Source: Escherichia phage pro147 | Direction: 5' to 3' (one strand) | Sequence record: NC_028896.1 | DNA: 32,675 bases | Part shown: one piece after another, positions 1-32,675 of the stretch | Position numbering within the stretch: position 1 is the stretch's first letter | Layout of the letters: every line of letters begins with the position of its first letter | Notes under the pieces: model-generated | The model's input: only the letters and a program-made list of their open reading frames with translations | Database searches by the model: none | What the model was told of the DNA's origin: nothing | Translations under genes and position numbers: made by a program

Positions 1-13
1 GTCAGTTATTGGT
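1..13. repeat. Left copy of 13-bp terminal direct repeat gtcagttattggt; candidate prophage att core (attL/attR)
   Basis: Identical 13-mer at 1-13 and 32663-32675, flanking a complete P2-like gene set with the integrase adjacent to the right copy. The repeat may extend beyond the window. Confidence 0.55.
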
Positions 14-87
14 GACATTTTTTGATATCTAATCACATGAAATAAAAGGATTTATTTCTAGTCACGTCCACACATTGACCACATCGA

Positions 88-121
88 CAAAAAAGCCCCC
101 TCGACTGAGGGGGCTTTCTGT
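88..121. terminator. Intrinsic terminator hairpin downstream of ogr (bidirectional)
   Basis: Perfect 9-bp stem agccccctc (94-102) / gagggggct (107-115) with 4-nt loop gact. An A-run precedes it on the plus strand (a T-run on the minus strand after the stem) and ttctgttt follows on the plus strand. Confidence 0.7.
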
Positions 122-127
122 TTGTAA

Positions 128-346
128 TTACATCCACATAATTTGCTGCCCTGACGGCAATGGGTGCGGCCTTACGGCGCGGACTTCTCCCGGCTTGACG
201 ATGTATCGCTGTACCGACTCATAAGTGATGAACGTGGCACTACAATTCACGTTCTGGCACTGATGATAACGCTCTTTTGTCGTGTCAGTGATATAGCGGC
301 TTGTACGCGCATGTGCGGCATGCTGGCATAAAGGACAATGAAACAT
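128..346 (-). CDS. ogr: Late transcription activator Ogr (C4 zinc-finger), 72 aa
   Basis: Translation MFHCPLCQHAAHARTSRYITDTTKERYHQCQNVNCSATF... matches P2 Ogr as recalled. The internal ATG at 344-346 is preceded by AAGAGGTG (strong SD); the track ORF 128-409 carries a 21-aa N-terminal extension judged spurious. Confidence 0.9.
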   Translation of the reverse strand: MFHCPLCQHAAHARTSRYITDTTKERYHQCQNVNCSATFITYESVQRYIVKPGEVRAVRPHPLPSGQQIMWM

Positions 347-427
347 CGCGAGCACCTCTTCCGGTTTGGTTGATGGTGCCATTTTAGTTAAATTATCCTT
401 ATAAAACAAACAGATAAAATAAAAACA

Positions 428-1591
428 TCACTCATCATCTTCTGTTTCGTACTCCACATCAGAAAGCCTGACCTCAAGCTCCAGGGACGTCGTGAAGCCG
501 CTATTATTCAGAAAATGTGTCACCTTAGTGATTGTCCAGTCCTGCTCGTCTATGACGCGCTTAAAGCCTGACACTTTAACCGGTGTTTCCGTGTAAATAT
601 CTGCCCGACCGGTAGCCAGGCTGATGGAGAACTCCGCAACGCCCCGTTGCAGTTTATCCCACTTCGCCTGAGCGGCGCGCATGGCCTGCGCTTTCGTGGC
701 ATATACCGTGGTCAGGGCAAAAACATTGTCAGCCTCACCGGCCATATATTCACCTTCGCGCGCTTCCGGTACTTTTGGCTCTTTCTTCTGCCTGACCGGT
801 TTCGCTTTCGGGTGCTCCAGTGCGCGCAGGTGTTTTTCTTTCTTTTTGCGTTTCAGTTTTACCTTCTGCTTTTGCGGCTTCGGGTCTTTGGTGTGTAACC
901 ACTTTGCCGTTACGCCGGTATAGGCTCCACGGTCAGCAATCGCAAAATGATGACGGTCGCCGTCGCTGCGGGTGATGGTAATCTGCGGGATTTTTTTACC
1001 GCTGGCCGTCACCCCCTGCCCCGCTTTGAGAAACAGCAGTTTTCCCATTTTTACCGACACCTCACTGCCGTTGCGTTCAGCAAGACGGGTCAGGAATTTC
1101 GCATCAGACTCCTGCGACTGGTCGATGTGCGGGATTTTAATTCCTGCCAGTGACGGCGCGACACTGGCTTCCAGCCTGTTACGGGAGGCTATCGCCTCAA
1201 CAATCGCACCGAGCGTGGTGTCATGCCATGAGCCTTCCCGGCGGGAATTGAGCGTCCCGCGAAAATCTGCACTCCGGGCACGGATGGTGACCACATCCGG
1301 CGCGCCCCGGTGTTCAACCTCATCAACGGTAAATTTCCCTTTGCATACCAGGGCAAAACCTTTCCAGCCGATATACACCGTCAGGACAGCGCCACGAACC
1401 GGCAGCCCGACCTGCCCGTCGGCATCGTTCAGTTCAATATCAAGCTGGTCAGCCTCAAAGCCCCGGTTATCCGTCAGGGTCATGCTCATCAGACGGTCAC
1501 TGATATTGCCGGTAATATCTCTGCTGTCGAGCATCAGCATGTAATCCGGCGTCAGCGTACTGCCTGCATCAAATGTCAGCGTATCCAGCAT
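428..1591 (-). CDS. D: Tail protein D (late control gene D), 387 aa
   Basis: 387-aa ORF in the P2 gpD position between ogr and U; length identical to recalled P2 gpD; GC-rich backbone. Confidence 0.9.
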   Translation of the reverse strand: MLDTLTFDAGSTLTPDYMLMLDSRDITGNISDRLMSMTLTDNRGFEADQLDIELNDADGQVGLPVRGAVLTVYIGWKGFALVCKGKFTVDEVEHRGAPDVVTIRARSADFRGTLNSRREGSWHDTTLGAIVEAIASRNRLEASVAPSLAGIKIPHIDQSQESDAKFLTRLAERNGSEVSVKMGKLLFLKAGQGVTASGKKIPQITITRSDGDRHHFAIADRGAYTGVTAKWLHTKDPKPQKQKVKLKRKKKEKHLRALEHPKAKPVRQKKEPKVPEAREGEYMAGEADNVFALTTVYATKAQAMRAAQAKWDKLQRGVAEFSISLATGRADIYTETPVKVSGFKRVIDEQDWTITKVTHFLNNSGFTTSLELEVRLSDVEYETEDDE

Positions 1592-2070
1592 TATCCCGCC
1601 CCCGTCATACCCGTGAATTTAGTTGCCATACTGCCCGCCTTACCGATGAGCGATTCCGCCTGTTTACCGATATCGCCATAAAGCGCGGCCAGTGATTCAT
1701 CAACGCGGGTAAGTGACAGCGTAAAATCAATTTTCCGGGGTGTGCCGTCTGCAAAGAAAATACTCCCTGTTTCACTCACCCTGCTGATGACATACATGCC
1801 GTAAATCATGCCGGTGCCATCCAGCAACGGCCACGCCCGGCCTTCCTCTGCCATCAGCCTGAGCGTGGTCATCGTCAGCTTTCCGCCGGTCAGTTCGGGA
1901 TAAAGCACACCGGCAAGCGTGATGTTTTCCTCGCCAACACCGAGAAACTGAAAGGCATCCCGTTTACCGATACGGGAATTTGACGGCCAGCGATAATCTG
2001 ATTCACGCTGCATGGTCTGGTGTGGCAGCGTCTGGCGCATAAAAACAAACATACCTAACGCGAGCATCAT
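1591..2070 (-). CDS. U: Tail protein U, 159 aa
   Basis: 159-aa ORF, 1-nt overlap with D; position and length match P2 gpU. Confidence 0.9.
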   Translation of the reverse strand: MMLALGMFVFMRQTLPHQTMQRESDYRWPSNSRIGKRDAFQFLGVGEENITLAGVLYPELTGGKLTMTTLRLMAEEGRAWPLLDGTGMIYGMYVISRVSETGSIFFADGTPRKIDFTLSLTRVDESLAALYGDIGKQAESLIGKAGSMATKFTGMTGAG

Positions 2071-2084
2071 TTTTCGTCACCTCC

Positions 2085-4532
2085 TTAACCGTCATGCATC
2101 ATGCTGGCACGGGCGCGCGCACGTTTATCCCGCTCGTATTTTTCGAGCGCATCCTGTAACTGGCGGTCGAGCTGTGTCCCCGGCGCAGTACCACCCGTCA
2201 GGCTGATGTGATATTCGTTTTTACTCTGGTCCACATAAGAGCGGCCAGCCGGTGCCGTGACCGGCTGATAAGCCTGATAGCCTGCATAAGAGCTGGTCGC
2301 CGGAATATAACCACCGGTGCCATACGTGGCGGCATGAGTTCTGGCGGCGGTCTGGTCAAGTGTGTCTGACTCTTTGTTGATAACACCGAGTTTTTCCAGT
2401 ACCCAGTCAATACCGCTGCGCAGTTTGTTGAACGCATTAAGCGGCAGCATCAGCGCGTCAGCCAGTGCCTGCCCGAACATGACGCCCGTGTCACGGCAAC
2501 GGTTCAGGGTGTCCTGGGTGGCTTTAACCGGAGCAATCAGGTTTGTAAACCACTGCCACGCGGCCTGTAACTTTTCGCCCAGCCAGTCAAACATCGGTTT
2601 CAGTGGCGTGAACAGTTCCCCCACCGACGCAAAGGCCGCTTTCAGCCCTTCCACCACACCGCCAAAGAATGCGCTGACAGGCTCCCAGTATTTACGGATA
2701 AGCAACGCCCCGGCGACAATGGCAGCCACCACGGCCACAACCGGCCAGCTAATCGCCCCGATGGCCGTCATAACGGCACTACCAACCGTCGTGAAGATTG
2801 CCCCCATTGCGCCTGCTGCCGCGATGATGGCATTGATGCCGGTGATAACCGGCCAGGCTATGAGGCCAATGGCACCGATGACACCAGTCAGCGCCAGTGC
2901 ACCACCGACAATGATGCCGATGGTTGACGCCAGTGATTTGTTTTTCTGTATCCAGCCGTCGAGTTTTAACACATACTTTGTGGCCGTCTGCGTGAGATTA
3001 CGCAGTGCGCCTTCCTGTTGGTCAAACAGGTCAGTCCCCACCGCCTCATAAGCGGACTGAAACTCCTTAAAGTCACCGCCGAGGTTATCCTGCATGATAT
3101 TTACCAGCTCGGCGGTCTTCCCGTCTGAGGCTTTAAACGCAGCGGTCAGTTTGTCCAGCTTTCCGGTTGAGGCGGCAGTCATCAGCACGGCGGCGGCTGA
3201 GCTGGCCTCCTCCCCGAAAATAGTTTTCATGTATTCAGCCTGCTGGGCAGTACCGAGCCGGTTTTTCTCAAAACTGGCCTGCATTTCTTTCAGAATGGTA
3301 AATATTGGCCGGGTGTTTCCCTTGCTGTCTGAGGTTTTCACTCCAAGCTCTTTGAGTGCATCCCATGCTTTTCCCGTCGGTGCCTGCAGGCGGCTTAACA
3401 CGGCACGGCTTCCCGTCCCCGCCATTGAGCCTGTGATTTTTGCATCATGCAGCCCCCCGACCATTGCGGCGGTTTCTTCAATGCTGACACCGGCATTTTT
3501 TGCCACAGGTGCGGCATAGGTCAGCGCATCGCTCATGCCGTCAAAATCGGCGGCGGTTTTGTTCATCGTCATGGAGAGAACATCCCCGATATGAGCGACC
3601 TTATCGTTTGAAAGCTGAAAGGCGGATTTCATCCCCATCAGCAGGGCGGCGTTTTCTTCCATCGTGCGGCGGTTCGCCAGCGCCATATTCAGCGTGACCG
3701 GCGTTGCCGCCTGAATGGCATCAACATCCCCACCCGCTTTCGCGATGATTATCTGTGCACCGGCCGCATCATCCGCCGAGGCTGCGGTATTGTCACCGAG
3801 CTGGCGCGCCTGTTTGCGTAGTGCGGTCATTTCGGCGGAGTCTTTTGCCACTCCGAGCACGGCCTGCAATTCTGAGTTTTTCTGCGCAAACTCATAACCG
3901 GGCATCAGCAGCTTAACTCCGGCCATCGTTCCCGCCGCCGCAATCCCCACACCGGCAGCGCCCACCGAGGCCATATTTCCGGCCAGTTCCTTTCCGGCCT
4001 GATAACGCTGTTTGACTGCGTTAAGTTTTGCCTGTTGCGCACTGACACGCGCCAGCGCATCACGCTGACGGTTAAGCTGTGCGGTGGTTTCACTGATACG
4101 GTTTTTCAGTCCCTGCTCATCATGTGCAAGATTGCGGGTATTAATTCCCACAGCGGCCAGTTCCCGCTGCTGGCGTTTAACGGAATCCGTCAGGCGGTTA
4201 TATTTCGCCTGTAAGTCCTCCGCCGCACGCTTTGCGGATTCCAGCACTTTCGCCTGAGCACGGGTCGGACGTTCGGTGTTTTTAAACTGTGTGGCAAGGG
4301 CTTCGGCTTCCTGCCGAGCCTTTTCAAGTGCATGACCAGTCACGGCGAGCTGTGCACTGGTCTTGCGGAATCCCTCAATACGGGATGCGTGACCGTTCAG
4401 CTCGCGCAGTGATTTTTGTGTTTCCCGGATATCCCCCGACAGCGACTTGCTCGCTGTGCGGATGGATTTAAACGGGCGGGATGCCTGGTCAACAGCCCTG
4501 AGCAATACCTGTAATTTTACATTGTTACTCAT
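2085..4532 (-). CDS. T: Tail tape measure protein T, 815 aa
   Basis: 815-aa ORF with coiled-coil-like N-terminus and hydrophobic Ala/Gly-rich central segments typical of tape measure proteins; position between E/E' and U. Confidence 0.9.
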   Translation of the reverse strand: MSNNVKLQVLLRAVDQASRPFKSIRTASKSLSGDIRETQKSLRELNGHASRIEGFRKTSAQLAVTGHALEKARQEAEALATQFKNTERPTRAQAKVLESAKRAAEDLQAKYNRLTDSVKRQQRELAAVGINTRNLAHDEQGLKNRISETTAQLNRQRDALARVSAQQAKLNAVKQRYQAGKELAGNMASVGAAGVGIAAAGTMAGVKLLMPGYEFAQKNSELQAVLGVAKDSAEMTALRKQARQLGDNTAASADDAAGAQIIIAKAGGDVDAIQAATPVTLNMALANRRTMEENAALLMGMKSAFQLSNDKVAHIGDVLSMTMNKTAADFDGMSDALTYAAPVAKNAGVSIEETAAMVGGLHDAKITGSMAGTGSRAVLSRLQAPTGKAWDALKELGVKTSDSKGNTRPIFTILKEMQASFEKNRLGTAQQAEYMKTIFGEEASSAAAVLMTAASTGKLDKLTAAFKASDGKTAELVNIMQDNLGGDFKEFQSAYEAVGTDLFDQQEGALRNLTQTATKYVLKLDGWIQKNKSLASTIGIIVGGALALTGVIGAIGLIAWPVITGINAIIAAAGAMGAIFTTVGSAVMTAIGAISWPVVAVVAAIVAGALLIRKYWEPVSAFFGGVVEGLKAAFASVGELFTPLKPMFDWLGEKLQAAWQWFTNLIAPVKATQDTLNRCRDTGVMFGQALADALMLPLNAFNKLRSGIDWVLEKLGVINKESDTLDQTAARTHAATYGTGGYIPATSSYAGYQAYQPVTAPAGRSYVDQSKNEYHISLTGGTAPGTQLDRQLQDALEKYERDKRARARASMMHDG

Positions 4533-4952
4533 TCGTGTTTCCGCTTCGCCGGAGCGCCTTTTCGCGCCATGTGATGAGTTCGGTCAGGCTCATGGGATAC
4601 AGTTCTGATGGCGGCCAGTGAAATATCACTGCCACATCCGCCATCAGGTCATCGACCGAGAGATTTTTCGGGAACGTCACTGCACCGAGTTCGGCGACAA
4701 AAAACCGACCACCTTACCGGCCAGCGCCACAAGGTCAGGCAGTTCCAGCGCGGCGACTTCCTGCTCGGTCAGCATCGGTGCCGTCATGCGCGGCAGCACT
4801 TTAATCAGTGCATCGACTTCGGAGTTTGCGACCGCAGCCAGACTGACACCGCGCAGCGTCCCCGCACTGGGTTTCATCAGCGTGACCTGTTCGATAACCT
4901 GCTCACCACGCTTGACCGGATTGGTCAGGGTAATCACATTTTCTTTGTTCAT
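4525..4952 (-). CDS. E': Tail assembly chaperone E+E' fusion produced by -1 programmed ribosomal frameshift (about 142 aa)
   Basis: Manual translation of the -1 frame after the TTTTTTG slip site gives VAELGAVTFPKNLSVDDLMADVAVIFHWPPSELYPMSLTELITWREKALRRSGNTNE, then TAA at 4525-4527 overlapping the T start codon. Total 85+57 = 142 aa, the size recalled for P2 E+E'. Confidence 0.75.
4677..4952 (-). CDS. E: Tail assembly chaperone E, 91 aa
   Basis: 91-aa ORF immediately upstream of T; ends ...GFLSPNSVQ with the slippery heptamer T TTT TTG (minus-strand sense of 4698-4704) near its 3' end. Confidence 0.88.
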   Translation of the reverse strand: MNKENVITLTNPVKRGEQVIEQVTLMKPSAGTLRGVSLAAVANSEVDALIKVLPRMTAPMLTEQEVAALELPDLVALAGKVVGFLSPNSVQ

Positions 4953-5008
4953 GGTTTTCTCACTTCTTAATCAGGGTTAACCGGTCAGCCAGGCTGACCG
5001 GATGAAAA

Positions 5009-5527
5009 TCACAGGCCGATATTGCGGCGGTGTTGCTCCAGCCGGTCGACGCCGTTCACCTTCTCAATCATGTTGATGGTGTCGATTTCGACCAGCTCCT
5101 TACCGTCCATCGTCAGCCGGAAATAGGTGCAGACCACGGAGATTTTCGACTCGGTGTCTTCTCCCTGTTTACCCTCGCCGGTGTCGATTTCTTTCTGACG
5201 TCCACGCATGACCACCTCGACGGCCACCGTTTCGCCGGTATCGTCGCGCTGGTAAGAGCCTGCAAAACGAATCGGCACGGCATCCACACCGGTTGCGGCG
5301 TAAAGCTCCCAGATAACCGAATCCGGGAAGCCACCCAGCGACCACTCCATTGACAGCGCATCGTCATCAAGGCCGAGGTCTACCGGTGCGCTGCCGTTCA
5401 TCCCCGCACCGCGATAGTTTTCGAGCTTACGGGTCAGTTTTGGCAGCGTGACGGACTTTGCAACGCCCTGATAGCTGTAGCCGTTCAGAAAGACGTTCAT
5501 TAACTTGAGTTTGCGCGGCATTGCCAT
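5009..5527 (-). CDS. FII: Tail tube protein FII, 172 aa
   Basis: 172-aa ORF directly downstream of the sheath gene; length and position match P2 gpFII. Confidence 0.9.
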   Translation of the reverse strand: MAMPRKLKLMNVFLNGYSYQGVAKSVTLPKLTRKLENYRGAGMNGSAPVDLGLDDDALSMEWSLGGFPDSVIWELYAATGVDAVPIRFAGSYQRDDTGETVAVEVVMRGRQKEIDTGEGKQGEDTESKISVVCTYFRLTMDGKELVEIDTINMIEKVNGVDRLEQHRRNIGL

Positions 5528-5539
5528 CGGTCAGGCTCC

Positions 5540-6730
5540 TTAATTGCTTTTAACCGAAGTGACCAGATTTGCCAGGTATTTATCGGTAATACGCTGGCGC
5601 AGGGTCAGGTTTTCGAGAGGAGGCACCGGGGTATAGTCATAGTCGATATACAGTTTTCCGGCCTTGAGGGTTTCCGCATCGTTGGATTCTTCGCTGAACC
5701 AGCAGGTCGCATCCACGATATAGCCGTTTGTTTTCAGCTCACGGAATTTGGCATTGATGCCGTCAACGATGTCGCGAATCAGCGTTGCGGTGATGGGCTT
5801 GTCCACCGCCCACATATGCGCCTCAGCCATCGTGTCGGCCAGCACCTGCGCGGTGCGGGTGTAGTTTTCAAAGAGGAACAGCGGGTCATCAGAGCAGGTA
5901 CGGTTACCCCAGAATCGGAAACCGTCGCGGCGAATCAGCGTAGTGACGCCTGACTCGTTAAGCAGGTCAGCATCGGTGCCGGACTCCTGCAAATCCCAGA
6001 ATACAGATGCGCTGATGCCGGTAACACCGTTTACCCCGACGTTGGACAGCGTTTTATGCCAGCCCTGCTCCTGGTCGATTTTAGCGCGCAGACCCAGCGC
6101 ACGGGCGGTGGCATACGCGGTGGCGGTGGTACTGTTGACCGTATCCCATGCGAGGAAATCCGGCCAGATGACCATCAGCTCACGCTGGCTGAAATTCTGG
6201 CGGTAGGCTTTCACCTCGGAAATGGTTTTACAGCCCCATGCGCTGATATACCCGAAAGCGCGCAACTTCTGACACACTGATGCCAGTGCAACTGCCACCT
6301 CTTTGGTGTCCAGTCCCGGTACGCCGAGAATACGCGGTTTAACACCGGTTACCGACTCCGCCGCCAGCAGGGCTTTCAGTCCGGTGTACTGACCGTTTTC
6401 GTCGGTGGTGCCGATGATATTGGAAACGGTCTGCGCGAGTTTCGTTTCCTCGTCGTCGCCGGTGCCGTCTTCCACACGCACAACAACGGTGACCGGTTTT
6501 GACTGGTCGGCGATGGCCTGCAACGCTGCCGCCAGCGTGCCTTTTTTACCGGCCTTTGCAATTGCGCTCTGCACATTGGTAATCAGCACCGGTTTATTGA
6601 GGGGGAAGATTTCCGCATCCGCATCGCTGGCCGTGCAGACCAAGCCGACAATGGCAGTGGATACGGTGGAAATGACGCGGGTGCCGTCGTTAATCTCCAG
6701 CACCTGCACGCCGTGATGATAGTCACTCAT
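5540..6730 (-). CDS. FI: Contractile tail sheath protein FI, 396 aa
   Basis: Translation from MSDYHHGVQVLEI... matches P2 gpFI as recalled. The internal ATG at 6728-6730 is preceded by GGAG; the track ORF extends to 6751 with 7 extra residues. Confidence 0.9.
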   Translation of the reverse strand: MSDYHHGVQVLEINDGTRVISTVSTAIVGLVCTASDADAEIFPLNKPVLITNVQSAIAKAGKKGTLAAALQAIADQSKPVTVVVRVEDGTGDDEETKLAQTVSNIIGTTDENGQYTGLKALLAAESVTGVKPRILGVPGLDTKEVAVALASVCQKLRAFGYISAWGCKTISEVKAYRQNFSQRELMVIWPDFLAWDTVNSTTATAYATARALGLRAKIDQEQGWHKTLSNVGVNGVTGISASVFWDLQESGTDADLLNESGVTTLIRRDGFRFWGNRTCSDDPLFLFENYTRTAQVLADTMAEAHMWAVDKPITATLIRDIVDGINAKFRELKTNGYIVDATCWFSEESNDAETLKAGKLYIDYDYTPVPPLENLTLRQRITDKYLANLVTSVKSN

Positions 6731-6834
6731 CCGTTTAACTCCGTGGTTCATGGGTGCAACTATTTTCTGTTGTGCAGAGCATGAGACGCTATTTGACCTG
6801 GCTGGTCAGTGGATGAAACAACAGATAAAGAAAA

Positions 6835-6853
6835 GGCGGGCAATCCGCCCGCC
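6835..6853. terminator. GC-rich hairpin between the FI start and the cargo gene; likely terminator/insulator
   Basis: 7-bp stem ggcgggc (6835-6841) / gcccgcc (6847-6853), loop aatcc; A-rich run to the left (T-run on the minus strand after the stem). Confidence 0.5.
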
Positions 6854-6989
6854 TGTCCTGATTTGAACTTACTCATTTTCCGACTGACAATTTACATAGC
6901 CAAAACACTATCATTTCCCTGACGTTAAGTTGTATCTTTGATAGGATTAAAAAATGTATAGATAGCTTATACTACTGAGGGAACAAAAA

Positions 6990-7799
6990 ATGACGCAAAT
7001 TAGTGAACGATGGAAGCACAACGGCATTACTAAAGGTTATTGCAATATTTGTGGAAAATATGACCTCCTCACAAAAGATCATGTTCCTCCAAAGTGTGCC
7101 ATAACCTTAGGTCCTGTTCTTCAGAAAACAGTTAGCGAATTTTTTGGTGTTCAGGAACCAGTTAAACCATTAAATGCTAAAAACGGCTCTTATTTCAAAA
7201 CCATTTGCAGCCACTGTAACAATAAGGTGTTAGGTGGACTCGACGTTGCAATTGAAAATGTAGCAAAGTCCTTTAAAGAACAGTTGAGTCAATATATGAA
7301 TGGTATGAGTGTATTTCCATTCATTAGAATACCTTTTGATAGCATATCTTTCACTAAGGCTATGATTGGACACGTGCTATCGGCAACTTCAGTTGAAGAT
7401 TGTAAAAAAGAACCCGTAGATAGCCCCTTCTATACACCTTTAAAAGATTATGTTTTGGGTAAGAATCCAAGTTTTGAGGAGACTCATGATATTTACTACT
7501 GGTTTTACCCACACAGAATGCACATATCAGCTCAAAGTGTAGCATTTATGAACGAAGGACATGTAGCATTTATTTGTGCTTTACATTTTTTTCCTATCGG
7601 TTTTATTATCACAATTAAAAATGAAGGAATATACCCTGCACACTCAACAAAATTAGAGCTTAAAGATAAATTCCTTACATTTAACATGACATCTGTAAAT
7701 TATGAGTATACGACATTTCCATTTGTAAATCTTAAGGGAAACCAAATGTATGCTATAAGCAACGGCCATACATGTGTGAGTTATCCAATAATTAAGTGA
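6990..7799 (+). CDS. Hypothetical 269-aa protein with N-terminal HNH-nuclease-like motif, in the P2 Z/fun cargo position; candidate anti-phage / superinfection-exclusion protein
   Basis: AT-rich ORF on the strand opposite all flanking late genes; ATG at 6990 preceded by GAGGGA. Motif string CNICGK...KDHVPPK...N...CSHCNN resembles the CxxC / DH / N / CxxC signature of HNH endonucleases. The C-terminal ~180 aa were not recognised. Confidence 0.6.
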   Translation: MTQISERWKHNGITKGYCNICGKYDLLTKDHVPPKCAITLGPVLQKTVSEFFGVQEPVKPLNAKNGSYFKTICSHCNNKVLGGLDVAIENVAKSFKEQLSQYMNGMSVFPFIRIPFDSISFTKAMIGHVLSATSVEDCKKEPVDSPFYTPLKDYVLGKNPSFEETHDIYYWFYPHRMHISAQSVAFMNEGHVAFICALHFFPIGFIITIKNEGIYPAHSTKLELKDKFLTFNMTSVNYEYTTFPFVNLKGNQMYAISNGHTCVSYPIIK

Positions 7800-7853
7800 C
7801 TGCTAGATCATAAAATCGACGCAAGTTCACTTTCTACATATACCATCTATAAT

Positions 7854-7877
7854 GTCCGCTCTTGGCACAGAGCGGAC
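7854..7877. terminator. Hairpin between the convergent cargo gene and tail fiber assembly gene G
   Basis: Perfect 9-bp stem gtccgctct (7854-7862) / agagcggac (7869-7877), loop tggcac; sits in the 127-bp gap between two convergent stop codons. Confidence 0.55.
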
Positions 7878-7926
7878 TGTCAGATTAGGCTTTACTCTAT
7901 GCAATAGATATGTAAGCTCATACAAC

Positions 7927-8457
7927 TTATTGCGGCATTTCCGGCCATTCAGGATTTGCAGGATCCACACGGCTGACCAGAACGCTGTAGCGTTCCCATG
8001 CTTCCAGTCGTGTGCGCTCCTCGTCTGTTGCCATATTCAGCCTGACAGCGCGTTCCAGCGGCTGGATGACTGATTCAGCTTCGGAAAGCAATGCGGCCTT
8101 TTGTAATTCGGCCTGTTGTTGCTGTTCGTCTGCCGTATAAATCCGTTTAACTACAGCTCCATCCTTAAACATCCACTTACCGGAATCATCAGCGCGGCGG
8201 TTGGCTGTAATATCGGAAACCTCAACGACGCTAAAACCTTCAGGGTTAAGCGTGGAGGCATCTTTAGTGATGGCGACAATAATATTATTCTCGTCATAAA
8301 GAATTTTTATTGTGTCTTCCTGAAAGTTCTTTAATTCCTCGTACCAGTTTTTACCGTCTTCGGACCATAACCAGATAACATCAAAATTCTTTGTTAGCTG
8401 GTATTGTTCGACAGTTTTAGGGTTTCCAGACTTAATATTTTTTAAATGCTGCATCAT
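7927..8457 (-). CDS. G: Tail fiber assembly protein G, 176 aa
   Basis: 176-aa ORF immediately downstream of the tail fiber gene; position and length match P2 gpG. Confidence 0.85.
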
Positions 8458-10503
8458 TTACACCTGTGCGACGTTATACCATGTGCCATTGATGTATTTT
8501 TGTATTGGCCTGAATACTGCGGGGTCATCACCATCGACTTCACCGACAATACCAAGCCCGGTAATTACGTGCCCTGCTTTCTCATACATCACCCCTTTCT
8601 GCATGGTCTGGACAACACGTGTGCCAAGTCTGATATCTCTCACATAGCGGGAATCAAAGTTACCGTAATCCGAGGGATTAACACGCCCCGTAATATTTAT
8701 GGTCTTATTACTTTGAATGCTTCCGGAAACAAAGCGCATAACATGGACGTTATTAGCATAAACATCCAGATTACCATCGCCATTTTGTTTAAATCCGGTA
8801 TCGTTATCACCAAGAACAATAGAGTTCCCACCCAACGCGTTATTCGTGCCAAGTGCCAGCCCGCCATCAATCCTGGCACCATTACCAACAGACACAACTC
8901 CTGTTCTTAAGTTGATGCCGAATGGCCTTAATGGCCCAATATCTCCATTTTCACCCTCATTTTCTCGTGTAGGGATGATATACAGGTTTTCTTCAGAACG
9001 GCGAAAAATAGCCCCAAAAGATGAATTAAATATCCTCAGTGCATTGACTGTAGATATTTTTACTTCACTGCTGAAAAGGGCTTTAACAAGAACATACAGA
9101 GCATCCCATTTAAGATTCATCAGGTCTTTTGTTGTGGTGCTCTGGCGACTTCTCCATTTGAAATATTCATTGCCGTTGTCACCTGTTTCAAACCACATAT
9201 ATGAATCAGTATCGCTGTCGGCATCATTTTTAAATCCAATCTTTGCCCAGTCAGTATTTCGAATCCAGGCAAGGATTGAGTCGTTTTCAAAAGTAAGCCC
9301 ACCGGACAAGGTATCGCCATTCTTTTGCACCGCGTTCCTGGCCCTGTTTACCGTTTCCTGCAAACCGAGGTATTCGATAACGGCAGTAACGGTCGCTTTA
9401 GCCAGAATATCCCGTCCGACTTTTGTCAGGGTTGCCAGGCTGGCAACATCATTCCCCGTAAAATACGGAAACCTGTCTGCCGCAGTAGCAAGCCCCGCCA
9501 GCGCCGTCAAAGTGGCATCTTTCGGTTGCTTACCCGCAAGCGCATTAGTCATGGTGGTAGCAAAATTCGGGTCATTGCCCAGCGCCGCCGCCAGCTCGTT
9601 CAGCGTATTCAGTGCGTCAGGCGACGAGTCTACAAGGGCGGCAATCGCGGCCATAACGAAAGCCGTGTTTGCGATCTGAGTATTATTCGTTCCCTGTCGC
9701 GCAGTTGGCGTCGTTGGCGTTCCGGTCAGTGCAGGGCTGTTTAATGGCGCTTTCTTGTTCGTTTCATCCATTACCGTCTTAACGGCTTTTGGTGTTGCGG
9801 CGAGCGTCTCAGACATGCTGTTGGTCGCACTACTTAGCTGGACAAGACCTTTTCGCGCTGTGGTAGCGTCCTGTGCGGTATATTTCCCGTTAGCAAGGTC
9901 ATATGCGGCCTTAACCGCTTTCGGCGTTGCGGCCAGTGTTTCAGACGTGCTGTTGGTCGCATTGCTTAACTGAGTAAAACCTTTTGCGGTCAGCGAGGCG
10001 TCCGGGTGACGTCGTGACTGTTCATGCTCTGCAATTTTGTCATCAACGTAATCCTGCGTCGCCATCACCGTTGTGGTGTCAATGGTCAGCTCCACTGAGG
10101 CCACACTGCTGACGATGATGACCATGCGGCAGGTCTGCGAACGCCCTGAGCCTTCGGCAAGGGTAGGTTTATAACTTTCGGCCATGTTCGCCACGGCAAT
10201 TAACGTTCCCGCATCATCGTACAGGCCAAGCTCTCGCATCCAGAAACCGCCCACCTCCGGCGGAATAACCAGCTCTGCGATAATATAATTACTGTTTCGT
10301 TTGTCCTGGCTGATTTTGTTCAGCGCATGTCGCCAGACTTCGTGGATAAGCCCGGTCTGTCCGGCATCCGGGACAGGCAATTTACCACCGCCATCCCCGA
10401 CGGCCATCGTGGTAATGTTGACCTTCCGCCCTCCCGGCGCGGTTGCCGCTGCCAGCTTTGCTGCACCGGCAGTGGTGATAACGGTTTTGAATTTTGTGCT
10501 CAT
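8458..10503 (-). CDS. H: Tail fiber protein H, 681 aa
   Basis: 681-aa ORF after baseplate gene I; contains the duplicated ...SETLAATPKAVK... motif and a variable C-terminal half as expected for P2-type tail fibers. Confidence 0.9.
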   Translation of the reverse strand: MSTKFKTVITTAGAAKLAAATAPGGRKVNITTMAVGDGGGKLPVPDAGQTGLIHEVWRHALNKISQDKRNSNYIIAELVIPPEVGGFWMRELGLYDDAGTLIAVANMAESYKPTLAEGSGRSQTCRMVIIVSSVASVELTIDTTTVMATQDYVDDKIAEHEQSRRHPDASLTAKGFTQLSNATNSTSETLAATPKAVKAAYDLANGKYTAQDATTARKGLVQLSSATNSMSETLAATPKAVKTVMDETNKKAPLNSPALTGTPTTPTARQGTNNTQIANTAFVMAAIAALVDSSPDALNTLNELAAALGNDPNFATTMTNALAGKQPKDATLTALAGLATAADRFPYFTGNDVASLATLTKVGRDILAKATVTAVIEYLGLQETVNRARNAVQKNGDTLSGGLTFENDSILAWIRNTDWAKIGFKNDADSDTDSYMWFETGDNGNEYFKWRSRQSTTTKDLMNLKWDALYVLVKALFSSEVKISTVNALRIFNSSFGAIFRRSEENLYIIPTRENEGENGDIGPLRPFGINLRTGVVSVGNGARIDGGLALGTNNALGGNSIVLGDNDTGFKQNGDGNLDVYANNVHVMRFVSGSIQSNKTINITGRVNPSDYGNFDSRYVRDIRLGTRVVQTMQKGVMYEKAGHVITGLGIVGEVDGDDPAVFRPIQKYINGTWYNVAQV
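9778..9989. repeat. Imperfect tandem duplication (two ~80-bp units, period 132 bp) inside tail fiber gene H
   Basis: Unit at 9778-9857 (cttaacggcttttggtgttgcgg...) and unit at 9910-9989 (cttaaccgctttcggcgttgcgg...); they encode the repeated QLSxATNSxSETLAATPKAVK peptide. Confidence 0.7.
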
Positions 10504-10513
10504 TATTCCTCAC

Positions 10514-11044
10514 TTATCCGGGGTAAACCGTAATTACATCGCCGTCATAAGCCACACCACCGGCGAACAGGTAGCCGGGAATGTCCCGGGTAATGTTCAG
10601 GCCAATAAGGTGGCGGCTTGCAGGTTTGGCATCAGCAATCAGCCGTTCCATTTCCTGATACATTGCCTCTGTGATACCGCTTTCCAGTACACCAATATCA
10701 AGCCGGAAGGTGCCTGGCGGGTCACTGTTTTCCCACCACTCCGTCACGTTAATGAGATAGCCGAGCGGCTCCACCACACGCCGGATTGCGCCGATAGTGC
10801 CTTTATGACAGTGGATGAAATAGGCATCGCGGATAACGGCACGTTTGGTCGCTTCCGGCCACTTTTCATCCCACCTGTCGACCGAAAACGCCCACGCCAG
10901 CCACGGCAGCAGATTTGCCGGGCAGGTGTCCGGGTTCCACAGTTCACGAATCCTGACCGGCGTTTTTTCAATTTCCGCACAGGCTTTTGCGGCGGCAACT
11001 TCAAGCGGTGATGAGCCGGTCGGCAGCAGTCGCGAATCACTCAT
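10514..11044 (-). CDS. I: Baseplate protein I, 176 aa
   Basis: 176-aa ORF between J and H; length and position match P2 gpI. Confidence 0.9.
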   Translation of the reverse strand: MSDSRLLPTGSSPLEVAAAKACAEIEKTPVRIRELWNPDTCPANLLPWLAWAFSVDRWDEKWPEATKRAVIRDAYFIHCHKGTIGAIRRVVEPLGYLINVTEWWENSDPPGTFRLDIGVLESGITEAMYQEMERLIADAKPASRHLIGLNITRDIPGYLFAGGVAYDGDVITVYPG

Positions 11045-11945
11045 CCGAGCCTCCGGTCACGACGCGGTATTCAGTACAGAAAGACGCCTGCGTACTGTTG
11101 AGCACAATGTCGGCCAGTGGTGCGGCCAGCTCGACACGCTGCACGCCTTCCACATGCAAAGCGGCATAAATGGCAGACAGACGGATGTCGCGCCCCAGCC
11201 GGTGCTGTGCCGTGATATACGCTTCCAGCTTTTTCACAGCGGCAGCGCGAATGGGTTCGCTTTCGGGACCAGGGTAAAGGTAAAGCGTGGCGTTTATCTG
11301 ATATTCAACGATGGCGGCAGACTGCACGGTCACGCGGTCGGCCACCGGCCTGACGTCCTCACCATTAAGGGCGTTACGCACCACAGCCAGCAGGTCTTCG
11401 GATGCGACGCCGTTATTTTCACGTGACAGCACAGAGATGGTGACACAGGCAGGAGACGGACTGGTGACAGAAATATCGGCGACACGCCCGTCAGCACTGC
11501 GACCATGATACTGATAGGCTCCCACTGACCCGGCGACGCTTAAGCCCTCAAAAGCCTGCTGAATACGCAGACGATAATCGGTGTCAGATTCCATCACTGC
11601 CGGTGTCGGCGGAATGGTCGAATCATCTGCCGGGGTGATAATCAGGCGCGTGGTGTTGTAATTGGCACCAATTACATCAAGGTCATTACCGGCAGCACAG
11701 GCCAGCATCACCGCCCGTGCGGCCTCATTCACACGCTGACGCCAGATAAGCTCACGATAAGCATTTTCCTCCAGCAGTTTGACGAGAGGCTCAGATTCCA
11801 GCGTCAGGGTACGGGCGACCGCCTCCTGCTGGTCTTCCGGGTAAAGGGAAATCAGTGTCGCCTTGCGTTCAGCGAGAATGGTTTCAAAGTCCAGCTCCTC
11901 GACCACATCCGGTGCGGGTAGCTGGTTCAGGTCGATAATCGGCAT
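11037..11945 (-). CDS. J: Baseplate wedge protein J, 302 aa
   Basis: 302-aa ORF overlapping the I start by 8 nt; length and position match P2 gpJ. Confidence 0.9.
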   Translation of the reverse strand: MPIIDLNQLPAPDVVEELDFETILAERKATLISLYPEDQQEAVARTLTLESEPLVKLLEENAYRELIWRQRVNEAARAVMLACAAGNDLDVIGANYNTTRLIITPADDSTIPPTPAVMESDTDYRLRIQQAFEGLSVAGSVGAYQYHGRSADGRVADISVTSPSPACVTISVLSRENNGVASEDLLAVVRNALNGEDVRPVADRVTVQSAAIVEYQINATLYLYPGPESEPIRAAAVKKLEAYITAQHRLGRDIRLSAIYAALHVEGVQRVELAAPLADIVLNSTQASFCTEYRVVTGGSDE

Positions 11946-11949
11946 GGTT

Positions 11950-12297
11950 TCAACTCACAGGGATGGTTAACGAAAGTGGCTGGCCGGTGTCGTTGTGCTG
12001 GCCGGTTAACGTGACCGTCATTCGCCCGTCAAAACTGCGCGCCGTAGTGACGGATGACAGGGTGACGCGGGGTTCCCATTTCAGCACCGCCATGTAACAG
12101 GCGACCTTAATCTGCAACTCAAGCGCCGGGGTCTGCGGCTGGTCAATCATTGATGCCAGCAACGAGCCGTAATCACGACGCATCACCCGTGAGCCGACCG
12201 GTGTGCGCAGGATATCGCCGATACTCTGGCTGATATGCTCAAGGTCAGTGACAGTCAGGCCATCACTGCGATTCATTCCGAGATAACGCGCTGTCAT
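11950..12297 (-). CDS. W: Baseplate protein W, 115 aa
   Basis: 115-aa ORF between V and J; matches P2 gpW size and position. Confidence 0.9.
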   Translation of the reverse strand: MTARYLGMNRSDGLTVTDLEHISQSIGDILRTPVGSRVMRRDYGSLLASMIDQPQTPALELQIKVACYMAVLKWEPRVTLSSVTTARSFDGRMTVTLTGQHNDTGQPLSLTIPVS

Positions 12298-12929
12298 AAA
12301 GGACTCCCGGTTGTGCCGCCGCTGTCGCCGGGGTGTTTATGGGTATGCAGTACCTTACCGTTTGATGAGAGTTCACCGCCGGTGTGTTCAATGTTGCCGC
12401 GCATCGTCCCGCCCTTCTGCACTTCCAGCGTGCCGGTAGTCAGTTTGTTGGTGCAGACCACTTCCGGTGTGTCCAGGGTGATGCGGGTTGATGCTTTCAC
12501 CATAACCACCGGCACCGTGGCAGTAACAGAATCAGAAGCCATCACGCTGGCCGTTTTAACTCCGCTTACCGTGAGCGCACTGGTTTCAGGTTCATACTCA
12601 ATCACCGCCCCGTCAGGGAAACGGATATGCAGGGCATCCGCCGACGCAGACGGCGCGGGGTTATCGCCGGAATAAATCCCCGGCAGAACGAACGCCGTGT
12701 CGAGTTCACCGCCCACGGCCAGAATCAGCACCTGTTCCCCCACGGAAGGTGCCCACCATGTGCGCGAACGTCCGGCGCGATGGGTCAGCCACTGAAGCCA
12801 GTCGGTGCACATGCCGCCGGTCTGCACACGGCAGCGACCGGCGTTAAGGTCGGTTTCGACGACAAGGCCGGTGCGGATCATGTTGCGCAGTGCGCGCGCG
12901 AGTTCCTGAATATTTGCGAGAGTGTTCAT
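12294..12929 (-). CDS. V: Baseplate central spike protein V, 211 aa
   Basis: 211-aa ORF, first gene of the V-W-J-I-H-G block; matches P2 gpV size and position. Confidence 0.9.
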   Translation of the reverse strand: MNTLANIQELARALRNMIRTGLVVETDLNAGRCRVQTGGMCTDWLQWLTHRAGRSRTWWAPSVGEQVLILAVGGELDTAFVLPGIYSGDNPAPSASADALHIRFPDGAVIEYEPETSALTVSGVKTASVMASDSVTATVPVVMVKASTRITLDTPEVVCTNKLTTGTLEVQKGGTMRGNIEHTGGELSSNGKVLHTHKHPGDSGGTTGSPL

Positions 12930-12995
12930 AACGGGAAGGATGCCGCCGGGTCATACCGGCGGCAATGTGACGATGAGGTGTCGGGGATGGCACAA

Positions 12996-13448
12996 CTAAC
13001 GGTCGAGGTGCGCCAGAATAATCTCTTCAATCATCTGCACATCCTCACCGGTAAAGCCGAGCAGAGGACGCGCCGGATAATCAATTTTCTTACCGTCTTT
13101 CCGGGTTTCTTCCGACAGACCGAACTGATGCACGCTGGCGATTTTCGGTGACTTCCCGCCGTAAAACTCCATTGATGCCTGTTCCGGGCTGGCGCGGATA
13201 TGCAAAAAACGACTGGTGATAAGTTTCGCAAACATTTTTCGCTTAACACGACCAGTCTTTTTTCTGGCGCTCTGCTGCTGGCGTGGCGCGTAGGGTGTGC
13301 CGTCCGGGGCTTTCTGAGCCATCACCCGACGCTGCTGACTCTGCCGCAGACGTTTCGCCAGTTCGGCGCTCAGTCGCCGACGCCCTGACGGTGACAGCGA
13401 TTCAATCAGTCCGGTCAGCCGGTCTTCAAAACGCTTAAACTCATTCAT
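12996..13448 (-). CDS. S: Tail completion protein S, 150 aa
   Basis: 150-aa ORF downstream of R; matches P2 gpS. Confidence 0.88.
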   Translation of the reverse strand: MNEFKRFEDRLTGLIESLSPSGRRRLSAELAKRLRQSQQRRVMAQKAPDGTPYAPRQQQSARKKTGRVKRKMFAKLITSRFLHIRASPEQASMEFYGGKSPKIASVHQFGLSEETRKDGKKIDYPARPLLGFTGEDVQMIEEIILAHLDR

Positions 13449-13908
13449 CCCTCTTGCTCACCAGTTCGCCATTGATATAAAGCTCCACCGGGCGGGTGAC
13501 CGGCTCCGGCGGCGTGGGTTCCGGGATATTCTTCACATGCAGTGCGCCGTCCACCTCACTGACCAGCGTGCGCTCGGTCAGCATCAGGCTGATGCTGATA
13601 TCAAAGCTGCTGTCATTGTTGATGTCTGCATAAAACGTGAAGCCCTTTTTCTGGCCTTCGTCAGTGGTCATGATGTCGGGCTGATTTTCCCGCAGCCACG
13701 CCAGCACCGGCACGATGAGCAGGTCAAAATCACCGGTAAAGTCGGTCACAATCACATTGAGCGTGTAACGCTTTTCGAATGACAGCGACGTCGCCAGTGT
13801 GGAGGCAATACTCCCGTTATCCACGAATATCCGCAGCATCTCGGGGCTGGTTTTCAGCACCGTGACGGCATCAGTCAGTGCCCTGCGCAGGCTGTCGGGT
13901 TTGAGCAT
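13441..13908 (-). CDS. R: Tail completion protein R, 155 aa
   Basis: 155-aa ORF downstream of the lysis cassette; matches P2 gpR. Confidence 0.88.
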   Translation of the reverse strand: MLKPDSLRRALTDAVTVLKTSPEMLRIFVDNGSIASTLATSLSFEKRYTLNVIVTDFTGDFDLLIVPVLAWLRENQPDIMTTDEGQKKGFTFYADINNDSSFDISISLMLTERTLVSEVDGALHVKNIPEPTPPEPVTRPVELYINGELVSKRDE

Positions 13909-14161
13909 CGTTTTCGTCCTGACAGTGTTTAATCATTTTTACCTGGCTGGCACAACGTGCCAGCGCGTTCTCAAGCTGCCGGATATCGGCACTTAAATCG
14001 CCGTTCGTCTGCGGGTCACTGCCCGGCATCGGGCAAAGGCTCACTTTCGGGCAGGCGTTGGCGACAATCACTGGCGTCAGTGCAGGCCGGACGCTGGTGC
14101 AACCGGCGCACAGCATCAGGCAGGTCAGCGCCATACCAGCGGCGAAAATCCTCGTTTTCAT
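13871..14161 (-). CDS. lysC: LysC, outer-membrane lipoprotein spanin (Rz1-like), 96 aa, embedded in/overlapping lysB
   Basis: Internal ATG at 14159-14161 gives MKTRIFAAGMALTCLMLCAGC... with a lipobox (LCAGC). It lies in an alternate frame overlapping the 3' part of lysB and the R start, as in P2. Confidence 0.75.
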   Translation of the reverse strand: MKTRIFAAGMALTCLMLCAGCTSVRPALTPVIVANACPKVSLCPMPGSDPQTNGDLSADIRQLENALARCASQVKMIKHCQDENDAQTRQPAQGTD

Positions 14162-14441
14162 TAAGTAACCTCGTGATGGTTTTCTCGCGCAGTGCTTCAC
14201 GCTTCGCGGCGTTCTCCAGTTCCTGACGCAGTGCCACCTGCGCCAGCTCGTTTTTGTCTGCCCTGGTGAGGGCAACATGAAGCTGATTTTTCAGCATGGT
14301 GATGGTCGTCTGCTGCCCGCTGGCGACGCTGTTCGCCCTGTCCAGTGAGGTGCGCAGGCTGGCATTTTCATGCTTCACCAGAAACAGCCCCGCCACCGCC
14401 AGTGATAACAACACAACCAGCACAGTCATCAGCTTTGACAT
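14016..14441 (-). CDS. lysB: LysB, inner-membrane spanin (Rz-like), 141 aa
   Basis: 141-aa ORF with N-terminal TM helix (MSKLMTVLVVLLSLAVAGLFLV) followed by a coiled-coil region; position after lysA. Confidence 0.85.
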   Translation of the reverse strand: MSKLMTVLVVLLSLAVAGLFLVKHENASLRTSLDRANSVASGQQTTITMLKNQLHVALTRADKNELAQVALRQELENAAKREALREKTITRLLNENEDFRRWYGADLPDAVRRLHQRPACTDASDCRQRLPESEPLPDAGQ

Positions 14442-14854
14442 GGTTCCCGCCCCTCAAAACGCTGACGGCAGGCCGTACGTATCAGCCGGAAGAACAGCGA
14501 CGCCACGAGGTAAATCAGCGCAGTAAAAATCCACCCGGCAGCGACCAGCGAGATAAATGTCGCCACCATCACCACCAGAGCCGCTGCCCGCCTGCGCCAC
14601 GGCACCGGCTGCAAAAACAGCGACGTGACAATCTTCACGGCCAGCGATTCCGGCGGCAGCTCCCGCCCGTAGCGTTCCAGCACATACTCCGTGGCATACA
14701 CGCCGACACCACCGGCAACCACACAGATAACCGTCGCCAGAATCGCCCAGGCAGCGACAAAACTGACGACCACGCTCTGCGGGTAAATCAGGGACAGTGC
14801 CAGCATCAGCGCCAGCGACACGTGCAGCATCAGTGAAAGGGATAATTTCTTCAT
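14429..14854 (-). CDS. lysA: LysA, membrane protein of the lysis cassette (lysis timing/antiholin-like), 141 aa
   Basis: 141-aa strongly hydrophobic multi-TM ORF immediately downstream of endolysin K, as in P2. Confidence 0.85.
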   Translation of the reverse strand: MKKLSLSLMLHVSLALMLALSLIYPQSVVVSFVAAWAILATVICVVAGGVGVYATEYVLERYGRELPPESLAVKIVTSLFLQPVPWRRRAAALVVMVATFISLVAAGWIFTALIYLVASLFFRLIRTACRQRFEGREPCQS

Positions 14855-14868
14855 GGTGTTTACTCCGT

Positions 14869-15366
14869 TTAAGCCGGTACGCCGCCAGCGGTACGCCAGA
14901 CGGTGACCAGTTTTTCCAGTGAATGCTCACGCTGACCGTAACCGGCACCCGGCAGGGACGCCCAGATATTGCGACAGCGTGAAATGGCGCGCTCAATGCG
15001 TCCCGCCCGGATGTCATCCAGTGCTCCGCGTTCGCGGATCAACTGAATGGCGAGTCTGTCCTGTGACAACGGACTAAAATCCGGCAGGGCAAGCTGTTTG
15101 CGGTAATGCGGCCAGAACAGGTAAAGCTGCTGATAGCGACCGGAGGCCGTGGATTTTTCACCGCGACGGTTAAACACCTTCGCCGGTCGGCCATGTGCGA
15201 ACGGGTGGTCACTGTAGTCGGTGAAGATTTCCGGCTTTCCGTCCAGTCCGGTGACTATCACGTCATAGCCCCGGTTTTTCGTCAGCGGATGATTCGCCGT
15301 CCCTTCGGACACGGCCAGCATGTCGAGAAAGGCCGCGATATTCTGATGCGTGTTAATTACCGGCAT
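14869..15366 (-). CDS. K: Endolysin K (lysozyme), 165 aa
   Basis: 165-aa ORF downstream of holin Y; length and N-terminal region match P2 gpK as recalled. Confidence 0.9.
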   Translation of the reverse strand: MPVINTHQNIAAFLDMLAVSEGTANHPLTKNRGYDVIVTGLDGKPEIFTDYSDHPFAHGRPAKVFNRRGEKSTASGRYQQLYLFWPHYRKQLALPDFSPLSQDRLAIQLIRERGALDDIRAGRIERAISRCRNIWASLPGAGYGQREHSLEKLVTVWRTAGGVPA

Positions 15367-15647
15367 TACTGTTTCCCCCTGCCCTTAAAACGGCGCTGAA
15401 TGGCAATCTCAATCACCTGATAACCGGCGATACCCAGCATGGAGCCGATACCGCACACCGCAGGCAGTGACAGGTCAGGAAACTGCACCAGAACAACACC
15501 GGCAACCATCGAGACAAAACCACCGAGCAACATGCGCCCGATAAACAGACGCGGGGTGATGGGTTCACCACCGGCAAGCACCTTGCCGACAACAATCAGC
15601 ACCCCAATCATGAAAAGCGACAGGACGCTTTTTTCTTCTGCTGTCAT
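15366..15647 (-). CDS. Y: Holin Y, 93 aa
   Basis: 93-aa ORF with hydrophobic TM segments and a charged C-terminus (RRFKGRGKQ), directly upstream of K. Confidence 0.88.
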   Translation of the reverse strand: MTAEEKSVLSLFMIGVLIVVGKVLAGGEPITPRLFIGRMLLGGFVSMVAGVVLVQFPDLSLPAVCGIGSMLGIAGYQVIEIAIQRRFKGRGKQ

Positions 15648-15650
15648 GCG

Positions 15651-15854
15651 TTACTCCCACAGATTGACAGTTTCAGCCACGGGCGCGGTCTGAACGTCGG
15701 GCAGTTCGACGGCGGTGCCGTGCGGCAGCACCGCACCCAGTTCAGCCAGTCCCGGATTTGCGGCGAGCACGGCCTTGAGCACGCCCTCAGTGCGCCCGTA
15801 ATACCGGACACAGATGGCGTCGAGCGTGTCGCCCTGTAGCGCAAAGGTCTTCAT
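15651..15854 (-). CDS. X: Tail protein X, 67 aa
   Basis: Internal ATG at 15852-15854 gives MKTFALQGDTLDAICVRYYGRTEG..., the P2 gpX N-terminus as recalled; the track ORF has a 23-aa extension from a GTG codon. Confidence 0.85.
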   Translation of the reverse strand: MKTFALQGDTLDAICVRYYGRTEGVLKAVLAANPGLAELGAVLPHGTAVELPDVQTAPVAETVNLWE

Positions 15855-16363
15855 CAGATTTGACTCACAATGCAGCGCGGCTTGTCCTGGATTCGCGCCA
15901 CTGCCCAGCGCATATCCCGCCACAGCTCATCAATGGTGCTGTCAATGCTGTCGGCCTTCTTGTCGCCTTTGGCACTGGCATCCACGCCGCGATAACGCTC
16001 ATAAAGCGATGCGGTCGCCATCGCACACACGGCGCGCTCGTAGTAAAAAACTTTGATGCTTTCACCGTCGATGTCGTCCGCCGGGACTTCCGCCAGACGC
16101 GTAAAACCGGCGGCAATTTTCTGTTCGCGGTACTCGTACAGCTCCGCATTCGTCTCCGCCATGCCTGACTTGATGGCCTCACGCAGACGGGCGGGGGCGA
16201 CGGTCTGCTCAAGGCGCATACGTTCCCGGACGCGCTTCGGGTCGATATCGGGAAAAAAGAACGTGTTTTTAATCACCGGCTCGTCGCCTGCCGGTTGCGG
16301 GATGACCACCGTACCCTCACCGGACACGGGAGCCTCCTTTCGCGGAATAATCAGCGTCATCAT
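15854..16363 (-). CDS. L: Head completion/stabilization protein L, 169 aa
   Basis: Translation from the internal start MMTLIIPRKEAPVSGEG... gives 169 aa, matching P2 gpL; the track ORF extends 20 aa upstream. Confidence 0.85.
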   Translation of the reverse strand: MMTLIIPRKEAPVSGEGTVVIPQPAGDEPVIKNTFFFPDIDPKRVRERMRLEQTVAPARLREAIKSGMAETNAELYEYREQKIAAGFTRLAEVPADDIDGESIKVFYYERAVCAMATASLYERYRGVDASAKGDKKADSIDSTIDELWRDMRWAVARIQDKPRCIVSQI

Positions 16364-16462
16364 GACTACCTCTGAAAAGTCGGGCGGTGGACGCCGGTGC
16401 AGTGTCAGGTGATTCACCCTCACTGACCGGCGTGCCGCCCTGGCGCGGGGCGCATTCGGTTG

Positions 16463-17206
16463 TTAACTGGCTTTCTTTTTCGGGCGTCCACGTTTTGCCG
16501 GTGTCACGCTCCGGGTCTTACGCGGGGCGCGGGTGGCCGCTTTGGGCTGCGGCTCCGGCTTCGGTTTCAGCTCCCGCTCCAGTCGTTCAATCTCTTTTTT
16601 GACACCTGCCTGACAGTCGAGCTGTGTCGCACGTTGCAGGTGAGCCAGCGCACCGGCGGCATCACCACCATCACGCAGAAGCAGACCGGTGATTTTGTGC
16701 AGCTTTGCGCGCACTTCATCAGGCATGTCAGCCGTGGCGGTCAGTTCAAGGGTCTCCGTCAGCAGGCGGGTATCCACAGACTCACCGGCAGCGTGGGCGC
16801 GCATGGCCGCTAGCGCCACCTCCTCGGTGAACATGTATGGCGGGGTGCGGCGGTGTTTACCCGGCATGGTCAGACCGTACTTCAGGGCATAACGGGCAAT
16901 CTCCAGCGCACCGCTAATATCGCCGGTATCCAGACGCCACAGCATGACCGTCATCAGAATGTCATCCTGTGCACCTTTGCCCTGCTCCAGCACGCCGTTC
17001 ACCCACGGCAACCAGAACGGCAGCAGTTCGCGTTTTTTCGCGGCCTTCAGCTCTTTTGAATAAATCGCTTTCAGTGTGCGCTGGTCTGCGGCGAGCTTAA
17101 CCAGCATCTGCTCATAGACAGTTGCATGTCGCAGCGGGGCGGCTTCCCGCTGCGCGGTCATCGCTGCCGAGACCCGCATCATGTGGCGCTGTGCGGGACT
17201 CGTCAT
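16463..17206 (-). CDS. M: Terminase endonuclease (small) subunit M, 247 aa
   Basis: 247-aa ORF between N and L with a basic C-terminal tail; matches P2 gpM length and position. Confidence 0.9.
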   Translation of the reverse strand: MTSPAQRHMMRVSAAMTAQREAAPLRHATVYEQMLVKLAADQRTLKAIYSKELKAAKKRELLPFWLPWVNGVLEQGKGAQDDILMTVMLWRLDTGDISGALEIARYALKYGLTMPGKHRRTPPYMFTEEVALAAMRAHAAGESVDTRLLTETLELTATADMPDEVRAKLHKITGLLLRDGGDAAGALAHLQRATQLDCQAGVKKEIERLERELKPKPEPQPKAATRAPRKTRSVTPAKRGRPKKKAS

Positions 17207-17209
17207 CGG

Positions 17210-18283
17210 TTACGCTCCCGGCTCTGCGGTCGCTTTAGCCAGTGTGGAGAAATCACCGACCTTAATTTTTTCCACCAGACAACCGGCGGCGTAGTCCTCC
17301 ACCACGTAATCAATGTTCATTGACTCGTAGTTCTCCACGCGGTCGAGTTTCGGGTTTTCCTCAATCACGCGGCGATGGCTGTCATCCATGTAGTAGATGG
17401 ACAGGTTTTCCAGCTTCGTGATGAGCATCGCATCCGCCGGGAAGTACGGGACGCGTACCGCTGGCAGGTTGCCGATGCGTTTCTGGCTGATGATGACGTC
17501 AGCGGCCAGCATTTCGCTGTTGTCCTGCTCCTTGTTGACGATGGGAAAATACTTGTCCGCCAGTAGCTGACGTCCCACAATCACCACAAGGTCAGGGTCT
17601 TCCTGATACCACGGCTCAATCAGGTTGTTGGTCGCATCCATCACCAGTGCATCAAGGCTGGCATAATCACCGCCCTTACCCACGCGGATGACCTCAGAGG
17701 TGGTGTGCCCTTCCTCGTCAGTGACCTTGCTCATCACGCGCGCCGGGGCTTCATTGCGGTATTTCTGCAGCCAGCCGACCGCCACATCCTGCAGCATCGG
17801 ATTGCTGCTGCGGTCAGAGGTTTCGGCACGCCTCACGCCGTTAAAACCGGCCATGATTAAATCAAGGGACTGGCGTTTGATAATGGCGTTACGGACACGG
17901 AGCTGGAAATCCTGATAACGCGCCCACAGATCCAGCGTTTTGTAGCGGATATAAAAATCGAAGTTAATCTGGTCGCATTCGTACTTGTTTGACGCCAGCT
18001 TCGAGAAGTCCTTCGGCTGACGCTCGGTGCCACCGGCGGTGTCGGTGGTGCTGGCGATGGAGCCGGTGACACCAATACCAATTTTTTCCCCTTTCATTTC
18101 GCTGACCGGCACAATGTTGATGCGGGTCAGAAAGTCAGAGGACTCCTGCATGGTGTTCATCAGGGTCTGGGTGACCGACGGTTCAACGGTGAATTTTTTC
18201 GACACATCACCGGCGTCGATGCCGTTCAGTTCGGCAACACGGGACAGGTAGGCATTAAATTTAAAGCGGGTTTCCTGGCGCAT
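17210..18283 (-). CDS. N: Major capsid protein N, 357 aa
   Basis: 357-aa ORF between O and M; matches P2 gpN length and position. Confidence 0.92.
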   Translation of the reverse strand: MRQETRFKFNAYLSRVAELNGIDAGDVSKKFTVEPSVTQTLMNTMQESSDFLTRINIVPVSEMKGEKIGIGVTGSIASTTDTAGGTERQPKDFSKLASNKYECDQINFDFYIRYKTLDLWARYQDFQLRVRNAIIKRQSLDLIMAGFNGVRRAETSDRSSNPMLQDVAVGWLQKYRNEAPARVMSKVTDEEGHTTSEVIRVGKGGDYASLDALVMDATNNLIEPWYQEDPDLVVIVGRQLLADKYFPIVNKEQDNSEMLAADVIISQKRIGNLPAVRVPYFPADAMLITKLENLSIYYMDDSHRRVIEENPKLDRVENYESMNIDYVVEDYAAGCLVEKIKVGDFSTLAKATAEPGA

Positions 18284-18341
18284 AGTTTTTCCTGAAATTA
18301 AGGGTTAATCGTGAAGGTTTTCCCGGACTGACTGACGCCGG

Positions 18342-19196
18342 TCAGCAGTTCGTCATCAGGGCGTCACCGCCACCACCGGTGGCCTTGCTGCGGCGCTGCT
18401 GGGTCAGACTTTCGGTGTGGTCGAGACTGTTTTTCAGGCGGGTGAATGCCTGGCTGGTTTCATCCGCCCTGTCAGTCACCTCCTGCTTAAGTGCAGAAAA
18501 GGCGGTTTCCATCTCAGCGAGGCGCTGCTCAGTGGCGCTCAGTTTTTCCTGCACATGTTCAGCAACAGCGGTCACCGCTTCATGCACGTCATTCAGACGG
18601 GCGTCATCGCTGGCCTGTTTGCGGCCAAAAATGGATTTCACCTTTTCGGTCAGGGCGGTGAACACGGTTTCAGGCAGGTCTTCAAATTCCAGCTCAACGG
18701 GCGTTGCCACTGAAATCAGGTTTTCAGGGCTTAATTTGAAGCGGTTCAGAGGGTTGTGTTTTGCCGTGCGGCAGAATTCCAGGTATTCCGTGCCGAGGCT
18801 TGCCGGGTCATCGGTGACGGCCAGCCCCACCAGATAACATTTGCCGGTGTTGGCAAAGTTCGGCTGAATTTCCATTGAGGTATAGACCTTCTGCGCGGCC
18901 TTGTTCATCGCGATAAGGTCATCGGTCGGGGTGATTTTCGCAAACAGCGCCCATTTGCCTTTCAGCGCCGAATCATCGTCAATCTTTTCGGCCTTCAGTT
19001 CGGCCACATCGCCATAACGTTTAAAAATACCGTCAGGCAGGATGCCGCGCAGATGTTCCAGGTTAATGCGGCAACCATAGACTCGCGGGTCAAAGGTTTC
19101 GGCCATTTCCTGAATATCCTGCGCACTGATGACACGCCCGTCACAGGTGTCACCCTCAACGCCGATACGAAAGAATTTTGAGACTTTTTTTGCCAT
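18342..19196 (-). CDS. O: Capsid scaffolding protein O, 284 aa
   Basis: Translation from internal start MAKKVSKFFRIGVEGDTCDGRV... gives 284 aa as in P2 gpO; the track ORF carries 22 extra N-terminal residues. Confidence 0.9.
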   Translation of the reverse strand: MAKKVSKFFRIGVEGDTCDGRVISAQDIQEMAETFDPRVYGCRINLEHLRGILPDGIFKRYGDVAELKAEKIDDDSALKGKWALFAKITPTDDLIAMNKAAQKVYTSMEIQPNFANTGKCYLVGLAVTDDPASLGTEYLEFCRTAKHNPLNRFKLSPENLISVATPVELEFEDLPETVFTALTEKVKSIFGRKQASDDARLNDVHEAVTAVAEHVQEKLSATEQRLAEMETAFSALKQEVTDRADETSQAFTRLKNSLDHTESLTQQRRSKATGGGGDALMTNC

Positions 19197-19369
19197 TGTC
19201 AGGAGTCCTGAATAGTGATTAGAGGAGTCACATGTCGGCATCAGTTTCCCGACGATACGCATCCTCCGCCATCAGTCCCGGATGGCTTATCACTGACACA
19301 ACAGCACCTTAGCGAATCGCGGGGCGCGACTCAGTAGCCTTGCCGTGTATTCATCACGGCGAGGTATTC
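19197..19369. promoter_or_regulatory. Divergent late promoter region between O and P (expected Ogr-dependent promoters)
   Basis: 173-bp intergenic region between the divergently transcribed scaffold and terminase genes. Assigned by synteny with P2; no confident Ogr box could be picked out by eye. Confidence 0.45.
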
Positions 19370-21142
19370 ATGACCATCACCACAGACACCACTCTTTTAC
19401 ACGACCCGCGTCGTCAGGCGGCGCTGCTGTACTGGCAGGGGTTTTCCGTGCCGCAGATTGCCGCCATGTTGCAGATGAAACGCCCGACGGTGCAGAGCTG
19501 GAAACAGCGCGACGGCTGGGACAGCGTTGCCCCCATCAGCCGTGTCGAAATGAGTCTGGAAGCGCGGCTGACCCAGCTCATCATCAAACCGCAGAAAACC
19601 GGCGGTGACTTCAAGGAAATTGACCTGCTGGGACGTCAGATTGAACGACTGGCACGGGTCAACCGCTACAGTCAGACCGGCAACGAGGCAGACCTTAATC
19701 CGAACGTCGCTAACCGCAACAAAGGCGGGCGTCGCAAACCGAAAAAGAATTTTTTCAGTGACGAGGCCATCGAAAAGCTGGAGCAGATTTTCTTTGAGCA
19801 GTCTTTCGAATATCAGTTGCACTGGTATCGCGCCGGGCTTGAGCACCGCATCCGCGATATCCTGAAATCCCGCCAGATTGGCGCGACGTTTTATTTTTCC
19901 CGCGAGGCGCTGCTGCGCGCCCTGAAAACCGGTCATAACCAGATTTTTCTGTCGGCCAGTAAAACGCAGGCGTATGTGTTCCGCGAATACATCATCGCCT
20001 TTGCCCGGCTGGTTGACGTTGACCTGACCGGTGACCCGATTGTCCTGGGCAATAACGGCGCAAAACTGATTTTTCTCGGCACCAACTCCAACACCGCACA
20101 GAGCCATAACGGCGACCTGTACGTCGACGAGATTTTCTGGATCCCGAATTTTCAGGTACTGCGTAAGGTGGCATCAGGTATGGCCTCACAGAGTCACCTG
20201 CGCTCGACCTATTTCTCCACCCCGTCCACGCTGGCGCACGACGCCTACCCGTTCTGGTCGGGTGAACTGTTCAACCGGGGACGCGCCAGCGCCGCCGAAC
20301 GCGTGGAAATCGACGTCAGTCATAACGCCCTTGCCGGAGGTCTTCTCTGTGCGGACGGCCAGTGGCGGCAGATTGTCACCATTGAGGACGCCCTGAAAGG
20401 CGGCTGCACGCTGTTCGACATTGAGCAGCTCAAACGTGAAAACAGCGCCGACGATTTTAAAAACCTGTTCATGTGTGAATTTGTTGACGACAAGGCGTCG
20501 GTGTTCCCGTTCGAGGAGCTGCAACGTTGCATGGTCGACACGCTGGAAGAATGGGAAGACTATGCGCCGTTTGCCGCAAATCCGTTCGGCTCCCGCCCGG
20601 TATGGATTGGTTACGACCCGTCACACCGTGGCGACAGCGCCGGATGCGTGGTACTGGCACCGCCGGTGGTGGCCGGTGGCAAATTCAGAATACTTGAGCG
20701 TCACCAGTGGAAAGGCATGGACTTTGCCACCCAGGCGGAATCCATCCGCAAACTCACCGAAAAATATAACGTTGAATACATCGGGATTGATGCCACCGGC
20801 CTCGGTGTCGGCGTGTTCCAGCTCGTGCGCTCGTTCTATCCCGCCGCGCGCGATATCCGCTACACGCCGGAAATGAAAACCGCAATGGTGCTCAAGGCAA
20901 AAGACGTTATCCGCCGTGGCTGTCTGGAATATGACGTCAGCGCCACCGACATCACCAGCTCGTTTATGGCTATCCGCAAGACCATGACCAGCAGCGGACG
21001 CAGCGCCACCTATGAGGCCAGCCGCAGCGAGGAAGCCAGCCACGCCGATCTCGCCTGGGCGACTATGCACGCCCTGTTAAATGAGCCACTCACCGCCGGT
21101 ATCAGCACCCCGCTGACATCCACCATTCTGGAGTTTTACTGA
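19370..21142 (+). CDS. P: Terminase ATPase (large) subunit P, 590 aa
   Basis: Translation from the ATG at 19370 (preceded by GAGGT) gives 590 aa starting MTITTDTTLLHDP...; divergent from O as in P2. Confidence 0.92.
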   Translation: MTITTDTTLLHDPRRQAALLYWQGFSVPQIAAMLQMKRPTVQSWKQRDGWDSVAPISRVEMSLEARLTQLIIKPQKTGGDFKEIDLLGRQIERLARVNRYSQTGNEADLNPNVANRNKGGRRKPKKNFFSDEAIEKLEQIFFEQSFEYQLHWYRAGLEHRIRDILKSRQIGATFYFSREALLRALKTGHNQIFLSASKTQAYVFREYIIAFARLVDVDLTGDPIVLGNNGAKLIFLGTNSNTAQSHNGDLYVDEIFWIPNFQVLRKVASGMASQSHLRSTYFSTPSTLAHDAYPFWSGELFNRGRASAAERVEIDVSHNALAGGLLCADGQWRQIVTIEDALKGGCTLFDIEQLKRENSADDFKNLFMCEFVDDKASVFPFEELQRCMVDTLEEWEDYAPFAANPFGSRPVWIGYDPSHRGDSAGCVVLAPPVVAGGKFRILERHQWKGMDFATQAESIRKLTEKYNVEYIGIDATGLGVGVFQLVRSFYPAARDIRYTPEMKTAMVLKAKDVIRRGCLEYDVSATDITSSFMAIRKTMTSSGRSATYEASRSEEASHADLAWATMHALLNEPLTAGISTPLTSTILEFY

Positions 21143-22161
21143 TGAGTAAGAAAAAAGGGAAAACACCGCAGCCAGCGGTGAAAACAATGACTGCCAGCGC
21201 CCCGAAAATGGAGGCATTCACCTTTGGTGAGCCGGTGCCGGTACTCGACCGCCGTGATATTCTGGATTACGTCGAGTGCATCAGTAACGGCAGATGGTAT
21301 GAGCCACCGGTCAGCTTTACCGGTCTGGCAAAAAGCCTGCGTGCTGCCGTGCATCACAGCTCACCGATTTACGTTAAACGCAATATTCTGGCTTCAACGT
21401 TTATCCCGCACCCGTGGCTGTCCCAGCAGGATTTCAGCCGCTTTGTGCTGGATTTTCTGGTGTTCGGTAATGCGTTTCTGGAAAAGCGTTACAGCACCAC
21501 CGGTAAGGTCATCAGACTGGAAACCTCACCGGCAAAATATACCCGCCGTGGCGTGGAGGAGGATGTTTACTGGTGGGTGCCGTCCTTCAACGAGCCGACA
21601 GCCTTCGCGCCCGGCTCCGTGTTTCACCTGCTGGAGCCGGATATCAATCAGGAGCTGTACGGCCTGCCGGAATATCTCAGCGCCCTTAACTCTGCCTGGC
21701 TGAATGAGTCGGCCACGCTGTTCCGCCGCAAGTATTACGAAAACGGCGCTCATGCCGGATACATCATGTATGTCACCGATGCCGTGCAGGATCGCAACGA
21801 TATCGAAATGCTTCGCGAAAACATGGTTAAGTCGAAAGGCCGCAACAACTTTAAAAACCTGTTTCTCTATGCCCCACAGGGGAAAGCCGACGGCATTAAA
21901 ATTATCCCCCTCAGTGAAGTGGCGACGAAGGACGATTTTTTTAATATCAAAAAAGTCAGCGCCGCAGATCTCCTGGACGCACACCGCATCCCCTTTCAGT
22001 TGATGGGCGGTAAGCCGGAGAATGTCGGGTCACTAGGAGATATTGAAAAAGTGGCAAAGGTCTTTGTCCGCAATGAACTCATTCCATTACAGGAGAGAAT
22101 AAAGTCAATAAATGAATGGTTAGATATGGAAGTAATAAAATTCCTTGATTATAACTTATAA
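21142..22161 (+). CDS. Q: Portal protein Q, 339 aa (3' end AT-rich and apparently remodelled)
   Basis: 339-aa ORF overlapping the P stop (TGATG); position matches P2 gpQ. The last ~25 codons (22081-22161) are abruptly AT-rich, continuous with the downstream cargo island. Confidence 0.88.
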   Translation: MSKKKGKTPQPAVKTMTASAPKMEAFTFGEPVPVLDRRDILDYVECISNGRWYEPPVSFTGLAKSLRAAVHHSSPIYVKRNILASTFIPHPWLSQQDFSRFVLDFLVFGNAFLEKRYSTTGKVIRLETSPAKYTRRGVEEDVYWWVPSFNEPTAFAPGSVFHLLEPDINQELYGLPEYLSALNSAWLNESATLFRRKYYENGAHAGYIMYVTDAVQDRNDIEMLRENMVKSKGRNNFKNLFLYAPQGKADGIKIIPLSEVATKDDFFNIKKVSAADLLDAHRIPFQLMGGKPENVGSLGDIEKVAKVFVRNELIPLQERIKSINEWLDMEVIKFLDYNL

Positions 22162-22173
22162 GTAAATATATAA

Positions 22174-22200
22174 AGTTGGCGGAATGCAATCCCGCCAACT
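22174..22200. terminator. Hairpin between convergent Q and the retron-operon effector gene
   Basis: Perfect 9-bp stem agttggcgg (22174-22182) / ccgccaact (22192-22200) with 9-nt loop, filling the 42-bp gap between two convergent stop codons. Confidence 0.6.
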
Positions 22201-22203
22201 TAA

Positions 22204-22911
22204 CTATATATACTTCCTTTTTACTCTACTTAATTCTATCACTGATGAGGAGTGACAAAATGACAAATTAATAGTATCGATATAATCCAAAATTTGACTC
22301 TCAACCTCAATAAAAATATTTTTGGGCCCATTACTAATCGATATACCGATTTCATCCAAAACAGCCATCATTTTTCTCTGATGAGTTTTATATTTATAGT
22401 CTTTATTTTCCTCTGTAATATGTGCATTGGCTTCCTCAATAACACATTTGATTCTAGATATTATTTCTAGATAATCTCTCGAAACAGATATATCACCGCC
22501 TTGCGCTTCAGGGAACATAACCCTATACCATCTAAAAAAATTAACTTTCTCTGGATAGATGCTACTTCTTTTAGTTAACTCAGCACTTGCAAATTCTCTA
22601 AACATCGTCAGATGACTAGTGTAATTACTATTATTATTATTTTTAACTCCAGCGTTATATGTCATCAAAGCAATCATAACACCAAAAACGGTAACAAAAG
22701 TTGTTATAAGCCATCCAAACGCCTGAAAATACATTACTATACCAGATGTTTTTTCCGCAAAAAATTTTAAGCACTGGCTATCGAAGCATATATCACGCTC
22801 ATATAGCTTTTCATTCTGAATAGTTTCAAAAAGAGAAATTAGCGAAAAAATCAAAAAAAGAGCTGACGACACACCGACAATATATTTGAGAAGTCTAATA
22901 TTTGCATTCAT
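22204..22911 (-). CDS. Putative retron effector: 235-aa protein with two N-terminal transmembrane helices
   Basis: AT-rich ORF overlapping the 3' end of the upstream reverse-transcriptase gene by 4 nt. Hydrophobic segments YIVGVSSALFLIFSLISLF and VMYFQAFGWLITTFVTVFGVMIALMTY, followed by a ~140-aa soluble C-terminal domain. Confidence 0.7.
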   Translation of the reverse strand: MNANIRLLKYIVGVSSALFLIFSLISLFETIQNEKLYERDICFDSQCLKFFAEKTSGIVMYFQAFGWLITTFVTVFGVMIALMTYNAGVKNNNNSNYTSHLTMFREFASAELTKRSSIYPEKVNFFRWYRVMFPEAQGGDISVSRDYLEIISRIKCVIEEANAHITEENKDYKYKTHQRKMMAVLDEIGISISNGPKNIFIEVESQILDYIDTINLSFCHSSSVIELSRVKRKYI

Positions 22912-24182
22912 AATGGTTTTAAAGATGCCAATCTAGATTTAAAACACTCCAGTTTTTCTTTAAATGATTCAGAGCGAGTAAGAATAATCATCTTATATCT
23001 CGTCAAATCATATTTTCTTTTATACCAATGTTTATTTTGATTACCTTTCGAATACGACAACTCTAAACTTTTTATAGCTGCATCAATCACAGCAACATCT
23101 CTTTTAGATGGCATCGGTTTTATTGCCTGCAACTGTTTCTTGAATGATTCATATTTTTCATGCGCAACACGGCCAAGCTTATTCACTCTCCCCATACATC
23201 TATTGAATTCTTTTCTGTATGCAACACTTGTTTTTGTGTTATTTTTTGCCGCCAGTAATTTCAAATTATGTATAGATGCCCTGATTCTTTTGACTTCATC
23301 GGATGGTAGTCGAGGTGAGTCATAGTCAACTCTTAAACCATGTACTTTTATAGGTTCAGATGAACAGTGAAATATTTTAGTTTTGCGCTTATTTATCGGC
23401 AAGTCATGCTCAGAAAGCATCCTCTCTATATGGCTTTGCATTTGAGAAAAATCATAATTACTTATTTTAGATGACACGGTAATATCATCTACCAAACGCG
23501 TATAAACAAGTCCTTTCCTCTGCGCACGTCTTACCACATCCCCTTCAACAGCGAATAAACACAAAGTTGCTATATAGCTTGATGTTAAGGCCCCCTGTAC
23601 GACAAAATCATCCTTAGTACATATATCCACCAAGTATTCAAGAGCCTCATCCTTAATATGCAATATCTCCTCAAACACGCTCCTAACCAGATCTCTATGG
23701 ATATTATCGAAAAAATTACTTATATCCACCTTGAGAACTGTTTTTGCTCCACAATGAGCCTTTGCACATGAAACATAGTCACGTTTGACATTAGAATTTA
23801 AAACATCATTTTTACTGGGAACTGAACCAAACAAAAATGAAGGAAAAACAACCAATTCCTTAAAGATACGTTTATTAATTCTACTCTGTAATAATCTCAT
23901 TTTAGGATGCAGGGAGTAGACAATCCGTTTGCTTCCGTCAATTTTGGGAATTTCTTTTAGAGTATATTTCTCATCTAATGGTAATTCTGCAATAGCTTTA
24001 AGCTCTTCAACAGAAATCGATAAAGCCTTTGACAACTTTTCAAGTGTTGTGATAGGAGCATTGGATTTGCTGTATGGTTTAAATTTATCCATAAACATAC
24101 CATTCAAATTCAAAGTTACGTACGGTCTTCCCATACTCAAGGGTGGAACAGCAGAGATGCTTACATCAACAATTGTCAGCAA
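22908..24182 (-). CDS. Retron-type reverse transcriptase (start uncertain: TTG 24182, ATG 24134 or ATG 24098)
   Basis: Translation shows the RT motifs ...CAKAHCGAKTVLKVDISNFFDNI..., ...QGALTSSYIATLCL..., ...YTRLVDDITV... (YxDD box) and a VHGL motif resembling the retron VTG signature. AT-rich; the TTG at 24180-24182 is preceded by AGAGG. Confidence 0.8.
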   Translation of the reverse strand: MLTIVDVSISAVPPLSMGRPYVTLNLNGMFMDKFKPYSKSNAPITTLEKLSKALSISVEELKAIAELPLDEKYTLKEIPKIDGSKRIVYSLHPKMRLLQSRINKRIFKELVVFPSFLFGSVPSKNDVLNSNVKRDYVSCAKAHCGAKTVLKVDISNFFDNIHRDLVRSVFEEILHIKDEALEYLVDICTKDDFVVQGALTSSYIATLCLFAVEGDVVRRAQRKGLVYTRLVDDITVSSKISNYDFSQMQSHIERMLSEHDLPINKRKTKIFHCSSEPIKVHGLRVDYDSPRLPSDEVKRIRASIHNLKLLAAKNNTKTSVAYRKEFNRCMGRVNKLGRVAHEKYESFKKQLQAIKPMPSKRDVAVIDAAIKSLELSYSKGNQNKHWYKRKYDLTRYKMIILTRSESFKEKLECFKSRLASLKPL

Positions 24183-24423
24183 CAGCCTCTGCTATCTTTC
24201 GACCGTACGTAATGTCGTCGGCTACGGCACCATCGTAGTTGACGACGGTGGGGCCTCGCTGATAGGTCCATAGTGGACGCTTTTTTGTAAAAGCAAAAAC
24301 TGACAATTTAATGTTGTTGACTGCCGCATACCAAGCGAATCGCTGGTGCGCTAAGAATAATGCAACAAAAAAATAAGAATTTCAACCGGGTAACTGCAAG
24401 CCAGCGACATCGTTTAGCGCGCA
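24183..24423 (-). ncRNA. Candidate retron non-coding RNA (msr/msd) in the structured leader upstream of the RT gene
   Basis: GC-rich non-coding stretch between cos and the RT with a nested hairpin gtcgtc-gg-ctacg-gcaccat-cgtag-tt-gacgac (24214-24246) and a 12-nt inverted repeat ttacgtacggtc (24116-24127) / gaccgtacgtaa (24201-24212). Exact msr/msd boundaries could not be determined. Confidence 0.3.
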
Positions 24424-24442
24424 GTGCTTTCCCCGCCTCGCC
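24424..24442 (-). other. cos: Phage cos site: 19-nt cohesive-end sequence GGCGAGGCGGGGAAAGCAC (minus-strand sense)
   Basis: Plus strand 24424-24442 reads gtgctttccccgcctcgcc, the reverse complement of the P2 cohesive end as recalled; followed by ...ctgcgcgct as at the P2 left end. Adjacent GC hairpin ccgccc (24442-24447) / gggcgg (24456-24461) plus tttt. Confidence 0.75.
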
Positions 24443-24648
24443 CGCCCGCTTCATGGGGCGGTTTTAATGCAGTAGCATGACCACTCAACTAGCGCGCCAG
24501 TCCTGATGTCGCCAGGCAGTTATTGTTCTCTGACTTGCGTGCGCTTCGATGCAGAGTAATGCACTTCCTGAATTGCTCGCATTCGCATCGTTATCATGAT
24601 AGAAAACAGGTAGTTATTTGTGCGCAACTTAAGAAGAAATCACTAATT

Positions 24649-26193
24649 ATGAAAAAGATTTATGAATTAACTACTGGTAGAGCGCTTAAGTATTTTCTGC
24701 AGCATGATTCATACACTACTCTGGAGCTACCCAGTTATGTCGATTTTTCTTCCTTGCTTGAAGAAATCAACTCCGCGATAGATGAAGGTAAAATCAACTT
24801 CCAACCTGACTCCAAGTCATTGATGGGGAAGAATATAAATTACGAGGTTTTAGTCAGCAAAGATGGCTTATATAGCTGGCGACGAATAACACTAATTAAT
24901 CCTCTGTACTACGTGTATTTTTGTAAACTTATTACATCCCCTTCCAACTGGAAGGCTATAAAGAATAAATTTAGAGAGTTTGAGTCTAATGATCTTTTTT
25001 TATGCTCAAGTACCCCAGTGAGCAAAAAGAACACCTCAAACGTAGCTGCATCTGTTTTAAACTGGTGGGAAGATTTTGAACAAAAAAGTCTTTCATTGGC
25101 TCTTGAGTATGAGTTCATGTTCAGCACAGATATTTCAAACTTCTACCCTTCTATTTACACTCATAGCTTTGAATGGGTATTCATCTCAAAAGAAGAGGCC
25201 AAAAAGAAAGAAAATAACAATAACCCAGGACGATTGATTGACACTCATATCCAGATGATGATGAGTAATCAGACAAACGGAATACCATTGGGTAGTACGT
25301 TGATGGATACATTTGCCGAATTAATTTTAGGCGAAATTGATTTACAGCTAAGAAAAAAAACTGAAGAGCAAAAAATAACGGATTACAAAGTAGTTCGCTA
25401 CAGAGATGATTATCGAATATTTTCAAGCAGTAAAGATGATTTGGACAAAATCTCAAAGTGTTTGGTTGAGGTCTTAGGTGAGTTTGGGCTTGATTTAAAC
25501 TCAAGAAAAACAGAACTACATGACGACATCATTCTTCACTCTCTTAAATCAGCAAAAAAAGAATATATTATAGAAAGGTCGTTCAACTCCCTACAGAAAA
25601 TGTTGTATGCAATATATTTATTTTCTTTAAAACATCAAAACTCCAAAATTACAGTTAGATATTTAAATGATTTCTTGCGAAAATTATTTAGGAAGAAAAA
25701 GATCACAAATAGTGGGCATCAACTAGATGCAATGCTTGGAATTATTTCAAGCATCATGGCTAAAAACCCAACCACCTACCCAGTGGGAATGGCTATTTTC
25801 GCAAAACTCTTGACCTTCCTTTATGACGACGATGAACTCAAATTTGGCAAGTTACAACAACTTCATTGTAAACTAGGTAAACAACCAAATACTGAAATGT
25901 TAGATATTTGGTTTCAACGAGTTCAAGGGAAGATACACACACAATGGGAAGGCGATTACAAAACAGCCCTATGTCAACGCATAAATGATGAACTCAAGGG
26001 AAAAAAAACATTTACCATTGATGGCCTGTGGGATGTAGAGTGGATTCCGGGCTCAGCCAAAAGTAAAAACAAACAGAAAATACTATCAATTTTGAAAAAA
26101 ACAAAAATTGTGGATTTAGATGCATTCGAAGAAATGGATAATGATATTACACCAGAAGAAGTGAACTTATTCGACAAGGAACACAGCGCTTAA
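24649..26193 (+). CDS. Abi-P2-like (Abi/UG-class) reverse transcriptase, single-gene anti-phage system, 514 aa (alternative start ATG 24559)
   Basis: AT-rich ORF in the tin/old cargo position. RT motifs ...FSTDISNFYPSIYTH..., ...NGIPLGSTLMDTFAEL..., ...VVRYRDDYRIFS..., followed by a long C-terminal extension with no recognisable effector domain. No adjacent partner gene. Confidence 0.75.
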   Translation: MKKIYELTTGRALKYFLQHDSYTTLELPSYVDFSSLLEEINSAIDEGKINFQPDSKSLMGKNINYEVLVSKDGLYSWRRITLINPLYYVYFCKLITSPSNWKAIKNKFREFESNDLFLCSSTPVSKKNTSNVAASVLNWWEDFEQKSLSLALEYEFMFSTDISNFYPSIYTHSFEWVFISKEEAKKKENNNNPGRLIDTHIQMMMSNQTNGIPLGSTLMDTFAELILGEIDLQLRKKTEEQKITDYKVVRYRDDYRIFSSSKDDLDKISKCLVEVLGEFGLDLNSRKTELHDDIILHSLKSAKKEYIIERSFNSLQKMLYAIYLFSLKHQNSKITVRYLNDFLRKLFRKKKITNSGHQLDAMLGIISSIMAKNPTTYPVGMAIFAKLLTFLYDDDELKFGKLQQLHCKLGKQPNTEMLDIWFQRVQGKIHTQWEGDYKTALCQRINDELKGKKTFTIDGLWDVEWIPGSAKSKNKQKILSILKKTKIVDLDAFEEMDNDITPEEVNLFDKEHSA

Positions 26194-26293
26194 CGAAACA
26201 ATGTTATTAACTCAACATGACTTCGTTAAGCATTAAAGCGAACAGTCATATGAAATTTCGACATCCCTAACGCCTCGCAAGCTCGTTGTTCAC

Positions 26294-26338
26294 CCCCGCC
26301 AGCACTGAAAGCGAGTTTCAGCGTCGACGGGGTTTTCT
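26294..26338 (+). terminator. Possible intrinsic terminator downstream of the Abi-P2-like RT gene
   Basis: Composite hairpin: outer ccccg (26294-26298) / cgggg (26328-26332), inner ctgaaa (26305-26310) / tttcag (26316-26321), followed by ttttct. Confidence 0.35.
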
Positions 26339-26358
26339 ATGGTCAACGTGGTGACAGA

Positions 26359-26619
26359 TTATGGGCACGCGTGAAGGTAGAAATATGGACGGTTGGGATT
26401 ATTGATTTCTCCCATACGGCTGCAGTTATCACTGACGATCTCAGTCCCTCCGACCAACTCGTAGAGGGTCAGATTCTCTTTGACCATAATTTGTAAACAA
26501 TAGCCATCAGCCGCAGACTCTTGCACGAGTACAATGGCGGAACCGGACGCATAGCTAGTAATGTATGCATTAGTCATAATGACATGCTTCCAAAGCAAGA
26601 TCGCCACGCAGTTCCGCAT
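26359..26619 (-). CDS. Hypothetical 86-aa protein downstream of A (position of P2 orf91)
   Basis: ORF in the track only; sits where P2 carries orf91 but no sequence similarity could be verified from memory. Confidence 0.3.
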   Translation of the reverse strand: MRNCVAILLWKHVIMTNAYITSYASGSAIVLVQESAADGYCLQIMVKENLTLYELVGGTEIVSDNCSRMGEINNPNRPYFYLHACP

Positions 26620-26680
26620 GATCCATCAGTTGCTGATACCAACCATCAAATGGAAGCAAAATCAACCATTTCAATCATTT

Positions 26681-28957
26681 TTATATGTTTGTTGAGAATC
26701 CCGGCCACTCATCAGCGACCGGATACGTGAATTTTTCCCCGTCATAATTTACGGTCGCGCCACGCGCCAGCGCCTCAAGCTCCCATCGCTGTGGCCTGAT
26801 ACCGTTCTGAGCAAGGTCAACGCGGATACGGGTAATTTGCATTCGTTCCGACCGGGTCAGTCTGGCCGATGGCGCTATTTCATGCGGTTTTAACGGGCTT
26901 CCGTTTCTTTGCTGACGGTTTGGTCTTCTCAGACCGTGTTTTAATGCACCTCTGAGCGCCCTCACGACCTCCTGGTCATTCCATTCGATAACACCGTCAT
27001 CTACCAGATTAAGCACTGCTGCGGCGTGCTCAGAAGGTGTGGGAGCCGGTAACGAAGTATCACCACCGGTGAGCTTTCCACAGTTATTGACAGGACTCCG
27101 AGGCGCGGCGATGCCGCTTTTTAAAGTCAAAGGCTCAACGACCAGCACTTTCGGAACAATGCGCCAGTCCGTCGTTCTGGTGATATGAATATGACGCGCG
27201 CCGAGATGCGGCGCGTAAATGCCGACCACTCTCTCGACTTCTTCCTCGTACTCGTTAACTTCATCCGACGGACTACGGGCGACCCTGACAGTCTGACAAT
27301 CGCGCGGGACATTTGCCCCACCCTGCGCGCTGATATACAGCGCAAAATCGCCACTGTCTGCGGCAGCGCGTGCAGCCTCGACGCGTTCGTCAAACTCATC
27401 AGCAATGCTGACGCCGCGAGGTAATTTGCGTAGTTCACGGTAAGCCCCCATTGTCGGCAGGCCAACCGTTTTAAATTGCGGAATGCGCCACGTTGACGCC
27501 CATGCGGTAACAGCCGCGGCAGTGTCTTTCAGCGGCCTGCCGGTATCGTTATCGAGCTGACCATCCAGTGCATAGCCGTCGATGTTTTTTGAAATGTATT
27601 TCGCGATATACCCCGCAGCACCGCCCCGGTTAAGGTGTTTTGCCTGAAAACGGTTTCGCGCGGCTCCTCTTTCGTCGCCATCCTCTTTGAGCGCATAGCG
27701 ACGCATGATTTCGATAATCTGGTTACGCTGGCGCGGATTACAAAAAAGCATCATATGCCAGTGCGGCGTTCCGTCGTGGTGTGGCTCGACGACACGCAAA
27801 CCGTAGACCTGTAAATCATTATCCTTGAATGCCGTGCGCATCAGGCTCCAGATACGGCAGAGATAACGCTGCGCATCCTTTGGATTAAATGCCTCATCGT
27901 TCCAGCCGTGATTTAGCTGGACGGTTTTACTTTCGCCTTTTCTGACCTGACGTGTCGGGTGATACTTTGACGGCGCGGTCAGCGTGATAAACATCCCCAC
28001 ATCACCCTCTGCTGCGGCGTAACGCTCAATACCGGCAATGGTGTTCATCAGCTCCATCCGGCGAATTTCAGGATTAGAAATACTGCCCATCACCTTACTG
28101 ATAAGGTCGATGCGCTCGCCGGTTTCCCTGTTTTCAAGGTCACACGATTTAAGAAATTCCAGATTTGCCTGGCGGCGCGCACGCACATCACGAATGGCAT
28201 GTTTACTGGCATAAGGAGAACGGTCTTTATTGACCTCCCCGACAGCTATCAGTAACGCCTCATGCCAGCGCATACGTTGGCCTTTAAGCTGATGAGTCCA
28301 CCACTCATCGTTAAACAGGCGGGCAATGGCAGAATATGCCTGCCTCGTGGTCATCTGTCCTTTACGGTATTTTTTCCAGTAGAGCGGGGAAATATTGAAA
28401 GCACGTGCAGCGCCAGCAACATGACCATAGAGGTGAGCCTGCGCCTCATCCGTAAACAGCGATTCTTTTTCGCCATGTGCATCAACCCAGGCATCGCAGA
28501 GTTCCTCATACATCATGAAAAGCTGCGATGAGATACGGGCAGCAAACTTTTTCAGCTCCTTGTCATTCATTCCCGGCAGGCGCGCATAGTGGTCACGCTC
28601 TGCCAGAAACAGCAACGACGCGTCGGTGTTCATTTCATGGCGCTGATTCACACGCTCAATGCGCGGCCATAAACGACGCTGAAAAGTGGATGTGAGGAAA
28701 TAAAACCCGTGCACCGGGCTTTTATTGCGCCGGATGTAGTCATAACGTGAAGTAAACAGCGAGCGCAAAAAGTAAGGCAGGCGGTTAATCGTGGATAAAA
28801 CACCTTGCACCTGACGCATCTCGTCACGTGTAAGGGGTCTTTCGCGCCCGACAGCCTCGCGTGGCGCGTTCCATGCATAAGCACCGGTAAACGTCTTACC
28901 GGTGCCTGCGGCAAATGCTGACGGAGGGACAAAACGCCCGGAGGCTTTAACGGCCAT
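26681..28957 (-). CDS. A: Replication initiation protein A (rolling-circle nickase), about 758 aa from ATG 28957
   Basis: Translation from MAVKASGRFVPPSAFAAGTGK... matches the recalled P2 gpA N-terminus. The track ORF starts 14 codons upstream at a TTG (28999). The last few codons lie at the boundary with the cargo island. Confidence 0.9.
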   Translation of the reverse strand: MAVKASGRFVPPSAFAAGTGKTFTGAYAWNAPREAVGRERPLTRDEMRQVQGVLSTINRLPYFLRSLFTSRYDYIRRNKSPVHGFYFLTSTFQRRLWPRIERVNQRHEMNTDASLLFLAERDHYARLPGMNDKELKKFAARISSQLFMMYEELCDAWVDAHGEKESLFTDEAQAHLYGHVAGAARAFNISPLYWKKYRKGQMTTRQAYSAIARLFNDEWWTHQLKGQRMRWHEALLIAVGEVNKDRSPYASKHAIRDVRARRQANLEFLKSCDLENRETGERIDLISKVMGSISNPEIRRMELMNTIAGIERYAAAEGDVGMFITLTAPSKYHPTRQVRKGESKTVQLNHGWNDEAFNPKDAQRYLCRIWSLMRTAFKDNDLQVYGLRVVEPHHDGTPHWHMMLFCNPRQRNQIIEIMRRYALKEDGDERGAARNRFQAKHLNRGGAAGYIAKYISKNIDGYALDGQLDNDTGRPLKDTAAAVTAWASTWRIPQFKTVGLPTMGAYRELRKLPRGVSIADEFDERVEAARAAADSGDFALYISAQGGANVPRDCQTVRVARSPSDEVNEYEEEVERVVGIYAPHLGARHIHITRTTDWRIVPKVLVVEPLTLKSGIAAPRSPVNNCGKLTGGDTSLPAPTPSEHAAAVLNLVDDGVIEWNDQEVVRALRGALKHGLRRPNRQQRNGSPLKPHEIAPSARLTRSERMQITRIRVDLAQNGIRPQRWELEALARGATVNYDGEKFTYPVADEWPGFSTNI

Positions 28958-29222
28958 ATGAGCCAAAAGCCTCTGAACAACGCCTGCTGAGTTGCTCAAC
29001 CTGCGCGTTTAAATCAGCAAAAGACTTTGCGCTTCCGGTCAGAATATCGTGATGCATCAGGCCGGAAACGAGCTGGCTTAATTTCGGGTAATAACCAACC
29101 ACCGCCAGCCATTCCTGACCGGCGTTTTTACCGCTTTCCGCTCTCTTTTTCTCGTGGAGAATAAACTGAAAGCTGTCACTGGTAACGACATAACGTTTGC
29201 CAATTTCAATACGAATGCTCAT
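28947..29222 (-). CDS. Early-operon hypothetical protein (P2 orf83 position), 91 aa
   Basis: ATG-initiated ORF immediately upstream of A, overlapping its start by 11 nt; syntenic with P2 orf83. Confidence 0.7.
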   Translation of the reverse strand: MSIRIEIGKRYVVTSDSFQFILHEKKRAESGKNAGQEWLAVVGYYPKLSQLVSGLMHHDILTGSAKSFADLNAQVEQLSRRCSEAFGSYGR

Positions 29223-29443
29223 GCCATTCTCCGGTAATGTTTGTTTTTTGCTTCAAAGACTGACTGACAGGAAACACAACGCGTGGCTGACGGATAAGCC
29301 GCACGACGGGCAGCAGGTATTGGCGCGTCACACTCTTCGCAAACCAGCGCAGAAGCACCGCAATGTTTTACTCTTGCCGCGTTAATCTGGCGCTCCAGTA
29401 ATTCAGCCTGTTGTTCCTGAATAAAATCTACGTTGTCCGGCAT
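29219..29443 (-). CDS. DksA/TraR-family C4 zinc-finger protein (P2 orf82 position), 74 aa
   Basis: Translation contains CGASALVCEECDAPIP...ATRCVSCQ, a four-cysteine pattern characteristic of TraR/DksA-type zinc fingers. Confidence 0.75.
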   Translation of the reverse strand: MPDNVDFIQEQQAELLERQINAARVKHCGASALVCEECDAPIPAARRAAYPSATRCVSCQSVFEAKNKHYRRMA

Positions 29444-29745
29444 TACCAGCTCCTTTTGTCGTTAAGTTTTTTAAATTCATCAGCGCAATAGCTGGCAATT
29501 TCTGTCGTTAATTTCGTCAGTTCATCCACGGAGGAGATTTGCTTGTGAAATACAGCGCGTTTAACAAGTAAATTGACCACATCAGACAGGAGATTTAATT
29601 CGTTCTGATAAATCGCGATAACAGACTCAGTTATTTCGCGTTTTTCTTTATCAAGACCCAGTTGAATAAGAGACAAATCGCCATTTTTCATAACAGCGAT
29701 TTTTAAGGCGTTATTCAGTAATACAACTGAATGAGAACAGGACAT
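29443..29745 (-). CDS. Early-operon hypothetical protein (P2 orf81 position), 100 aa
   Basis: ORF in the P2 early operon; the ATG at 29743-29745 overlaps the upstream gene's stop (TGATG). Confidence 0.65.
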   Translation of the reverse strand: MSCSHSVVLLNNALKIAVMKNGDLSLIQLGLDKEKREITESVIAIYQNELNLLSDVVNLLVKRAVFHKQISSVDELTKLTTEIASYCADEFKKLNDKRSW

Positions 29746-29969
29746 CAAAGCACCTCCCCGCGAGATAATCCGATATTGTGAAATTTTTCCGACTCCTGAC
29801 TGAGCAGCTCGACTATCTCCACGCGGGATAACTCCGCCTTTGTGATGTGGCGAATCATGGCGTCAAGATGAGAAGAAAAGCGCGTCGCTGCGTCGGCCTG
29901 TGCTTCGGTTCTGGCCTGTTGCAGCAGTAATGCGTATTTACCGCACTGATTTTCAGAAACTGTATGCAT
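29745..29969 (-). CDS. Early-operon hypothetical protein (P2 orf80 position), 74 aa
   Basis: ATG-initiated ORF between B and orf81, translationally coupled downstream. Confidence 0.65.
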
Positions 29970-30032
29970 GACTTTCTCCAGGCAAAAAGAAGCCCCGCAC
30001 GATTAAGTGCGTTAAAAACTCTGGTTAATTAC

Positions 30033-30533
30033 TTAATGCAGATATTGCTCTGGTTTTACCGACGTCAGAATTGTCGGTGCATACTCAAACAGACTGAATA
30101 ATTCACGTAATGCACGGAATAAAGCATCACGCCAGTAACATGATTCTTCATTAATTCGCCAGTATGGCTGGTTAAATTCTTTTTCAGTCAATCCGGCATG
30201 CATAAATAAAGTACGGCGCTGACTGACTGTTAAAAAACTAATATATGCATACTCACTTGCGCCAACCTGACGGCGTTTTGAGAATGCGCCACGCAATTCA
30301 TCAATTGCACATACCAGTCGTTCACGTTCGACGTCGTTCATTTCTTCAAAACGCATCGTTGCGTGACGCTGTTTTAACTGCGCATGGAAGCAAACCGTTA
30401 GCCGTTCACGTTCCATCATCTGATTATAATAATCGCATGTCTCCTGCCAGCGAGGGACGGCCAGATGCTTACCAATTATCCGGCGCATAGCTGCTGGCTG
30501 TTTTTCAACAAGATTGAGCGTCATCACTGTCAT
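30033..30533 (-). CDS. B: Replication protein B (helicase loader), 166 aa
   Basis: 166-aa ORF; length and position match P2 gpB. Confidence 0.88.
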   Translation of the reverse strand: MTVMTLNLVEKQPAAMRRIIGKHLAVPRWQETCDYYNQMMERERLTVCFHAQLKQRHATMRFEEMNDVERERLVCAIDELRGAFSKRRQVGASEYAYISFLTVSQRRTLFMHAGLTEKEFNQPYWRINEESCYWRDALFRALRELFSLFEYAPTILTSVKPEQYLH

Positions 30534-30700
30534 TTCCAGACCCTCCGGCTTTTCAGAAAGGTCAGAGCCTTCTTTAACGGACTCTGTTTTTTGGTGCGGA
30601 TAATGATTCCCTTACGCCCCTTACCGTGGGTAATGGTGAAGTCAATCGCCCTTGGGCTTTCGTTACGCAATAACTGAGCAATACAACGAGGCTCGTTCAT
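30530..30700 (-). CDS. Small early protein (P2 orf78 position), 56 aa from ATG 30700
   Basis: The internal ATG at 30698-30700 is preceded by AAGGTGGAAAGG (SD) and avoids overlap with cox; the track ORF (to 30790) would overlap cox by 80 nt. Confidence 0.6.
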   Translation of the reverse strand: MNEPRCIAQLLRNESPRAIDFTITHGKGRKGIIIRTKKQSPLKKALTFLKSRRVWK

Positions 30701-30710
30701 CCTTTCCACC

Positions 30711-31067
30711 TTAAGCCGCACGGCCATGTCTTGATTTGCTGTAACTAATGCGATTTTTCCAGTCATGCCATTCTGTCGGAGCTTCATCAACTAGCTGGGC
30801 TGCGTACTTGTCCCACTCACGGCGATTAATCCATAACTCAGCATGACCGCCCGGCTTTAATGGGTCCGTCATATAAAAGGCTGGTAACTTGCCTGCTTTC
30901 GCCATTTCAGCAACAGCGCGAGGCGTCTTACCGATGTAAAGAGCAAAACCCTCTTTCGAGAGCAAATCCGACGGTGCGGCTGCAAGTTTGATGTCACATT
31001 TTTTACTTTTTGTGAGATCAGATACTTTTTCTCCAACATCGTTATTCATTTCTGATCCAATACTCAT
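30711..31067 (-). CDS. cox: Cox-like excisionase / early-promoter repressor (start uncertain: 31067 or 31049)
   Basis: Translation contains ...ALYIGKTPRAVAEMAKAGKLPAFYMTDP..., resembling the P2 Cox helix-turn-helix region (...KLIGKSTGAVRRMIDKGKLPVIDMTDP...). Divergent from C. The ATG at 31065-31067 is preceded by GAGGA. Confidence 0.75.
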   Translation of the reverse strand: MSIGSEMNNDVGEKVSDLTKSKKCDIKLAAAPSDLLSKEGFALYIGKTPRAVAEMAKAGKLPAFYMTDPLKPGGHAELWINRREWDKYAAQLVDEAPTEWHDWKNRISYSKSRHGRAA

Positions 31068-31097
31068 TTTGATATCCTCAACTTTGGTGCCATTCAA

Positions 31098-31171
31098 CCA
31101 GAGCTATTTGAAGCCGCTCTGCGTTGTTCTGGTGTGTCGCATACAACATAAATTACGAGATACGACAATTC
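31098..31171. promoter_or_regulatory. Immunity switch region: face-to-face early (Pe) and repressor (Pc) promoters/operators between cox and C
   Basis: Intergenic region between the divergent cox and C genes, as in P2; operator repeats not resolved by eye. Confidence 0.45.
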
Positions 31172-31483
31172 ATGTCAAATACACAAATCACATCTCAAGC
31201 AGAGAAACTCGCACTTATTCGGGAATCAGAAAGAATGACAAGGAAGCAAGTTGCTGAATTAACTGGAATTAACTACAACACCTATGCTGGATATGAGCAG
31301 GGAAAAGTAAAGATGTCTTTTGACGCAGGTATGAAATTTTTCAAGCCAGAAAGATTTCGCAAGTACCGTGACTGGTTCATGTTTGATGAAACTGATCCCG
31401 CTGGCGGACAAATAGCCCCGGCGCTCGCGCACATTGGGCAAGACTCAACAACCTTGCACCACTCAGACCAAAAGACTGGCTGA
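31172..31483 (+). CDS. C: Immunity repressor C, 103 aa
   Basis: Translation from internal ATG 31172 (MSNTQITSQAEKLALIRESERMTRKQVAELTGINYNTYAGYEQGK...) carries an N-terminal HTH and the C-terminal ...GQIAPALAHIGQDSTTLHHSDQKTG resembling P2 C. Confidence 0.85.
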   Translation: MSNTQITSQAEKLALIRESERMTRKQVAELTGINYNTYAGYEQGKVKMSFDAGMKFFKPERFRKYRDWFMFDETDPAGGQIAPALAHIGQDSTTLHHSDQKTG

Positions 31484-31576
31484 CGATTTATTCAGCATAT
31501 GTGTGCAGTAAATGTACGAAAGAAAATTGCATTAATTTTCAAGTAGTAGAAGTAAACAGCGTCATCGGAGGGCTTT

Positions 31577-32572
31577 ATGTCTATTAAAAAGCTCGATGAT
31601 GGTCGTTATGAAGTGGACGTCAGACCGCAGGGTGCAGATGGAAAACGTATCAGGCGGAAATTTAAAACTAAAGGTGAAGCTCAAGCATTCGAACGTCATG
31701 TGCTGGTTAACTACCACAACAAAGAGTGGCTGGAGAAGCCAGCCGACCGCCGAACTCTTACAGAGTTGTTAGGCAGATGGTGGATATATCACGGAAAATC
31801 ACATGAGCGTGGAAATATTGAACGGGGGCGTTTGACGACAATAATCGCCAAATTTGCAGAAATGGGAGTGTCCAGAGCTGACCAGTTAACAAAGAAAACG
31901 ATAACTGATTATCGAGTTGTAATGATGAACGATGGTCTAAAACCAGCCAGCGTAAATCGGCATCTGGCAATAATGAGCGGGATGTTCACCAAGTTAATTG
32001 ACGCCGGTGAATACCACTCTCACAACCCGTTCCGTGAGGTTAAGCGGTTACGTGAAGCTGTTACAGAAATGGCTTTTTTGTCCAGTGAAGAGATTACGCG
32101 GCTGTTATCCATGCTTGATGGTGATGAGTTAAATGCAACTCTGGTCTGCCTTTCTACTGGTGGACGCTGGAGTGAAGTGTCTAATTTGAAAGCTGAACAC
32201 ATCATTAACCAGATGGTTACGTTTATGAAAACTAAAAACGGAAAGCGCAGGACAATTCCCGTTTCGCAGGACCTGATTAAAAGGATCAAGACCAAAAATT
32301 CAGGCAGGCTTTTTAATGCCAGTTACTACAAAGTGCGTAACGCTCTCAGGGAAGTAAAACCCGATTTACCTGACGGACAAGCAGTACATGTTTTGAGGCA
32401 TACATTTGCCACACATTTTATAATGAATGGAGGTAACATAATCACATTGCAGCGCATCCTGGGTCATTCTAACATTCAGCAAACTATGACCTACGCACAC
32501 TTTGCACCGGATTTCTTACAAGATGCTGTGACTCTTAACCCAGTGTCAGGAATGTCCATAATGCGTCCATAA
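31577..32572 (+). CDS. int: Tyrosine integrase, 331 aa
   Basis: Terminal gene next to the right repeat; C-terminal catalytic region contains ...RHTFATHFIMNGGNIITLQRILGHSNIQQTMTYAHF... (R...HxxR...Y tyrosine recombinase pattern). Confidence 0.92.
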   Translation: MSIKKLDDGRYEVDVRPQGADGKRIRRKFKTKGEAQAFERHVLVNYHNKEWLEKPADRRTLTELLGRWWIYHGKSHERGNIERGRLTTIIAKFAEMGVSRADQLTKKTITDYRVVMMNDGLKPASVNRHLAIMSGMFTKLIDAGEYHSHNPFREVKRLREAVTEMAFLSSEEITRLLSMLDGDELNATLVCLSTGGRWSEVSNLKAEHIINQMVTFMKTKNGKRRTIPVSQDLIKRIKTKNSGRLFNASYYKVRNALREVKPDLPDGQAVHVLRHTFATHFIMNGGNIITLQRILGHSNIQQTMTYAHFAPDFLQDAVTLNPVSGMSIMRP

Positions 32573-32662
32573 ACCAGAGTTAACTAGAGCCAATTGAAGC
32601 GATATGAGTAATTTAACTAATTGTAATACAACAGAAAATACCGCTACGGCGGGGGCTACCAA

Positions 32663-32675
32663 GTCAGTTATTGGT
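32663..32675. repeat. Right copy of 13-bp terminal direct repeat gtcagttattggt; candidate att core
   Basis: Identical to bases 1-13; lies 91 bp downstream of the integrase stop. Confidence 0.55.

Follow-up and report, generated by a model that had tools for sequence, protein, structure and literature searches.

The stretch of DNA analyzed here (NC_028896.1, Escherichia phage pro147; 32,675 nucleotides, hereafter the window) is an E. coli prophage of the P2 family, intact and delimited on either side by a 13-base attachment-site core at the start codon of pflA. As a whole, the data are best explained by a complete, probably viable P2-like (Peduovirus) prophage whose attB is the start of pflA and which provides this gene with a phage-supplied 5' end and, most likely, read-through transcription, a reading to which we assign a probability of about 95%. 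No evidence contradicting the integration model was found.

Attachment-site core and chromosomal junctions

The sequence GTCAGTTATTGGT occupies both ends of the window (1-13 and 32663-32675), as the earlier note had seen, and has no further exact copy in it; the two copies bracket the P2 gene order, an exact P2 cos, and all essential P2 genes. The repeat alone is little proof, since other exact repeats of 13 to 14 nucleotides (families D11 and D12) occur elsewhere in the 32.7-kb window, and its weight comes from its position at both termini together with the junctions. The window is identical to positions 4481975-4514649 of E. coli M23314 (NZ_CP133916.1), with 0 mismatches in 32,675 bases, and has pflB as its left-hand and pflA as its right-hand neighbor there. 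Removal of the prophage with one core kept yields a 53-mer (20 + 13 + 20 bases) that exactly matches the empty site of MG1655, in which the 13-mer is single; the rebuilt uninterrupted site would read ...GCAATGTCAGTTATTGGTCGC..., and in genomes without the junction, alignment to the attR query starts only at the core. The attP form, with one core between int and ogr, is found in phage S164 and in a 32.3-kb IMG/VR contig, both of which carry int, the leader described below, the core, the P arm, and ogr contiguously. Because the 13-mer is present once in the empty site, once in free phages, and twice in lysogens, the terminal repeat is the attL/attR core that a tyrosine integrase leaves behind on recombination, as the earlier note had proposed. 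The int-leader-core-pflA junction is present in 405 of 5426 complete E. coli genomes, a count equal to that of E. coli genomes carrying most of the int module, and 18 isolated phage records contain near-identical int modules.

The ogr-side copy (1..13) represents attR (P-O-B' in the P2 convention). The chromosome 5' of it retains the native pflA promoter, the Shine-Dalgarno sequence, and the "AT" of the start codon, and the adjoining bases 14..36 are a phage-specific stretch not common to P2; the host ATG, the core, and this stretch form a remnant open reading frame (ORF) of 8 codons (MSVIGDIF, then a stop). P2 homology restarts at about base 37, within the annotated IHF site of P2. The int-side copy (32663..32675) represents attL (B-O-P') and comprises the G of the former start codon and pflA codons 2 to 5 (S V I G), running on into chromosomal pflA. 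The repeat had been expected in a tRNA or another conserved gene, and it is the latter, a conserved protein-coding gene that the phage enters at the 5' end. The suggestion that the core departs from that of P2 and implies a different integration site also holds, the 13 bp here being unrelated to the 27-bp P2 core AAAAAATAAGCCCGTGTAAGGGAGATT. In the proposed mechanism, the tyrosine integrase would recombine phage attP, ordered as P' arm sites, ~90 bp, core, ~50 bp, and P arm sites, with a bacterial attB of 13 bp made up of the third base of the pflA start codon and the four codons that follow (2 to 5); conservative strand exchange within the 13-bp identity would leave one core copy at each prophage end.

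The extent of the functional site deserves separate consideration. Tyrosine recombinases act on half-sites that flank an overlap region of 6 to 8 bp, and it is rather probable that the att site exceeds the repeat, with the crossover region being a part of it and core-type half-sites reaching into the nonidentical flanks, which would refine the integration model without replacing it. Short dyads (ACCAA-N8-TTGGT in attP, CAAT-N7-ATTG in attB) and an imperfect extension (attB CAATGTCAGTTATTGGTCGCATT versus attP CAA-GTCAGTTATTGGTGACATT) are consistent with this; four more bases match beyond two right-hand mismatches and three more on the left with a 1-nt gap, and the alignment of empty sites starts at query base 286 and contains one gap. 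However, in all junctions examined the perfect match between attP and attB spans 13 bp and no more, with adjacent mismatches of T/A on the left and GA/CG on the right, and the block stands, relative to the arm sites, where the P2 core does, which settles the earlier concern that the core might be longer or shifted.

Two other origins of the repeat were weighed against integration. The window could be a circular phage genome that was linearized at attP so that its ends overlap by 13 bases, in which case no host DNA would lie beyond them; the earlier note had offered such a circular record as its alternative. A circular attP form with a single 13-mer does exist, and an overlapped record would look identical from inside the window, but the base-for-base chromosomal segment of the same length between pflB and pflA argues against such a cutting artifact. 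In addition, P2-type virion or record termini are cos, whereas cos here (24424..24442, identical to the P2 cohesive end over all 19 nt) is internal, so that the window has the prophage and not the virion permutation. We reject this reading as very improbable; the 13-mer is the att core under either of the two, and the biology is unchanged. Still less credible, to the point of being negligible, is a chance match or a transposase target-site duplication. Exact repeats of this length do arise by chance within the window, yet hundreds of independent genomes have the 13-mer in this very position; the free phage already has one copy, which is unexpected for a target-site duplication, and the empty site has one as well. 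A tyrosine integrase and its arm sites adjoin the core and a transposase is absent, and the comparison of attP with attB led us to discard this possibility.

Integration module, P2 gene content, and cargo

The integrase gene int (31577..32572, + strand) encodes a protein with Pfam Int_N and Phage_integrase domains and 53% identity to P2 Int. The catalytic residues R...HxxR...H...Y are present and aligned with those of P2 Int; conservation extends over the arm-binding N terminus but not over the core-binding region, which has diverged. The int stop codon lies 90 nt from the right core copy; the distance of 91 bp given previously is correct within the counting convention. Predicted arm-type Int sites are located on both sides of the core. 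Those of the P' arm (32551..32572) are direct repeats, tGTCCATAA and cGTCCATAA, 11 bp apart and overlapping the 3' end of int, and those of the P arm (64..85), cGTCCACA and tGACCACA, also 11 bp apart, are identical to the annotated P arm of P2. The GTCCA repeats thus flank the core at 32554/32565 and 66/77, and their P-P' spacing in attP is 174 bp, exactly as in P2. The immunity repressor gene C (31172..31483, + strand; a helix-turn-helix protein, 48% identical to P2 C) is the probable first gene of a C-int-(pflA) transcription unit, and cox (30711..31067, - strand; Pfam Phage_Cox), encoding the excisionase and Pc repressor, has only 35% identity to its P2 counterpart. A predicted bidirectional intrinsic terminator (92..117) closes ogr and the F operon on the - strand; on the + strand, host transcripts that start at the pflB/pflA promoter and run into the prophage would be halted at it.

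The gene inventory was made by tblastn with P2 proteins, of which 37 of 42 were matched in P2 order, 33 of these at 90 to 100% identity, bearing out the full P2-type set from ogr to int noted earlier. Full-length matches at this level are Q, P, O, N, M, L, X, Y, K, lysA, lysB, lysC, R, S, V, W, J, I, G, FI, FII, E, T, U, D, ogr, orf78, B, orf80-83, and A. P2 H is matched only in part, and its locus holds an intact ORF of 681 aa; orf30, fun(Z), orf91, tin, and old, all nonessential, gave no tblastn match in the window. Nucleotide identity to P2 is ~96% over the late and replication genes. The late-gene activator gene ogr (131..346, - strand; Ogr/Delta zinc finger, 98.6% identity to P2 Ogr) is followed by the late region D to Q (428..22161; tail, lysis, head, and packaging), which lacks orf30 and fun(Z), and the early and replication genes A, orf83-80, B, and orf78 (26681..30700, - strand) are 95 to 100% identical to those of P2. 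The set and arrangement of P2 genes from Q to ogr, the early operon, the A/B replication genes, and the 19-nt cos, all of which are present, place the prophage in Peduovirus. The cargo includes a retron of the Ec48 family (type IV; 22204..24182, - strand), in which a 2TM effector (22204-22911) accompanies the reverse transcriptase (22908-24182), and an AbiP2-type defense reverse transcriptase (24523..26193, + strand; PGAP start at 24649). An ORF of 269 aa (6990-7799, + strand) is also carried as cargo in the Z/fun locus.

The phage-supplied 5' end of pflA

PflA is required to activate pyruvate formate-lyase in anaerobic growth. Integration turns the pflA start codon from ATG into AAG and parts the gene from its promoter and ribosome-binding site. 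The phage, however, contributes a 20-codon leader, MSNLTNCNTTENTATAGATK (32604..32663, + strand), in frame with pflA codon 2; it opens at the first ATG after an in-frame TGA (ATG at 32604) and closes with the AAG that replaces the host ATG, giving an N terminus of MSNLTNC.... The phage ATG and leader would replace the lost pflA start. PGAP annotates PflA in the lysogen as 265 aa, of which residues 21-265 are native PflA, the 245-residue crystallized enzyme (3C8F). In every divergent relative found at pflA, the leader frame is open and of the same length; in-frame leaders of 20 codons occur in relatives from Scandinavium, Pseudescherichia, Rahnella, and Citrobacter, whose Int proteins are 76 to 80% identical where measurable.

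Expression of the fused gene would depend on signals within the prophage. The leader ATG is preceded by a weak Shine-Dalgarno sequence, and a promoter search near the leader returned only one hit (32535-32562), no better than chance. Terminator prediction returned nothing on the + strand between C, int, and pflA; since no terminator separates int from pflA, read-through from C-int is the most likely source of transcription and probably drives pflA, which would then be transcribed from an operon active in the lysogen. The leader stretch is the equivalent of the Cox-binding region of P2 and, by analogy, probably carries Cox-binding sites, which could account for the conserved leader length and 5' sequence.

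Whether the leader is selected as a coding sequence may be judged from its conservation. Integration might merely inactivate or silence pflA, with a coincidental in-frame leader whose sequence is conserved for Cox or IHF binding and with lysogens that tolerate the loss. In keeping with this, no third-codon-position bias was found in leader substitutions among relatives; in shuffled sequences an open 20-codon frame arises by chance in 13 to 27% per lineage, and the lineages are related. The weak Shine-Dalgarno sequence and the overlap with the stretch bound by Cox in P2 point the same way. Against it, at least six variants from five genera have the ATG in the same position, a leader of 20 codons, and an uninterrupted frame, and the leader has 0 stops in frame versus 2 to 5 in each other frame. 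Furthermore, the lysogens listed have an intact pflA that is annotated as a complete gene, the insertion is found in 7.5% of complete E. coli genomes despite the need for PflA in anaerobic growth, and no terminator parts int from pflA. We regard silencing as unlikely. The stronger proposal, that a selectively maintained 20-codon leader with its own ATG and the placement of pflA behind C-int yield a phage-tagged, phage-controlled PflA in ~7.5% of E. coli strains, and with it a lysogenic rewiring of central anaerobic metabolism, is put forward tentatively as a possibility that falls short of an even chance. No description of a phage-led rewiring of pflA was found in the searchable literature, and the phage-supplied start and leader may be undescribed so far.

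Relation to known systems and significance

PhiD145 and PhiD160 are P2-like coliphages reportedly treated by Karlsson et al. in J Bacteriol (2006) and by Mandali et al. in Virology (408:64, 2010). Their integration site is given as MG1655 950293 (PMC3448106, Table 1). The table uses pre-2013 K-12 numbering (ileY is at 2783812 there and at 2785762-2785837 in NC_000913.3), and pflA occupies 950340-951080 in MG1655 version 3. With an offset between the K-12 genome versions that we take to be 777 bp, 950293 falls within the 13-bp core, in the first pflA codons. The core is at the published PhiD145/PhiD160 position, so the pflA-start site was already known; the integration and immunity type is probably that described for these phages, an identity that rests on the published coordinate and the 777-bp offset. 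AJ298559 has late genes O to X only, and AM158280 and AM159077 are presumably the PhiD145 Int and attP sequences. Like the present prophage, PhiD145 and PhiD160 are P2-type E. coli phages with attB at the pflA start, a P2-type integrase, and P2-type arm repeats (consensus tgTGGaCa), whereas the cargo here (the Ec48-type retron, AbiP2, and the 269-aa ORF) is strain specific.

P2 itself (NC_001895) shares the identical cos, P arm, and ogr terminator and the attP architecture, including arm spacing and core position. Int, C, and Cox differ to the extent given above, and old, tin, fun(Z), orf30, and orf91 are replaced or absent; the 27-bp core and P2 Int of the classical P2 att type are not found here, and P2 has its published site at MG1655 2165238 (PMC3448106, Table 1). 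WPhi and L-413C are likewise heteroimmune P2 relatives in which a swapped int/C/cox module and core lead to a different chromosomal site, MG1655 4104392 (PMC3448106), but their core, site, and immunity class all differ from those described here. Islands and prophages with dusA-specific integrases enter the 5' end of a conserved protein-coding gene and supply their own 5' sequence, the original 5' end staying at the far boundary (PMC4482086). Both cases involve insertion in the first codons and an in-frame replacement start from the element; in contrast to the dusA elements, the integrase family and target gene here are unrelated, only the start codon is replaced, and 20 residues are added with no structural element substituted. 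Prophage e14 and phage 21 integrate within a conserved metabolic gene, icd, and a phage-supplied gene end keeps the ORF intact (PMC3603311); unlike the pflA prophage, they replace the 3' end, leaving the promoter and start codon untouched.

Integration at the pflA start is real but ordinary, the site being known from PhiD145: the window is a single intact prophage of the P2 type, its boundaries correctly placed and its attB of the PhiD145 type. The result is useful for annotation, because prophage callers and PGAP now give a 265-aa "pflA" without explanation. Wider interest attaches only to the phage-supplied 5' end of pflA. If the leader-PflA protein is expressed as proposed, it would be an easily testable prophage-host gene fusion, by which a common prophage would control the transcription and alter the N terminus of an enzyme essential for mixed-acid fermentation in the gut.

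The terminal repeat and the host junctions

The window begins and ends with the same 13 bases, GTCAGTTATTGGT (1-13 and 32663-32675), as the earlier note had stated, and a whole-window search finds no further exact copy. The int reading frame occupies 31577-32572, with 90 nt between its stop codon and the right copy of the repeat. An exact 13-nt repeat within 32.7 kb is not rare per se, and two unrelated exact 14-mers (repeat families D11 and D12) each occur twice in the window; the weight must therefore rest on the position of the repeat and on comparison with other sequences. A repeat search of the window revealed no longer direct repeats flanking the prophage as alternative boundaries. The possibility that the true core is longer or shifted had also been raised; perfect identity covers exactly 13 bp, and the bases adjoining the core differ on both sides. 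Extension beyond this block is imperfect only, with two mismatches and then four further matches on the right and, when a 1-nt gap is allowed, three further matches on the left.

The window is identical to positions 4481975-4514649 of Escherichia coli M23314 (NZ_CP133916.1; 0 mismatches in 32675 bases), where the prophage copy has pflB upstream and pflA downstream. The host flanks, in which a tRNA or other conserved gene was to be sought, thus hold pflB on one side and the protein-coding pflA on the other; a tRNA was rejected as the target, since the window contains no tRNA and the phage inserts into a protein-coding gene. The left junction in strain EC9 is ...ggagaaacaccgcaAT[GTCAGTTATTGGT]gacatttttt, and the right junction is ...gggggctaccaA[GTCAGTTATTGGT]cgcattcactcc. 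Deletion of the prophage and one repeat copy generates a 53-mer that is found exactly in the empty site of MG1655. The free phage S164 has a single copy of the 13-mer: int is followed by 90 nt, the core, the P arm (the ogr-side Int arm sites), and ogr, and a 32.3-kb viral contig has one copy in the same arrangement. The int-att end has matches in 440 chromosomal or plasmid records of E. coli, with pflA beneath the match throughout those listed. Of 5426 complete E. coli genomes, 405 have the int-pflA junction, and an equal number (405) carry at least 80% of the int-att query, with pflA beneath it among the matches listed.

Read together as sequences, the junctions, the empty site, and attP carry the complete attB x attP -> attL + attR signature. 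This signature excludes a chance match of the terminal 13-mers, a target duplication made by a transposase, and an artefact of record overlap; the alternative of a circular record with terminal overlap, which the earlier note had kept beside its own reading, falls with the last of these. Its preferred reading, duplication of an attL/attR core, is supported by the host junctions, the empty MG1655 site, and the single core in free phages. Named as in P2, the junction beside int is attL (B-O-P') and the one beside ogr is attR; the orientation in which the window is drawn is the reverse of P2's.

attP architecture and the integration site

Joining the ends of the window reconstitutes attP. Within the 3' end of int, at 32554 and 32565, a pair of GTCCA-type direct repeats spaced 11 bp apart forms the P' arm (the int-side Int arm sites), and two further GTCCA-type repeats on the ogr side (66 and 77) form the P arm; both pairs match the consensus tgTGGaCa of P2-type integrase arm sites (PMC3448106). 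The window shares its P arm and ogr terminator with P2, essentially unchanged, together with half of the IHF site annotated there; the 174 bp that separate the two arm pairs are likewise P2's own. The cores differ, as the earlier note had stated, a 27-bp core in P2 occupying the position of the 13-bp core. Int has the domains Int_N and Phage_integrase with the catalytic R, HxxR, H, and Y present; its N terminus, which binds the arms, hardly differs from that of P2 Int, whereas the core-binding segment has diverged. This sequence pattern is the one predicted for a module swap in which core specificity changed and the intasome architecture was kept. P2 homology sets in again near base 37, within the IHF-binding site annotated in P2, and bases 14 to 36 are not P2's, so that the swapped module comprises int, C (immunity repressor), cox (excisionase), the core, and no more than about 24 bp past the core.

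The integration site of the P2-like phages PhiD145 and PhiD160 is listed as MG1655 position 950293, with a note that the PhiD145 site was identified previously (Nilsson et al. 2011, Table 1, PMC3448106). The same table places the site of phage 186 in ileY at 2783812 (PMC3448106). In NC_000913.3 ileY spans 2785762-2785837, indicating that the table uses an older K-12 numbering; pflA lies at 950340-951080 (complement). With an offset between the K-12 versions at pflA that we take to be 777 bp, 950293 becomes 951070, which falls inside the 13-bp core at 951066-951078 of NC_000913.3. On the basis of the published coordinate and this assumed offset, the integration type is therefore already described, namely, that of a P2-like prophage of the PhiD145 type in the attB published for that type, and the suggestion of an integration site different from that of P2 is borne out. 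Record AJ298559 covers late genes only. In the open-access literature, nothing was found on pflA and P2-like integration beyond the PhiD145 coordinate in PMC3448106.

Gene content and cargo

By megablast, bases 37-22100 and the replication genes are about 96% identical to P2 and its relatives. tblastn on the window recovered 37 of 42 P2 proteins, in P2 order. Q, P, O, N, M, L, X, Y, K, lysA, lysB, lysC, R, S, V, W, J, I, G, FI, FII, E, T, U, D, ogr, orf78, B, orf80-83, and A are full length with 90 to 100% identity to P2; H gives a partial match inside an intact 681-aa ORF, and int (53%), C (48%), and cox (35%) are diverged. The full P2-type gene set of the earlier note holds, as the only P2 proteins without a tblastn match in the window (orf30, fun(Z), orf91, tin, and old) are all non-essential. 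The exact 19-nt P2 cos is internal (24424-24442), and together with the gene content it indicates a complete gene set in prophage permutation. Virion-isolated phages with Int at least 99% identical exist (e.g., vB_YpM_46), and S164, 11W, and pro483 share the same int-att module at 96 to 98% nucleotide identity; given these phages and the complete gene set, the pro147 element is probably viable. Many Yersinia pestis EV76 phages (MT374857 [vB_YpM_46], ON146439 [VB-YPM-4], OR545056, and others) carry this int and an attP core that matches the start of E. coli pflA, an echo of a published remark on phage L-413C, according to which E. coli is probably its natural host. In several RefSeq chromosomes of E. 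coli (NZ_CP086662.1, NZ_CP139803.1, NZ_CP119719.1, NZ_CP151000.1, and others), bases 1-430 correspond to 28528-28957 of the window on the minus strand; base 1 of those records is thus the first base of prophage gene A (28957), which looks like an artefact of automatic start-fixing, the phage replication gene having been chosen in place of dnaA.

An Ec48-family (type IV) retron (22204-24182, minus strand) lies between portal gene Q and cos; it has a reverse transcriptase (RT; PADLOC RT_IV, E 1e-176) and a 2TM effector (PADLOC 2TM_IV, E 4e-85; "retron Ec48 family effector membrane protein" in PGAP). The msr/msd RNA is expected just upstream of the RT (24183-24420); an Rfam scan of the window at gathering thresholds gave no matches, to such an RNA or to any other family. 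An AbiP2-type defence RT (24523-26193, PGAP start 24649, plus strand; PADLOC AbiP2, E 5e-160) stands at the position of old/tin in P2, so that two different RT-based defence systems flank cos. Between the AbiP2 RT and gene A is an 86-aa ORF (26359-26619, minus strand; phrog_13272, unknown function) that PGAP did not annotate in the identical chromosomal copy. At the Z/fun locus, flanked by the genes for the tail sheath and for tail fibre assembly (G), a 269-aa ORF (6990-7799, plus strand) has no Pfam or PADLOC match, its sole match being phrog_21495 (unknown function); it may be an uncharacterised gene for defence or conversion. The positions of the retron, the AbiP2 RT, and the 269-aa ORF are those of P2 defence hotspots already known near cos and at Z/fun (PMC13586616).

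The 5' end of pflA after integration

The core consists of the G of the pflA ATG plus codons 2 to 5 (S V I G). Integration leaves the native promoter, Shine-Dalgarno sequence, and ATG at the ogr-side junction, where the native start heads an 8-codon remnant ORF followed by a predicted bidirectional terminator (92-117). On the int side the pflA start codon reads AAG, and the first phage ATG downstream of an in-frame TGA, at 32604, opens 20 codons (MSNLTNCNTTENTATAGATK, 32604-32663) fused to pflA codon 2. Lysogen PflA is annotated with 265 aa (PGAP), and from residue 21 to residue 265 it matches exactly the enzyme crystallised as 3C8F, which has 245 residues. No plus-strand terminator is predicted between C, int, and pflA, so read-through from the C-int operon, which P2 biology would make active in the lysogen, is the most likely source of pflA mRNA. 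A promoter scan near the leader gave a single weak match (32535-32562); its score is no better than chance, and it was not relied on. The closest precedent for a 5' gene end supplied by the element is found in dusA-specific islands (PMC4482086).

For every Int relative found adjoining pflA, the ATG is in the same position and the 20-codon leader is open: three Scandinavium species and Pseudescherichia vulneris (Int 80% identical), Rahnella (76%), and, as protein fragments only, Citrobacter portucalensis and one metagenomic fragment. The number of stops in the pflA frame is 0 in all four DNA lineages, versus 2 to 5 in each other frame; shuffles leave the frame open in 13 to 27% of cases per lineage, and leader substitutions show no bias towards third codon positions. 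These patterns are suggestive of selection to keep the frame open but not of selection on the peptide sequence. A rival explanation is that the leader DNA, by analogy with P2's equivalent, probably carries Cox-binding sites. Rahnella also keeps an ATG at the native position: in its junctions (retrieved loci L011 and L060-L069, labelled attR) the native-start ATG is preceded by GGGGG(A/T)CA, with the 20-codon in-frame leader still upstream. As both are kept, the leader is not strictly required for a start codon there; either this case would weaken a simple start-codon replacement, or the leader may be translated for another reason.

A protein search with the leader plus the PflA N terminus returned almost only short fragments, which supplied two extra leader variants. 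No Rahnella or Scandinavium attP form was recovered among IMG/VR loci of Int relatives, most of which end at the int stop, so that few extend downstream of it, and a megablast search of E. coli genomes gave no match to the Scandinavium-type int-leader sequence. At about 70% identity, Int relatives lie upstream of pyrE instead of at pflA, placing a switch of site specificity in the Int clade between about 70% and 76% identity; one such integrase, 70% identical, lies at about 2494-2720 of locus IMGVR_UViG_3300021966_000302 (L089).

Overall, the observation of a repeat-delimited prophage is confirmed and its interpretation supported, and the prophage is ordinary and already known; the leader-pflA fusion, as read from the sequence, may be its sole undescribed aspect.

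Follow-up and report, generated by a model that had tools for sequence, protein, structure and literature searches.

Gene content and setting of the cargo locus

The window analysed here is the whole 32,675-nucleotide sequence of Escherichia phage pro147 (NC_028896.1). Between its genes FI and G lies a single gene coding for a protein of 269 amino acids, and the locus comprises the following features:

5540-6730, minus strand: FI, tail sheath, the left-hand neighbour of the 269-aa gene
6752-6902, minus strand: conserved P2 backbone separating FI from the cargo, from alignment with P2 and P2-EC records
~6799-6827 (activator site) and ~6754-6756 (transcription start), minus strand: pF late promoter, with approximate coordinates transferred by collinearity with P2
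6829-6859, minus strand: intrinsic-terminator-like backbone hairpin outside the cargo, immediately preceding the pF promoter region
6903-7877, plus strand: portable cargo module ("moron") of ~970 bp and 35% GC, made up of ~87 nt ahead of the CDS, the CDS itself and the hairpin that follows it
6903-6913, no strand assigned: upstream junction AAACACTATCA, common to P2 backbones with other cargo and to lambdoid and plasmid copies of the module
6977-6982, plus strand: Shine-Dalgarno-like GAGGGA, read from the sequence, 7 nt before the ATG and kept in close copies
6990-7799, plus strand: CDS of 269 aa (WP_033551300.1), from the list of open reading frames and identical to the RefSeq CDS, whose product is a hypothetical protein
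7032-7301, plus strand: N-terminal nuclease-like domain, residues ~15-104, with limits read from conserved residues, the secondary structure of the model and the split in the alignment
7302-7796, plus strand: C-terminal domain, residues ~105-269 (~165 residues), fold and function unassigned
7854-7877, no strand assigned: downstream-junction hairpin, where P2 annotates a "putative rho-independent terminator for V operon"
7878-7926, minus strand: conserved stretch of P2 backbone on the downstream side of gene G
7927-8454, minus strand: G, tail fibre assembly, the right-hand neighbour of the 269-aa gene

The start codon of the 269-aa reading frame is backed by the N-terminal alignment with homologues, and phrog_21495, a family of unknown function, matches the protein over its full length (E 6e-195). 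FI and G are both minus-strand genes, so that the plus-strand gene between them runs antisense to the late operons. A preliminary description of this DNA had correctly noted the gene, its strand and antisense setting between FI and G, its low GC content and the GAGGGA element. The GC fraction across the gene is 0.33-0.38, against ~0.56 in its flanks (35% over the CDS), and that of the module is 0.352, compared with 0.507 for the whole window. The same description had equated the locus with the Z/fun slot of P2, in agreement with the P2 annotation, where fun(Z) sits between G and FI and is likewise antisense. Inspection of the 269-aa sequence by eye revealed no apparent secretion signal or membrane segment. 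A promoter consensus scan of the plus strand upstream of the gene returned nothing; footprinting of this region recovers conserved A/T-rich boxes (TTGATA, TATAGA and TATACT), the spacing of which is not workable for a promoter. No known RNA elements were found within the window. The other hotspot of the same pro147 prophage carries a type IV retron together with AbiP2.

Boundaries of the module and the flanking hairpins

The gene had earlier been described as insulated by hairpins on both sides. Both hairpins are real and fold far better than shuffled sequences, but they are conserved elements of the P2 backbone rather than insulators of the gene. The hairpin at 6829-6859 (minus strand) folds at -20.1 kcal/mol (z -4.5 against shuffles), and a terminator scan describes it as a 9-bp stem with 7 GC pairs and a T-run in minus-strand orientation. 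It is kept in P2-like phages with other cargo (P2, P2-EC53 and P2-EC67), and the hairpin at 7854-7877 lies at the position of the putative V-operon terminator of P2; neither is specific to this cargo. The latter folds at -17.5 to -18.3 kcal/mol (z -3.2 to -4.6 against shuffles), and its distal arm (7863-7877, TGGCACAGAGCGGAC) is P2 backbone that also moves with the module. The transcript of the cargo, which converges on this hairpin, is probably terminated there as well.

Copies of the module with 94-97.5% identity were recovered from lambdoid prophages (corresponding to 6903-7877), IncFIB plasmids (6903-7873) and a Kluyvera chromosome (6903-7869), so that, with the P2-like prophage, the 970-bp module is found in four kinds of replicon. 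Orientation of the gene, portability of the module and the downstream hairpin can be regarded as established.

The N-terminal domain

The protein combines an N-terminal HNH_5-like His-Me finger with an orphan C-terminal domain. The N-terminal domain displays the motif C18-x2-C21-G, D30-H31-V-P-P and C73-S-H-C76-N77-N78, i.e. a CxxC...DHVPP...CxxCN core which an insertion of 29-56 residues divides in two and after which a long helix starts at an invariant D85. Across 217 members of the family, C18, C21, D30, H31, P33, P34, C73, C76, N77 and D85 are conserved in 97-100%. Two CxxC pairs flank the core (C18 and C21 each in 215 of the 217 members, C73 and C76 in all), D30 is found in 211 members, and N77, directly after C73-x2-C76, in every one. 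The putative catalytic histidine, whose conservation the preliminary description had proposed as a check, is kept in 216 of the 217 (H31). The middle asparagine of the classical H-N-H triad is conserved in only 53% of the same set. In a confident AF2 model of the protein (pLDDT 86, pTM 0.88), the motif residues lie on a hairpin followed by a strand and a helix, with D30 and H31 at the end of strand 24-32 and a helix spanning 74-81; the insertion within the core is modelled at low confidence.

Searches with the N-terminal domains of 53 diverse members yielded Pfam matches to HNH_5 (48 of 53 at E<=1, the best at E 3.8e-6), HNH (15 of 53) and Endonuclease_7 (12 of 53), and the remaining recurrent families were also His-Me fingers. 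HNH_5 was matched by 7 of 10 distant full-length members with both halves of the profile covered. For the query itself the HNH_5 score is 12.5 bits at full length and 16.4 bits for the N-terminal domain alone, below the Pfam gathering score of 27.5. A profile of the N-terminal domain against the PDB gave the HNH endonuclease 4h9d as its top match (E=1), with both halves collinear, and against a set of 5.8 billion proteins it recovered only truncated members of the family and no annotated outgroup. The earlier suggestion of an HNH-like N-terminus is borne out by the invariance of the catalytic and zinc residues and by the recurrence of HNH_5 as the Pfam match across the family, and as judged from sequence the domain is best read as a divergent zinc-bound HNH/His-Me finger.

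The C-terminal domain and searches with the whole protein

In members of the family the N-terminal domain is always fused to the 165-residue C-terminal domain, which contains the invariant residues G127-H128, W171, P202 and P244 and an always basic position 123. No sequence or fold relative of this domain was recovered, a search of the PDB with its profile giving nothing, and the full 269-aa protein likewise had no PDB match. With its own invariant signature (R/K)-x3-G-H / W / P, the domain may constitute a second active site or a pocket for a ligand. A match of the full-family profile to dethiobiotin synthetase in the PDB was dismissed as chance, and an HEPN RNase reading of the R/K-x4-H motif was rejected, neither a profile nor a fold supporting it.

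PADLOC-DB 2.0.0, proposed earlier as a screen for known defence models, returned 0 matches to the query, and 42 diverse members produced only three single matches at chance level. The protein is absent from NCBIfam, and neither WP_033551300.1 nor signature peptides of the family are present in the DefensePredictor supplements. In the literature searched, we found neither the accession nor a phenotype for any family member; the analysis of Rousset et al. (2022) covered only the old/tin locus.

Family size, phyletic spread and mobility

The label "orphan" given to the protein earlier does not hold, as a profile search places it in a family with 1,718 representatives at 50% identity, nearly all of ~270 aa and drawn from many bacterial phyla. 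The family, of at least 1,718 sequence clusters, ranges from Enterobacteria to Cyanobacteria, Firmicutes and CPR bacteria and is widespread in the chromosomes of many phyla. Among complete E. coli genomes, 133 of 5,426 carry the gene; these represent ~12% of the 1,141 genomes matching any part of the region, and contain at least 80% of it. The gene is also found on conjugative plasmids of clinical Enterobacteriaceae, where copies lie in an accessory region with IS26 on one side and a truncated integrase on the other. Inspection of two plasmids over 6-7 kb to either side of the gene revealed no annotated transfer or leading-region genes, and a leading-region or anti-defence role for these copies, which was considered, is unsupported by their annotated neighbours.

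Relatives occupy both P2 hotspots (fun(Z) and old/tin), the end of an inovirus prophage and integron cassettes; taken together, their unrelated sites include four different P2 slots, the lambdoid nin region, an inovirus end, integron cassettes and IS26-bounded plasmid regions. Nine homologue contexts picked only for taxonomic spread were all in mobile elements or variable islands. Homologues in V. cholerae and Plesiomonas are single-gene integron cassettes, a form which the copy in the window does not share: the V. cholerae contig carries ...GGGCGTTA at its beginning and its end, interpreted as VCR/attC ends, and the Plesiomonas gene is flanked by two copies of a 128-nt repeat that is present 18 times. 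Records of V. cholerae members come from ~16 contigs.

Genomic neighbourhoods

A comparison of 409 neighbour genes from 78 genome loci brought up no family that is shared by more than 4 of these loci. This supports the view that the gene is a stand-alone unit without a conserved partner, and upholds the single-protein character attributed to it earlier. The neighbours of relatives include type I CBASS, a complete Septu system, AbiTii, HEPN_AbiU2, a protein with the Shedu SduA_C domain, RES and DUF2726, and the integron arrays with relatives also contain AbiU2 and Shedu SduA_C; the neighbours run against PADLOC were chosen by eye and do not form an unbiased sample. They are repeatedly defence systems and not virulence or metabolic genes, and the gene and its relatives are found in contexts of the kind usual for defence cargo. 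For P2-like phages, experiments have shown that the old/tin hotspot holds defence systems (PMC9122126). The Z/fun hotspot has been described as mixed purpose, and cargo hotspots also house toxins and tail-fibre modules.

Relationship to known systems

The closest positional counterpart is P2 Fun(Z) (NP_046777.1), which shares with the 269-aa gene the G-FI slot, the antisense orientation and the V-operon terminator and pF region as bounds. According to the P2 annotation it is a non-essential lysogenic-conversion gene, the cloned form of which blocks T5. It is, however, 528 aa long in the P2 record as against 269 aa here, and homology between the two was rejected (BLASTP E 0.36).

With the HNH_5 and HNH nucleases (PF14279 and PF01844) the N-terminal domain shares the arrangement CxxC...(D/E)H...CxxC-N, a collinear alignment and the putative layout of a zinc and a one-metal site, but it differs from them in the sub-gathering Pfam score, the split core, the weak middle asparagine and the additional C-terminal domain. 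Group 1 of Jablonska et al. (2017) includes McrA, GVE2 HNH, Gmet_0936/4h9d and the HNH domain of Cas9. Single-protein HNH restriction enzymes of the McrA type (type IV) are among the closest known systems. Septu PtuB is likewise an HNH protein and a phage-defence effector, with the ATPase PtuA as its partner; its alignment is collinear through all motif residues, with hhalign of the family to canonical PtuB giving E 0.003 at a probability of 10.6%, and the PADLOC PtuB models matched only one of 42 members (E 0.028). Unlike PtuB, the family has no conserved ATPase partner and carries a different C-terminal domain. One member adjoins a complete Septu system, but a Septu-like two-gene reading was rejected because this sole PtuA neighbour has its own canonical PtuB.

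Sirona and Nemetona, validated defence systems of the V. cholerae superintegron, are described by Darracq et al. as distant His-Me finger proteins, with Sirona present in 34 genera. Like them, our family has integron-cassette members in Vibrio and Plesiomonas; the comparison with both systems is by their published description, and either may turn out to be identical with the family.

Proposed function and alternative explanations

The module is carried by phages, plasmids and integron cassettes beside anti-phage systems, and it is therefore a strong candidate for a new single-gene phage-defence family, by guilt by association. The preliminary description had seen in it a plausible defence factor: this stands with respect to the contexts and the absence of matches in PADLOC, NCBIfam and the PDB, but for the phenotype itself the argument is one of association only. 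We consider it reasonably probable that the product is an autonomous, cytoplasmic, zinc-stabilised HNH_5-like defence nuclease with a family-specific C-terminal domain, which is expressed in lysogeny and protects both host and prophage. Under this proposal the accessory gene would guard the lysogen against competing phages or other invading DNA. The module would be transcribed independently, antisense to the silent late operons, and the transcript would end at the hairpin used jointly with the V operon. The invariance of the residues and the collinearity of the motif with HNH nucleases suggest that the four cysteines hold a structural zinc, and that D30, H31 and N77 form a one-metal catalytic site cutting nucleic acid. 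The orphan C-terminal domain might provide target recognition or sensing of infection, such that either only foreign (e.g. modified) DNA would be cut, as by a type IV restriction enzyme, or a phage trigger would switch the enzyme on and abortive infection would follow. A partner protein would not be needed in either case. More tentatively, and with some doubt, the protein could be the founding member, as yet without a name, of a pan-bacterial family of immune nucleases that act as single proteins, in which a split HNH_5-type core is joined to a sensor or specificity domain of unseen fold, on a ~970-bp module hopping between P2-like and lambdoid phages, inoviruses, conjugative plasmids and integrons.

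An accessory role other than defence, be it in lysogenic conversion or host physiology, as a helper of DNA repair or recombination, or as an anti-defence or inter-element competition nuclease aiding transfer, appears unlikely. Such a role would agree with records AJ512682 and AJ512685, where the slot gene of other P2-like phages is called only a "putative lysogenic conversion protein", with the mixed purpose of the hotspot and with the presence of the gene on conjugative plasmids. However, the setting of the plasmid copies between IS26 and a truncated integrase, with no transfer or leading-region genes annotated nearby in the two plasmids, speaks against it, and so do the recurrent defence neighbours elsewhere and the apparent lack, by eye, of a secretion signal or membrane segment. 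The module might also be a selfish homing-type endonuclease that cuts "empty" target sites, is copied in by recombination and serves its own spread, given that phages commonly encode HNH homing endonucleases of the free-standing type (PMC5714182). The sharp, recurrent module ends, the 11-15-nt sequences common to occupied sites and to P2 backbones with other cargo, and the left and right inverted repeats annotated around a variable ORF at this position in the same two Z-region records all fit this explanation. Against it stand the many unrelated sites of the relatives, which have no common flank, the movement of the integron copies by attC recombination and the spread of the family through chromosomes of many phyla; moreover, the gene is not in or beside a conserved essential gene, intron or intein, and no known homing-endonuclease DNA-binding module was detected in the protein. 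On balance homing seems quite improbable.

Two further explanations concern the N-terminal domain itself. The sub-threshold Pfam match, the poorly conserved middle asparagine and the long insertion in the core, along with database names that speak merely of a "metal-binding protein" or "chaperonin", could point to a catalytically dead zinc-finger protein, such as a DNA-binding regulator or a scaffold, that keeps only the shape of the HNH motif. In HNH enzymes of the DH...N type it is the D, H and N that do the chemistry, and as a rule these are the very residues that are lost when HNH domains degenerate. The 97-100% conservation of D30, H31 and N77 across very distant members is hard to explain without catalysis and therefore counts against a dead domain, which we regard as very unlikely. 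A packaging HNH protein of the HK97 gp74 type, acting as a terminase helper as in HK97-like phages, is brought to mind by one homologue situated next to terminase genes in a lambda-like Enterobacter prophage, but that copy is antisense to them, and the gene in the P2 slot lies in the tail region, also antisense, with relatives in integrons, plasmids and non-phage islands. Since only ~12% of the region-matching E. coli genomes carry most of the region, the gene cannot be essential. Packaging HNH proteins are small, unlike a 269-aa protein with an extra domain. This explanation is effectively refuted by the distribution and appears to us extremely improbable.

If the defence nuclease reading is correct, the protein would add a very compact one-gene system (269 aa) to the immune repertoire, one with an unusually broad reach of at least 1,718 clusters. 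Its presence in E. coli genomes and on clinical conjugative plasmids matters for forecasting the failure of phage therapy, and learning what the C-terminal domain senses could bring to light a novel means by which a nuclease discriminates foreign from self with neither a methyltransferase nor an ATPase as partner. Since its ends are sharp and identical in four kinds of replicon, the module also offers a clean natural case of cargo swapping in phage hotspots, a question raised by work on the turnover of P2/P4 defences (bioRxiv 10.64898/2026.02.27.708500).

The term "undescribed", used for the factor in the preliminary description, needs qualifying: the family is huge, and Sirona and Nemetona are known here by description alone. 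Source databases name some of its members "chaperonin" or "metal-binding protein", and both names are misleading for the 269-aa protein.

Location and structure of the gene in the prophage

The window represents a nearly complete prophage of the P2-like type; over its first 25 kb, 83% of the sequence aligns to P2 at about 96% identity. The features at the locus between FI and G are as follows:

5540-6730, minus strand: FI, the tail sheath gene, one flank of the family gene
6829-6859, minus-strand terminator orientation: P2 backbone hairpin with a 9-bp stem and a T-run
6990-7799, plus strand: the family gene, 269 aa; RefSeq annotates an identical CDS, WP_033551300.1, "hypothetical protein"
7854-7877: hairpin at the position where P2 annotates a "putative rho-independent terminator for V operon"
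7927-8454, minus strand: G, the tail-fibre assembly gene, the other flank

The identical RefSeq CDS bears out the reality of the ORF, and its start codon is backed by the N-terminal alignment with homologues. The preliminary description correctly gave it as AT-rich (GC 0.33-0.38 versus about 0.56 in the flanks), preceded by its own SD-like GAGGGA (7 nt 5' of the ATG), and antisense to both FI and G in the slot which in P2 holds fun(Z). The latter encodes 528 aa in the same antisense orientation, and according to the P2 record the cloned gene blocks T5 growth. The host-range module adjoining this slot looks mosaic, given a GC content of 0.40-0.45 at ~8000-9400, over G and the C-terminal part of the tail fibre gene H (versus ~0.55 elsewhere), and a viral contig (L028) in which FI is 99% identical and G only 77%.

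A portable module within a conserved backbone

The limits of backbone and cargo were drawn from alignments with P2 and the "Z-region" records P2-EC53 and P2-EC67, in which the stretches from 6752 to ~6913 and ~7863-7926 are P2 backbone conserved whatever the cargo. By collinearity with P2, the 6829-6859 hairpin directly precedes the pF activator site and the start of transcription. Both hairpins flanking the gene exist as described earlier and fold much better than shuffled controls; however, their backbone conservation and the P2 terminator annotation indicate that they are not private insulators of the gene, although the one at 7854-7877 is well placed to end a convergent cargo transcript too.

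DNA comparison recovered 6903-7877 at 94-97.5% identity in other replicons:

6903-7877: lambdoid prophages, antisense, flanked by O/LygF replication genes and by Ea22-type genes
6903-7873: IncFIB plasmids, with IS26 on one side and a truncated integrase on the other
6903-7869: Kluyvera chromosome

The left end at 6903 is identical across all three kinds of copy, and the junctions AAACACTATCA (6903-6913) and TGGCACAGAGCGGAC (7863-7877) are common to P2 backbones with other cargo and to the non-P2 copies. These recurrent ends define a classical moron, made up of the gene, the ~87 nt preceding it and the hairpin. The plasmid and lambdoid copies have 1,024 bp in common at 99.8%. No promoter could be assigned to the module by a consensus scan and footprinting of the upstream region, and it contains no Rfam elements. 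The Z-region GenBank records AJ512685 and AJ512682 carry annotations of long inverted repeats, labelled "left" and "right", at the FI-G locus; the shared end sequences or inverted repeats may act as recombination anchors.

Protein family and domain architecture

The protein, earlier called an orphan, belongs instead to a large family: a word-indexed search recovered 87 homologues, chiefly from Gammaproteobacteria, and an exhaustive profile search 1,718 (representatives at 50% identity), of which 321 have E<=1e-30; of the 150 matches listed, most align over essentially the full length and are ~270 aa long. A scan of one genome per species yielded 106 relatives, ranging over Enterobacterales, Vibrionales, Pseudomonadales, Burkholderiales, Geobacteraceae, Nitrospirae, Cyanobacteria, Planctomycetota, Bacteroidota, Firmicutes and CPR bacteria. 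The protein matches phrog_21495 (unknown function) along its entire length, with no match in NCBIfam, PADLOC or PDB sequences. Public records name family members "chaperonin" or "metal-binding protein"; the former has no support from sequence analysis and appears to be a propagated misannotation.

In the N-terminal domain, C18, C21, D30, H31, P33, P34, C73, C76, N77 and D85 are 97-100% conserved among 217 diverse members. The query itself scores 12.5 bits against Pfam HNH_5 (cutoff 27.5), but 7 of 10 distant full-length members match both halves of this model, and 53 diverse N-domains recover HNH_5 in 48 cases (best E 3.8e-6), HNH in 15 and Endonuclease_7 in 12. All three families comprise endonucleases of the HNH-type/His-Me finger kind, and no other Pfam family recurs among these domains except generic zinc ribbons. 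Searched against the PDB, the N-domain profile ranks the HNH endonuclease 4h9d first (E=1), and the two halves of the motif align collinearly. An hhalign comparison with a canonical Septu PtuB (a protein that passes Pfam HNH in its own right) places CxxC, (D/E)H and CxxCN in register (E 0.003, probability 11%) and reveals an insertion of ~22 residues. Across the family the P34-C73 spacing varies from 29 to 56 residues (median 39), and the middle Asn of the HNH triad is conserved in only 53%. Confidence in the AF2 model is high overall (pLDDT 86, pTM 0.88) and low within the P34-C73 insertion. The suspected HNH likeness is therefore upheld at the level of the motif, with formal profile and structure thresholds not reached. 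We take the domain to be a probable His-Me finger of a divergent, zinc-bound, HNH_5-like type whose putative catalytic set DH...N is intact.

The remainder of the protein (residues ~105-269, mixed alpha/beta in the AF2 model) is as unrecognisable to searches as it had been by eye: no Pfam family recurs among 25 diverse C-domains, the C-domain profile has no match in the PDB, and fold searches gave no significant match. G127-H128, W171, P202 and P244 are invariant (the G and the H each in 216 of 217 members) and position 123 is always basic (R in 175, K in 42). The resulting (R/K)-x3-G-H motif, residues 123-128 (7356-7373), lies in a predicted helix of this orphan domain. A HEPN assignment was considered, as (R/K)-x4-H fits the Rx4-6H spacing, but profile and fold support are both absent.

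Autonomy and genomic contexts

When the 409 genes lying up to three positions from the family gene at 78 genome loci were clustered, no neighbour family occurred at more than four of the loci; serine recombinases and a CBASS pair limited to one prophage group were the only ones to recur. This agrees with the proposed stand-alone nature of the gene, as does the existence of single-gene integron cassettes among family members. The V. cholerae copy occupies a 969-bp contig, both ends of which read ...GGGCGTTA, probably representing VCR/attC ends; the cluster to which it belongs at 90% identity covers seven Vibrio species plus Shewanella. In Plesiomonas shigelloides (CP027852.1, 1-16813) the family gene is one unit among 18 copies of a 128-nt repeat. 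This chromosomal integron-like array has at least 18 cassettes with the repeat copies as spacers, others encoding HEPN_AbiU2, a Shedu SduA_C protein, a PLD/NgoFVII-like nuclease, Fic and NUDIX.

All nine homologue contexts picked for taxonomic spread only lie in a mobile element or variable island: an inovirus prophage end adjoining a DUF2726 protein, a serine-recombinase island splitting an FKBP gene, a lambda-like prophage, the integron array with HEPN_AbiU2, Shedu SduA_C, PLD nuclease and Fic, the portal-gpA (old/tin) hotspot of a P2/186-like prophage, and several integrase or toxin islets. Across 47 viral contigs, family members are present in the FI-G slot, in the Q-A slot (the old/tin hotspot), after gpD, beside the integrase, and in non-P2 phages. 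Among neighbours chosen by eye at the genome loci are a type I CBASS in complete form (cyclase 2e-116, 2TM effector 5e-71), Septu PtuA (2e-115) with its own PtuB and a RES protein alongside, and AbiTii (1e-34) within an integrase island. The CBASS lies directly downstream on the opposite strand (~6860-8300 in L072-L075, four related loci from Citrobacter, Raoultella, Tenebrionibacter and one metagenome bin).

The Q-A hotspot is an experimentally established reservoir of defence systems (PMC9122126), the Z/fun hotspot has been described as of mixed purpose with defence-like cargo (bioRxiv 10.1101/2024.10.15.618418), and a recent survey assigned 16% of P2 defence systems to a hotspot among the tail genes, downstream of gpL (bioRxiv 10.64898/2026.02.27.708500). 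The Q-A hotspot of pro147 (22204-26193) carries two known reverse-transcriptase defence systems, with no Rfam match to a retron ncRNA in the window:

22204-22911, minus strand: type IV retron 2TM protein (E 5e-85)
22908-24182, minus strand: type IV retron RT (E 1.4e-176)
24523-26193, plus strand: AbiP2 (E 4.7e-160)

Functional prediction and novelty

With motif conservation, autonomy, portability, and mobile-element and defence-island contexts established here, the reading with the best support is that of an autonomous nuclease of HNH type, expressed by the prophage in lysogeny and directed against competing phages or other incoming DNA. We infer its catalysis, lysogenic expression, target and phenotype: the resident prophage would produce the protein, the N-domain would supply HNH-type cleavage, and the C-domain might either recognize foreign DNA, in a type IV restriction-like mode, or sense infection, in an abortive-infection mode. 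Four alternatives, namely a selfish homing endonuclease, an accessory function outside defence, a dead zinc-finger protein and an HNH protein of the packaging machinery, each fit the distribution of the family less well.

The defence nuclease would combine HNH, a known kind of effector, with an orphan second domain on a cleanly bounded portable module. The family, diverse members included, has no match in PADLOC-DB 2.0.0, the searched literature contains no mention of WP_033551300.1, and neither this accession nor any signature peptide of the family occurs in the DefensePredictor supplements. Sirona and Nemetona are V. cholerae superintegron cassette systems described as distant His-Me finger proteins (Darracq et al.), and Sirona is present in 34 genera. 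Identity with either system is unlikely on indirect evidence: the present family is recorded on ~16 V. cholerae contigs, and the V. cholerae reference genome is not among the 80 best genome hits. There is only a small chance that the family already bears a name, and it is a well-supported, if not proven, candidate for a new single-gene defence family. Specialists already expect unknown defence genes in P2 hotspots.

Abundance in genomes and plasmids

The flanks match 1,141 of 5,426 complete E. coli genomes, 133 of which contain at least 80% of the region. Among deposited phage records the gene occurs in only one of 50,697, an unannotated record, and this near-absence may explain its lack of study. 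The protein is encoded at ~95% identity on 52 plasmids, and 44 of 56 matching plasmids were typed as conjugative. Such copies reside on IncFIB plasmids of E. coli, Shigella, Klebsiella and Enterobacter (e.g. NZ_KM023153.1 and CP042872.1), between IS26 and a truncated integrase, with the resistance genes sul2 and aph adjoining in one case.

What the first reader, a model, noticed from the sequence alone, without database searches (positions are those of the whole stretch)
6835..7877. HNH-like cargo gene is bracketed by two strong hairpins
The hairpins ggcgggc-aatcc-gcccgcc (6835-6853) and gtccgctct-tggcac-agagcggac (7854-7877) sit on either side of the cargo gene. Together they would isolate it from antisense read-through of the tail-fiber operon (upstream on the minus strand) and protect the FI promoter region. 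This looks like a modular cassette that could be swapped among P2-like phages.
Basis: seen in the sequence. Interest (0 to 1): 0.35.

Follow-up and report, generated by a model that had tools for sequence, protein, structure and literature searches.

The report
Terminator plus cassette-boundary repeat, P2 hotspot
The two hairpins around this P2-like prophage cargo gene are real but different: one is the phage's own late-operon terminator, and the other is a conserved palindromic repeat marking where accessory (often anti-phage) gene cassettes are swapped between unrelated prophages.

Summary
Both hairpins exist at the stated coordinates and are far stronger than chance. They are not a matched pair.

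Hairpin 1 (6835-6853) reads on the minus (late-gene) strand as a canonical intrinsic terminator with tail TTTTCTTTAT. It belongs to the phage backbone. In P2-like phages with an empty G-FI slot it sits 5 nt after the G stop codon. It lies directly upstream of the PF late promoter.

Hairpin 2 (7854-7877) has no U-tract on either strand. It is the "R" member of a pair of inverted-repeat sites of 9-12-bp arm, 6-nt spacer and arm. These sites frame the known Z/fun hotspot of P2-like phages. The partner "L" site has been deleted in this phage. More than 30 unrelated AT-rich cassettes sit between the same frames.

The same cassettes, this one included, also occur between the same two sites in lambdoid prophages. 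One R-site junction also joins a P2-like remnant to an E. coli chromosomal island. In each case the junction maps to the spacer.

Inverted repeats flanking fun were proposed as recombination sites in 2004 (Nilsson et al., known to me only through a citing review). The enzyme is unknown.

Its twin-insulator idea holds only for hairpin 1.

The parts
5540..6730 (-). FI tail sheath gene. The true start is MSDYHH at 6730; the mechanical ORF start at 6751 lies upstream of it.
   Evidence: ORF list; phrog_23 tail sheath, E = 6e-159; the P2 FI annotation starts at the homologous ATG.
6754..6827 (-). PF late promoter region. The transcription start is at about 6754-6756 and the activator (Ogr-type) binding site at about 6799-6827. 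Both are placed by distance from the FI ATG in the annotated P2 record, so they are approximate.
   Evidence: P2 annotation of the activator site and F-operon start. This stretch is conserved in P2-like loci. The mapping is inferred, not measured.
6824..6854 (-). Hairpin 1: an intrinsic terminator of the late V...H-G operon. The stem is 6834-6841/6847-6854, the loop is 5 nt, and the tail TTTCTTTATC is at 6833-6824.
   Evidence: It is the only strong terminator-like call in 5000-11000 that lies in an intergenic gap. It directly follows the G stop in empty-slot phages. It is conserved in nearly all P2-like loci, with a variable loop, one compensatory pair and a retained T-run. More distant relatives have hairpins of different sequence plus a T-run at the same place.
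6855..6913 (.). Left frame of the hotspot: backbone sequence shared by P2-like phages that carry different cargo.
   Evidence: Alignment A1. Megablast left-flank matches end at query 314, which is window 6913. One search shows the same.
6903..6913 (.). Deletion junction AAACACTATCA. In relatives with the same cassette, two direct copies of AAAC[G/A]CTATCA flank about 77 nt that contain the L site (CTGACA-GTCTGCTTT-GAGCGA-AAAGCAGAC-TGTCAC). That stretch is missing here.
   Evidence: Side-by-side sequences of the window, L085 and L084.
6914..6989 (+). AT-rich 5' region of the cargo gene, which travels with the cassette. No promoter was called.
   Evidence: The cassette match to the lambdoid prophage begins at window 6903. 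No promoter-like call falls here.
6990..7799 (+). Cargo gene of 269 aa, an uncharacterised family (phrog_21495). It probably has an N-terminal HNH-type zinc/nuclease motif and a beta-rich C-terminal domain with no known fold match. It is a candidate anti-phage gene by position only.
7851..7880 (.). Hairpin 2, the R-type inverted-repeat site: AAT-GTCCGCTCT | TGGCAC | AGAGCGGAC-TGT. The inner (cassette-side) arm is 7851-7862, the spacer is 7863-7868, and the outer (backbone-side) arm is 7869-7880.
7878..7926 (.). Right frame of the hotspot, 49 nt between the R site and the G stop codon. It includes a decayed inverted half-site at 7890-7915, which reads CTTTACTCTGTGCCATAGATATG in relatives and is further mutated here.
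7927..8457 (-). G, the tail fibre assembly gene and last gene of the late V operon.
   Evidence: phrog_136, E = 3e-82.
8458..10503 (-). H, the tail fibre gene (context).
   Evidence: annotated homologues in L-413C and Wphi.

Best explanation
The window is a P2-like (Peduovirus) prophage with its late genes on the minus strand. The cargo gene occupies the known Z/fun hotspot between G and FI.

Hairpin 1 is the backbone's Rho-independent terminator for the V-W-J-I-H-G late operon. It sits immediately upstream of the PF activator site. The hotspot frame and cassette were inserted between the G stop codon and this terminator. During lytic growth, late transcripts are therefore expected to pass hairpin 2, run antisense across the cargo, and end at hairpin 1 (inferred).

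Hairpin 2 is not a terminator. It is the R member of a pair of about 30-bp sites made of a 9-12-bp arm, a 6-nt spacer and an inverted arm. The R spacer is TGGCAC and the L spacer is GAGCGA in window orientation. L is essentially an inverted copy of R with 2 of 6 spacer bases different.

The backbone owns the outer arm and the spacer. Each cassette brings its own inner arms. Cassettes are exchanged by recombination whose crossover falls within or next to the spacer at R and at L, which keeps cassette orientation fixed. This happens among P2-like phages and between them and lambdoid prophages. One R-site junction with an E. coli chromosomal island is a single crossover (a truncation), not a cassette exchange.

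Shown: the anatomy, the breakpoints, and shared cassettes in two unrelated phage backbones.

Inferred: the exchange is conservative and site-directed. The likeliest agent is a recombinase acting on arm-spacer-arm sites, and that enzyme is unidentified.

In this particular phage the L site was deleted between 11-bp direct repeats, so the cassette is probably now fixed in place.
For: Hairpin 1:
- It is a terminator-like call on the minus strand only: 9 pairs, 7 of them GC, with tail TTTCTTTATC.
- Six empty-slot phages read G stop + 5 nt + the same hairpin + T-run + PF + FI.
- It is conserved with variable loops and one compensatory pair, GACGGGC/GCCCGTC. More distant relatives carry other GC hairpins plus a T-run at the same place.
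- The P2 annotation places the PF activator site right after it.

Hairpin 2:
- It has no U-tract and is not called as a terminator.
- Its outer arm and spacer are constant in 49 P2-like loci, while 33 different cargo flanks begin at the inner arm. The L site shows the mirror picture, with 31 different flanks.
- The spacers are the most conserved positions, at 1.5-2.0 bits.
- The arms show no compensatory covariation. Counts at the variable pair are C/G 64, C/A 47, T/G 24 and T/A 4.

Cassette exchange:
- P2-like L018 and a lambdoid prophage (L084) share 1033 bp at 99.7 % identity, bounded by the L and R sites, with unrelated flanks.
- P2-like L040 and phage Tritos share 1853 bp at 98 %.
- Backbone-specific SNPs lie in the outer arms and cassette-specific SNPs in the inner arms. 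This maps the crossover to 8-11 nt that include the spacer.
- A third backbone, an E. coli island with DUF2254/BCCT genes, has its own R-type site. In strain S10 it is joined to a P2 remnant exactly there.
- 51 distinct L..R cassettes have about 0.36 GC and are never inverted relative to L->R.
- Arrays of 2-4 cassettes are separated by R-16/18 nt-L doublets, and 25 of 28 such viral loci are non-P2.
- Five of 10 tested proteins match PADLOC defence or candidate-defence models: DRT UG17, PD-T4-3, PDC-S32, a SIR2/ThsA-like protein and PDC-S25 (nine from viral cassettes, one from a Pantoea site-flanked locus).

Literature:
- The slot is a recognised second P2 defence hotspot (PMC9519451).
Against: - No recombinase was found. 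No recombinase family recurs next to the sites; the only mobility gene that recurs is an IS3-family transposase, in 6 loci.
- The arms do not resemble XerC/D, invertase or integron core sites. That comparison is from my own knowledge and was not computed.
- The outer-arm-constant, inner-arm-variable pattern would also arise from ordinary or Red-type recombination using the 24-30-bp sites as short homology.
- In Alphaproteobacteria the same arms carry loops of 6-8 nt and appear multi-copy. That looks more like a REP-type repeat than a fixed-spacer recombinase site.
- Termination at hairpin 1 and read-through at hairpin 2 are predictions. No transcript data were available.
- I could not read Nilsson et al. 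2004. Identity of its repeats with these sites rests on a citing review.
Confidence: 0.7

Rival explanations
1. Both hairpins are transcriptional insulators (terminators) that belong to the cassette. They shield it from antisense late transcription and protect PF.
For: Both hairpins are stable and lie in intergenic gaps between convergent or divergent genes. Hairpin 1 really is terminator-like and adjacent to PF. A hairpin without a U-tract can still stabilise a 3' end or pause polymerase (general knowledge).
Against: Hairpin 1 is present without any cassette and does not travel with the cargo. Hairpin 2 has no U-tract on either strand. Its loop is more conserved than its stem, and its arms show no compensatory change. 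Genes inside L..R cassettes lie on either strand.
Confidence: 0.12
2. The R and L palindromes are REP/REPIN-like repeats. They would be structural or mRNA-stabilising elements, possibly served by a RAYT-type HUH transposase or bound by gyrase. Cassette swapping is then a by-product. Because the repeats are alike, they act as short homology patches for RecA-, Red- or RecT-type or microhomology-mediated recombination. No dedicated site-specific recombinase is involved.
For: The same palindrome occurs in more than 120 loci of Alpha-, Beta- and Gammaproteobacteria. Several MAGs carry it on multiple contigs and at contig ends. It is often paired 18-20 nt away with a second palindrome that has the same arms but other loops (CGGGGGT, TGACCC). 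R-linker-L doublets could fold into one long hairpin, as REPINs do. Lambdoid phages encode Rad52-like recombinases that use short diverged homology (PMC3945230 and PMC2327257, listed). No recombinase was found.
Against: P2 is not known to encode a general recombinase (own knowledge). Every mapped junction falls in the 8-11 nt around the spacer, not elsewhere in the 24-30-bp similarity. The spacers are near-invariant across P2, lambdoid and island contexts. No GTAG-type REP head is present, and no RAYT was looked for successfully.
Confidence: 0.25
3. The hairpins are chance inverted repeats with no function.
For: Short inverted repeats are common; 14 pairs were listed in 1.3 kb at a low threshold.
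Against: The z-scores are -3.4 to -5.1. There is a seven-fold or greater excess of perfect stems of at least 9 bp in the window. Both hairpins are conserved in dozens of related phages.
Confidence: 0.01

Closest known systems
Z/fun region of phage P2 and its flanking inverted repeats (Nilsson, Karlsson & Haggard-Ljungquist 2004, as cited in PMC8987985); also called the second P2 defence hotspot (Vassallo et al. 2022)
   Same: The slot is the same, between G and FI. P2 itself carries both sites around fun(Z): the R site GTCCACTCT-GTGCCA-AAAGCGGAC and the L site TTCCGCTTC-TCGCTC-AAAGGAAAC. Cargo varies, and the same genes are found elsewhere between the same repeats.
   Different: The cargo here is a different, uncharacterised 269-aa protein. 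This phage has lost the L site. Not stated in the sources I could read, and seen here, are four things: the same site pair in lambdoid slots; R-linker-L doublets in multi-cassette arrays; crossovers mapping to the spacer; and the wide spread of the palindrome outside enterobacteria.
Rho-independent (intrinsic) transcription terminators of phage late operons
   Same: Hairpin 1 has a GC-rich 7-8-bp stem, a 5-nt loop and an immediate T-run. It sits at the end of an operon, and its structure is conserved while its loop is free to vary.
   Different: In reference P2 the annotated V-operon terminator is another hairpin inside the fun cassette, and the hairpin 1 homologue is degenerate at -6.1 kcal/mol. 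Here hairpin 1 is the only canonical terminator between G and FI. Hairpin 2 does not qualify.
Cassette exchange between heterospecific tyrosine-recombinase sites (lox/FRT RMCE in engineering; pdif modules on Acinetobacter plasmids, served by XerC/D)
   Same: The sites have inverted arms around a 6-nt spacer. Modules are flanked by two sites in inverted orientation with different spacers. The same module occurs in different replicons with junctions in the sites, and module orientation is preserved.
   Different: No recombinase is known, and there is no sequence resemblance to dif/pdif (own knowledge, not computed). Adjacent cassettes are separated by a doublet of sites rather than sharing one site.
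REP / REPIN / BIME repeats and their RAYT transposases
   Same: These are short imperfect palindromes that occur as inverted doublets with a short linker. They are intergenic and apparently multi-copy in some Alphaproteobacteria.
   Different: There is no GTAG head. The loop is conserved in the phage sites. The sites delimit exchangeable gene cassettes, and no RAYT is linked to them.
Integron cassette arrays (attC sites, IntI)
   Same: Arrays hold one- to three-gene, AT-rich, often defence-related cassettes separated by about 66-nt structured repeats.
   Different: There are no RYYYAAC/GTTRRRY cores and no adjacent integrase. The crossover is in the centre of each small palindrome. The arrays sit inside prophages.

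Membership tests
Intrinsic terminator (hairpin 1) | GC-rich stem of at least 5 bp with a loop of 3-8 nt | tested here: met
   8-9 pairs, 7 of them GC, with a loop of 3-5 nt. Energy is -20.1 kcal/mol, z = -3.8.
Intrinsic terminator (hairpin 1) | U/T-rich tract immediately 3' of the stem on the transcribed strand | tested here: met
   TTTCTTTATC follows on the minus strand only. The + strand has no T-run.
Intrinsic terminator (hairpin 1) | Lies at the end of an operon, with structure rather than loop sequence conserved in relatives | tested here: met
   It sits 5 nt after the G stop in empty-slot phages. Loops vary (GAATT, TGATT, GGATT, GAGTT, TTATT), there is one compensatory pair, and distant relatives have other hairpins plus a T-run.
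Intrinsic terminator (hairpin 1) | Transcripts actually end there | not testable with these tools
   No transcript data are available.
Intrinsic terminator (hairpin 2) | U/T-rich tract immediately 3' of the stem | tested here: not met
   The + strand tail is TGTCAGATTA and the minus strand tail is ATTATAGATG. The terminator scan does not list it.
P2 Z/fun-slot inverted repeats (Nilsson 2004) | Inverted repeats flank the variable cargo between G and FI in P2-like phages | tested here: met
   An R site was found in 49 loci and an L site in 47, P2 itself included. In this window only R survives.
P2 Z/fun-slot inverted repeats (Nilsson 2004) | The same repeats flank the same genes outside P2-like phages | tested here: met
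   Lambdoid prophages and phages (L084, L086, L087, L003) and an E. coli island (L241).
P2 Z/fun-slot inverted repeats (Nilsson 2004) | Sequence identity with the repeats as published | not testable with these tools
   The paper is not held. Only a citing sentence was read.
Tyrosine-recombinase-type core site / heterospecific cassette exchange | Two inverted arms of 9-13 bp around a spacer of 6-8 bp | tested here: met
   Arms are AAy-GTCCGCTnn / nnAGCGGAC-rTT around TGGCAC or GAGCGA.
Tyrosine-recombinase-type core site / heterospecific cassette exchange | The crossover falls in or at the edges of the spacer | tested here: met
   Junctions map to 8-11-nt windows that contain the spacer, at both R and L in two P2-versus-lambdoid cassette pairs and at R in the island junction. 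The resolution cannot exclude the adjacent arm bases.
Tyrosine-recombinase-type core site / heterospecific cassette exchange | A cognate recombinase exists | tested here: inconclusive
   No recombinase family recurs among 1069 ORFs next to sites. Host-encoded enzymes were not surveyed.
REP/REPIN | Short imperfect palindromes occurring as inverted doublets with a short linker | tested here: met
   R-16/18 nt-L doublets in 28 viral loci and several enterobacterial genomes, and paired palindromes in Alphaproteobacteria.
REP/REPIN | High copy number per genome and an associated RAYT gene | tested here: inconclusive
   Several contigs per MAG carry it.
Integron attC | R''/R' cores RYYYAAC / GTTRRRY and an IntI integrase nearby | tested here: not met
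   No such cores are in the consensus. No integrase recurs next to the arrays.
HNH nuclease (cargo protein) | Significant match to an HNH-family profile | tested here: not met
   The window protein matches HNH_5 at E = 0.14 and 12.5 bits, against a cut-off of 27.5. Family members reach at best E = 0.007. There are no PDB sequence or Foldseek hits.
HNH nuclease (cargo protein) | Conserved CxxC...DH...N...CxxC-type metal and catalytic motif | tested here: met
   C18, C21, D30, H31, P33, P34, C73, C76 and N77 are invariant in 40 diverse homologues.

The most novel reading that the evidence does not exclude
Hairpin 2 may be one site of a widespread, so far unassigned site-specific cassette-exchange system. 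Pairs of heterospecific arm-spacer-arm palindromes (R and L), and their R-linker-L doublets, would act like integrase-less 'attC' sites. They would shuttle defence cassettes between hotspots of P2-like phages, lambdoid phages and chromosomal islands, using a host- or phage-encoded recombinase that recognises a motif conserved from Alphaproteobacteria to enterobacteria. That would supply the missing mechanism for the rapid swapping of defence genes at prophage hotspots.
Probability: 0.35. Interest if true: 0.8.

Novelty: new member of a known kind. Interest (0 to 1): 0.5.

Why it matters
The G-FI slot of P2-like phages is a recognised reservoir of anti-phage genes. [quoted passage not shown]

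The same pair of sites frames cassettes in unrelated lambdoid phages. An R-type site also sits in a chromosomal island, joined there to a P2-like remnant.

This gives a concrete and testable handle. There is a 30-bp site, two spacer classes and predicted crossover positions. They can be used to find the enzyme, to predict where new defence genes sit, and possibly to engineer cassette exchange in temperate phages.

For this particular prophage the practical reading is modest. The cargo is an uncharacterised HNH-like candidate defence gene. It lies inside the 3' untranslated tail of the late tail-fibre operon. Having lost its left-hand site, it is probably no longer exchangeable.

Tried and rejected
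- Rfam, permissive thresholds, on the window region and on five loci with sites: no family.
- PADLOC, NCBIfam and Pfam on the cargo: nothing above threshold.
- Search for a second copy of either site, or a site-like sequence such as a possible gpA nick site, elsewhere in the window: none.
- Search for a recombinase that recurs next to sites by clustering 1069 ORFs from 148 loci: the largest clusters looked, by their N-terminal sequences only, like alphaproteobacterial transporter binding proteins and lambdoid late genes; an IS3-type transposase-like ORF recurred in 6 loci. None of these was profile-scanned.
- Sigma-54 promoter reading of TGGCAC: rejected, because the -12 element is absent.
- Serine invertase (gix/hix) and XerCD (dif) sites: no resemblance, judged from memory and not computed.
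- Full-text searches for the site sequence returned only primers.
- Nilsson 2004, Odegrip 2006 and Haggard-Ljungquist 1992 are not held in the library.
- Cargo homologues were not found next to the sites in the 120 genome-scan loci.
Full report
**What is there**

The window is a P2-like prophage with its late genes on the minus strand:
- T: 2085-4532
- E: 4677-4952
- FII: 5009-5527
- FI: 5540-6730
- G: 7927-8457
- H: 8458-10503

These come, with annotated relatives. Between FI and G lies one + strand ORF of 269 aa, at 6990-7799.

They fold at -17.6 to -20.5 kcal/mol, with z-scores of -3.4 to -5.1. The window holds 7 loci with perfect stems of at least 9 bp, where about 0.8 is expected.

**Hairpin 1 is a backbone terminator**

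Only on the minus strand is the stem followed by a T-run (AGGCGGGCGGATTGCCCGCCT TTTCTTTATC). It is the only strong terminator-like call in the region that lies in an intergenic gap.

I fetched 80 P2-like loci through their FI protein. Six of them have an empty G-FI slot. There the sequence reads G stop (CAATAA), 5 nt, the same hairpin, the T-run, the PF region and then FI.

The hairpin is present in nearly all P2-like loci, with or without cargo. Its loop is free to vary. There is one compensatory stem change (GACGGGC/GCCCGTC), and the T-run is always kept. More distant relatives have hairpins of different sequence plus a T-run at the same place.

In the annotated P2 record the PF activator-binding site begins right after the homologous T-run. 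Hairpin 1 is therefore the terminator of the V...H-G late operon and an insulator in front of PF. The hotspot was inserted between the G stop and this terminator.

In reference P2 this hairpin is degenerate (-6.1 kcal/mol). The annotated V-operon terminator there is a different hairpin, inside the fun(Z) cassette.

**Hairpin 2 is a cassette-boundary repeat, not a terminator**

It has no U-tract on either strand and is not called by the terminator scan. Comparison with other phages shows what it is.

In the late-gene orientation the slot reads as follows:
- G stop, then 49 nt ending in ATCTGACA;
- the R site, GTCCGCTCT | GTGCCA | xxAGCGGAC-rTT;
- the cargo;
- the L site, AAy-GTCyGCTyy | TCGCTC | AAAGCAGAC, followed by TGTCAGAT;
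- about 60 more nt, then hairpin 1.

In 49 loci the outer arm and the 6-nt 'loop' are constant with the backbone. Meanwhile 33 different, unrelated cargo sequences begin at the inner arm. The L site gives the mirror image, with 31 different flanks.

The two frames are inverted copies of each other. ATCTGACAGTCCGCTCTGTGCCA matches ATCTGACAGTCTGCTTTGAGCGA at 19 of 23 positions, and the spacers differ at 2 of 6. The spacers are the most conserved positions, at 1.5-2.0 bits. The two arm positions next to the spacer on the cassette side are the least conserved.

Across 139 sites from many genomes the variable arm pair shows no compensatory pattern. Counts are C/G 64, C/A 47, T/G 24 and T/A 4. Sequence is conserved rather than pairing, which points to recognition by a protein more than to an RNA or DNA hairpin function.

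P2 itself has both sites around fun(Z).

**This phage has lost the L site**

Relatives with the same cassette (L018, L085) carry about 77 nt that include the L site, between two direct copies of AAAC[G/A]CTATCA. The window has one copy, at 6903-6913, and nothing in between. Hairpin 1 is therefore not the partner of hairpin 2. The real partner is gone.

**Cassettes move between unrelated elements at these sites**

The window's cassette (6903-7877, 94.5 % identical) sits in a lambdoid prophage of E. coli 120899. It lies between hokD and a DUF977/replisome-organiser gene.

P2-like L018 and that prophage share 1033 bp at 99.7 %, bounded by the L and R sites, with unrelated flanks. P2-like L040 and phage Tritos share 1853 bp at 98 % in the same way.

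Lambdoid phages Tritos and Evi and the 120899 prophage have their own constant outer halves (taacYttcta-GTCCGCTTT-GAGCGA ... TGGCAC-AAAGCGGAC-aaccacgcta) around three different cargos.

Backbone-specific differences lie in the outer arms: GTCTGCTTT against GTCCGCTTT, and AGAGCGGAC against AAAGCGGAC. Cassette-specific differences lie in the inner arms, one or two bases from the spacer. Each crossover is thus confined to 8-11 nt that contain the spacer.

A third backbone gives the same result at an R site. This one is a single-site junction that truncates the prophage, not a two-site exchange. An E. coli island carrying DUF2254 and BCCT genes has an R-type site (GTTTGCTTT-TGGCAC-AAAGCATAC). In strain S10 a truncated P2-like prophage is joined to that island exactly there.

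**The wider family**

In IMG/VR, 28 loci contain an R-16/18 nt-L doublet, and 25 of them are not P2-like. Arrays of up to three or four cassettes occur as L-cassette-R, linker, L-cassette-R and so on.

I collected 51 distinct L..R cassettes. Their GC content is about 0.36. Each holds one to three genes, on either strand. They are never found inverted relative to L->R.

Five of ten tested proteins match PADLOC defence or candidate-defence models: DRT UG17, PD-T4-3, PDC-S32, a SIR2/ThsA-like protein and PDC-S25. Nine of the ten came from viral cassettes. The PDC-S25 match is to the first 60 residues of a protein from a Pantoea genome locus flanked by two R-type sites.

A scan of one genome per species for the R motif stopped at its 120-locus limit. 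Besides Pantoea, Serratia, Klebsiella, Leclercia, Citrobacter and others, it found many Hyphomicrobiales, Xanthobacteraceae, Pseudolabrys and Nitrosomonadaceae. The palindrome there agrees even at bases the pattern did not force. It appears multi-copy. It is paired 18-20 nt away with a second palindrome that has the same arms but other loops. That resembles REP doublets and remains unexplained.

**Mechanism**

Shown: the anatomy, the breakpoints, and the presence of identical cassettes in two unrelated phage backbones.

Inferred: the exchange is directed by the sites.

The architecture is that of recombinase core sites: inverted 9-12-bp arms, a 6-nt asymmetric spacer, two spacer classes in inverted orientation, preserved cassette orientation, and crossovers at the spacer. 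It works like cassette exchange between heterospecific lox sites or like pdif modules.

However, no recombinase was found. The same junction pattern could also come from short-homology recombination at conserved REP-like repeats. I put about 0.45 on a dedicated site-specific enzyme given that the sites are the exchange points. I put about 0.9 on the sites being the exchange points.

**Comparison with the literature**

The slot is the classical Z/fun region, also named a second P2 defence hotspot (PMC9519451; bioRxiv 10.1101/2024.10.15.618418).

[quoted passage not shown] 2004 (PMC8987985). I could not read the original.

The latest large survey does not mention repeats, hairpins or terminators. 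It calls the swapping mechanism unresolved.

The kind of element is therefore known. Four things appear to go beyond the sources I could read:
- the same site pair in lambdoid slots;
- the doublets and cassette arrays;
- the mapping of crossovers to the spacer;
- the phylogenetic breadth of the palindrome.

**The cargo**

It belongs to phrog_21495, of unknown function. It has no PADLOC, NCBIfam or significant Pfam hit. Homologues of about 270 aa occur across Gammaproteobacteria and are annotated 'metal-binding protein' or, wrongly, 'chaperonin'.

Invariant residues C18, C21, D30, H31, P33, P34, C73, C76 and N77 fit an HNH-type zinc/nuclease finger. Sub-threshold HNH_5 and Endonuclease_7 hits in family members agree with that. 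The AlphaFold model is confident (pLDDT 85) but has no PDB neighbour. A defence role is a guess from position only.

**Verdict**

The swappable module is real and hairpin 1 is an insulating terminator, but hairpin 2 is a recombination-boundary repeat whose partner has been deleted.

As an instance it is a new member of a known kind. The broader reading, an unassigned cassette-exchange system, is worth following up.

Noticed in passing
genome-scan loci L091-L210 (for example L126 478-1700 and L127 2984-3640): The palindrome (A)ATGTCCGCTwT-TGGCAC-AAAGCGGACAT is multi-copy in Hyphomicrobiales, Xanthobacteraceae, Pseudolabrys and Nitrosomonadaceae MAGs. It is often at contig ends and paired about 18-20 nt away with a second palindrome that has the same arms but loops CGGGGGT or TGACCC. 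It looks like a REP-doublet family sharing arms with the enterobacterial phage sites.
   Followed up: partly
window 7826-7853 (+): A promoter-like match, TTCACT-N16-TATAAT (10 of 12), ends exactly at the first base of hairpin 2 and points into it and into the 3' end of G in antisense. It is conserved in the lambdoid copy of the cassette. It could be chance.
   Followed up: no
window 7890-7915; L084 about 4487-4510; L086 about 2862-2885: Twelve nt outside the R site, both the P2 and the lambdoid frames carry a decayed inverted half-site, CTyTACyCTGTGCCAyArAwATG. This suggests both frames descend from one ancestral doublet. In the window it is further mutated (CTATGCAAT).
   Followed up: partly
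L008, L009, L010, L016, L021, L028, L032, L034, L035, L044, L047, L056, L058, L063, L068 (about 250 nt upstream of FI): A group of P2-like phages with near-identical FI has, in place of the hotspot frame and hairpin 1, the 3' end of a gene on the same strand ending ...LSTLYKKFPSSATKNKL. It looks like a serine DNA invertase for an invertible tail-fibre segment. This was judged by eye, not tested.
   Followed up: no
L212 440-467 and 2328-2356 (phage P2, NC_001895): Reference P2 has a weakened hairpin 1 (GGTGAGCGAATTGCCCGCC, -6.1 kcal/mol). It also has an annotated bidirectional terminator inside the fun(Z) cassette, as if the backbone terminator decays when the cassette brings its own.
   Followed up: partly
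L188, L189, L191, L194, L228, L238; also H66 (E. coli PigCaeca_2) and L241 2637-3799: IS elements lie next to or inside site-flanked cassettes in several genomes: IS3-family transposases in six loci, IS5 in one E. coli hit, and IS3 beside the island R site. The palindromes may attract insertions.
   Followed up: no
window 92-117, 4981-5001, 12941-12964, 17130-17154, 28881-28905: Five further perfect hairpins of 9-11 bp in the window (for example AAAGCCCCCTC-GACT-GAGGGGGCTTT at 92-117 and CCGGTCAGC-CAG-GCTGACCGG between E and FII). By position they are probably further operon-end or inter-cistronic terminators.
   Followed up: no
window 4525-4680 and 4677-4952 (-): The small ORF overlapping the 3' end of E has the layout of the P2 E/E' -1 frameshift pair that is annotated in the P2 record.
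   Followed up: no
L108 1421-5069 and 5568-6572 (Pantoea sp. AS142): Two R-type sites flank a two-gene unit (594 aa plus 450 aa; the first 60 residues of the latter match PADLOC PDC-S25). It lies directly beside an ORF that by eye looks like a P4-type integrase. The site family may therefore also frame cargo in satellite- or island-type elements.
   Followed up: partly
window 7863-7869 (minus strand GTGCCAA): The R spacer plus one base equals, from memory, the 7-bp spacer of the R64 shufflon sfx sites used by the Rci tyrosine recombinase. The arms do not match. This is probably coincidence and was not tested.
   Followed up: no

Follow-up and report, generated by a model that had tools for sequence, protein, structure and literature searches.

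The lysB/lysC region of Escherichia phage pro147 very probably encodes an overlapped two-component spanin of the P2 type

What do two out-of-frame genes at the end of a phage lysis cassette encode, how are they arranged with respect to one another, and does their intactness tell us anything about whether the prophage that carries them can be induced? Here we examine these questions for positions 13871-14441 of a 32,675-nucleotide stretch of DNA from Escherichia phage pro147 (NC_028896.1), which in its full length is referred to as the window. We consider it very probable that this region specifies LysB/LysC, the two-component spanin of a prophage of the P2-like (Peduovirus) group, from two genes in an overlapped arrangement. 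The late genes of the prophage lie on the minus strand, and megablast of window positions 1-24000 returned phage P2, Wphi and their relatives at ~96% identity over 86% of the query.

The region is the exact union of two intact minus-strand open reading frames, lysB and lysC, in agreement with the coordinates given in a preliminary description of this DNA. The gene lysB (14016-14441, minus strand) encodes a putative i-spanin of 141 aa, the translation of which starts MSKLMTVLVVLLSLAVAGLFLVKHEN and contains a predicted N-terminal transmembrane (TM) anchor followed by a long periplasmic helix. The gene lysC (13871-14161, minus strand) is read in the +1 frame relative to lysB and encodes a putative o-spanin, a 96-aa precursor starting MKTRIFAAGMALTCLMLCAGCTSVRP with a predicted mature outer-membrane lipoprotein of 76 aa. 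Its ATG at 14161 is located 280 nt inside lysB ((14441-14161) mod 3 = 1), which bears out the internal alternate-frame start described earlier, and has a Shine-Dalgarno sequence of its own, GAGG, 7 nt upstream (14169-14172, minus strand); the same GAGGT element is given for P2 lysC in SpaninDB. For identical sequence, PGAP places the start of lysC at Met10 (window position 14134), yielding a protein of 87 aa. We rejected this candidate: a protein starting there is without the charged n-region, and the GAGG serves the upstream ATG at 14161, a start that is conserved in P2 and supplies both the n-region and the Shine-Dalgarno sequence. Residue 10 is Thr in P2, and its being Met here is what tempts gene callers to the shorter form.

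The pair stands at the end of the lysis cassette, downstream of the endolysin gene, in the order Y-K-lysA-lysB-lysC on one strand and within the late O operon. Y (15366-15647, minus strand) encodes a holin of 93 aa that is 100% identical to P2 gpY and matches Pfam PF04550 Phage_holin_3_2 (E = 2.6e-42), and K (14869-15366, minus strand) an endolysin of 165 aa that is 100% identical to P2 gpK and is named a glycoside hydrolase family 24 protein by PGAP. The product of lysA (14429-14854, minus strand; 141 aa; 94% identity to P2 LysA; NF038378, 117 bits) has several hydrophobic segments, as a multi-pass membrane protein, and is a putative antiholin or lysis-timing factor; the 3' end of lysA overlaps the start of lysB by 13 nt. 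All five genes are full length and unbroken, so the earlier claim of a complete lysis cassette holds. On the other side, the last 38 nt of lysC (13871-13908, minus strand) overlap the start of the tail completion gene R (13908-13441). A gathering-threshold Rfam scan of the whole window returned no family, and ARAGORN returned no tRNA. A scan of positions 12900-15700 found no promoter, with weak terminator-like matches (6 vs 2.9 expected), and the hairpin annotated as an 'attenuator' in P2 (-16.4 kcal/mol) was no better than shuffles (z = -1.2).

LysB shares 94% identity with P2 LysB from end to end, scores 171.7 bits against the NCBIfam equivalog TIGR03495 phage_LysB (cut-off 92.75; profile positions 2-135 of 135) and matches PHROG 89, Rz-like spanin (E = 1.9e-59). 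Its Kyte-Doolittle profile (19-residue window) reaches a maximum of 2.84 at residue 4 (residues 4-22), and no second hydrophobic segment was found along the protein by the same measure. Codons 4-22 (14376-14432, minus strand; LMTVLVVLLSLAVAGLFLV) would therefore form a single N-terminal TM domain, with the preceding MSK in the cytoplasm, an N-in topology and a largely helical remainder, the features by which an i-spanin is recognised. An AlphaFold2 single-sequence model shows a continuous helix from residue 2 to 103 and then two short ones (mean pLDDT 77.7), which fits a helical stalk anchored in the inner membrane. Two periplasmic cysteines, C120 and C126, are confined to the P2/186 group, and the best-conserved motif of LysB (R100, W102, L107-P108, R113, A119) falls in the doubly coding stretch from which the LysC signal peptide is also read.

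LysC is 91% identical to P2 LysC, again along the entire protein, and profile searches gave 125.8 bits against the NCBIfam equivalog NF038368 P2_Rz1 (cut-off 27), 60.3 bits against Pfam PF23793 (E = 1.8e-16; cut-off 27) and a match to PHROG 456. Its predicted signal peptide (aa 1-20, MKTRIFAAGMALTCLMLCAG, followed by CTS) and the codon for Cys21 (14101-14099) together occupy 14099-14161 on the minus strand. The n-region carries K2 and R4 and is followed by a hydrophobic core (h-region KD19 maximum 1.8) and then L-C-A-G-C21, with Thr22 at +2. These features predict processing by signal peptidase II at a lipobox cysteine that is presumably acylated, and the +2 residue, being other than Asp, is compatible with sorting to the outer membrane, as expected of an o-spanin. 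The LCAGC string named in the preliminary description is thus present, with n- and h-regions that fit, in a box that is off consensus at -3.

Positions -3 to -1 read C-A-G, and it is the Cys at -3 that makes strict lipobox patterns fail: neither [LVI][ASTVI][GAS]C nor a PROSITE PS00013-type pattern matches, and a match is obtained only when Cys is allowed at that position. SpaninDB gives the same picture for P2 LysC: the lipobox is entered as 'LCAG', the signal as 20 residues long and the mature protein as 76, with LipoP cleavage sites at 20 and 17 and the remark 'No hit by Prosite'. Deviant lipoboxes are on record among functional spanins, so the pattern failure does not exclude LysC from their number. 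The preliminary description had proposed a missing lipoprotein prediction as the observation that should overturn its reading; this test is fragile, as pattern-based predictors miss the LysC box. The residue acylated is likely to be Cys21, because it is invariant in 8 divergent LysC homologues and aligns with the canonical boxes LSGC (Fels-2, ENT90, ST512) and LAGC (phiCTX), while Cys18 is restricted to the P2, 186 and phiE52237 sequences. LCAGCT is also invariant in 60 of 60 related haplotypes.

Mature LysC contains 7 Pro (9%) and four further cysteines, C37, C43, C70 and C80, the first three invariant and the last present in 7 of the 8 homologues; with the two of LysB, both members of the pair have the periplasmic cysteines that are looked for in a spanin (2 in LysB, 4 in mature LysC). 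The AlphaFold2 single-sequence model of LysC is of low confidence (pLDDT 51), with a predicted C-terminal helix. Searches of PDB sequences gave no meaningful match to LysB or LysC (best E 0.24 and 0.26, respectively); neither family has a solved structure. It is conceivable, if very unlikely, that the LysC of this clade, with C14, C18 and C21 in its signal peptide, is processed at either Cys18 or Cys21 to give two lipoprotein isoforms, or else that the six periplasmic cysteines form disulfides in a pattern different from the one in lambda Rz/Rz1. If true, either would amount to a small refinement of spanin biochemistry and to no new system.

Spanin gene pairs are classed as embedded when the o-spanin gene lies wholly within the i-spanin gene, and as overlapped when it starts inside, out of frame, and ends beyond (PMC6139136). 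Here lysC shares 146 nt with lysB (14016-14161, minus strand; LysB aa 94-141 and LysC aa 1-48), then runs for 145 nt past the lysB stop at 14016, the final 38 nt of it inside R. The pair is accordingly overlapped, of the P2 type, and does not conform to the embedded arrangement of the lambda type; the term 'embedded' in the preliminary description was wrong. In the literature P2 is the named example of an overlapped spanin and lambda of an embedded one (PMC6139136), and P2 lysC is described as starting in the +1 frame within lysB and stopping in R, in contrast to lambda (PMC3091744). The SpaninDB entry for P2 reads 'ovl', and PGAP, where it annotates identical DNA in E. coli chromosomes, describes the genes as 'substantially overlapping although not fully embedded'. 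Such an overlap would save coding space and would put translation of lysC on the same late transcript.

The nearest well-described system is P2 itself (GenBank AF063097; lysB 7922-8347, lysC 8202-8492), in which lysB and lysC have the lengths found here (426 and 291 nt) and the same +1 frame, with the same 146-nt overlap, 145-nt extension and 38-nt overlap with R (P2 R starts at 8455). Also shared are the LCAG/C lipobox, the full set of six periplasmic cysteines and the neighbouring genes Y, K, lysA and R. LysB differs from its P2 counterpart at 8 residues and LysC at 9, most of these changes falling in the signal peptide or in the linker that follows it. At the nucleotide level the 571 bp share 96-97% identity with P2, Wphi and further Peduovirus genomes in which the genes are annotated lysB/lysC or Rz/Rz1. 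Identical copies of the 571 bp occur in many E. coli chromosomes, where PGAP names the products 'Rz-like lysis system protein LysB' and 'Rz1-like lysis system protein LysC', and matches were found in 1609 of the 5426 complete E. coli genomes searched (~30%). The pair is already known, and automated annotation names both of its genes.

More distant systems share the general plan. In 186, Fels-2, phiCTX and phiE52237 (LysC identity 33-69%, LysB 25-61%) the overlapped +1 architecture beside a tail-completion gene is retained and Cys14, Cys21, Cys37, Cys43 and Cys70 are invariant, but most of these phages have a canonical LSGC or LAGC box and have neither of the two LysB cysteines. Lambda Rz/Rz1 resembles the pair in combining a type II inner-membrane helical protein with a small +1-frame outer-membrane lipoprotein, in its place as the last pair of the lysis cassette and in its periplasmic cysteines (PMC6139136). 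It differs in that Rz1 is embedded in Rz whereas lysC extends beyond lysB, and in that mature Rz1 has 40 aa with 10 Pro, whereas mature LysC has 76 aa, 7 Pro and a predicted C-terminal helix. Between LysB/LysC and lambda Rz/Rz1 we detected no sequence similarity, and PHROG and Pfam assign them to different families.

By analogy with lambda Rz/Rz1 (PMC6139136), LysB would be tethered to the inner membrane and would extend its helical domain into the periplasm. LysC would undergo signal peptidase II cleavage and acylation at Cys21, and the Lol pathway would deliver it to the outer membrane, on its inner leaflet. The C-terminal parts of LysB and LysC would then bind each other, and the pair would bridge the periplasm by way of the peptidoglycan mesh (PMC6139136), in a complex probably stabilised by homotypic disulfides. 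At the time of lysis, holin Y would permeabilise the inner membrane and endolysin K would degrade the murein; the spanin complexes, once freed, would move and collapse, fusing the inner and outer membranes (PMC6139136), and this fusion would clear the final barrier to virion release. The P2 pair is regarded as the prototype overlapped spanin, described as experimentally tested (PMC6139136), and as functionally equivalent to Rz/Rz1 (PMC6139136, PMC3091744). For P2 LysB/LysC, a need for the pair in outer-membrane disruption, or its ability to complement lambda Rz/Rz1, is reported (PMC6139136). The two-component spanin with a LysC lipoprotein partner proposed in the preliminary description is in accord with orthology, NCBIfam equivalogs and topology signals alike, and we found no evidence against the identity of the genes as lysB and lysC.

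Whether a second frame that lies half inside another gene is a gene at all can also be judged from its conservation. The +1 frame, an overlap of 146-176 nt and a lysC end beyond lysB are kept in 8 homologues with LysC identity down to 33%, the arrangement having been compared in 186, Fels-2, phiCTX, ENT90, Klebsiella ST512 phi13.2 and Burkholderia phiE52237. In the part of lysC that lies outside the lysB overlap, 20 of 34 differences from phage 186 (binomial p = 0.002) and 20 of 39 from ENT90 (p = 0.015) fall at codon position 3, a pattern that points to purifying selection on the lysC frame there. Within a set of 60 distinct haplotypes from IMG/VR contigs, in which the relatives retrieved with LysC as query are all close (92-100% identity), lysC is intact in 60/60 and lysB in 59/60. 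Variable sites among these haplotypes make up 12.3% of the doubly coding stretch vs 27.9% of the lysB-only part, and in the doubly coding stretch variation sits mostly at the third positions of LysB codons, which are the second positions of LysC codons; because of this placement, the LysB frame is taken to be the more constrained of the two in the overlap.

As to the integrity of the prophage, homologues of the P2 essential genes are all full length (Q, P, O, N, M, L, X, R, S, V, W, J, I, H, G, FI, FII, E, T, U, D, ogr, B and A). At 4704-4698 lies TTTTTTG, the E/E' slippery site, and at 24424-24442 the P2 cos 19-mer, and the window starts and ends with the same 13-bp att direct repeat, GTCAGTTATTGGT. 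The tail-fibre gene H appeared incomplete in tblastn and blastp searches, which returned a C-terminal HSP alone; compared side by side, the N-terminal ~470 residues are nearly identical, and we consider H intact and its apparent truncation a reporting artefact. With essential gene homologues, cos, att and the lysis cassette all intact, it is plausible from sequence that the prophage is intact as a whole.

Several other readings of these data deserve consideration. The lysC frame could be an alternative-frame ORF that arose by chance in coding DNA rich in GC, leaving LysB as the sole product. Alternative-frame ORFs of 80-190 aa are indeed numerous in this GC-rich window (for example 14454-15017, 187 aa), such that ORF length by itself is no better than chance here, and the failure of strict lipobox patterns could be read in the same direction. 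A chance frame is nevertheless hard to square with HMM scores far above their cut-offs, with a frame, signal peptide and Cys pattern that are kept in homologues at 33-53% identity, or with the third-position excess, the dedicated Shine-Dalgarno sequence and the intactness of lysC in every haplotype, and we put the probability of this reading close to nil. P2 lysC was, moreover, reportedly defined genetically by Markov et al. in 2004. A different objection accepts both proteins and holds that they act as regulators of lysis timing ('lysis control protein') with no part in outer-membrane disruption. This has its origin in the records themselves: P2 and Wphi GenBank entries use the wording 'nonessential; affects timing of lysis' and 'lysis control protein', and several phage records keep 'lysis regulatory protein'. 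The P2 GenBank record lists lysB and lysC as non-essential genes that 'affect timing of lysis', and their non-essential status suggests that the contribution of the pair under laboratory conditions is modest. Delayed lysis, however, is the expected result of spanin loss, and the topology signals are those of an inner-membrane protein paired with an outer-membrane lipoprotein. The literature, too, has P2 LysB/LysC as a tested overlapped spanin equivalent to Rz/Rz1 (PMC6139136, PMC3091744). We therefore regard a purely regulatory role as extremely unlikely and retain the spanin assignment.

The remaining question concerns the prophage rather than the genes. From the lysis cassette the preliminary description had argued that the prophage is functional and inducible; an intact prophage is plausible on the evidence of its genes, cos and att, but the cassette has no bearing on inducibility, and the switch found here, a small P2-type C with Cox and no homologue of Tum or 186 CI, does not favour it. 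The int, C and cox genes are 53%, 48% and 35% identical to those of P2, and a Cox domain protein is present; this divergence points to a different immunity type and integration site, still of the C/Cox type. Searches of the window by tblastn with 186 Tum, CI, CII and Orf97 gave nothing with E < 0.02. Taking the SOS-inducible 186 type to be defined by a LexA-controlled tum antirepressor and a 186-type CI repressor, the prophage, as judged from its sequence, appears not to belong to it. P2-type phages are reported to be non-UV-inducible, with C not cleaved via RecA (PMC1904268), and in a P2-like prophage that does respond to mitomycin C, induction requires tum (PMC12055606). It is thus probable that the genes are as described while the prophage is not SOS-inducible, its intactness being owed to recent acquisition or to spontaneous lytic cycles. 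The C/Cox switch without tum or a 186-type CI, the reported behaviour of P2-type phages and the need of inducible relatives for tum all speak for this view, as does a near-identical prophage (99.994%) in E. coli EC9, in which gene D is frameshifted and which shows that copies do decay. Set against it are the intact essential genes, cos and att; the view itself touches the inference drawn from the cassette and leaves the identity of the genes as it stands. Given a C/Cox switch and no tum homologue, the mitomycin C test that had been proposed would probably be negative in this prophage even if it were fully functional, and hence uninformative.

From the standpoint of phage biology, the pair described here is a textbook P2 overlapped spanin, and its importance beyond correct annotation is small. 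The LysC lipobox is a recognised off-consensus variant, for which a negative pattern prediction is no sign of decay, and in a C/Cox-type P2 prophage without tum an intact lysis cassette is uninformative with regard to SOS inducibility. For the annotation of the locus itself, the correction is that lysB and lysC are overlapped rather than embedded.

In RefSeq/PGAP annotation of sequences identical to the window, the outer spanin gene lysC is 27 nt shorter, starting at Met10 (position 14134 rather than 14161, minus strand) and encoding an 87-aa product (WP_223951575.1). Initiation at 14134 deprives the LysC signal peptide of its basic n-region, and the Met10 start is without counterpart in P2, where residue 10 is Thr. 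Further into the gene, an 8-bp stem with a 3-nt loop (GCUGGCAC-GUU-GUGCCAGC; 13944-13965, minus strand) is the counterpart of a feature annotated in the P2 record as “putative transcription attenuator; O operon”. This hairpin is not followed by a U-tract and is no more stable than shuffled sequence.

The closely related prophage carried by the Escherichia coli chromosome EC9 (NZ_CP060950.1) is 99.994% identical to the window, differing by one mismatch and one gap over 32675 bases. Gene D is annotated as frameshifted in the EC9 copy (locus 34149-35311), whereas in the window it is intact (428-1591, 387 aa). A 13-bp direct repeat, GTCAGTTATTGGT, occurs at both ends of the window (1-13 and 32663-32675), and in EC9, where the prophage sits between pflB and pflA and so sets the two genes apart from each other, the same repeat forms the start of pflA (ATG TCA GTT ATT GGT, M-S-V-I-G). 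At the int-side junction of the EC9 prophage the pflA ATG is changed to AAG, and an in-frame ATG within the prophage (window position 32604) provides PflA with a 20-residue N-terminal extension, MSNLTNCNTTENTATAGATK; the extended protein is annotated by PGAP at 265 aa.

The tail-fibre gene H (8461-10503, minus strand) is intact and encodes 681 aa. Its ~470 N-terminal residues are nearly identical to those of P2 H, whereas identity drops to only about 50% over the receptor-binding C-terminal part, which bears a 48-residue deletion relative to P2. This divergence and the accompanying deletion suggest that the phage differs from P2 in host-receptor specificity. Also missing relative to P2 is the non-essential orf30, normally located between S and V (interval 12930-12995 in the window), an absence shared with Wphi.

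In P2-like phages the variable Z/fun locus is known to be a defence-gene hotspot; here it is occupied by an ORF of 269 aa (6990-7799, plus strand) between the sheath gene FI and the tail-fibre assembly gene G. Searches of Pfam, PADLOC and NCBIfam gave no match to its product, the sole match being PHROG 21495, a family of unknown function. An N-terminal CxxC...DHVPPK motif is reminiscent of HNH-type nucleases. Given its location in such a hotspot, the ORF may therefore be an uncharacterised defence gene.

An Ec48-type retron (22204-24182, minus strand) separates the portal gene Q from the cos site. Its two components are a reverse transcriptase (22908-24182, minus strand; PADLOC RT_IV, E = 1.4e-176) and an effector with two transmembrane segments (22204-22911, minus strand; PADLOC 2TM_IV, E = 4.1e-85), the latter named “retron Ec48 family effector membrane protein” by PGAP. 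A non-coding stretch (24183-24420) adjoins the reverse transcriptase gene on its upstream side. The msr/msd RNA presumably lies within 240 nt upstream of that gene; an Rfam scan of the window returned no match to it. The P2 cohesive-end 19-mer, GGCGAGGCGGGGAAAGCAC, is conserved at 24424-24442 (minus strand), and the retron insertion has increased its distance from Q by ~2.1 kb relative to P2. Across cos from the retron, at the site of old and tin in P2, is an AbiP2-type reverse transcriptase of the DRT class (24523-26193, plus strand; PADLOC AbiP2, E = 4.7e-160). Thus, two reverse-transcriptase-based defence systems, one Ec48-type retron and one AbiP2-type, flank cos in this prophage. Among the 5426 complete E. 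coli genomes searched, 42 carry exactly this retron/cos/AbiP2 arrangement.

Follow-up and report, generated by a model that had tools for sequence, protein, structure and literature searches.

A retron Ec48 cassette beside cos in the P2-like prophage pro147, with a likely recombination joint inside the portal gene

Beside cos, P2-like phages have a known defence hotspot, the gpA-gpQ locus, whose cargo includes retrons (Odegrip 2006; Rousset et al. 2022, PMC9122126; NAR 2026, PMC13586616). P2-like phages swap defence systems at gpA-gpQ very quickly, and the latest survey of defence swapping in P2 and P4, which includes 8,165 P2-like prophages and was made without a breakpoint analysis, left the mechanism open (PMC13586616). 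In a 186-related prophage, the retrons Ec67 and Ec86 were reported to replace the DNA from cos to the packaging-gene terminator (Dodd & Egan 1996, Virology 219:115, as summarized in PMC5694545, PMC6868368, and PMC7826664). According to PMC5694545, the position between cosL and gpQ is also a pick-up site for foreign genes, namely ctx in phiCTX and ORF1-4 in the Ralstonia phage phiRSY1. Retron Ec48, or Retron-Eco6, belongs to type IV (Mao 1997; Mestre 2020, PMC7736814). It guards RecBCD and kills the cell via a membrane effector (Millman 2020, bioRxiv 10.1101/2020.06.21.156273).

We analysed a stretch of 32,675 nucleotides of Escherichia phage pro147 (NC_028896.1), hereafter the window, which is a P2-like prophage by its gene content and its cos (Table 1). 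PADLOC found two defence systems between gpA and Q, retron Ec48 and AbiP2, and the retron genes are all transcribed towards Q. The cargo matches RefSeq loci of the Ec48 family at 99.7-100%, and the effector is named 'retron Ec48 family effector membrane protein' in RefSeq. The retron itself is therefore the known Ec48, with nothing different about it, and our finding concerns its junction with the phage. The effector and reverse transcriptase (RT) genes overlap by 4 nt (22908-22911). The RT open reading frame extends to 24182, and gene callers put its start at 24134 or 24091, with called lengths of 394 and 408 aa. Upstream of the RT gene lie a perfect 12-nt inverted repeat (24116-24127 / 24201-24212) and a 13-nt hairpin, and the non-coding region of the retron holds a promoter-like site on the minus strand (24385-24357); no family was matched when this region was searched against Rfam.

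Table 1. Features of the portal-cos region of the window and its flanks (positions are those of the window)
Feature	Position	Strand	Remarks
Terminase gene P	19340-21142	+	
Portal gene Q	21142-22161	+	339 aa, reading frame intact; Pfam Phage_portal E 4e-14
Q 3' block, moderately diverged, moving with the cassette	21922-22100	+	Protein almost unchanged; differences mainly at third codon positions
AT-rich 'private' portal tail	22101-22161	+	Codons 321-339 and stop
Hairpin between the convergent Q and effector genes	22173-22201	.	10 perfect pairs
Retron Ec48 effector	22204-22911	-	235 aa, two transmembrane helices; PADLOC 2TM_IV 283 bits; PF28197 Retron_Ec48_antiviral
Retron Ec48 reverse transcriptase	22908-24134	-	Pfam RVT_1 E 5e-31; PADLOC RT_IV 585 bits, E 1.4e-176
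Retron non-coding region, presumed promoter and msr-msd	24135-24415	-	Inferred from retron architecture
Cos core, right-hand anchor of the cassette	24416-24481	-	19-nt cohesive-end sequence at 24424-24442
AbiP2-type reverse transcriptase, gpA side of cos	24523-26193	+	PADLOC AbiP2 532 bits
Replication gene A (gpA)	26681-28999	-	

The window resembles the Ec67 and Ec86 replacements, as the later papers summarize them, in that its right junction adjoins cos. It differs from them at the other end: by the title of the 1996 paper those replacements end at the terminator, whereas the left joint of the window lies inside Q, and a homologous, recoded tail takes the place of both the terminator and the last ~20 codons. 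The two cases also have different backbones, 186-type in those summaries and P2-type here. The extra ORFs of phiRSY1 occupy the same genome position as the cargo of the window; there are four of them in one orientation, and the section of PMC5694545 that describes them reports no effect on the portal reading frame.

The Q protein scored 53 bits against the PF04860 profile (cutoff 39.1), and tblastn gave 96% identity to P2 gpQ over its full length of 339 aa. In a blastn comparison with P2 (NC_001895), window positions 21142-22100 were 95.7% identical to P2 nt 1221-263. This similarity ends at 22100, 61 nt ahead of the Q stop codon, and no P2 match follows until 24416-24442, which corresponds to P2 nt 27-1. 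At the protein level, divergence from P2 begins at codon 318 (22093). The window thus has 2315 bp in place of P2 nt 28-262, a stretch that in P2 contains the final 25 codons of Q, the terminator annotated as tQ (P2 nt 160-181, missing from the window), and the spacer to cos. An earlier note made from the DNA letters alone, the first-pass annotation, had proposed an insertion with its junction inside the Q coding region at 22081. The junction is indeed inside the reading frame, but the break is at ~22096-22101 and the event is, strictly speaking, a replacement.

On the other side, 24424-24442 is an exact copy of the 19-nt cohesive-end sequence of P2, GGCGAGGCGGGGAAAGCAC, and the right junction is 8 bp away from it. 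In an alignment, the core common to P2, P4, and the window stops 7-8 bp on the Q side of this 19-mer, where the right junction falls, and the right junctions of five cargo modules are all at the same edge. On the Q side of the cohesive-end sequence, the cargo-bearing prophages examined thus retain only about 8 bp. The cos core shared with the satellite P4 has been described as a 55-bp core (Ziermann & Calendar, as cited in PMC9594776 and PMC5694545). We found no direct or inverted repeats of at least 7 nt common to both junction zones and no recombinase gene in the cassette, whose two long ORFs are the Ec48 effector and the RT by PADLOC. Transposition and site-specific insertion were ruled out, since there is no target-site duplication, no terminal repeat, and no recombinase gene. 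Of 5426 complete E. coli genomes, 57 carry the same 2.66 kb with an identity of 99.7-100%, and an assembly chimera was therefore rejected. Strain EC9 (CP060950) is an example of an Ec48 lysogen. The exact 339-aa Q protein is indexed in 1767 blocks of the protein collection.

The composition of Q changes near the left junction. In 100-nt windows, GC is 0.46-0.53 at 21950-22099 and 0.29-0.34 at 22050-22199, and it is steady at 0.26-0.36 in the cargo. The windowed GC plot proposed earlier therefore came out as anticipated, with a fall from ~0.5 to ~0.3 across 22000-22150. The body of Q has a GC of 0.526 and a GC3 of 0.63, while codons 318-339 have a GC of 0.24 and a GC3 of 0.27, and the GC3 values of the effector and RT genes are 0.27 and 0.30. 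The AT-rich end of Q is thus continuous with the cargo in composition, as had been noticed, although it spans 20-22 codons rather than ~25. Divergence rises in steps. Compared with the nearest of 74 P2-type Q genes, the window has 16 mismatches in the 780 nt upstream (2.1%), and 11 mismatches in 120 nt and 7 in 60 nt across 21922-22101 (9-12%). Over the last 60 nt of Q there are 33-34 changes relative to P2-type Q, or 55% mismatch. This stepwise increase from 2.1% over 9-12% to 55% is the pattern expected of a tract from a diverged Q gene and not of a blunt illegitimate joint.

P2 Q ends in ...LQDRIREINGWLGQEVIRFKNYSLDTDND and the window Q in ...LQERIKSINEWLDMEVIKFLDYNL. A 27-aa tail query in tblastn retrieved 366 phage records, and the matches listed fall in portal genes, the best being those of ENT4 (70%, E 1e-6), Fels-2 (72%), and P2 (63%). 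When the tails of 40 other portals were combined into a profile, the 22 residues past the DNA break matched it with 37.4 bits, whereas 2000 shuffles reached at most 10.3 bits and 876 six-frame 22-mers from the island (652 of which gave a score) at most 5.4 bits. The tail fits the family pattern L-x-P-L-Q-x-R-x-x-E-x-N-x-W-...-I-x-F-x-x-Y-x-L and retains the invariant or near-invariant residues R319, N324, W326, I332, F334, Y337, and L339, of which N324, W326, F334, and Y337 are invariant; its sole departure is a serine at the nearly invariant E322. The tail is thus a genuine portal C-terminus and not unrelated island sequence. The first-pass annotation had read it as foreign island codons that replaced the portal C-terminus, and this claim has to be given up, because the tail aligns at 63-72% with the portals of phages without the insertion (P2, Fels-2, and ENT4). 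The same annotation was right that Q (339 aa) lacks five codons relative to its P2 counterpart (344 aa). However, portals of the family range from 336 to 348 aa, and the acidic extension after Y-x-L comprises 0 to 6 residues. Since tail lengths vary in this way, the five missing codons are ordinary variation. As a true portal C-terminus with the codon usage of the cargo, the tail is therefore also a part of the AT-rich module.

An AlphaFold model of Q from 41 close homologues had a mean pLDDT of 42, with a moderately confident helix only at residues 301-327, and no solved structure related to Q by sequence was found. The tail is predicted from this model to form the end of a long C-terminal helix. 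Across the family, portal tails have a GC of 0.40-0.48 compared with ~0.56 for the gene body. The portal C-terminal tail is poorly constrained and keeps only the helix-like pattern R..x.N.W...xI.F..Y.L, and the 339-aa portal is intact and presumably functional. From these sequence comparisons, the P2 portal thus appears to tolerate wholesale replacement of its last ~20 residues.

A hairpin occupies the 42-nt gap between the stop codon of Q (22159-22161) and that of the effector gene (22204-22206). Its arms (22173-22182 and 22192-22201) form 10 perfect pairs around a 9-nt loop, so the perfect hairpin that had been reported between the convergent genes exists, but as 10 bp at 22173-22201 instead of 9 bp at 22174-22200. 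The RNA folds at -21.1 kcal/mol on the plus strand (z -5.0) and at -26.4 kcal/mol on the minus strand (z -6.7), and none of 200 shuffles folded as well. A terminator scan flagged the hairpin on the minus strand, and P2 has tQ annotated at the equivalent place. In L203, a locus from a food metagenome, the hairpin is 100% conserved. It takes the place of tQ and probably acts as a terminator in both directions, more strongly on the minus strand.

The tail and the retron occur together on different backbones. L203 differs from the window at only 8 sites across 21712-24451, while its upstream Q is 95-96% identical and its AbiP2 side ~70%. Another locus, L205, is ~95.7% identical to the window up to 21921 and 100% identical from 21922 onwards, and in L005 the switch to window identity lies earlier in Q than in L205. 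In all, ~180-450 nt of Q move between backbones together with the tail and the retron. Beyond cos the association is broken. The retron module is combined with different cargo there in L006, L007, and L172 (a DUF2806 protein in L172), and it is 97.6-99.9% identical where AbiP2 is diverged (L203) or replaced (L172, L006, and L007). The cargo on the gpA side is therefore in a separate bay that assorts independently of the retron. Previous studies of the hotspot treat gpA-gpQ as one unit and leave open how its cargo is swapped, whereas in our data the cos core divides it into a pair of independent bays, one of them with a crossover inside Q.

The linkage between tail and retron was also seen in larger collections. 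Ec48 genes are beside the exact Q protein in all 10 contexts listed. Among nine IMG/VR matches to the tail motif, eight are P2-type loci that match the window, and the ninth (L144) has a related tail and other cargo. All three matches in metagenomes are again P2-type loci matching the window, and in each of these P2-type loci whose sequence reaches that far, the retron adjoins Q. A donor of the tail was searched for with degenerate DNA scans for the tail motif. In 185,579 species-representative genomes, the strict pattern had no matches and the loose pattern had eight, none of them similar to Q, while the metagenome scan returned further Ec48-type loci only. A protein search with the 55-aa C-terminal region gave only short fragments of similar length. 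As no donor was found, a low-GC donor is a conjecture. The cassette was absent from the isolated phages in INPHARED. The prophage may be active, as its spread suggests.

Cargo is a minority state of the interval between Q and cos: 1539 complete E. coli genomes have an ordinary interval and 57 have Ec48. The distance from the Q stop codon to cos is usually 167-169 bp (80 IMG/VR loci closest to the window Q). In a small, non-random sample of 11 modules between Q and cos, nine have a private portal tail, which is usually AT-richer (Ec48, L012, L037, L106, L144, L206, L207, L209, and L210), and two retain the native tail and terminator (L064 and L083). On the P2-type Q body, three modules other than Ec48 each have their own tail, with breakpoints at different codons: L037 carries PD-T4-4 and ends in ...WLSAEVIQFKNYSLDDN, L012 carries a PDC-S02-like gene and another gene and ends in ...RFKDYSLESN, and L206 carries four genes and ends in ...DWLDEEIIKFKKYNLVD. 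The two modules that kept the native tail and tQ are on the same type of Q body and encode a membrane protein (L064) and a GmrSD_N/NsnA-like gene with a nucleotidyltransferase (L083). They match the left junction of Dodd and Egan at the native terminator, as later papers describe it, and the window does not. L144 and L106 have private tails with their cargo in other lineages, and the cargo of L144 is homologous to that of L064, with a different tail solution. In a 186-type lineage, L212 is without cargo, with the common tail and a distance of 176 bp to cos, and its relatives L207, L209, and L210 have 1.7-2.8 kb of cargo, AT-richer deviant tails, and the same late rise in Q divergence as the window.

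We think it likely that the defence cassette in the window is exchangeable and that its left joint arose by recombination, with crossovers inside Q and at cos. The Q-cos interval, ~170 bp in P2-like phages, would serve as a cargo bay between two conserved anchors. The first anchor would be the final block of Q that is conserved (encoding ...GDIEKVAKVFVRNELxPLQ), and the second the ~55-bp cos core common with P4. The cassette comprises the 3' end of Q, the hairpin, the Ec48 effector, the RT, and the non-coding region. Homologous recombination, with a crossover in Q and another at cos, would have carried it from one P2-like genome to another. Because it is located between the two anchors, the tail would be carried along. 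The cassette would thus have brought with it the hypervariable last ~20 codons of Q, written in the AT-rich codon usage of its previous genome (possibly a P2-like phage of lower GC), and a hairpin that replaces the native tQ and would end both convergent transcription units.

The tail of a P2-type Q gene might instead have drifted rapidly to AT-rich codons in place, being weakly constrained and next to AT-rich cargo that is possibly bound by H-NS. Portal tails are hypervariable and of lower GC than the gene body throughout the family, and the donor lineage was found neither in the species representatives nor in the metagenomes, as this explanation would have it. However, with 33-34 changes in 60 nt beside a gene body at 2% difference, the local rate would have to be more than 25-fold higher and to change abruptly at the edge, and drift would also have to bring the GC3 of the tail to that of the cargo. 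In addition, the tail and the adjoining ~180-450 nt of Q are transferred with the retron between backbones, and three other modules have different tails and different breakpoint codons on the same Q body. Divergence in place is thus improbable.

It is quite improbable that the private tail is adaptive and matched to its cassette, for example for packaging at cos without the native left flank, or for a change in how host or prophage immunity recognizes the portal. The private tails in 9 of the 11 modules would agree with such a role, as would the loss of the native 130 bp left of cos in all of them and the predicted position of the tail at the end of the long C-terminal helix, in a model that is weak overall. 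But L064 and L083 work with a native tail, the homologous cargo of L064 and L144 goes with different tail solutions, and the trigger of Ec48 is the inhibition of RecBCD and not the portal (bioRxiv 10.1101/2020.06.21.156273). Hitch-hiking between the anchors accounts for the pattern without selection on the tail. That the retron island inserted illegitimately and removed the end of Q, so that translation runs into unrelated DNA and yields a non-portal C-terminus, would fit the sharp break in composition and DNA homology within the ORF, the cargo codon usage of the tail, and the five codons fewer than in P2, but this is hardly credible and was refuted by the tblastn matches and the profile scores of the tail, by which the tail stands far above shuffled and island sequences, in addition to its conserved invariant positions and a length within the family range.

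Recombination between the portal block and cos would probably have taken more than one step. In the block of Q that directly precedes the tail, divergence from P2-type Q is only ~10%, compared with 15-30% for truly distant lineages. One crossover with such a distant donor therefore leaves part of the pattern unexplained, and a multi-step history is needed. Such exchange resembles the mosaic joints of lambdoid and other temperate phages, where modules are exchanged at short conserved sequences and the joints are at or just inside gene ends. Unlike in lambdoid mosaics, both anchors can be named here, the portal block and the cos core, and the hitch-hiker is the end of an essential structural gene. 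The retron and the general position were already known. The new detail is the joint inside the portal gene with a hitch-hiking tail, together with the independent assortment of the two sides of cos, and it is a refinement rather than a discovery; an earlier description in Dodd & Egan 1996 or Mao et al. 1997 is possible.

For one side of cos, a concrete answer to how the cargo is exchanged would be that crossovers occur where the conserved part of the portal gene ends and in the cos core. We can only tentatively extend this to P2-like phages in general, with more doubt than confidence: their hypervariable portal tails might largely be a by-product of defence-cargo swapping, in a hotspot that consists of two independent bays split by the cos core. 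Homologous recombination, with cos and the last conserved portal block as its anchors, would then exchange the Q-side bay, and each cargo would bring a private tail. If so, the history of the cargo could be read from the tail type, and portals could freely exchange their last ~20 residues. In a bolder variant, to which our data lend no direct support, the tails would be selected, either for packaging or for evasion of portal-sensing immunity.

For annotation pipelines, compositional breaks are to be expected in intact portal genes and should not be called truncations. If the prophage is active, the left end of the virion DNA is expected to be GGCGAGGCGGGGAAAGCAC-TGCGCGCT, followed by the retron. 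The cargo genes examined beside Q are all convergent with it.

Two distinct reverse-transcriptase defence systems, retron Ec48 and AbiP2, flank the cos site in the window. They assort independently among related prophages, and in linear virion DNA they would lie at opposite ends of the genome.

Coordinates of features around cos in the window
Feature	Position	Strand	Location
Retron Ec48 (reverse-transcriptase defence system)	22204-24182		Q side of cos
12-nt perfect inverted repeat	24116-24127 / 24201-24212		upstream of the RT gene
13-nt hairpin	24214-24246		upstream of the RT gene
AbiP2 (reverse-transcriptase defence system)	24523-26193		gpA side of cos
Small ORF, 86 aa	26359-26619	-	between AbiP2 and gene A

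In the Q-cos interval, all cargo genes examined (window 22204-24182 and the related loci L012, L037, L064, L083, L144, L206, L207, L209, and L210) are convergent with Q: their transcription runs from the cos side toward the portal gene. Late read-through from P-Q would be antisense to this cargo. At the loci read at the DNA level (the window, P2, L012, and L144), a hairpin is found 3' of Q. In some copies of the cassette, a mobile element has inserted between this hairpin and the effector stop codon, at the site corresponding to window 22202-22211. The related locus L086 (4219-6797) carries a 2.6-kb insert bordered by a 10-bp duplication of window 22202-22211, and in one complete genome (RefSeq NZ_CM176598) an ISApl1-family transposase is annotated within that stretch too, with the portal gene on one side and the RT gene on the other.

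The inverted repeat and the 13-nt hairpin are probably parts of the retron msr-msd RNA. Their order, as read, departs from the textbook a1-msr-msd-a2 arrangement, and no Rfam family matched the candidate msr-msd region upstream of the RT gene. A terminator scan flagged a further, GC-rich hairpin at 24442-24461, followed by TTTTAATGCA. Since this hairpin falls within the cos core, which is conserved in P2, P4, and the pro147 prophage, it more likely belongs to the packaging signal than serves as a terminator. The small ORF on the gpA side had no Pfam or PADLOC match, and gene callers predicted products of 72-82 aa at its position in related prophages.

An Ec48-like retron, with 76% identity in the RT and 67% in the effector, occupies another prophage position in the related locus L180, immediately upstream of a tail-sheath gene (L180 3489-3785 and 4992-6931 cover the retron and a portal remnant). 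About 1.2 kb upstream of its RT gene is a 98-aa ORF with 50% identity to Q residues 270-339; this ORF is a remnant of a portal C-terminus. L206 (1-5198) is a degenerate P2-like remnant that adjoins a giant BapA-like adhesin gene, and its Q is split into pieces of 231 aa and 65 aa. Despite this decay, it has retained a four-gene cargo and a private portal tail, a divergent, cargo-linked 3' end of Q.

Follow-up and report, generated by a model that had tools for sequence, protein, structure and literature searches.

The presence of two reverse transcriptases (RTs) on either side of the packaging site cos of Escherichia phage pro147 (NC_028896.1) raises the question of whether they form one system or are separate defences, and of how they came to lie together. 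We analysed the whole record, a stretch of 32,675 nucleotides (the window), and compared this region with other P2-like loci. In our main reading, to which we give a probability of about 0.9, it represents the variable region next to cos in what appears to be a complete P2-like E. coli prophage, with two independently exchangeable slots separated by a 63-bp cos core. What we observed in its favour are the identities of the genes, their intactness, the anatomy of the two units, the boundaries of the cassettes, and their mix-and-match distribution across genomes.

A variable island between genes Q and A

The windowed GC content is 0.32-0.38 over positions 22001-26000 and 0.53-0.58 (about 0.55) in the flanks, i.e., the locus is an AT-rich island in a GC-rich genome, as a preliminary description of this DNA had proposed. 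It climbs locally to 0.46 at 24001-24500, which corresponds to the retron noncoding RNA (ncRNA) and the cos site. The comparison with P2-like phages delimits a variable island of ~4.6 kb, from 22101 to ~26690: the match to P2 and its relatives ends at position 22100, and similarity to other P2-like phages restarts at ~26690-26697, within the 3' end of gene A. The sole interruption of this island is the conserved cos core. The region has the characteristics of the cos-proximal cargo hotspot of P2-like phages, with an AT-rich variable content that lies between conserved Q and A genes, adjoins cos, and differs among close prophages. The flanks, the cos core, and the minor elements are the following:

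21142..22100, plus strand: conserved portion of the portal gene Q, bordering the hotspot on the left (94-96% DNA identity to P2 and relatives)
22101..22161, plus strand: tail of Q, last ~20 codons, in an AT-rich replacement ending in ERIKSINEWLDMEVIKFLDYNL and the stop; left recombination junction of the Q-side slot
22173..22201, no strand assigned: terminator-like hairpin (13 bp, GC-containing) located where the stops of Q and of the retron effector converge (terminator scan)
24416..24478, no strand assigned: conserved cos core, 63 bp (8 nt, the 19-nt cohesive-end sequence at 24424-24442, and 36 nt)
26194..26690, no strand assigned: remainder of the A-side cassette, with a small minus-strand open reading frame (ORF) and a 186-like segment
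26267-26341, no strand assigned: 75-bp segment that is 87% identical to positions 30337-30412 of phage 186, at the right end of that phage
26359-26577, minus strand: small ORF, 72 aa from M15 (phrog_13272, unknown function, 1.9e-54)
26681..28999, minus strand: replication gene A, bordering the hotspot on the right (identical RefSeq loci carry the annotation "replication endonuclease")

Judging from these sequences, the AT-rich version of the Q tail travels with the retron cassette, and the left recombination junction lies within Q. The 19-nt cohesive-end sequence of P2 (GGCGAGGCGGGGAAAGCAC) has a single exact match, at 24424-24442 on the minus strand, and none of 100 shuffles matched. The 36-nt part of the core includes a GC hairpin (24442-24461). 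Between Q and A, nothing but this core is common to other P2-like loci (95-97% identity), and it fits the 55-bp cos core of Ziermann & Calendar as cited in PMC5694545.

The retron unit lies to the left of cos on the minus strand and the Abi-P2 unit to the right on the plus strand. The two are transcribed divergently with cos between them, as first described, although some of the gene starts had to be corrected (see below). Because cos lies between the two units, the geometry places them at opposite ends of the packaged genome, if the prophage packages. The preliminary description suggested that they might then be the last and first DNA to enter a new host.

A type IV retron to the left of cos

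The left unit consists of the following elements, all on the minus strand:

22204..22911, minus strand: retron Ec48-family two-transmembrane (2TM) effector, 235 aa, whose start overlaps the stop of the RT by 4 nt
22908..24092, minus strand: type IV retron RT, 394 aa, of the Retron-Eco6/Ec48 type (PADLOC RT_IV, Pfam RVT_1)
24116..24350, minus strand: retron ncRNA, msr-msd region (covariation, a2/a1 pairing, folding)
24357..24385, minus strand: sigma-70-like candidate promoter of the retron (TTGAAA and CATTAT, 17 nt apart; consensus scan)

The RT matches the PADLOC model RT_IV at 1.4e-176 over model positions 2-385 of 386, with RT_V as the runner-up (1e-62), and Pfam RVT_1 at 5e-31. Its closest solved relatives are the RTs of the retrons Ec86, Kva2, and Ec67. 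The translation keeps the catalytic motif LVDD and has regions X and Y in the Eco6 variants, where CAKAH replaces NAXXH and VHG replaces VTG; residues C109, A110, H113, H251, and G252 are invariant in our alignment. RT-Eco6 has exactly these two substitutions, according to PMC6868368. A start at TTG 24182 was rejected in favour of ATG 24092, which agrees with the RefSeq annotation.

The effector matches PADLOC 2TM_IV (4.1e-85), passes the NCBIfam equivalog NF038235 ("retron Ec48 family effector membrane protein"; 226.7 bits for a cut-off of 65), and has two hydrophobic segments (residues ~5-32 and ~58-86). It is identical to protein 2 of the "Type IV retron" in Table S5B of Rousset 2022 (PMC9122126). 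The segment 24357..24385 may serve as the promoter of the unit: 39 bp separate it from the cohesive-end sequence, all of it is on the Q arm, and its placement fits the 5' boundary of the ncRNA conserved in the alignment. By all the tests available, the left unit is, as judged from its sequence, a complete type IV retron of the Retron-Eco6/Ec48 type.

The ncRNA of the retron

The predicted structure of the ncRNA includes:

~24338-24326, minus strand: 5' hairpin, followed by two small hairpins
24321-24314 and 24306-24300, minus strand: a2, pairing with a1
24180-24165, minus strand: a1, pairing with a2
24212-24201 with 24127-24116, minus strand: two-tier 3' stem, with GCAGAG facing CTCTGC (folding and alignment)

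When the upstream regions of 25 type IV retrons are aligned, compensatory changes appear in 30 of the 35 predicted pairs, and the a2 segment terminates in a conserved G. Across these 25 retrons, the a2/a1 duplex has a mean energy of -19.8 kcal/mol between cognate segments and of -10.6 (sd 3.9) between noncognate ones; in 18 of them, the top-ranked partner is the cognate one. For the 3' domain, the folding energy is -41.8 kcal/mol (z -5.7). Folded as a single sequence, the complete intergenic region gives no significant structure (z -1.1 and -1.9). Searching Rfam with the entire window at E <= 1 gave no match; the database has no curated model for type IV retron RNA. The msDNA of Ec48 is a branched molecule of 48 nt, primed from the 2'-OH of a conserved G. 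The branch point and the limits of msd in the present retron are predictions.

An inverted-repeat scan had offered two other a2/a1 candidates, 24349-24341 with 24235-24227 and 24410-24399 with 24223-24212. Both were dropped because they are not conserved in the 25-sequence alignment, unlike the pairing of 24321-24300 with 24180-24165, which covaries. Under the second of them, the retron promoter would lie across cos, and expression could take place from joined ends only.

Abi-P2 to the right of cos

The right unit has one large gene, the only one in the A-side cassette, which sits between cos and A:

24479..24648, plus strand: leader of Abi-P2, presumed promoter region, cassette-specific, starting 37 bp from the cohesive-end sequence
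24649..26193, plus strand: Abi-P2 RT, 514 aa, P2-EC58 allele (PADLOC AbiP2, PDB 7R08)

The protein matches PADLOC AbiP2 at 4.7e-160 (runner-up Drt6, 4e-47), so that both RTs have the identities first given to them. The alignment with the solved structure 7R08 is end to end (residues 1-508, E 6.8e-258), and the active site of the protein is intact, with the motif YRDD in VRYRDDYRIF aligned with the same residues of 7R08. The locus has 99.5% DNA identity to P2-EC58 (AM157368), and the sequence is that of "RT-Abi-P2", system 16 in Table S5B of Rousset 2022 (PMC9122126). The structure 7R08 appears to be that of the other, EC30-like allele: the present protein has 75% amino acid identity to an EC30-type allele of another locus (L001), itself close to the 7R08 sequence. 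A start at 24523 was rejected, the actual start being ATG 24649. The leader is identical in P2-EC58 and in a locus carrying Abi-P2 only (L003), and it is missing from other P2-like loci. The consensus scan found no consensus promoter for Abi-P2. In PMC11077055, Abi-P2 is associated with protein-primed, template-independent DNA synthesis and with phage exclusion.

The two RTs had been called unrelated in the preliminary description. They do belong to different lineages, but both are members of the RT superfamily, and their palm regions are 21% identical (E 4e-4). One of them might be a decayed remnant, leaving a single active system. We found nothing in favour of this and regard it as extremely improbable: both ORFs are full length relative to their family models, both keep their catalytic aspartates (LVDD and YRDD), and both genes are 99-100% conserved over dozens of genomes. 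The absence of pseudogenes, previously assessed by eye, is in agreement with these alignments.

The two cassettes combine with different partners

Among the 5426 complete E. coli genomes that we surveyed, 57 have the retron and 64 the EC58-type allele of Abi-P2; the two are contiguous in 42. The retron cassette is 99.6-100% identical between loci, and it faces five different states across cos:

Retron opposite EC58-type Abi-P2: the arrangement of this prophage
Retron opposite EC30-type Abi-P2: L001
Retron opposite a DUF7380 protein: L002, L159, L160
Retron opposite an AAA ATPase: L158
Retron opposite no annotated gene: L155-157

Conversely, L003 has an EC58-type Abi-P2 and an empty Q side, with only ~170 bp from Q to cos. 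Either system occurs alone, with 12 retron genomes lacking any Abi-P2 and ~30 Abi-P2 genomes lacking the retron. A single multi-component RT system was therefore rejected: the units are divergent, separated by cos, and each occurs without the other. The modular stacking suggested at the outset is thus borne out, and the distribution indicates that the retron and Abi-P2 are independent single-locus defences in separately exchangeable slots, Q-cos and cos-A.

The pairing itself is frequent. Some allele of Abi-P2 lies across cos in 45 of the 57 retron carriers (79%), a count of raw genomes that is uncorrected for phylogeny, where ~2 would be expected under free assortment among the ~2139 genomes with a P2/P4-type cos region. 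Hence, the pairing is not unusual for this retron, contrary to the initial claim. The neighbourhood was already in print (PMC8934634) and tabulated (PMC9122126, Table S5A). This co-occurrence exceeds pure independence, and it could reflect either the shared descent of one prophage lineage or selection. If the two systems, instead of being independent passengers, had been selected together as a functional pair, through synergy or mutual dependence, this would explain why Abi-P2 faces 79% of the Ec48 carriers and does so as two alleles 25% apart in protein sequence, opposite near-identical retrons (99.8-99.9%). Cooperation might then arise from covered escape routes or from a shared dependence on the host's processing of DNA ends. 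Yet, both genes sit in a single prophage at a distance of 4 kb, where linkage plus clonal spread would suffice without selection, and either system is found without the other. In addition, the RecBCD inhibitor Gam sets off Retron-Eco6 expressed alone (bioRxiv 10.1101/2025.10.22.683967), Abi-P2 is listed as a single-gene system (PMC9122126), and PADLOC, NCBIfam, and the table of Rousset (PMC9122126) class the two separately. We consider mutual dependence or synergy unlikely, and a pairing that is selected and not merely linked just as improbable; the reading of two independent, exchangeable cassettes is preferred.

Cargo in the Q-side and A-side slots of other P2-like loci

We sampled 100 P2-like loci from IMG/VR for their content between the Q stop and cos. 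The distance is 156-185 bp in 84 of them, and 14 carry AT-rich cargo of 1.5-3.7 kb, including RT_UG36, an RT-Toprim type I-C retron, AriA/OLD-like and other AAA ATPases, PDC-M38A, and PDC-S02. The last 60 nt of Q have a GC content of 0.27-0.43 in 12 of the 14 cargo loci versus 0.40-0.60 in cargo-free ones, and of 0.23-0.25 in cassettes of the type found in the window. Q stops early in most of the cargo loci with AT-rich Q ends.

The orientation of the cargo bears on whether the placement at the ends of the packaged genome is itself functional, e.g., by allowing expression from the entering linear DNA before circularisation. Each unit is complete on its own arm, with the retron promoter candidate and the Abi-P2 leader only 39 and 37 bp from the cohesive-end sequence, and the genes point away from cos in 12 of the 14 loci with Q-side cargo. 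However, A-side cargo is found in both orientations (the DUF7380 gene points towards cos), cargo of the P4 hotspot is also reported in either orientation (PMC9122126), and the published account of the location, in the discussion of PMC9122126 and in PMC5694545, invokes cohesive-end recombination and tolerance to insertions. A functional role of the ends is pure inference, and we deem it very unlikely.

Relation to known systems

The A-cos slot has reportedly been known since Odegrip 2006. The slot between cosL and Q goes back to Dodd & Egan 1996 and the retrons Ec67 and Ec86, as relayed in PMC6868368 and PMC5694545, where these retrons take the place of ~180 bp between cos and the packaging-gene terminator in a 186-related prophage. 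The present locus is alike in that the retron replaces the ~169 bp found between the Q stop and cos in cargo-free loci, and in that a terminator-like hairpin directly follows Q; an RT-Toprim (Ec67-type) retron occupies the same Q-side slot in another locus (L028). It differs in the type of retron (IV here, II-A for Ec86, I-C for Ec67) and, unlike in the Ec67/Ec86 insertions, the replacement extends into the last ~20 codons of Q.

Rousset 2022 (PMC9122126) described the P2 hotspot between gpA and gpQ as adjoining cos and often holding more than one system, and tabulated both systems (Table S5B, systems 16 and 22) and the same three-gene arrangement (Table S5A). It is the same locus, treated there as one hotspot from A to Q and resolved here into two slots around the 63-bp core. 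Sharifi & Ye 2021 also noted (PMC8934634) an Abi-P2 RT (P2-EC58-type), Q, and gpA near the Ec48 retron. The left unit shares with Retron-Eco6/Ec48 (Mao 1997; Millman 2020; Mestre 2020) the RT clade, the motif variants, the 2TM effector, and the upstream ncRNA; we detected no difference, the branch G and msd limits entering this comparison as predictions. Abi-P2 of P2-EC58 and P2-EC30 (Odegrip 2006; 7R08) has the same cos-A position as a single gene, and the EC58 allele found here shows no difference. Hence, both systems, both cargo slots, and their exact pairing were already published: the finding is real and ordinary.

In P2 itself, the A-side slot holds the exclusion genes old and tin, whose proteins and mechanisms are unrelated to the cargo described here; neither gene is in this window. 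The exclusion of lambda by Old requires lambda functions, among them Gam, the RecBCD inhibitor that also triggers Retron-Eco6. Because Gam is common to both, different cargo of the hotspot may watch the same host function.

Proposed assembly of two defences around cos

In the scenario we propose, the slot from the 3' end of Q to cos holds Retron-Eco6, made of a candidate promoter, a structured msr-msd RNA, the RT, and the two-transmembrane effector. According to the literature, from which we take the defence activities and triggers, it would act by abortive infection in response to the inhibition of RecBCD by phage proteins, lambda Gam among them. The slot from cos to the 3' end of gene A holds Abi-P2, a single-protein abortive-infection RT whose published activity is a self-primed, untemplated synthesis of DNA. 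Each cassette would have its own regulatory region and act alone, and jointly they would widen the protection that the prophage gives to its host. We infer that the arrangement arose by homologous recombination between co-resident P2-like phages, with gene Q, the cos core, and gene A as anchors.

As a discovery this carries small weight, both systems, their slots, and their neighbourhood being published. What is added is the division of the A-to-Q hotspot into two slots around the 63-bp cos core, the finding that cassettes of the Q side come with an AT-rich portal-gene end of their own, which places the left recombination junction inside Q, and a first estimate of the use of the Q-side slot (14 of 100 sampled loci). 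The association between the retron and Abi-P2 provides a cheap hypothesis for testing synergy between defences, in a locus that is the native context of the retron family serving as a model for the guarding of RecBCD.

Prophage layout

Judging by its ORF map, the window looks like a complete P2-like prophage, with these features:

First in the gene order (ORF map): late tail genes D, U, T, FII, and FI
After the late tail genes (ORF map): tail-fibre, baseplate, lysis, and capsid genes
18342-19262, minus: scaffold gene O
19340-21142: terminase gene P
21142-22161: portal gene Q
Between portal Q and replication gene A: the region under study
22173-22201: 13-bp terminator-like hairpin, between the convergent stops of Q and the effector
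22204-22911, minus: retron effector (PADLOC 2TM_IV, 4.1e-85)
22908-24092, minus: retron reverse transcriptase (RT) (PADLOC RT_IV, 1.4e-176)
24385-24357, minus: sigma-70-like promoter candidate, just upstream of the retron ncRNA
Start of the A-side cassette, before Abi-P2: 170-bp leader
24649-26193, plus: Abi-P2 (PADLOC AbiP2, 4.7e-160)
26267-26341: 75-bp segment, downstream of Abi-P2 and before gene A, with 87% identity to phage 186 (right-end region)
26359-26577, minus: small ORF of 72 aa (phrog_13272, function unknown), unannotated in RefSeq
26681-28999, minus: replication gene A
After gene A (ORF map): early genes
31577-32572: integrase

Many E. coli strains have the 4.5-kb stretch at 22162-26680 in their chromosomes, with 99.9-100% identity. 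A windowed calculation bears out the AT-rich island in a GC-rich genome reported in the preliminary description (GC of 0.32-0.38 over 22001-26000 versus 0.53-0.58 on both sides). Between tail genes FI and G, where P2 has Z/fun, there is a second AT-rich island (6800-8000, GC ~0.37) that holds a single 269-aa ORF (6990-7799, plus strand) with Cys-rich motifs (CNICGK...HVPPKC...CSHCNN). This ORF has no match in Pfam, PADLOC, or NCBIfam, its sole family being phrog_21495, of unknown function; it is a candidate for uncharacterised cargo at the second hotspot of P2. Many "complete" RefSeq E. coli chromosomes have gene A of a P2 prophage at position 1, e.g., NZ_CP060946.1 and NZ_CP086662.1 (gene A 1-2286, retron 4866-6754), presumably because rotation software takes it for the replicon start gene.

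Two cassettes flank a minimal cos core

The P2 cohesive-end sequence GGCGAGGCGGGGAAAGCAC has a single exact match, on the minus strand at 24424-24442, and shuffled sequences gave none. Between Q and A, nine other P2-like loci share two sequences with the window: the cos core, which spans 24416-24478 in eight of them and is slightly shorter (24416-24471) in the ninth (L005), and the 3' end of A, from ~26690. The A-side cassette, between cos and A, is therefore 24479-26690. Within the core, a hairpin of six GC pairs followed by TTTT (24442-24461) overlaps the first base past the cohesive-end sequence and has the form of a plus-strand terminator; it could shield Abi-P2 from transcription crossing cos or, alternatively, may be part of terminase recognition.

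On the Q side, DNA homology to P2 and its relatives ends at 22100, ~20 codons before the Q stop; these last codons (22101-22161) are AT-rich, with the Q tail still recognisable. The effector has two hydrophobic segments, scores 226.7 bits against the NCBIfam model "retron Ec48 family effector membrane protein" (cut-off 65), and overlaps the RT gene by 4 nt. The RT starts at 24092, the mechanical ORF call being too early. It has CAKAH and VHG in place of the NAXXH and VTG of most retron RTs, the two peculiarities described for RT-Eco6 (Ec48) (PMC6868368). The whole retron unit, candidate promoter included, is confined to the Q arm; a promoter spanning cos, considered at first, was dropped.

On the A side, the mechanical call was also too early: Abi-P2 starts at 24649. 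Its residues 1 to 508 align with the solved structure 7R08 (E 6.8e-258), and YRDD is kept at the active site, in agreement with the earlier reading of intact motifs. This right half is nearly identical to P2-EC58 (24457-26680, 99.5% identity to fragment AM157368). The exact cos match and the PADLOC, NCBIfam, and 7R08 matches thus uphold the description of a retron-type RT (minus) and an Abi-P2 RT (plus) diverging from cos.

A conserved structure in type IV retron RNAs

Type IV retron loci were collected from other genera (31 in total; RT identity 42-57%, with one exception), and 24 of their upstream regions were aligned with that of the window. On this alignment, the ~235 nt from ~24350 to 24116 is a conserved structured RNA: of the 35 pairs that RNAalifold gives, 30 show compensatory changes. 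A 5' segment (24321-24314 and 24306-24300) pairs at long range with a 3' segment (24180-24165), with mean energies of -19.8 kcal/mol when the partners are cognate and -10.6 (sd 3.9) when they are mismatched; 18 of 25 sequences pair best with their cognate partner. We take this putative duplex to be that of the terminal inverted repeats, a2/a1; the a2 segment ends in a conserved G. A two-tier stem with strong covariation (24116-24216, minus; z -5.7 in the window) holds the a1 repeat in its apical loop and has its 3' arms downstream of a1, just before the RT start. Hence, a2:a1 pairing is either pseudoknotted with the stem or alternative to it. For reverse transcription, the stem would have to open, and msDNA synthesis could in this way be coupled to RT translation. 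A limited literature search found no published description of this arrangement.

One system or two

The two RTs share only 21% identity, in the palm region. Among the comparison loci, the retron stands opposite an EC30-type Abi-P2 (L001), a DUF7380 protein (L002, L159, L160), or an AAA ATPase (L158), three retron loci (L155-157) have no annotated A-side gene, and L003 has Abi-P2 with a Q-to-cos gap of only 170 bp. The existence of retrons without Abi-P2 (L002, L158) and of Abi-P2 without Q-side cargo (L003) speaks against parts of one multi-component system, and the separate variation of the cassettes supports the modularity proposed earlier. By these comparisons, the two are distinct modules, each with its own slot.

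Of 5426 complete E. coli genomes, 57 have the retron cassette and 64 the window's Abi-P2 allele, with both present and contiguous in 42. Eleven have a second allele (75% protein identity), which closely resembles the 7R08 sequence, and three of these also carry the retron. Contrary to the earlier suggestion, the pairing is thus not rare: 45 of the 57 retron genomes have an Abi-P2. This arrangement had been described before. In Rousset et al. (2022, PMC9122126), the P2 hotspot is the cos-proximal stretch from gpA to gpQ, and many such hotspots have more than one system; their Table S5A repeatedly lists RVT_1, RVT_1, and a hypothetical protein (WP_001605760, WP_050516365, WP_000993280), and Table S5B gives the same sequences as in the window for "RT-Abi-P2" (system 16, 184 occurrences) and for "Type IV retron". 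Sharifi & Ye describe an AbiP2 RT, 99% identical to that of P2-EC58, beside an Ec48 retron, with Q and gpA also there (PMC8934634).

Under free assortment among the ~2139 genomes with a P2/P4-type cos region, ~2 co-occurrences are expected versus 45 observed, counts that ignore phylogeny. The excess, which involves two divergent Abi-P2 alleles, is most simply explained by physical linkage in a single successful lineage of the prophage. Selection on the pair would also account for it, but we consider this improbable.

Q-side cargo in P2-like phages

According to PMC6868368 and PMC5694545, Dodd & Egan (1996) proposed the cosL-Q position as a hotspot, ~180 bp between cos and the packaging-gene terminator being replaced by retrons Ec67 and Ec86; this matches the ~169-bp spacer and terminator-like hairpin here. 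We scanned IMG/VR with the cos 19-mer and located Q and A in each locus. Among 100 loci with Q, its stop lies 156-185 bp from cos in 84, two have a 74-aa ORF in between, and 14 have AT-rich cargo (1.5-3.7 kb, GC 0.32-0.37), including RT_UG36 with a partner, an RT-Toprim type I-C retron, PDC-M38A, PDC-S02, and AriA/OLD-like and other AAA ATPases. The lysine-rich 74-aa ORF (MDNYHITKDGDKWKLQKEG...), the sole insertion in L010 and L106, is a minimal occupant of this slot. Both sides are occupied in 3 of the 40 loci with both distances measurable, and the Q side alone in 3.

Cargo genes are oriented away from cos in 12 of the 14 loci. The final 60 nt of Q are AT-rich in 12 of 14 (GC 0.27-0.43, versus 0.40-0.60 in cargo-free loci; 0.23-0.25 in the window-type cassette), and Q ends early in most of these 12, which places the left recombination junction inside Q. 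Only 7-8 nt beside the cohesive end are conserved on the Q side of cargo loci, so cos appears to require almost nothing specific there. Most Q-side cassettes have their own AT-rich last ~20-25 Q codons (window 22101-22161; L006, L007, L009, L019, L028, L041, L094, L123), giving a shorter end without the ...DTDNG tail. Cargo exchange thus remodels the C-terminus of an essential structural protein.

Implications

At the level of gene content and alignment, the analysis shows two intact autonomous cassettes, with their own candidate regulatory regions, that flank a minimal cos core and are exchanged independently among related prophages. Swapping would proceed by homologous recombination, with Q, the cos core, and A as anchors. 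In the literature, the retron is an abortive-infection system that responds to RecBCD inhibition, and lambda Gam triggers Retron-Eco6 (bioRxiv 10.1101/2025.10.22.683967); PMC11077055 describes Abi-P2 as a DNA polymerase that primes itself, needs no template, and acts in abortive infection. From the geometry, cos cleavage would give virion DNA with the retron at its left end and Abi-P2 at its right.

Follow-up and report, generated by a model that had tools for sequence, protein, structure and literature searches.

The window, that is the whole stretch of 32,675 nucleotides analysed here, represents Escherichia phage pro147 (NC_028896.1). The list of ORFs includes two minus-strand genes, encoding a reverse transcriptase (RT; 22908-24092, or 24134 if an upstream start is used) and a protein with two transmembrane helices (2TM; 22204-22911). 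The genes overlap by 4 nt (22908-22911), and a structured leader is located ahead of both, in the order ncRNA-RT-2TM. GC content drops from about 0.55 to 0.32-0.36 across 22000-24000, and measures 0.32-0.38 for the hotspot cargo. ORFs and GC fall bear out the AT-rich, two-gene minus-strand operon reported at these coordinates in an earlier note on this DNA. The portal gene Q ends at 22161, and is convergent with the 2TM gene, which has its stop at 22204. The left boundary of the cargo is a terminator hairpin (22173-22201; 13-bp stem including 6 G-C pairs, then a T-rich tail), equivalent to P2 tQ. The right boundary of the slot, external to the operon, is the P2 cos (24424-24442, minus strand), an exact 19-nt match to GGCGAGGCGGGGAAAGCAC aligned to P2 cosL; P2 similarity resumes at ~24414. 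The interval between the Q terminator (tQ, 160-181) and cos (1-19) spans ~140 nt in reference P2 (NC_001895), in agreement with the notion that the operon occupies a site where P2 has a short spacer.

Read from Q, the order is terminator, retron, cos, AbiP2 and finally gene A. A cos-proximal defence hotspot, located between gpA and gpQ, has been described in P2-like phages (PMC9122126; Rousset et al. 2022), and the genes found here have the features of hotspot cargo, being variable, low in GC, adjacent to cos, and enclosed by gene A (replication) on one side and gene Q (portal) on the other. AbiP2, an Abi-type RT 99.5% identical to P2-EC58, resides just across cos, 450 nt from the retron. A P2-like prophage of E. 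coli EC9 matches exactly the 4.25-kb hotspot (22150-26400), and has no exact match at the far end of the window. The D gene is an intact ORF of 387 aa (428-1591) in the window, free of the frameshift annotated in EC9. No direct repeats of at least 15 nt, as expected of att sites, were found between the window ends, and the ORF at 26359-26619 matched no entry in PADLOC or Pfam.

Alternative forms of the RT differ at the N-terminus. RefSeq reports a 394-aa protein (WP_000357145.1; 22908-24092, minus strand), Swiss-Prot a 408-aa protein starting at ATG 24134; the longest ORF (22908-24182, minus strand) has a TTG start and encodes 424 aa. Translation starts at either ATG 24092 or ATG 24134, not at TTG 24182. 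ATG 24092 carries the AUGGAU motif conserved in the family; ATG 24134 sits in the loop of a hairpin (hairpin Z, see below), and is out of the RT frame in a relative locus (L003). Judging from sequence comparison, family conservation favours the shorter 394-aa form over the 408-aa Swiss-Prot form. In an exact-sequence look-up 408/408 residues coincided with Swiss-Prot RT48_ECOLX, the Retron Ec48 RT of strain ECOR-58. Profile searches, suggested as a check in the earlier note, gave 585.3 bits with PADLOC RT_IV (E = 1.4e-176; model positions 2-385 of 386, i.e. full length) and 108 bits with Pfam RVT_1; the next-best PADLOC models were RT_V (210 bits) and RT_VI (181 bits), and the strongest matches were all to retron RT models. 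CAKAH, DISNFFDNI, QGALTSSY and VHGL are found at residues 110, 123, 166 and 250, respectively (394-aa numbering). The catalytic YTRLVDD includes D202/D203, corresponding to D216/D217 in the 408-aa numbering, hence to the residues that Millman et al. replaced (D216A/D217A). The replacement of NAXXH by xAKAH, and of VTG by VHG, are published peculiarities of RT-Eco6 (PMC6868368), and both CAKAH and VHG are invariant among family relatives. The marks of the retron clade are thus present as variants, CAKAH for the NAXXH-type region X that separates motifs 2 and 3, VHGL for the VTG-type motif in motif 7. The retron-like character of the RT, initially proposed from xAKAH, DISNFFDNI, YTRLVDD and VHGL, holds true, as also denoted by the RT_IV match.

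The 2TM protein (22204-22911, minus strand; 235 aa) features two N-terminal membrane helices followed by an all-helical soluble domain. It is identical at 235/235 residues to TM48_ECOLX, "Retron Ec48 transmembrane protein" (exact-sequence look-up), and scored 282.9 bits, over the full length, with PADLOC 2TM_IV, and 226.7 bits with NCBIfam retron_Ec48_2TM (NF038235; cut-off 65). Kyte-Doolittle plots place the hydrophobic helices at residues ~10-30 and ~58-85, and the AF2 model (pLDDT 79.6) has helices at 3-33 and 56-113; both analyses confirm the early description of two N-terminal TM helices and a soluble C-terminal domain. Both TM helices fall within residues 3-85, the segment deleted by Millman et al. 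Type IV retrons are defined by a two-TM membrane effector whose gene directly follows that of the RT or overlaps with it (Mestre cluster 826_1; PMC7736814), and the 235-aa protein conforms to this definition by the 4-nt overlap and by the PADLOC and NCBIfam scores.

The third component is the msr-msd ncRNA, which in the published Retron-Eco6 boundaries spans 24186-24371 (minus strand) and is identical at 182/185 positions to the ncRNA of the retron census (PMC10849725); we read the three single-base indels as machine-reading errors of the supplement PDF, because the RT-DNA line of the same census file contradicts them. msDNA-Ec48 is tentatively placed at 24205-24252 (plus strand; 48 nt; GTACGTAATG...GGTGGG), the start deduced from the census RT-DNA line (PMC10849725) and the length from the name of the retron. 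The predicted molecule holds a 13-bp msd hairpin (arms 24214-24226 and 24234-24246), the length of which differs among relatives, as expected of an msd stem. The msDNA of Eco6 measures 45 nt according to Palka et al. (PMC8989520); the length of msDNA-Ec48 (~48 nt) is set with dependence on RNase H1 (PMC8989520). Production of branched msDNA, with the 2'-OH of a conserved G as primer, has been published for the identical retron, and is abundant for Eco6 (PMC8989520). Retrons in general have a structured msr-msd RNA ahead of the RT gene, featuring msr hairpins, a long msd hairpin and inverted repeats on the flanks. The ncRNA here is such a leader, and covariation among 56 relatives backs its hairpins as well as a long-range helix. 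No RNA family was matched in an Rfam scan of 21500-27500 at E-value threshold.

RT, effector and ncRNA all match the reference retron, no differences from Ec48 being detected in the comparison of the three, and family membership and genomic position are also established. We conclude, with a probability of about 0.95, that this is Retron-Eco6 (Ec48), the founding retron of type IV, and that a P2-EC58-like prophage carries it as cargo in the slot between terminator and cos. The operon has already been characterised as the anti-phage retron Ec48: the observation was correct, the system is not new. The earlier note was right in assigning the operon to a retron family with a 2-TM abortive-infection effector, by virtue of the identity to Ec48, the function of which is published. 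The suggestion of a new or under-described variant was mistaken, because the operon is the type specimen of type IV (RT 408/408, effector 235/235, matching ncRNA). Retron Ec48 was reportedly first described by Mao et al. in 1997. It is catalogued in PADLOC, DefenseFinder-type classifications, NCBIfam and Swiss-Prot. Identical DNA marks 57 of 5,426 complete E. coli genomes, where the RefSeq label reads "retron Ec48 family effector membrane protein". The window corresponds to a P2-EC58-like prophage equipped with two RT-based defences, Ec48 and AbiP2, one on each side of cos.

Sub-threshold matches to group II intron, Drt2, Drt3a and AbiA models, and the proximity of a genuine Abi-type RT (AbiP2, across cos), might be taken to indicate a non-retron RT (a group II intron maturase, or a DGR or Abi/UG/DRT enzyme) flanked by an unrelated membrane protein. 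Matches of this type are expected for any RT domain, and remain far under the NCBIfam cut-offs (TIGR04416, group II, 44.4 vs 300; Drt3a 39.8 vs 200; Drt2 34 vs 390; AbiA 24 vs 250), whereas PADLOC ranks retron models only at the top (RT_IV 585 bits, RT_V 210 bits). The nearest solved structures are retron RTs (Ec86, Kva2, Ec67, Ec78), and a RT-2TM pair with a 4-nt overlap is kept in Marinobacterium at 49% identity. In these searches the RT does not group with a non-retron clade, an outcome listed in the earlier note as contrary to a retron, and the exact identity to RT48_ECOLX refutes such an assignment, the likelihood of which is next to nil. A match of the 2TM protein to a lysis or exclusion family, a second contrary outcome listed there, was not observed either. 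The protein is small, membrane-bound and prophage-located, and belongs to a PHROGs family of phage proteins of unknown function (phrog_10895), as a holin, lysis or superinfection-exclusion gene merely adjoining the RT could; but its gene is translationally coupled to the RT gene and accompanies type IV RTs also outside prophages, and in the related P2-like prophage of EC9 the annotation puts the P2 lysis genes (holin, endolysin, LysB/LysC) at a different place from the retron site. Among the detected homologues carrying a source name, all are retron Ec48 effectors except two "hypothetical protein" entries, and deletion of the TM helices abolishes retron defence (10.1101/2020.06.21.156273). A lysis or exclusion gene is extremely unlikely.

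It could also be argued that this copy of Ec48 is an inactive remnant, either silenced or devoid of a working ncRNA or promoter in the prophage context. AT-rich prophage cargo is often silenced by H-NS, according to one report (10.64898/2026.09.05.749240), and the retron promoter is here a consensus match only. Against this, neither ORF is disrupted and each has the sequence of the functional reference; the leader agrees with the published ncRNA, and the retron sequence is kept at 100% identity in many unrelated isolates. Ec48 moreover first came to notice as the msDNA of a natural isolate; the strain named in the Swiss-Prot RT48_ECOLX entry, ECOR-58, is also the source of P2-EC58. We regard a remnant as very unlikely.

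A sigma-70 promoter is predicted on the minus strand at 24357-24385 (TTGAAA-17-CATTAT, 9/12 match to the consensus), with a start near 24350. In most family leaders, TTG.. -35 and TA...T -10 elements precede the first hairpin by an equal distance. The structured RNA that is transcribed probably extends from ~24350 to ~24093, and so overlaps the annotated N-terminal extension of the RT. The structured leader announced in the earlier note is thus present, and matches the Eco6 ncRNA; its proposed end at 24423 probably has to be moved to ~24350, as 24423 lies upstream of the predicted promoter. Simple folding of 24170-24423 did not reach significance (z = -1.77); this stretch takes in promoter DNA that is not transcribed.

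Covariation was analyzed in 56 type IV leaders; all the elements are given on the minus strand. The 5' hairpin H0 (24332-24346) has an invariant closing pair (G24341-C24337), 95.2% of cells paired, and compensatory changes at 5/6 pairs. A long-range helix, P, is made of three parts. The 5', a1-like strand (24300-24329) includes P0 (24329-24326), P1 (24320-24315) and P2 (24307-24300); the 3', a2-like strand (24157-24179) includes P2' (24179-24172), P1' (24171-24166) and P0' (24160-24157), and falls beyond the published ncRNA boundary. Compensatory changes were found in every pair of helix P, with 78-96% of cells paired. Directly 3' of the msd hairpin lie the 5' strands (24187-24212) of helices X (24212-24201; 94.7% paired, compensatory changes at 11/12 pairs) and Y (24192-24187; 92.9%, 5/6). 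The opposite strands are found, by covariation and folding, within 24116-24156: Y' (24156-24151) and X' (24127-24116) flank hairpin Z (24144-24129), the conserved UAUG loop of which contains ATG 24134. Between the end of X' and the RT AUG (24092) lie 23 nt. The published end of the Eco6 ncRNA (24186) leaves out P', Y', Z and X'. The MFE fold is helix P when the transcript is cut at 24157; the full-length leader uses X, Y and Z, as do 51/56 family members. Covariation thus supports, at the sequence level, two mutually exclusive leader folds, reaching just upstream of the RT start.

The branching G was sought in the leader by covariation of candidate positions across relatives, and was not located. 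The candidate proposed first, G24332, would be next to a priming helix formed by the 3' arm of H0, UUCGCUU (24339-24333), with GGUCGAA (24204-24198); the helix was ruled out because two relatives (L015, L019) lose pairing yet keep GGUCGAA. G24300 lies at the end of helix P2 and takes part in a covarying pair (G-C, A-U, G-U); it was hence rejected. G24123, opposite the reported first template base, was likewise rejected as part of a covarying pair (U-A 30, C-G 18). The a1/a2 pairing implied by the census (24371-24353 with 24204-24186) is mostly made of G-U pairs. Relatives do not conserve it, and its a1 strand falls upstream of the promoter predicted here.

The function of the retron in the window is carried over from published Ec48 by sequence identity, and is to be read accordingly as predicted. 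Ec48 was reported as an anti-phage guard of RecBCD in 2020 (bioRxiv 10.1101/2020.06.21.156273). Millman et al. found that either RT D216A/D217A or deletion 3-85 of the effector abolishes defence, that lambda gam and T7 5.9 mutants escape Ec48, and that expression of Gam or gp5.9 kills Ec48 cells (bioRxiv 10.1101/2020.06.21.156273). Gam triggering (10.1101/2025.10.22.683967) and defence against T7 (PMC13645617) have been reproduced. The accessory protein of Eco6 is not toxic when over-expressed alone, according to Palka et al. (PMC8989520), so a simple toxin/antitoxin picture may not apply. In the prophage, the promoter near 24385-24357 would transcribe the leader (msr-msd) together with the RT and 2TM genes. 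The RT would find in the leader its template as well as its primer, the 2'-OH of an internal G, and produce small branched msDNA-Ec48, the DNA length of which would be set by host RNase H1. RT, msDNA and effector are presumed to be kept inactive in the uninfected cell. Inhibition of RecBCD by phage products (lambda Gam, T7 gp5.9), or absence of RecB, would be the trigger, upon which the two-helix membrane effector would stop or kill the cell before the phage cycle is completed, resulting in abortive infection. The prophage would presumably gain by excluding competing phages from the lysogen.

It is conceivable, though we rate it as doubtful, that the leader of the Ec48 family (type IV) is a conserved two-state RNA, tying msDNA production to translation of RT and 2TM. 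The a1/a2-like helix P might form first during transcription, and be later out-competed by the X-X' and Y-Y' pairings, which would capture the template-proximal RNA as well as the stretch immediately ahead of the RT start codon. Since the X strand, and perhaps also the Y strand, is lost to reverse transcription and RNase H, synthesis of msDNA would release X', Y' and Z for good, and could in this way couple msDNA production to RT and 2TM translation. The alternative folds are the sole point that might exceed current knowledge; if real and undescribed, they would bear on self-regulation of type IV retrons, and on how the Eco6 ncRNA should be delimited for engineering.

The coupling logic of the two folds resembles that of the riboregulator just reported for type VI retrons. 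In the latter, a long structured RNA sequesters translation signals which are released by msDNA; the helices of the Ec48 leader likewise reach the vicinity of the RT start. Type VI retrons, such as Retron-Vpa2, and Retron-Sen1 (Se72, type V) share RT clade 3 with Ec48. The effectors differ: type V has a cold-shock-domain protein, Ec48 a 2TM protein, and type VI an HTH protein together with a small toxic peptide encoded within its RNA. Type V is triggered by Gam, as Ec48, and Gam alone suffices (10.1101/2025.10.22.683967). In contrast, type VI retrons are triggered by Beta plus Exo, and have no detectable msDNA before infection, whereas msDNA is abundant for Eco6 (PMC8989520; 10.1101/2025.10.22.683967). 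With Retron-Eco6 itself (Ec48; Mao et al. 1997, Millman et al. 2020, Mestre et al. 2020) everything tested was alike. Millman et al. likened the 2-TM module of Ec48 to CBASS transmembrane effectors, and proposed a signal-dependent compromise of the membrane (10.1101/2020.06.21.156273). Domain and structure searches revealed no sequence or informative fold similarity between these effectors and that of Ec48, and the cyclic nucleotide which activates CBASS is not the signal of Ec48.

As to position, Ec67 and Ec86 have been placed between cos and the terminator in 186-like prophages by Dodd and Egan (1996), as cited in PMC6868368, from which we take the statement. They reside in a slot equivalent to that of Ec48 here, where cargo takes the place of the short stretch that otherwise links cos to the portal-operon terminator; but they are of types I-C and II-A, have unrelated effectors, and mark 186-like rather than P2-like phages. 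The value of the locus is one of annotation; its terminator-to-cos slot is also used by other retrons in 186-like phages. Reference P2 carries exclusion genes, old and tin, in the same gpA-gpQ hotspot, likewise a prophage-borne abortive-infection function. Old is an ABC ATPase-TOPRIM protein and, unlike Ec48, involves no RT, msDNA or membrane effector; it is located on the other side of cos, where the window carries AbiP2. Like Ec48, it blocks lambda and kills recB cells, as stated in a preprint (10.64898/2026.07.10.737580). A retron guarding RecBCD in a prophage region where reference P2 has the RecBCD-sensing old fits with a hotspot exchanging functionally equivalent modules.

The minus-strand operon consists of an RT ORF, spanning 22908-24182 in its longest, TTG-initiated form, and an ORF encoding a 235-aa protein, the 2TM effector (22204-22911), both identified by ORF calling and overlapping by 4 nt. 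GC content is 0.32-0.36 in the operon, as against ~0.55 in the P2 structural genes that flank it. The translated RT features the motifs CAKAH, DISNFFDNI, QGALTSSY, YTRLVDD and VHGL, and the 235-aa protein two strongly hydrophobic N-terminal segments, approximately at residues 10-30 and 58-85. An AT-rich two-gene operon, these RT motifs and two N-terminal TM helices had all been described in an earlier note made from the sequence alone, and all were found. The soluble domain of the effector is modelled by AF2 as an all-helical bundle (pLDDT 79.6), for which structure comparison of the model returned no informative relative.

Judged by sequence, the operon is Retron-Eco6 (Ec48), a type IV retron, itself. 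The identity is settled by exact-sequence look-ups, because the 235-aa protein coincides with Swiss-Prot TM48_ECOLX, and the 408-aa form of the RT, starting at the ATG at 24134, with RT48_ECOLX (listed as "Retron Ec48 reverse transcriptase"; an alternative name points to ECOR-58). The profile search suggested in the earlier note agrees: PADLOC assigns the RT to RT_IV (585 bits, whole model length) and the 235-aa protein to 2TM_IV (283 bits), and NCBIfam places the latter in retron_Ec48_2TM (226.7 bits vs a cut-off of 65). Assignment of the RT to a non-retron clade, the alternative considered there, was rejected, non-retron RT families scoring far under their NCBIfam cut-offs. The leader aligns at 182 of 185 positions with the Retron-Eco6 ncRNA in the supplement of a retron census (PMC10849725); the differences, three single-base indels, were treated as machine-reading errors, because they are contradicted by the RT-DNA line of the same supplement. 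The two motif oddities of the RT visible in the earlier note (xAKAH and VHG) correspond to the two exceptions published for RT-Eco6 (PMC6868368), both invariant among relatives with 43-50% identity. The reading as a retron acting by abortive infection was correct; the suggestion of a new or under-described variant was wrong, as Retron-Eco6 is already known and the operon is not a novel system.

The genes encoding the P2 terminase ATPase (19340-21142) and the portal protein Q (21142-22161) lie upstream of the operon. A 13-bp terminator hairpin is found at 22173-22201, the 19-nt P2 cos sequence at 24424-24442, and likeness to P2 DNA starts again at ~24414; the operon therefore fills the slot between terminator and cos. 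The same interval measures only ~140 nt in reference P2, which bears out the insertion proposed between Q and cos. The gpA-gpQ region beside cos is a defence hotspot of P2-like phages, with cargo including retrons (Rousset et al., PMC9122126), and this prophage location is of a known kind for Retron-Eco6. On the other side of cos resides a second RT gene, AbiP2 (24523-26193, plus strand, RefSeq-style start 24649; PADLOC 531.6 bits), so that cos has an RT-based defence on either side. The gene shares 99.5% identity with the functional RT that P2-EC58, from ECOR58, encodes. A G+C-rich hairpin at 24441-24461 (CCGCCCGCTTCATGGGGCGG then TTTTAATG, plus strand) shares two bases (24441-24442) with cos and runs toward AbiP2. 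Along the plus strand it resembles a terminator, but AbiP2 is transcribed in that same direction, and the hairpin lies upstream of the gene; a cos-flanking packaging element and a terminator are candidate roles.

Among complete E. coli genomes, 57 of 5,426 contain the same 2.4 kb, mostly at 100% identity, and RefSeq already labels the retron locus there; AbiP2 is also present in 42 of the 57. In E. coli EC9 (NZ_CP060950.1, 3721167-3753610), the counterpart of the window is a complete P2-like prophage with pflA and pflB on its two sides. Gene D, annotated as frameshifted in EC9, is intact in the window (428-1591, 387 aa). No attachment-site direct repeat of at least 15 nt was found at the window ends. 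A 269-aa ORF on the opposite, plus strand (6990-7799), between tail-fibre assembly and tail-sheath genes, lies within a low-GC island (~7000-8000, GC 0.37), where P2 has its variable Z/fun locus. This uncharacterised cargo gene features CxxC...DHVPP...CxxC motifs, HNH-like in look, and matches nothing in Pfam or PADLOC; its one assignment is to phrog_21495 (unknown function). It is a possible candidate for exclusion or defence.

Statements on mechanism derive from published work on this exact sequence. Ec48 defends against phages of three families, and defence is lost upon D216A/D217A changes in the RT active site or deletion of effector residues 3-85; in escape mutants of lambda and T7, the mutated genes are gam and 5.9, which encode RecBCD inhibitors (Millman et al., bioRxiv 10.1101/2020.06.21.156273). 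The two aspartates, numbered on the 408-aa form, are D202/D203 in the 394-aa form of the window, and the TM helices of the effector fall within residues 3-85. Later studies confirmed triggering by Gam (10.1101/2025.10.22.683967) and defence against T7 (PMC13645617). The length of the ~45-48-nt RT-DNA is set by RNase H1, and the effector on its own was non-toxic in one study (PMC8989520).

Loci whose RTs have 37-100% identity were gathered from genomes (5 loci) and metagenomes (80 loci), and 56 distinct type IV retron leaders were aligned. With pairs counted on an author-specified structure, 90.9% of cells are paired, vs 33-43% when partners are slid by 1-3 columns, and compensatory changes occur at 46 of 50 pairs. 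The signal spans 24093-24350 (minus strand), especially 24116-24212. Covariation supports a hairpin at the 5' end (H0), the 12-bp helix X-X' (24212-24201 with 24127-24116), the 6-bp helix Y-Y' (24192-24187 with 24156-24151), and hairpin Z. It likewise supports helix P, a long-range pairing in three parts (24329-24300 with 24179-24157) that encloses the msr hairpins and a length-variable msd hairpin. Branching G candidates at helix ends were rejected, as they covary like ordinary paired positions, and covariation analysis did not locate the branching G in the Ec48 leader. Beyond 24186, where the published Eco6 ncRNA stops, the conserved helices continue for ~70-90 nt, ending 23 nt before the RT AUG; the published boundary therefore leaves out conserved RNA elements.

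The conserved UAUG loop of hairpin Z contains the ATG at 24134 (24132-24134), taken as RT start by Swiss-Prot and Millman et al. In a relative from Marinobacterium this ATG does not share the RT reading frame, and the AUGGAU at 24092, the RefSeq start, is conserved among the aligned leaders. The 394-aa form starting at 24092 is therefore favoured and, on this sequence comparison, appears the likelier one.

Helix P crosses X and Y, and the loop closed by Y-Y' contains the entire 3' strand of P, which directly abuts Y'; we infer that P and the X/Y/Z set are mutually exclusive folds. Energy calculations point the same way: P is present in the predicted fold of an Ec48 transcript ending after P0', and that of the full leader contains X, Y and Z, at -85.2 kcal/mol vs -78.8 if P is forced. 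The minimum-energy fold contains P in 42 of 56 truncated leaders, and both X and Y in 51 of 56 full-length ones. The calculated energies favour P while the transcript is nascent, and X/Y once the leader is complete. It is conceivable that such a switch would couple synthesis of msDNA, the branched RT product, to translation of RT and effector, the regulatory analogue being the hyRNA of type VI retrons.
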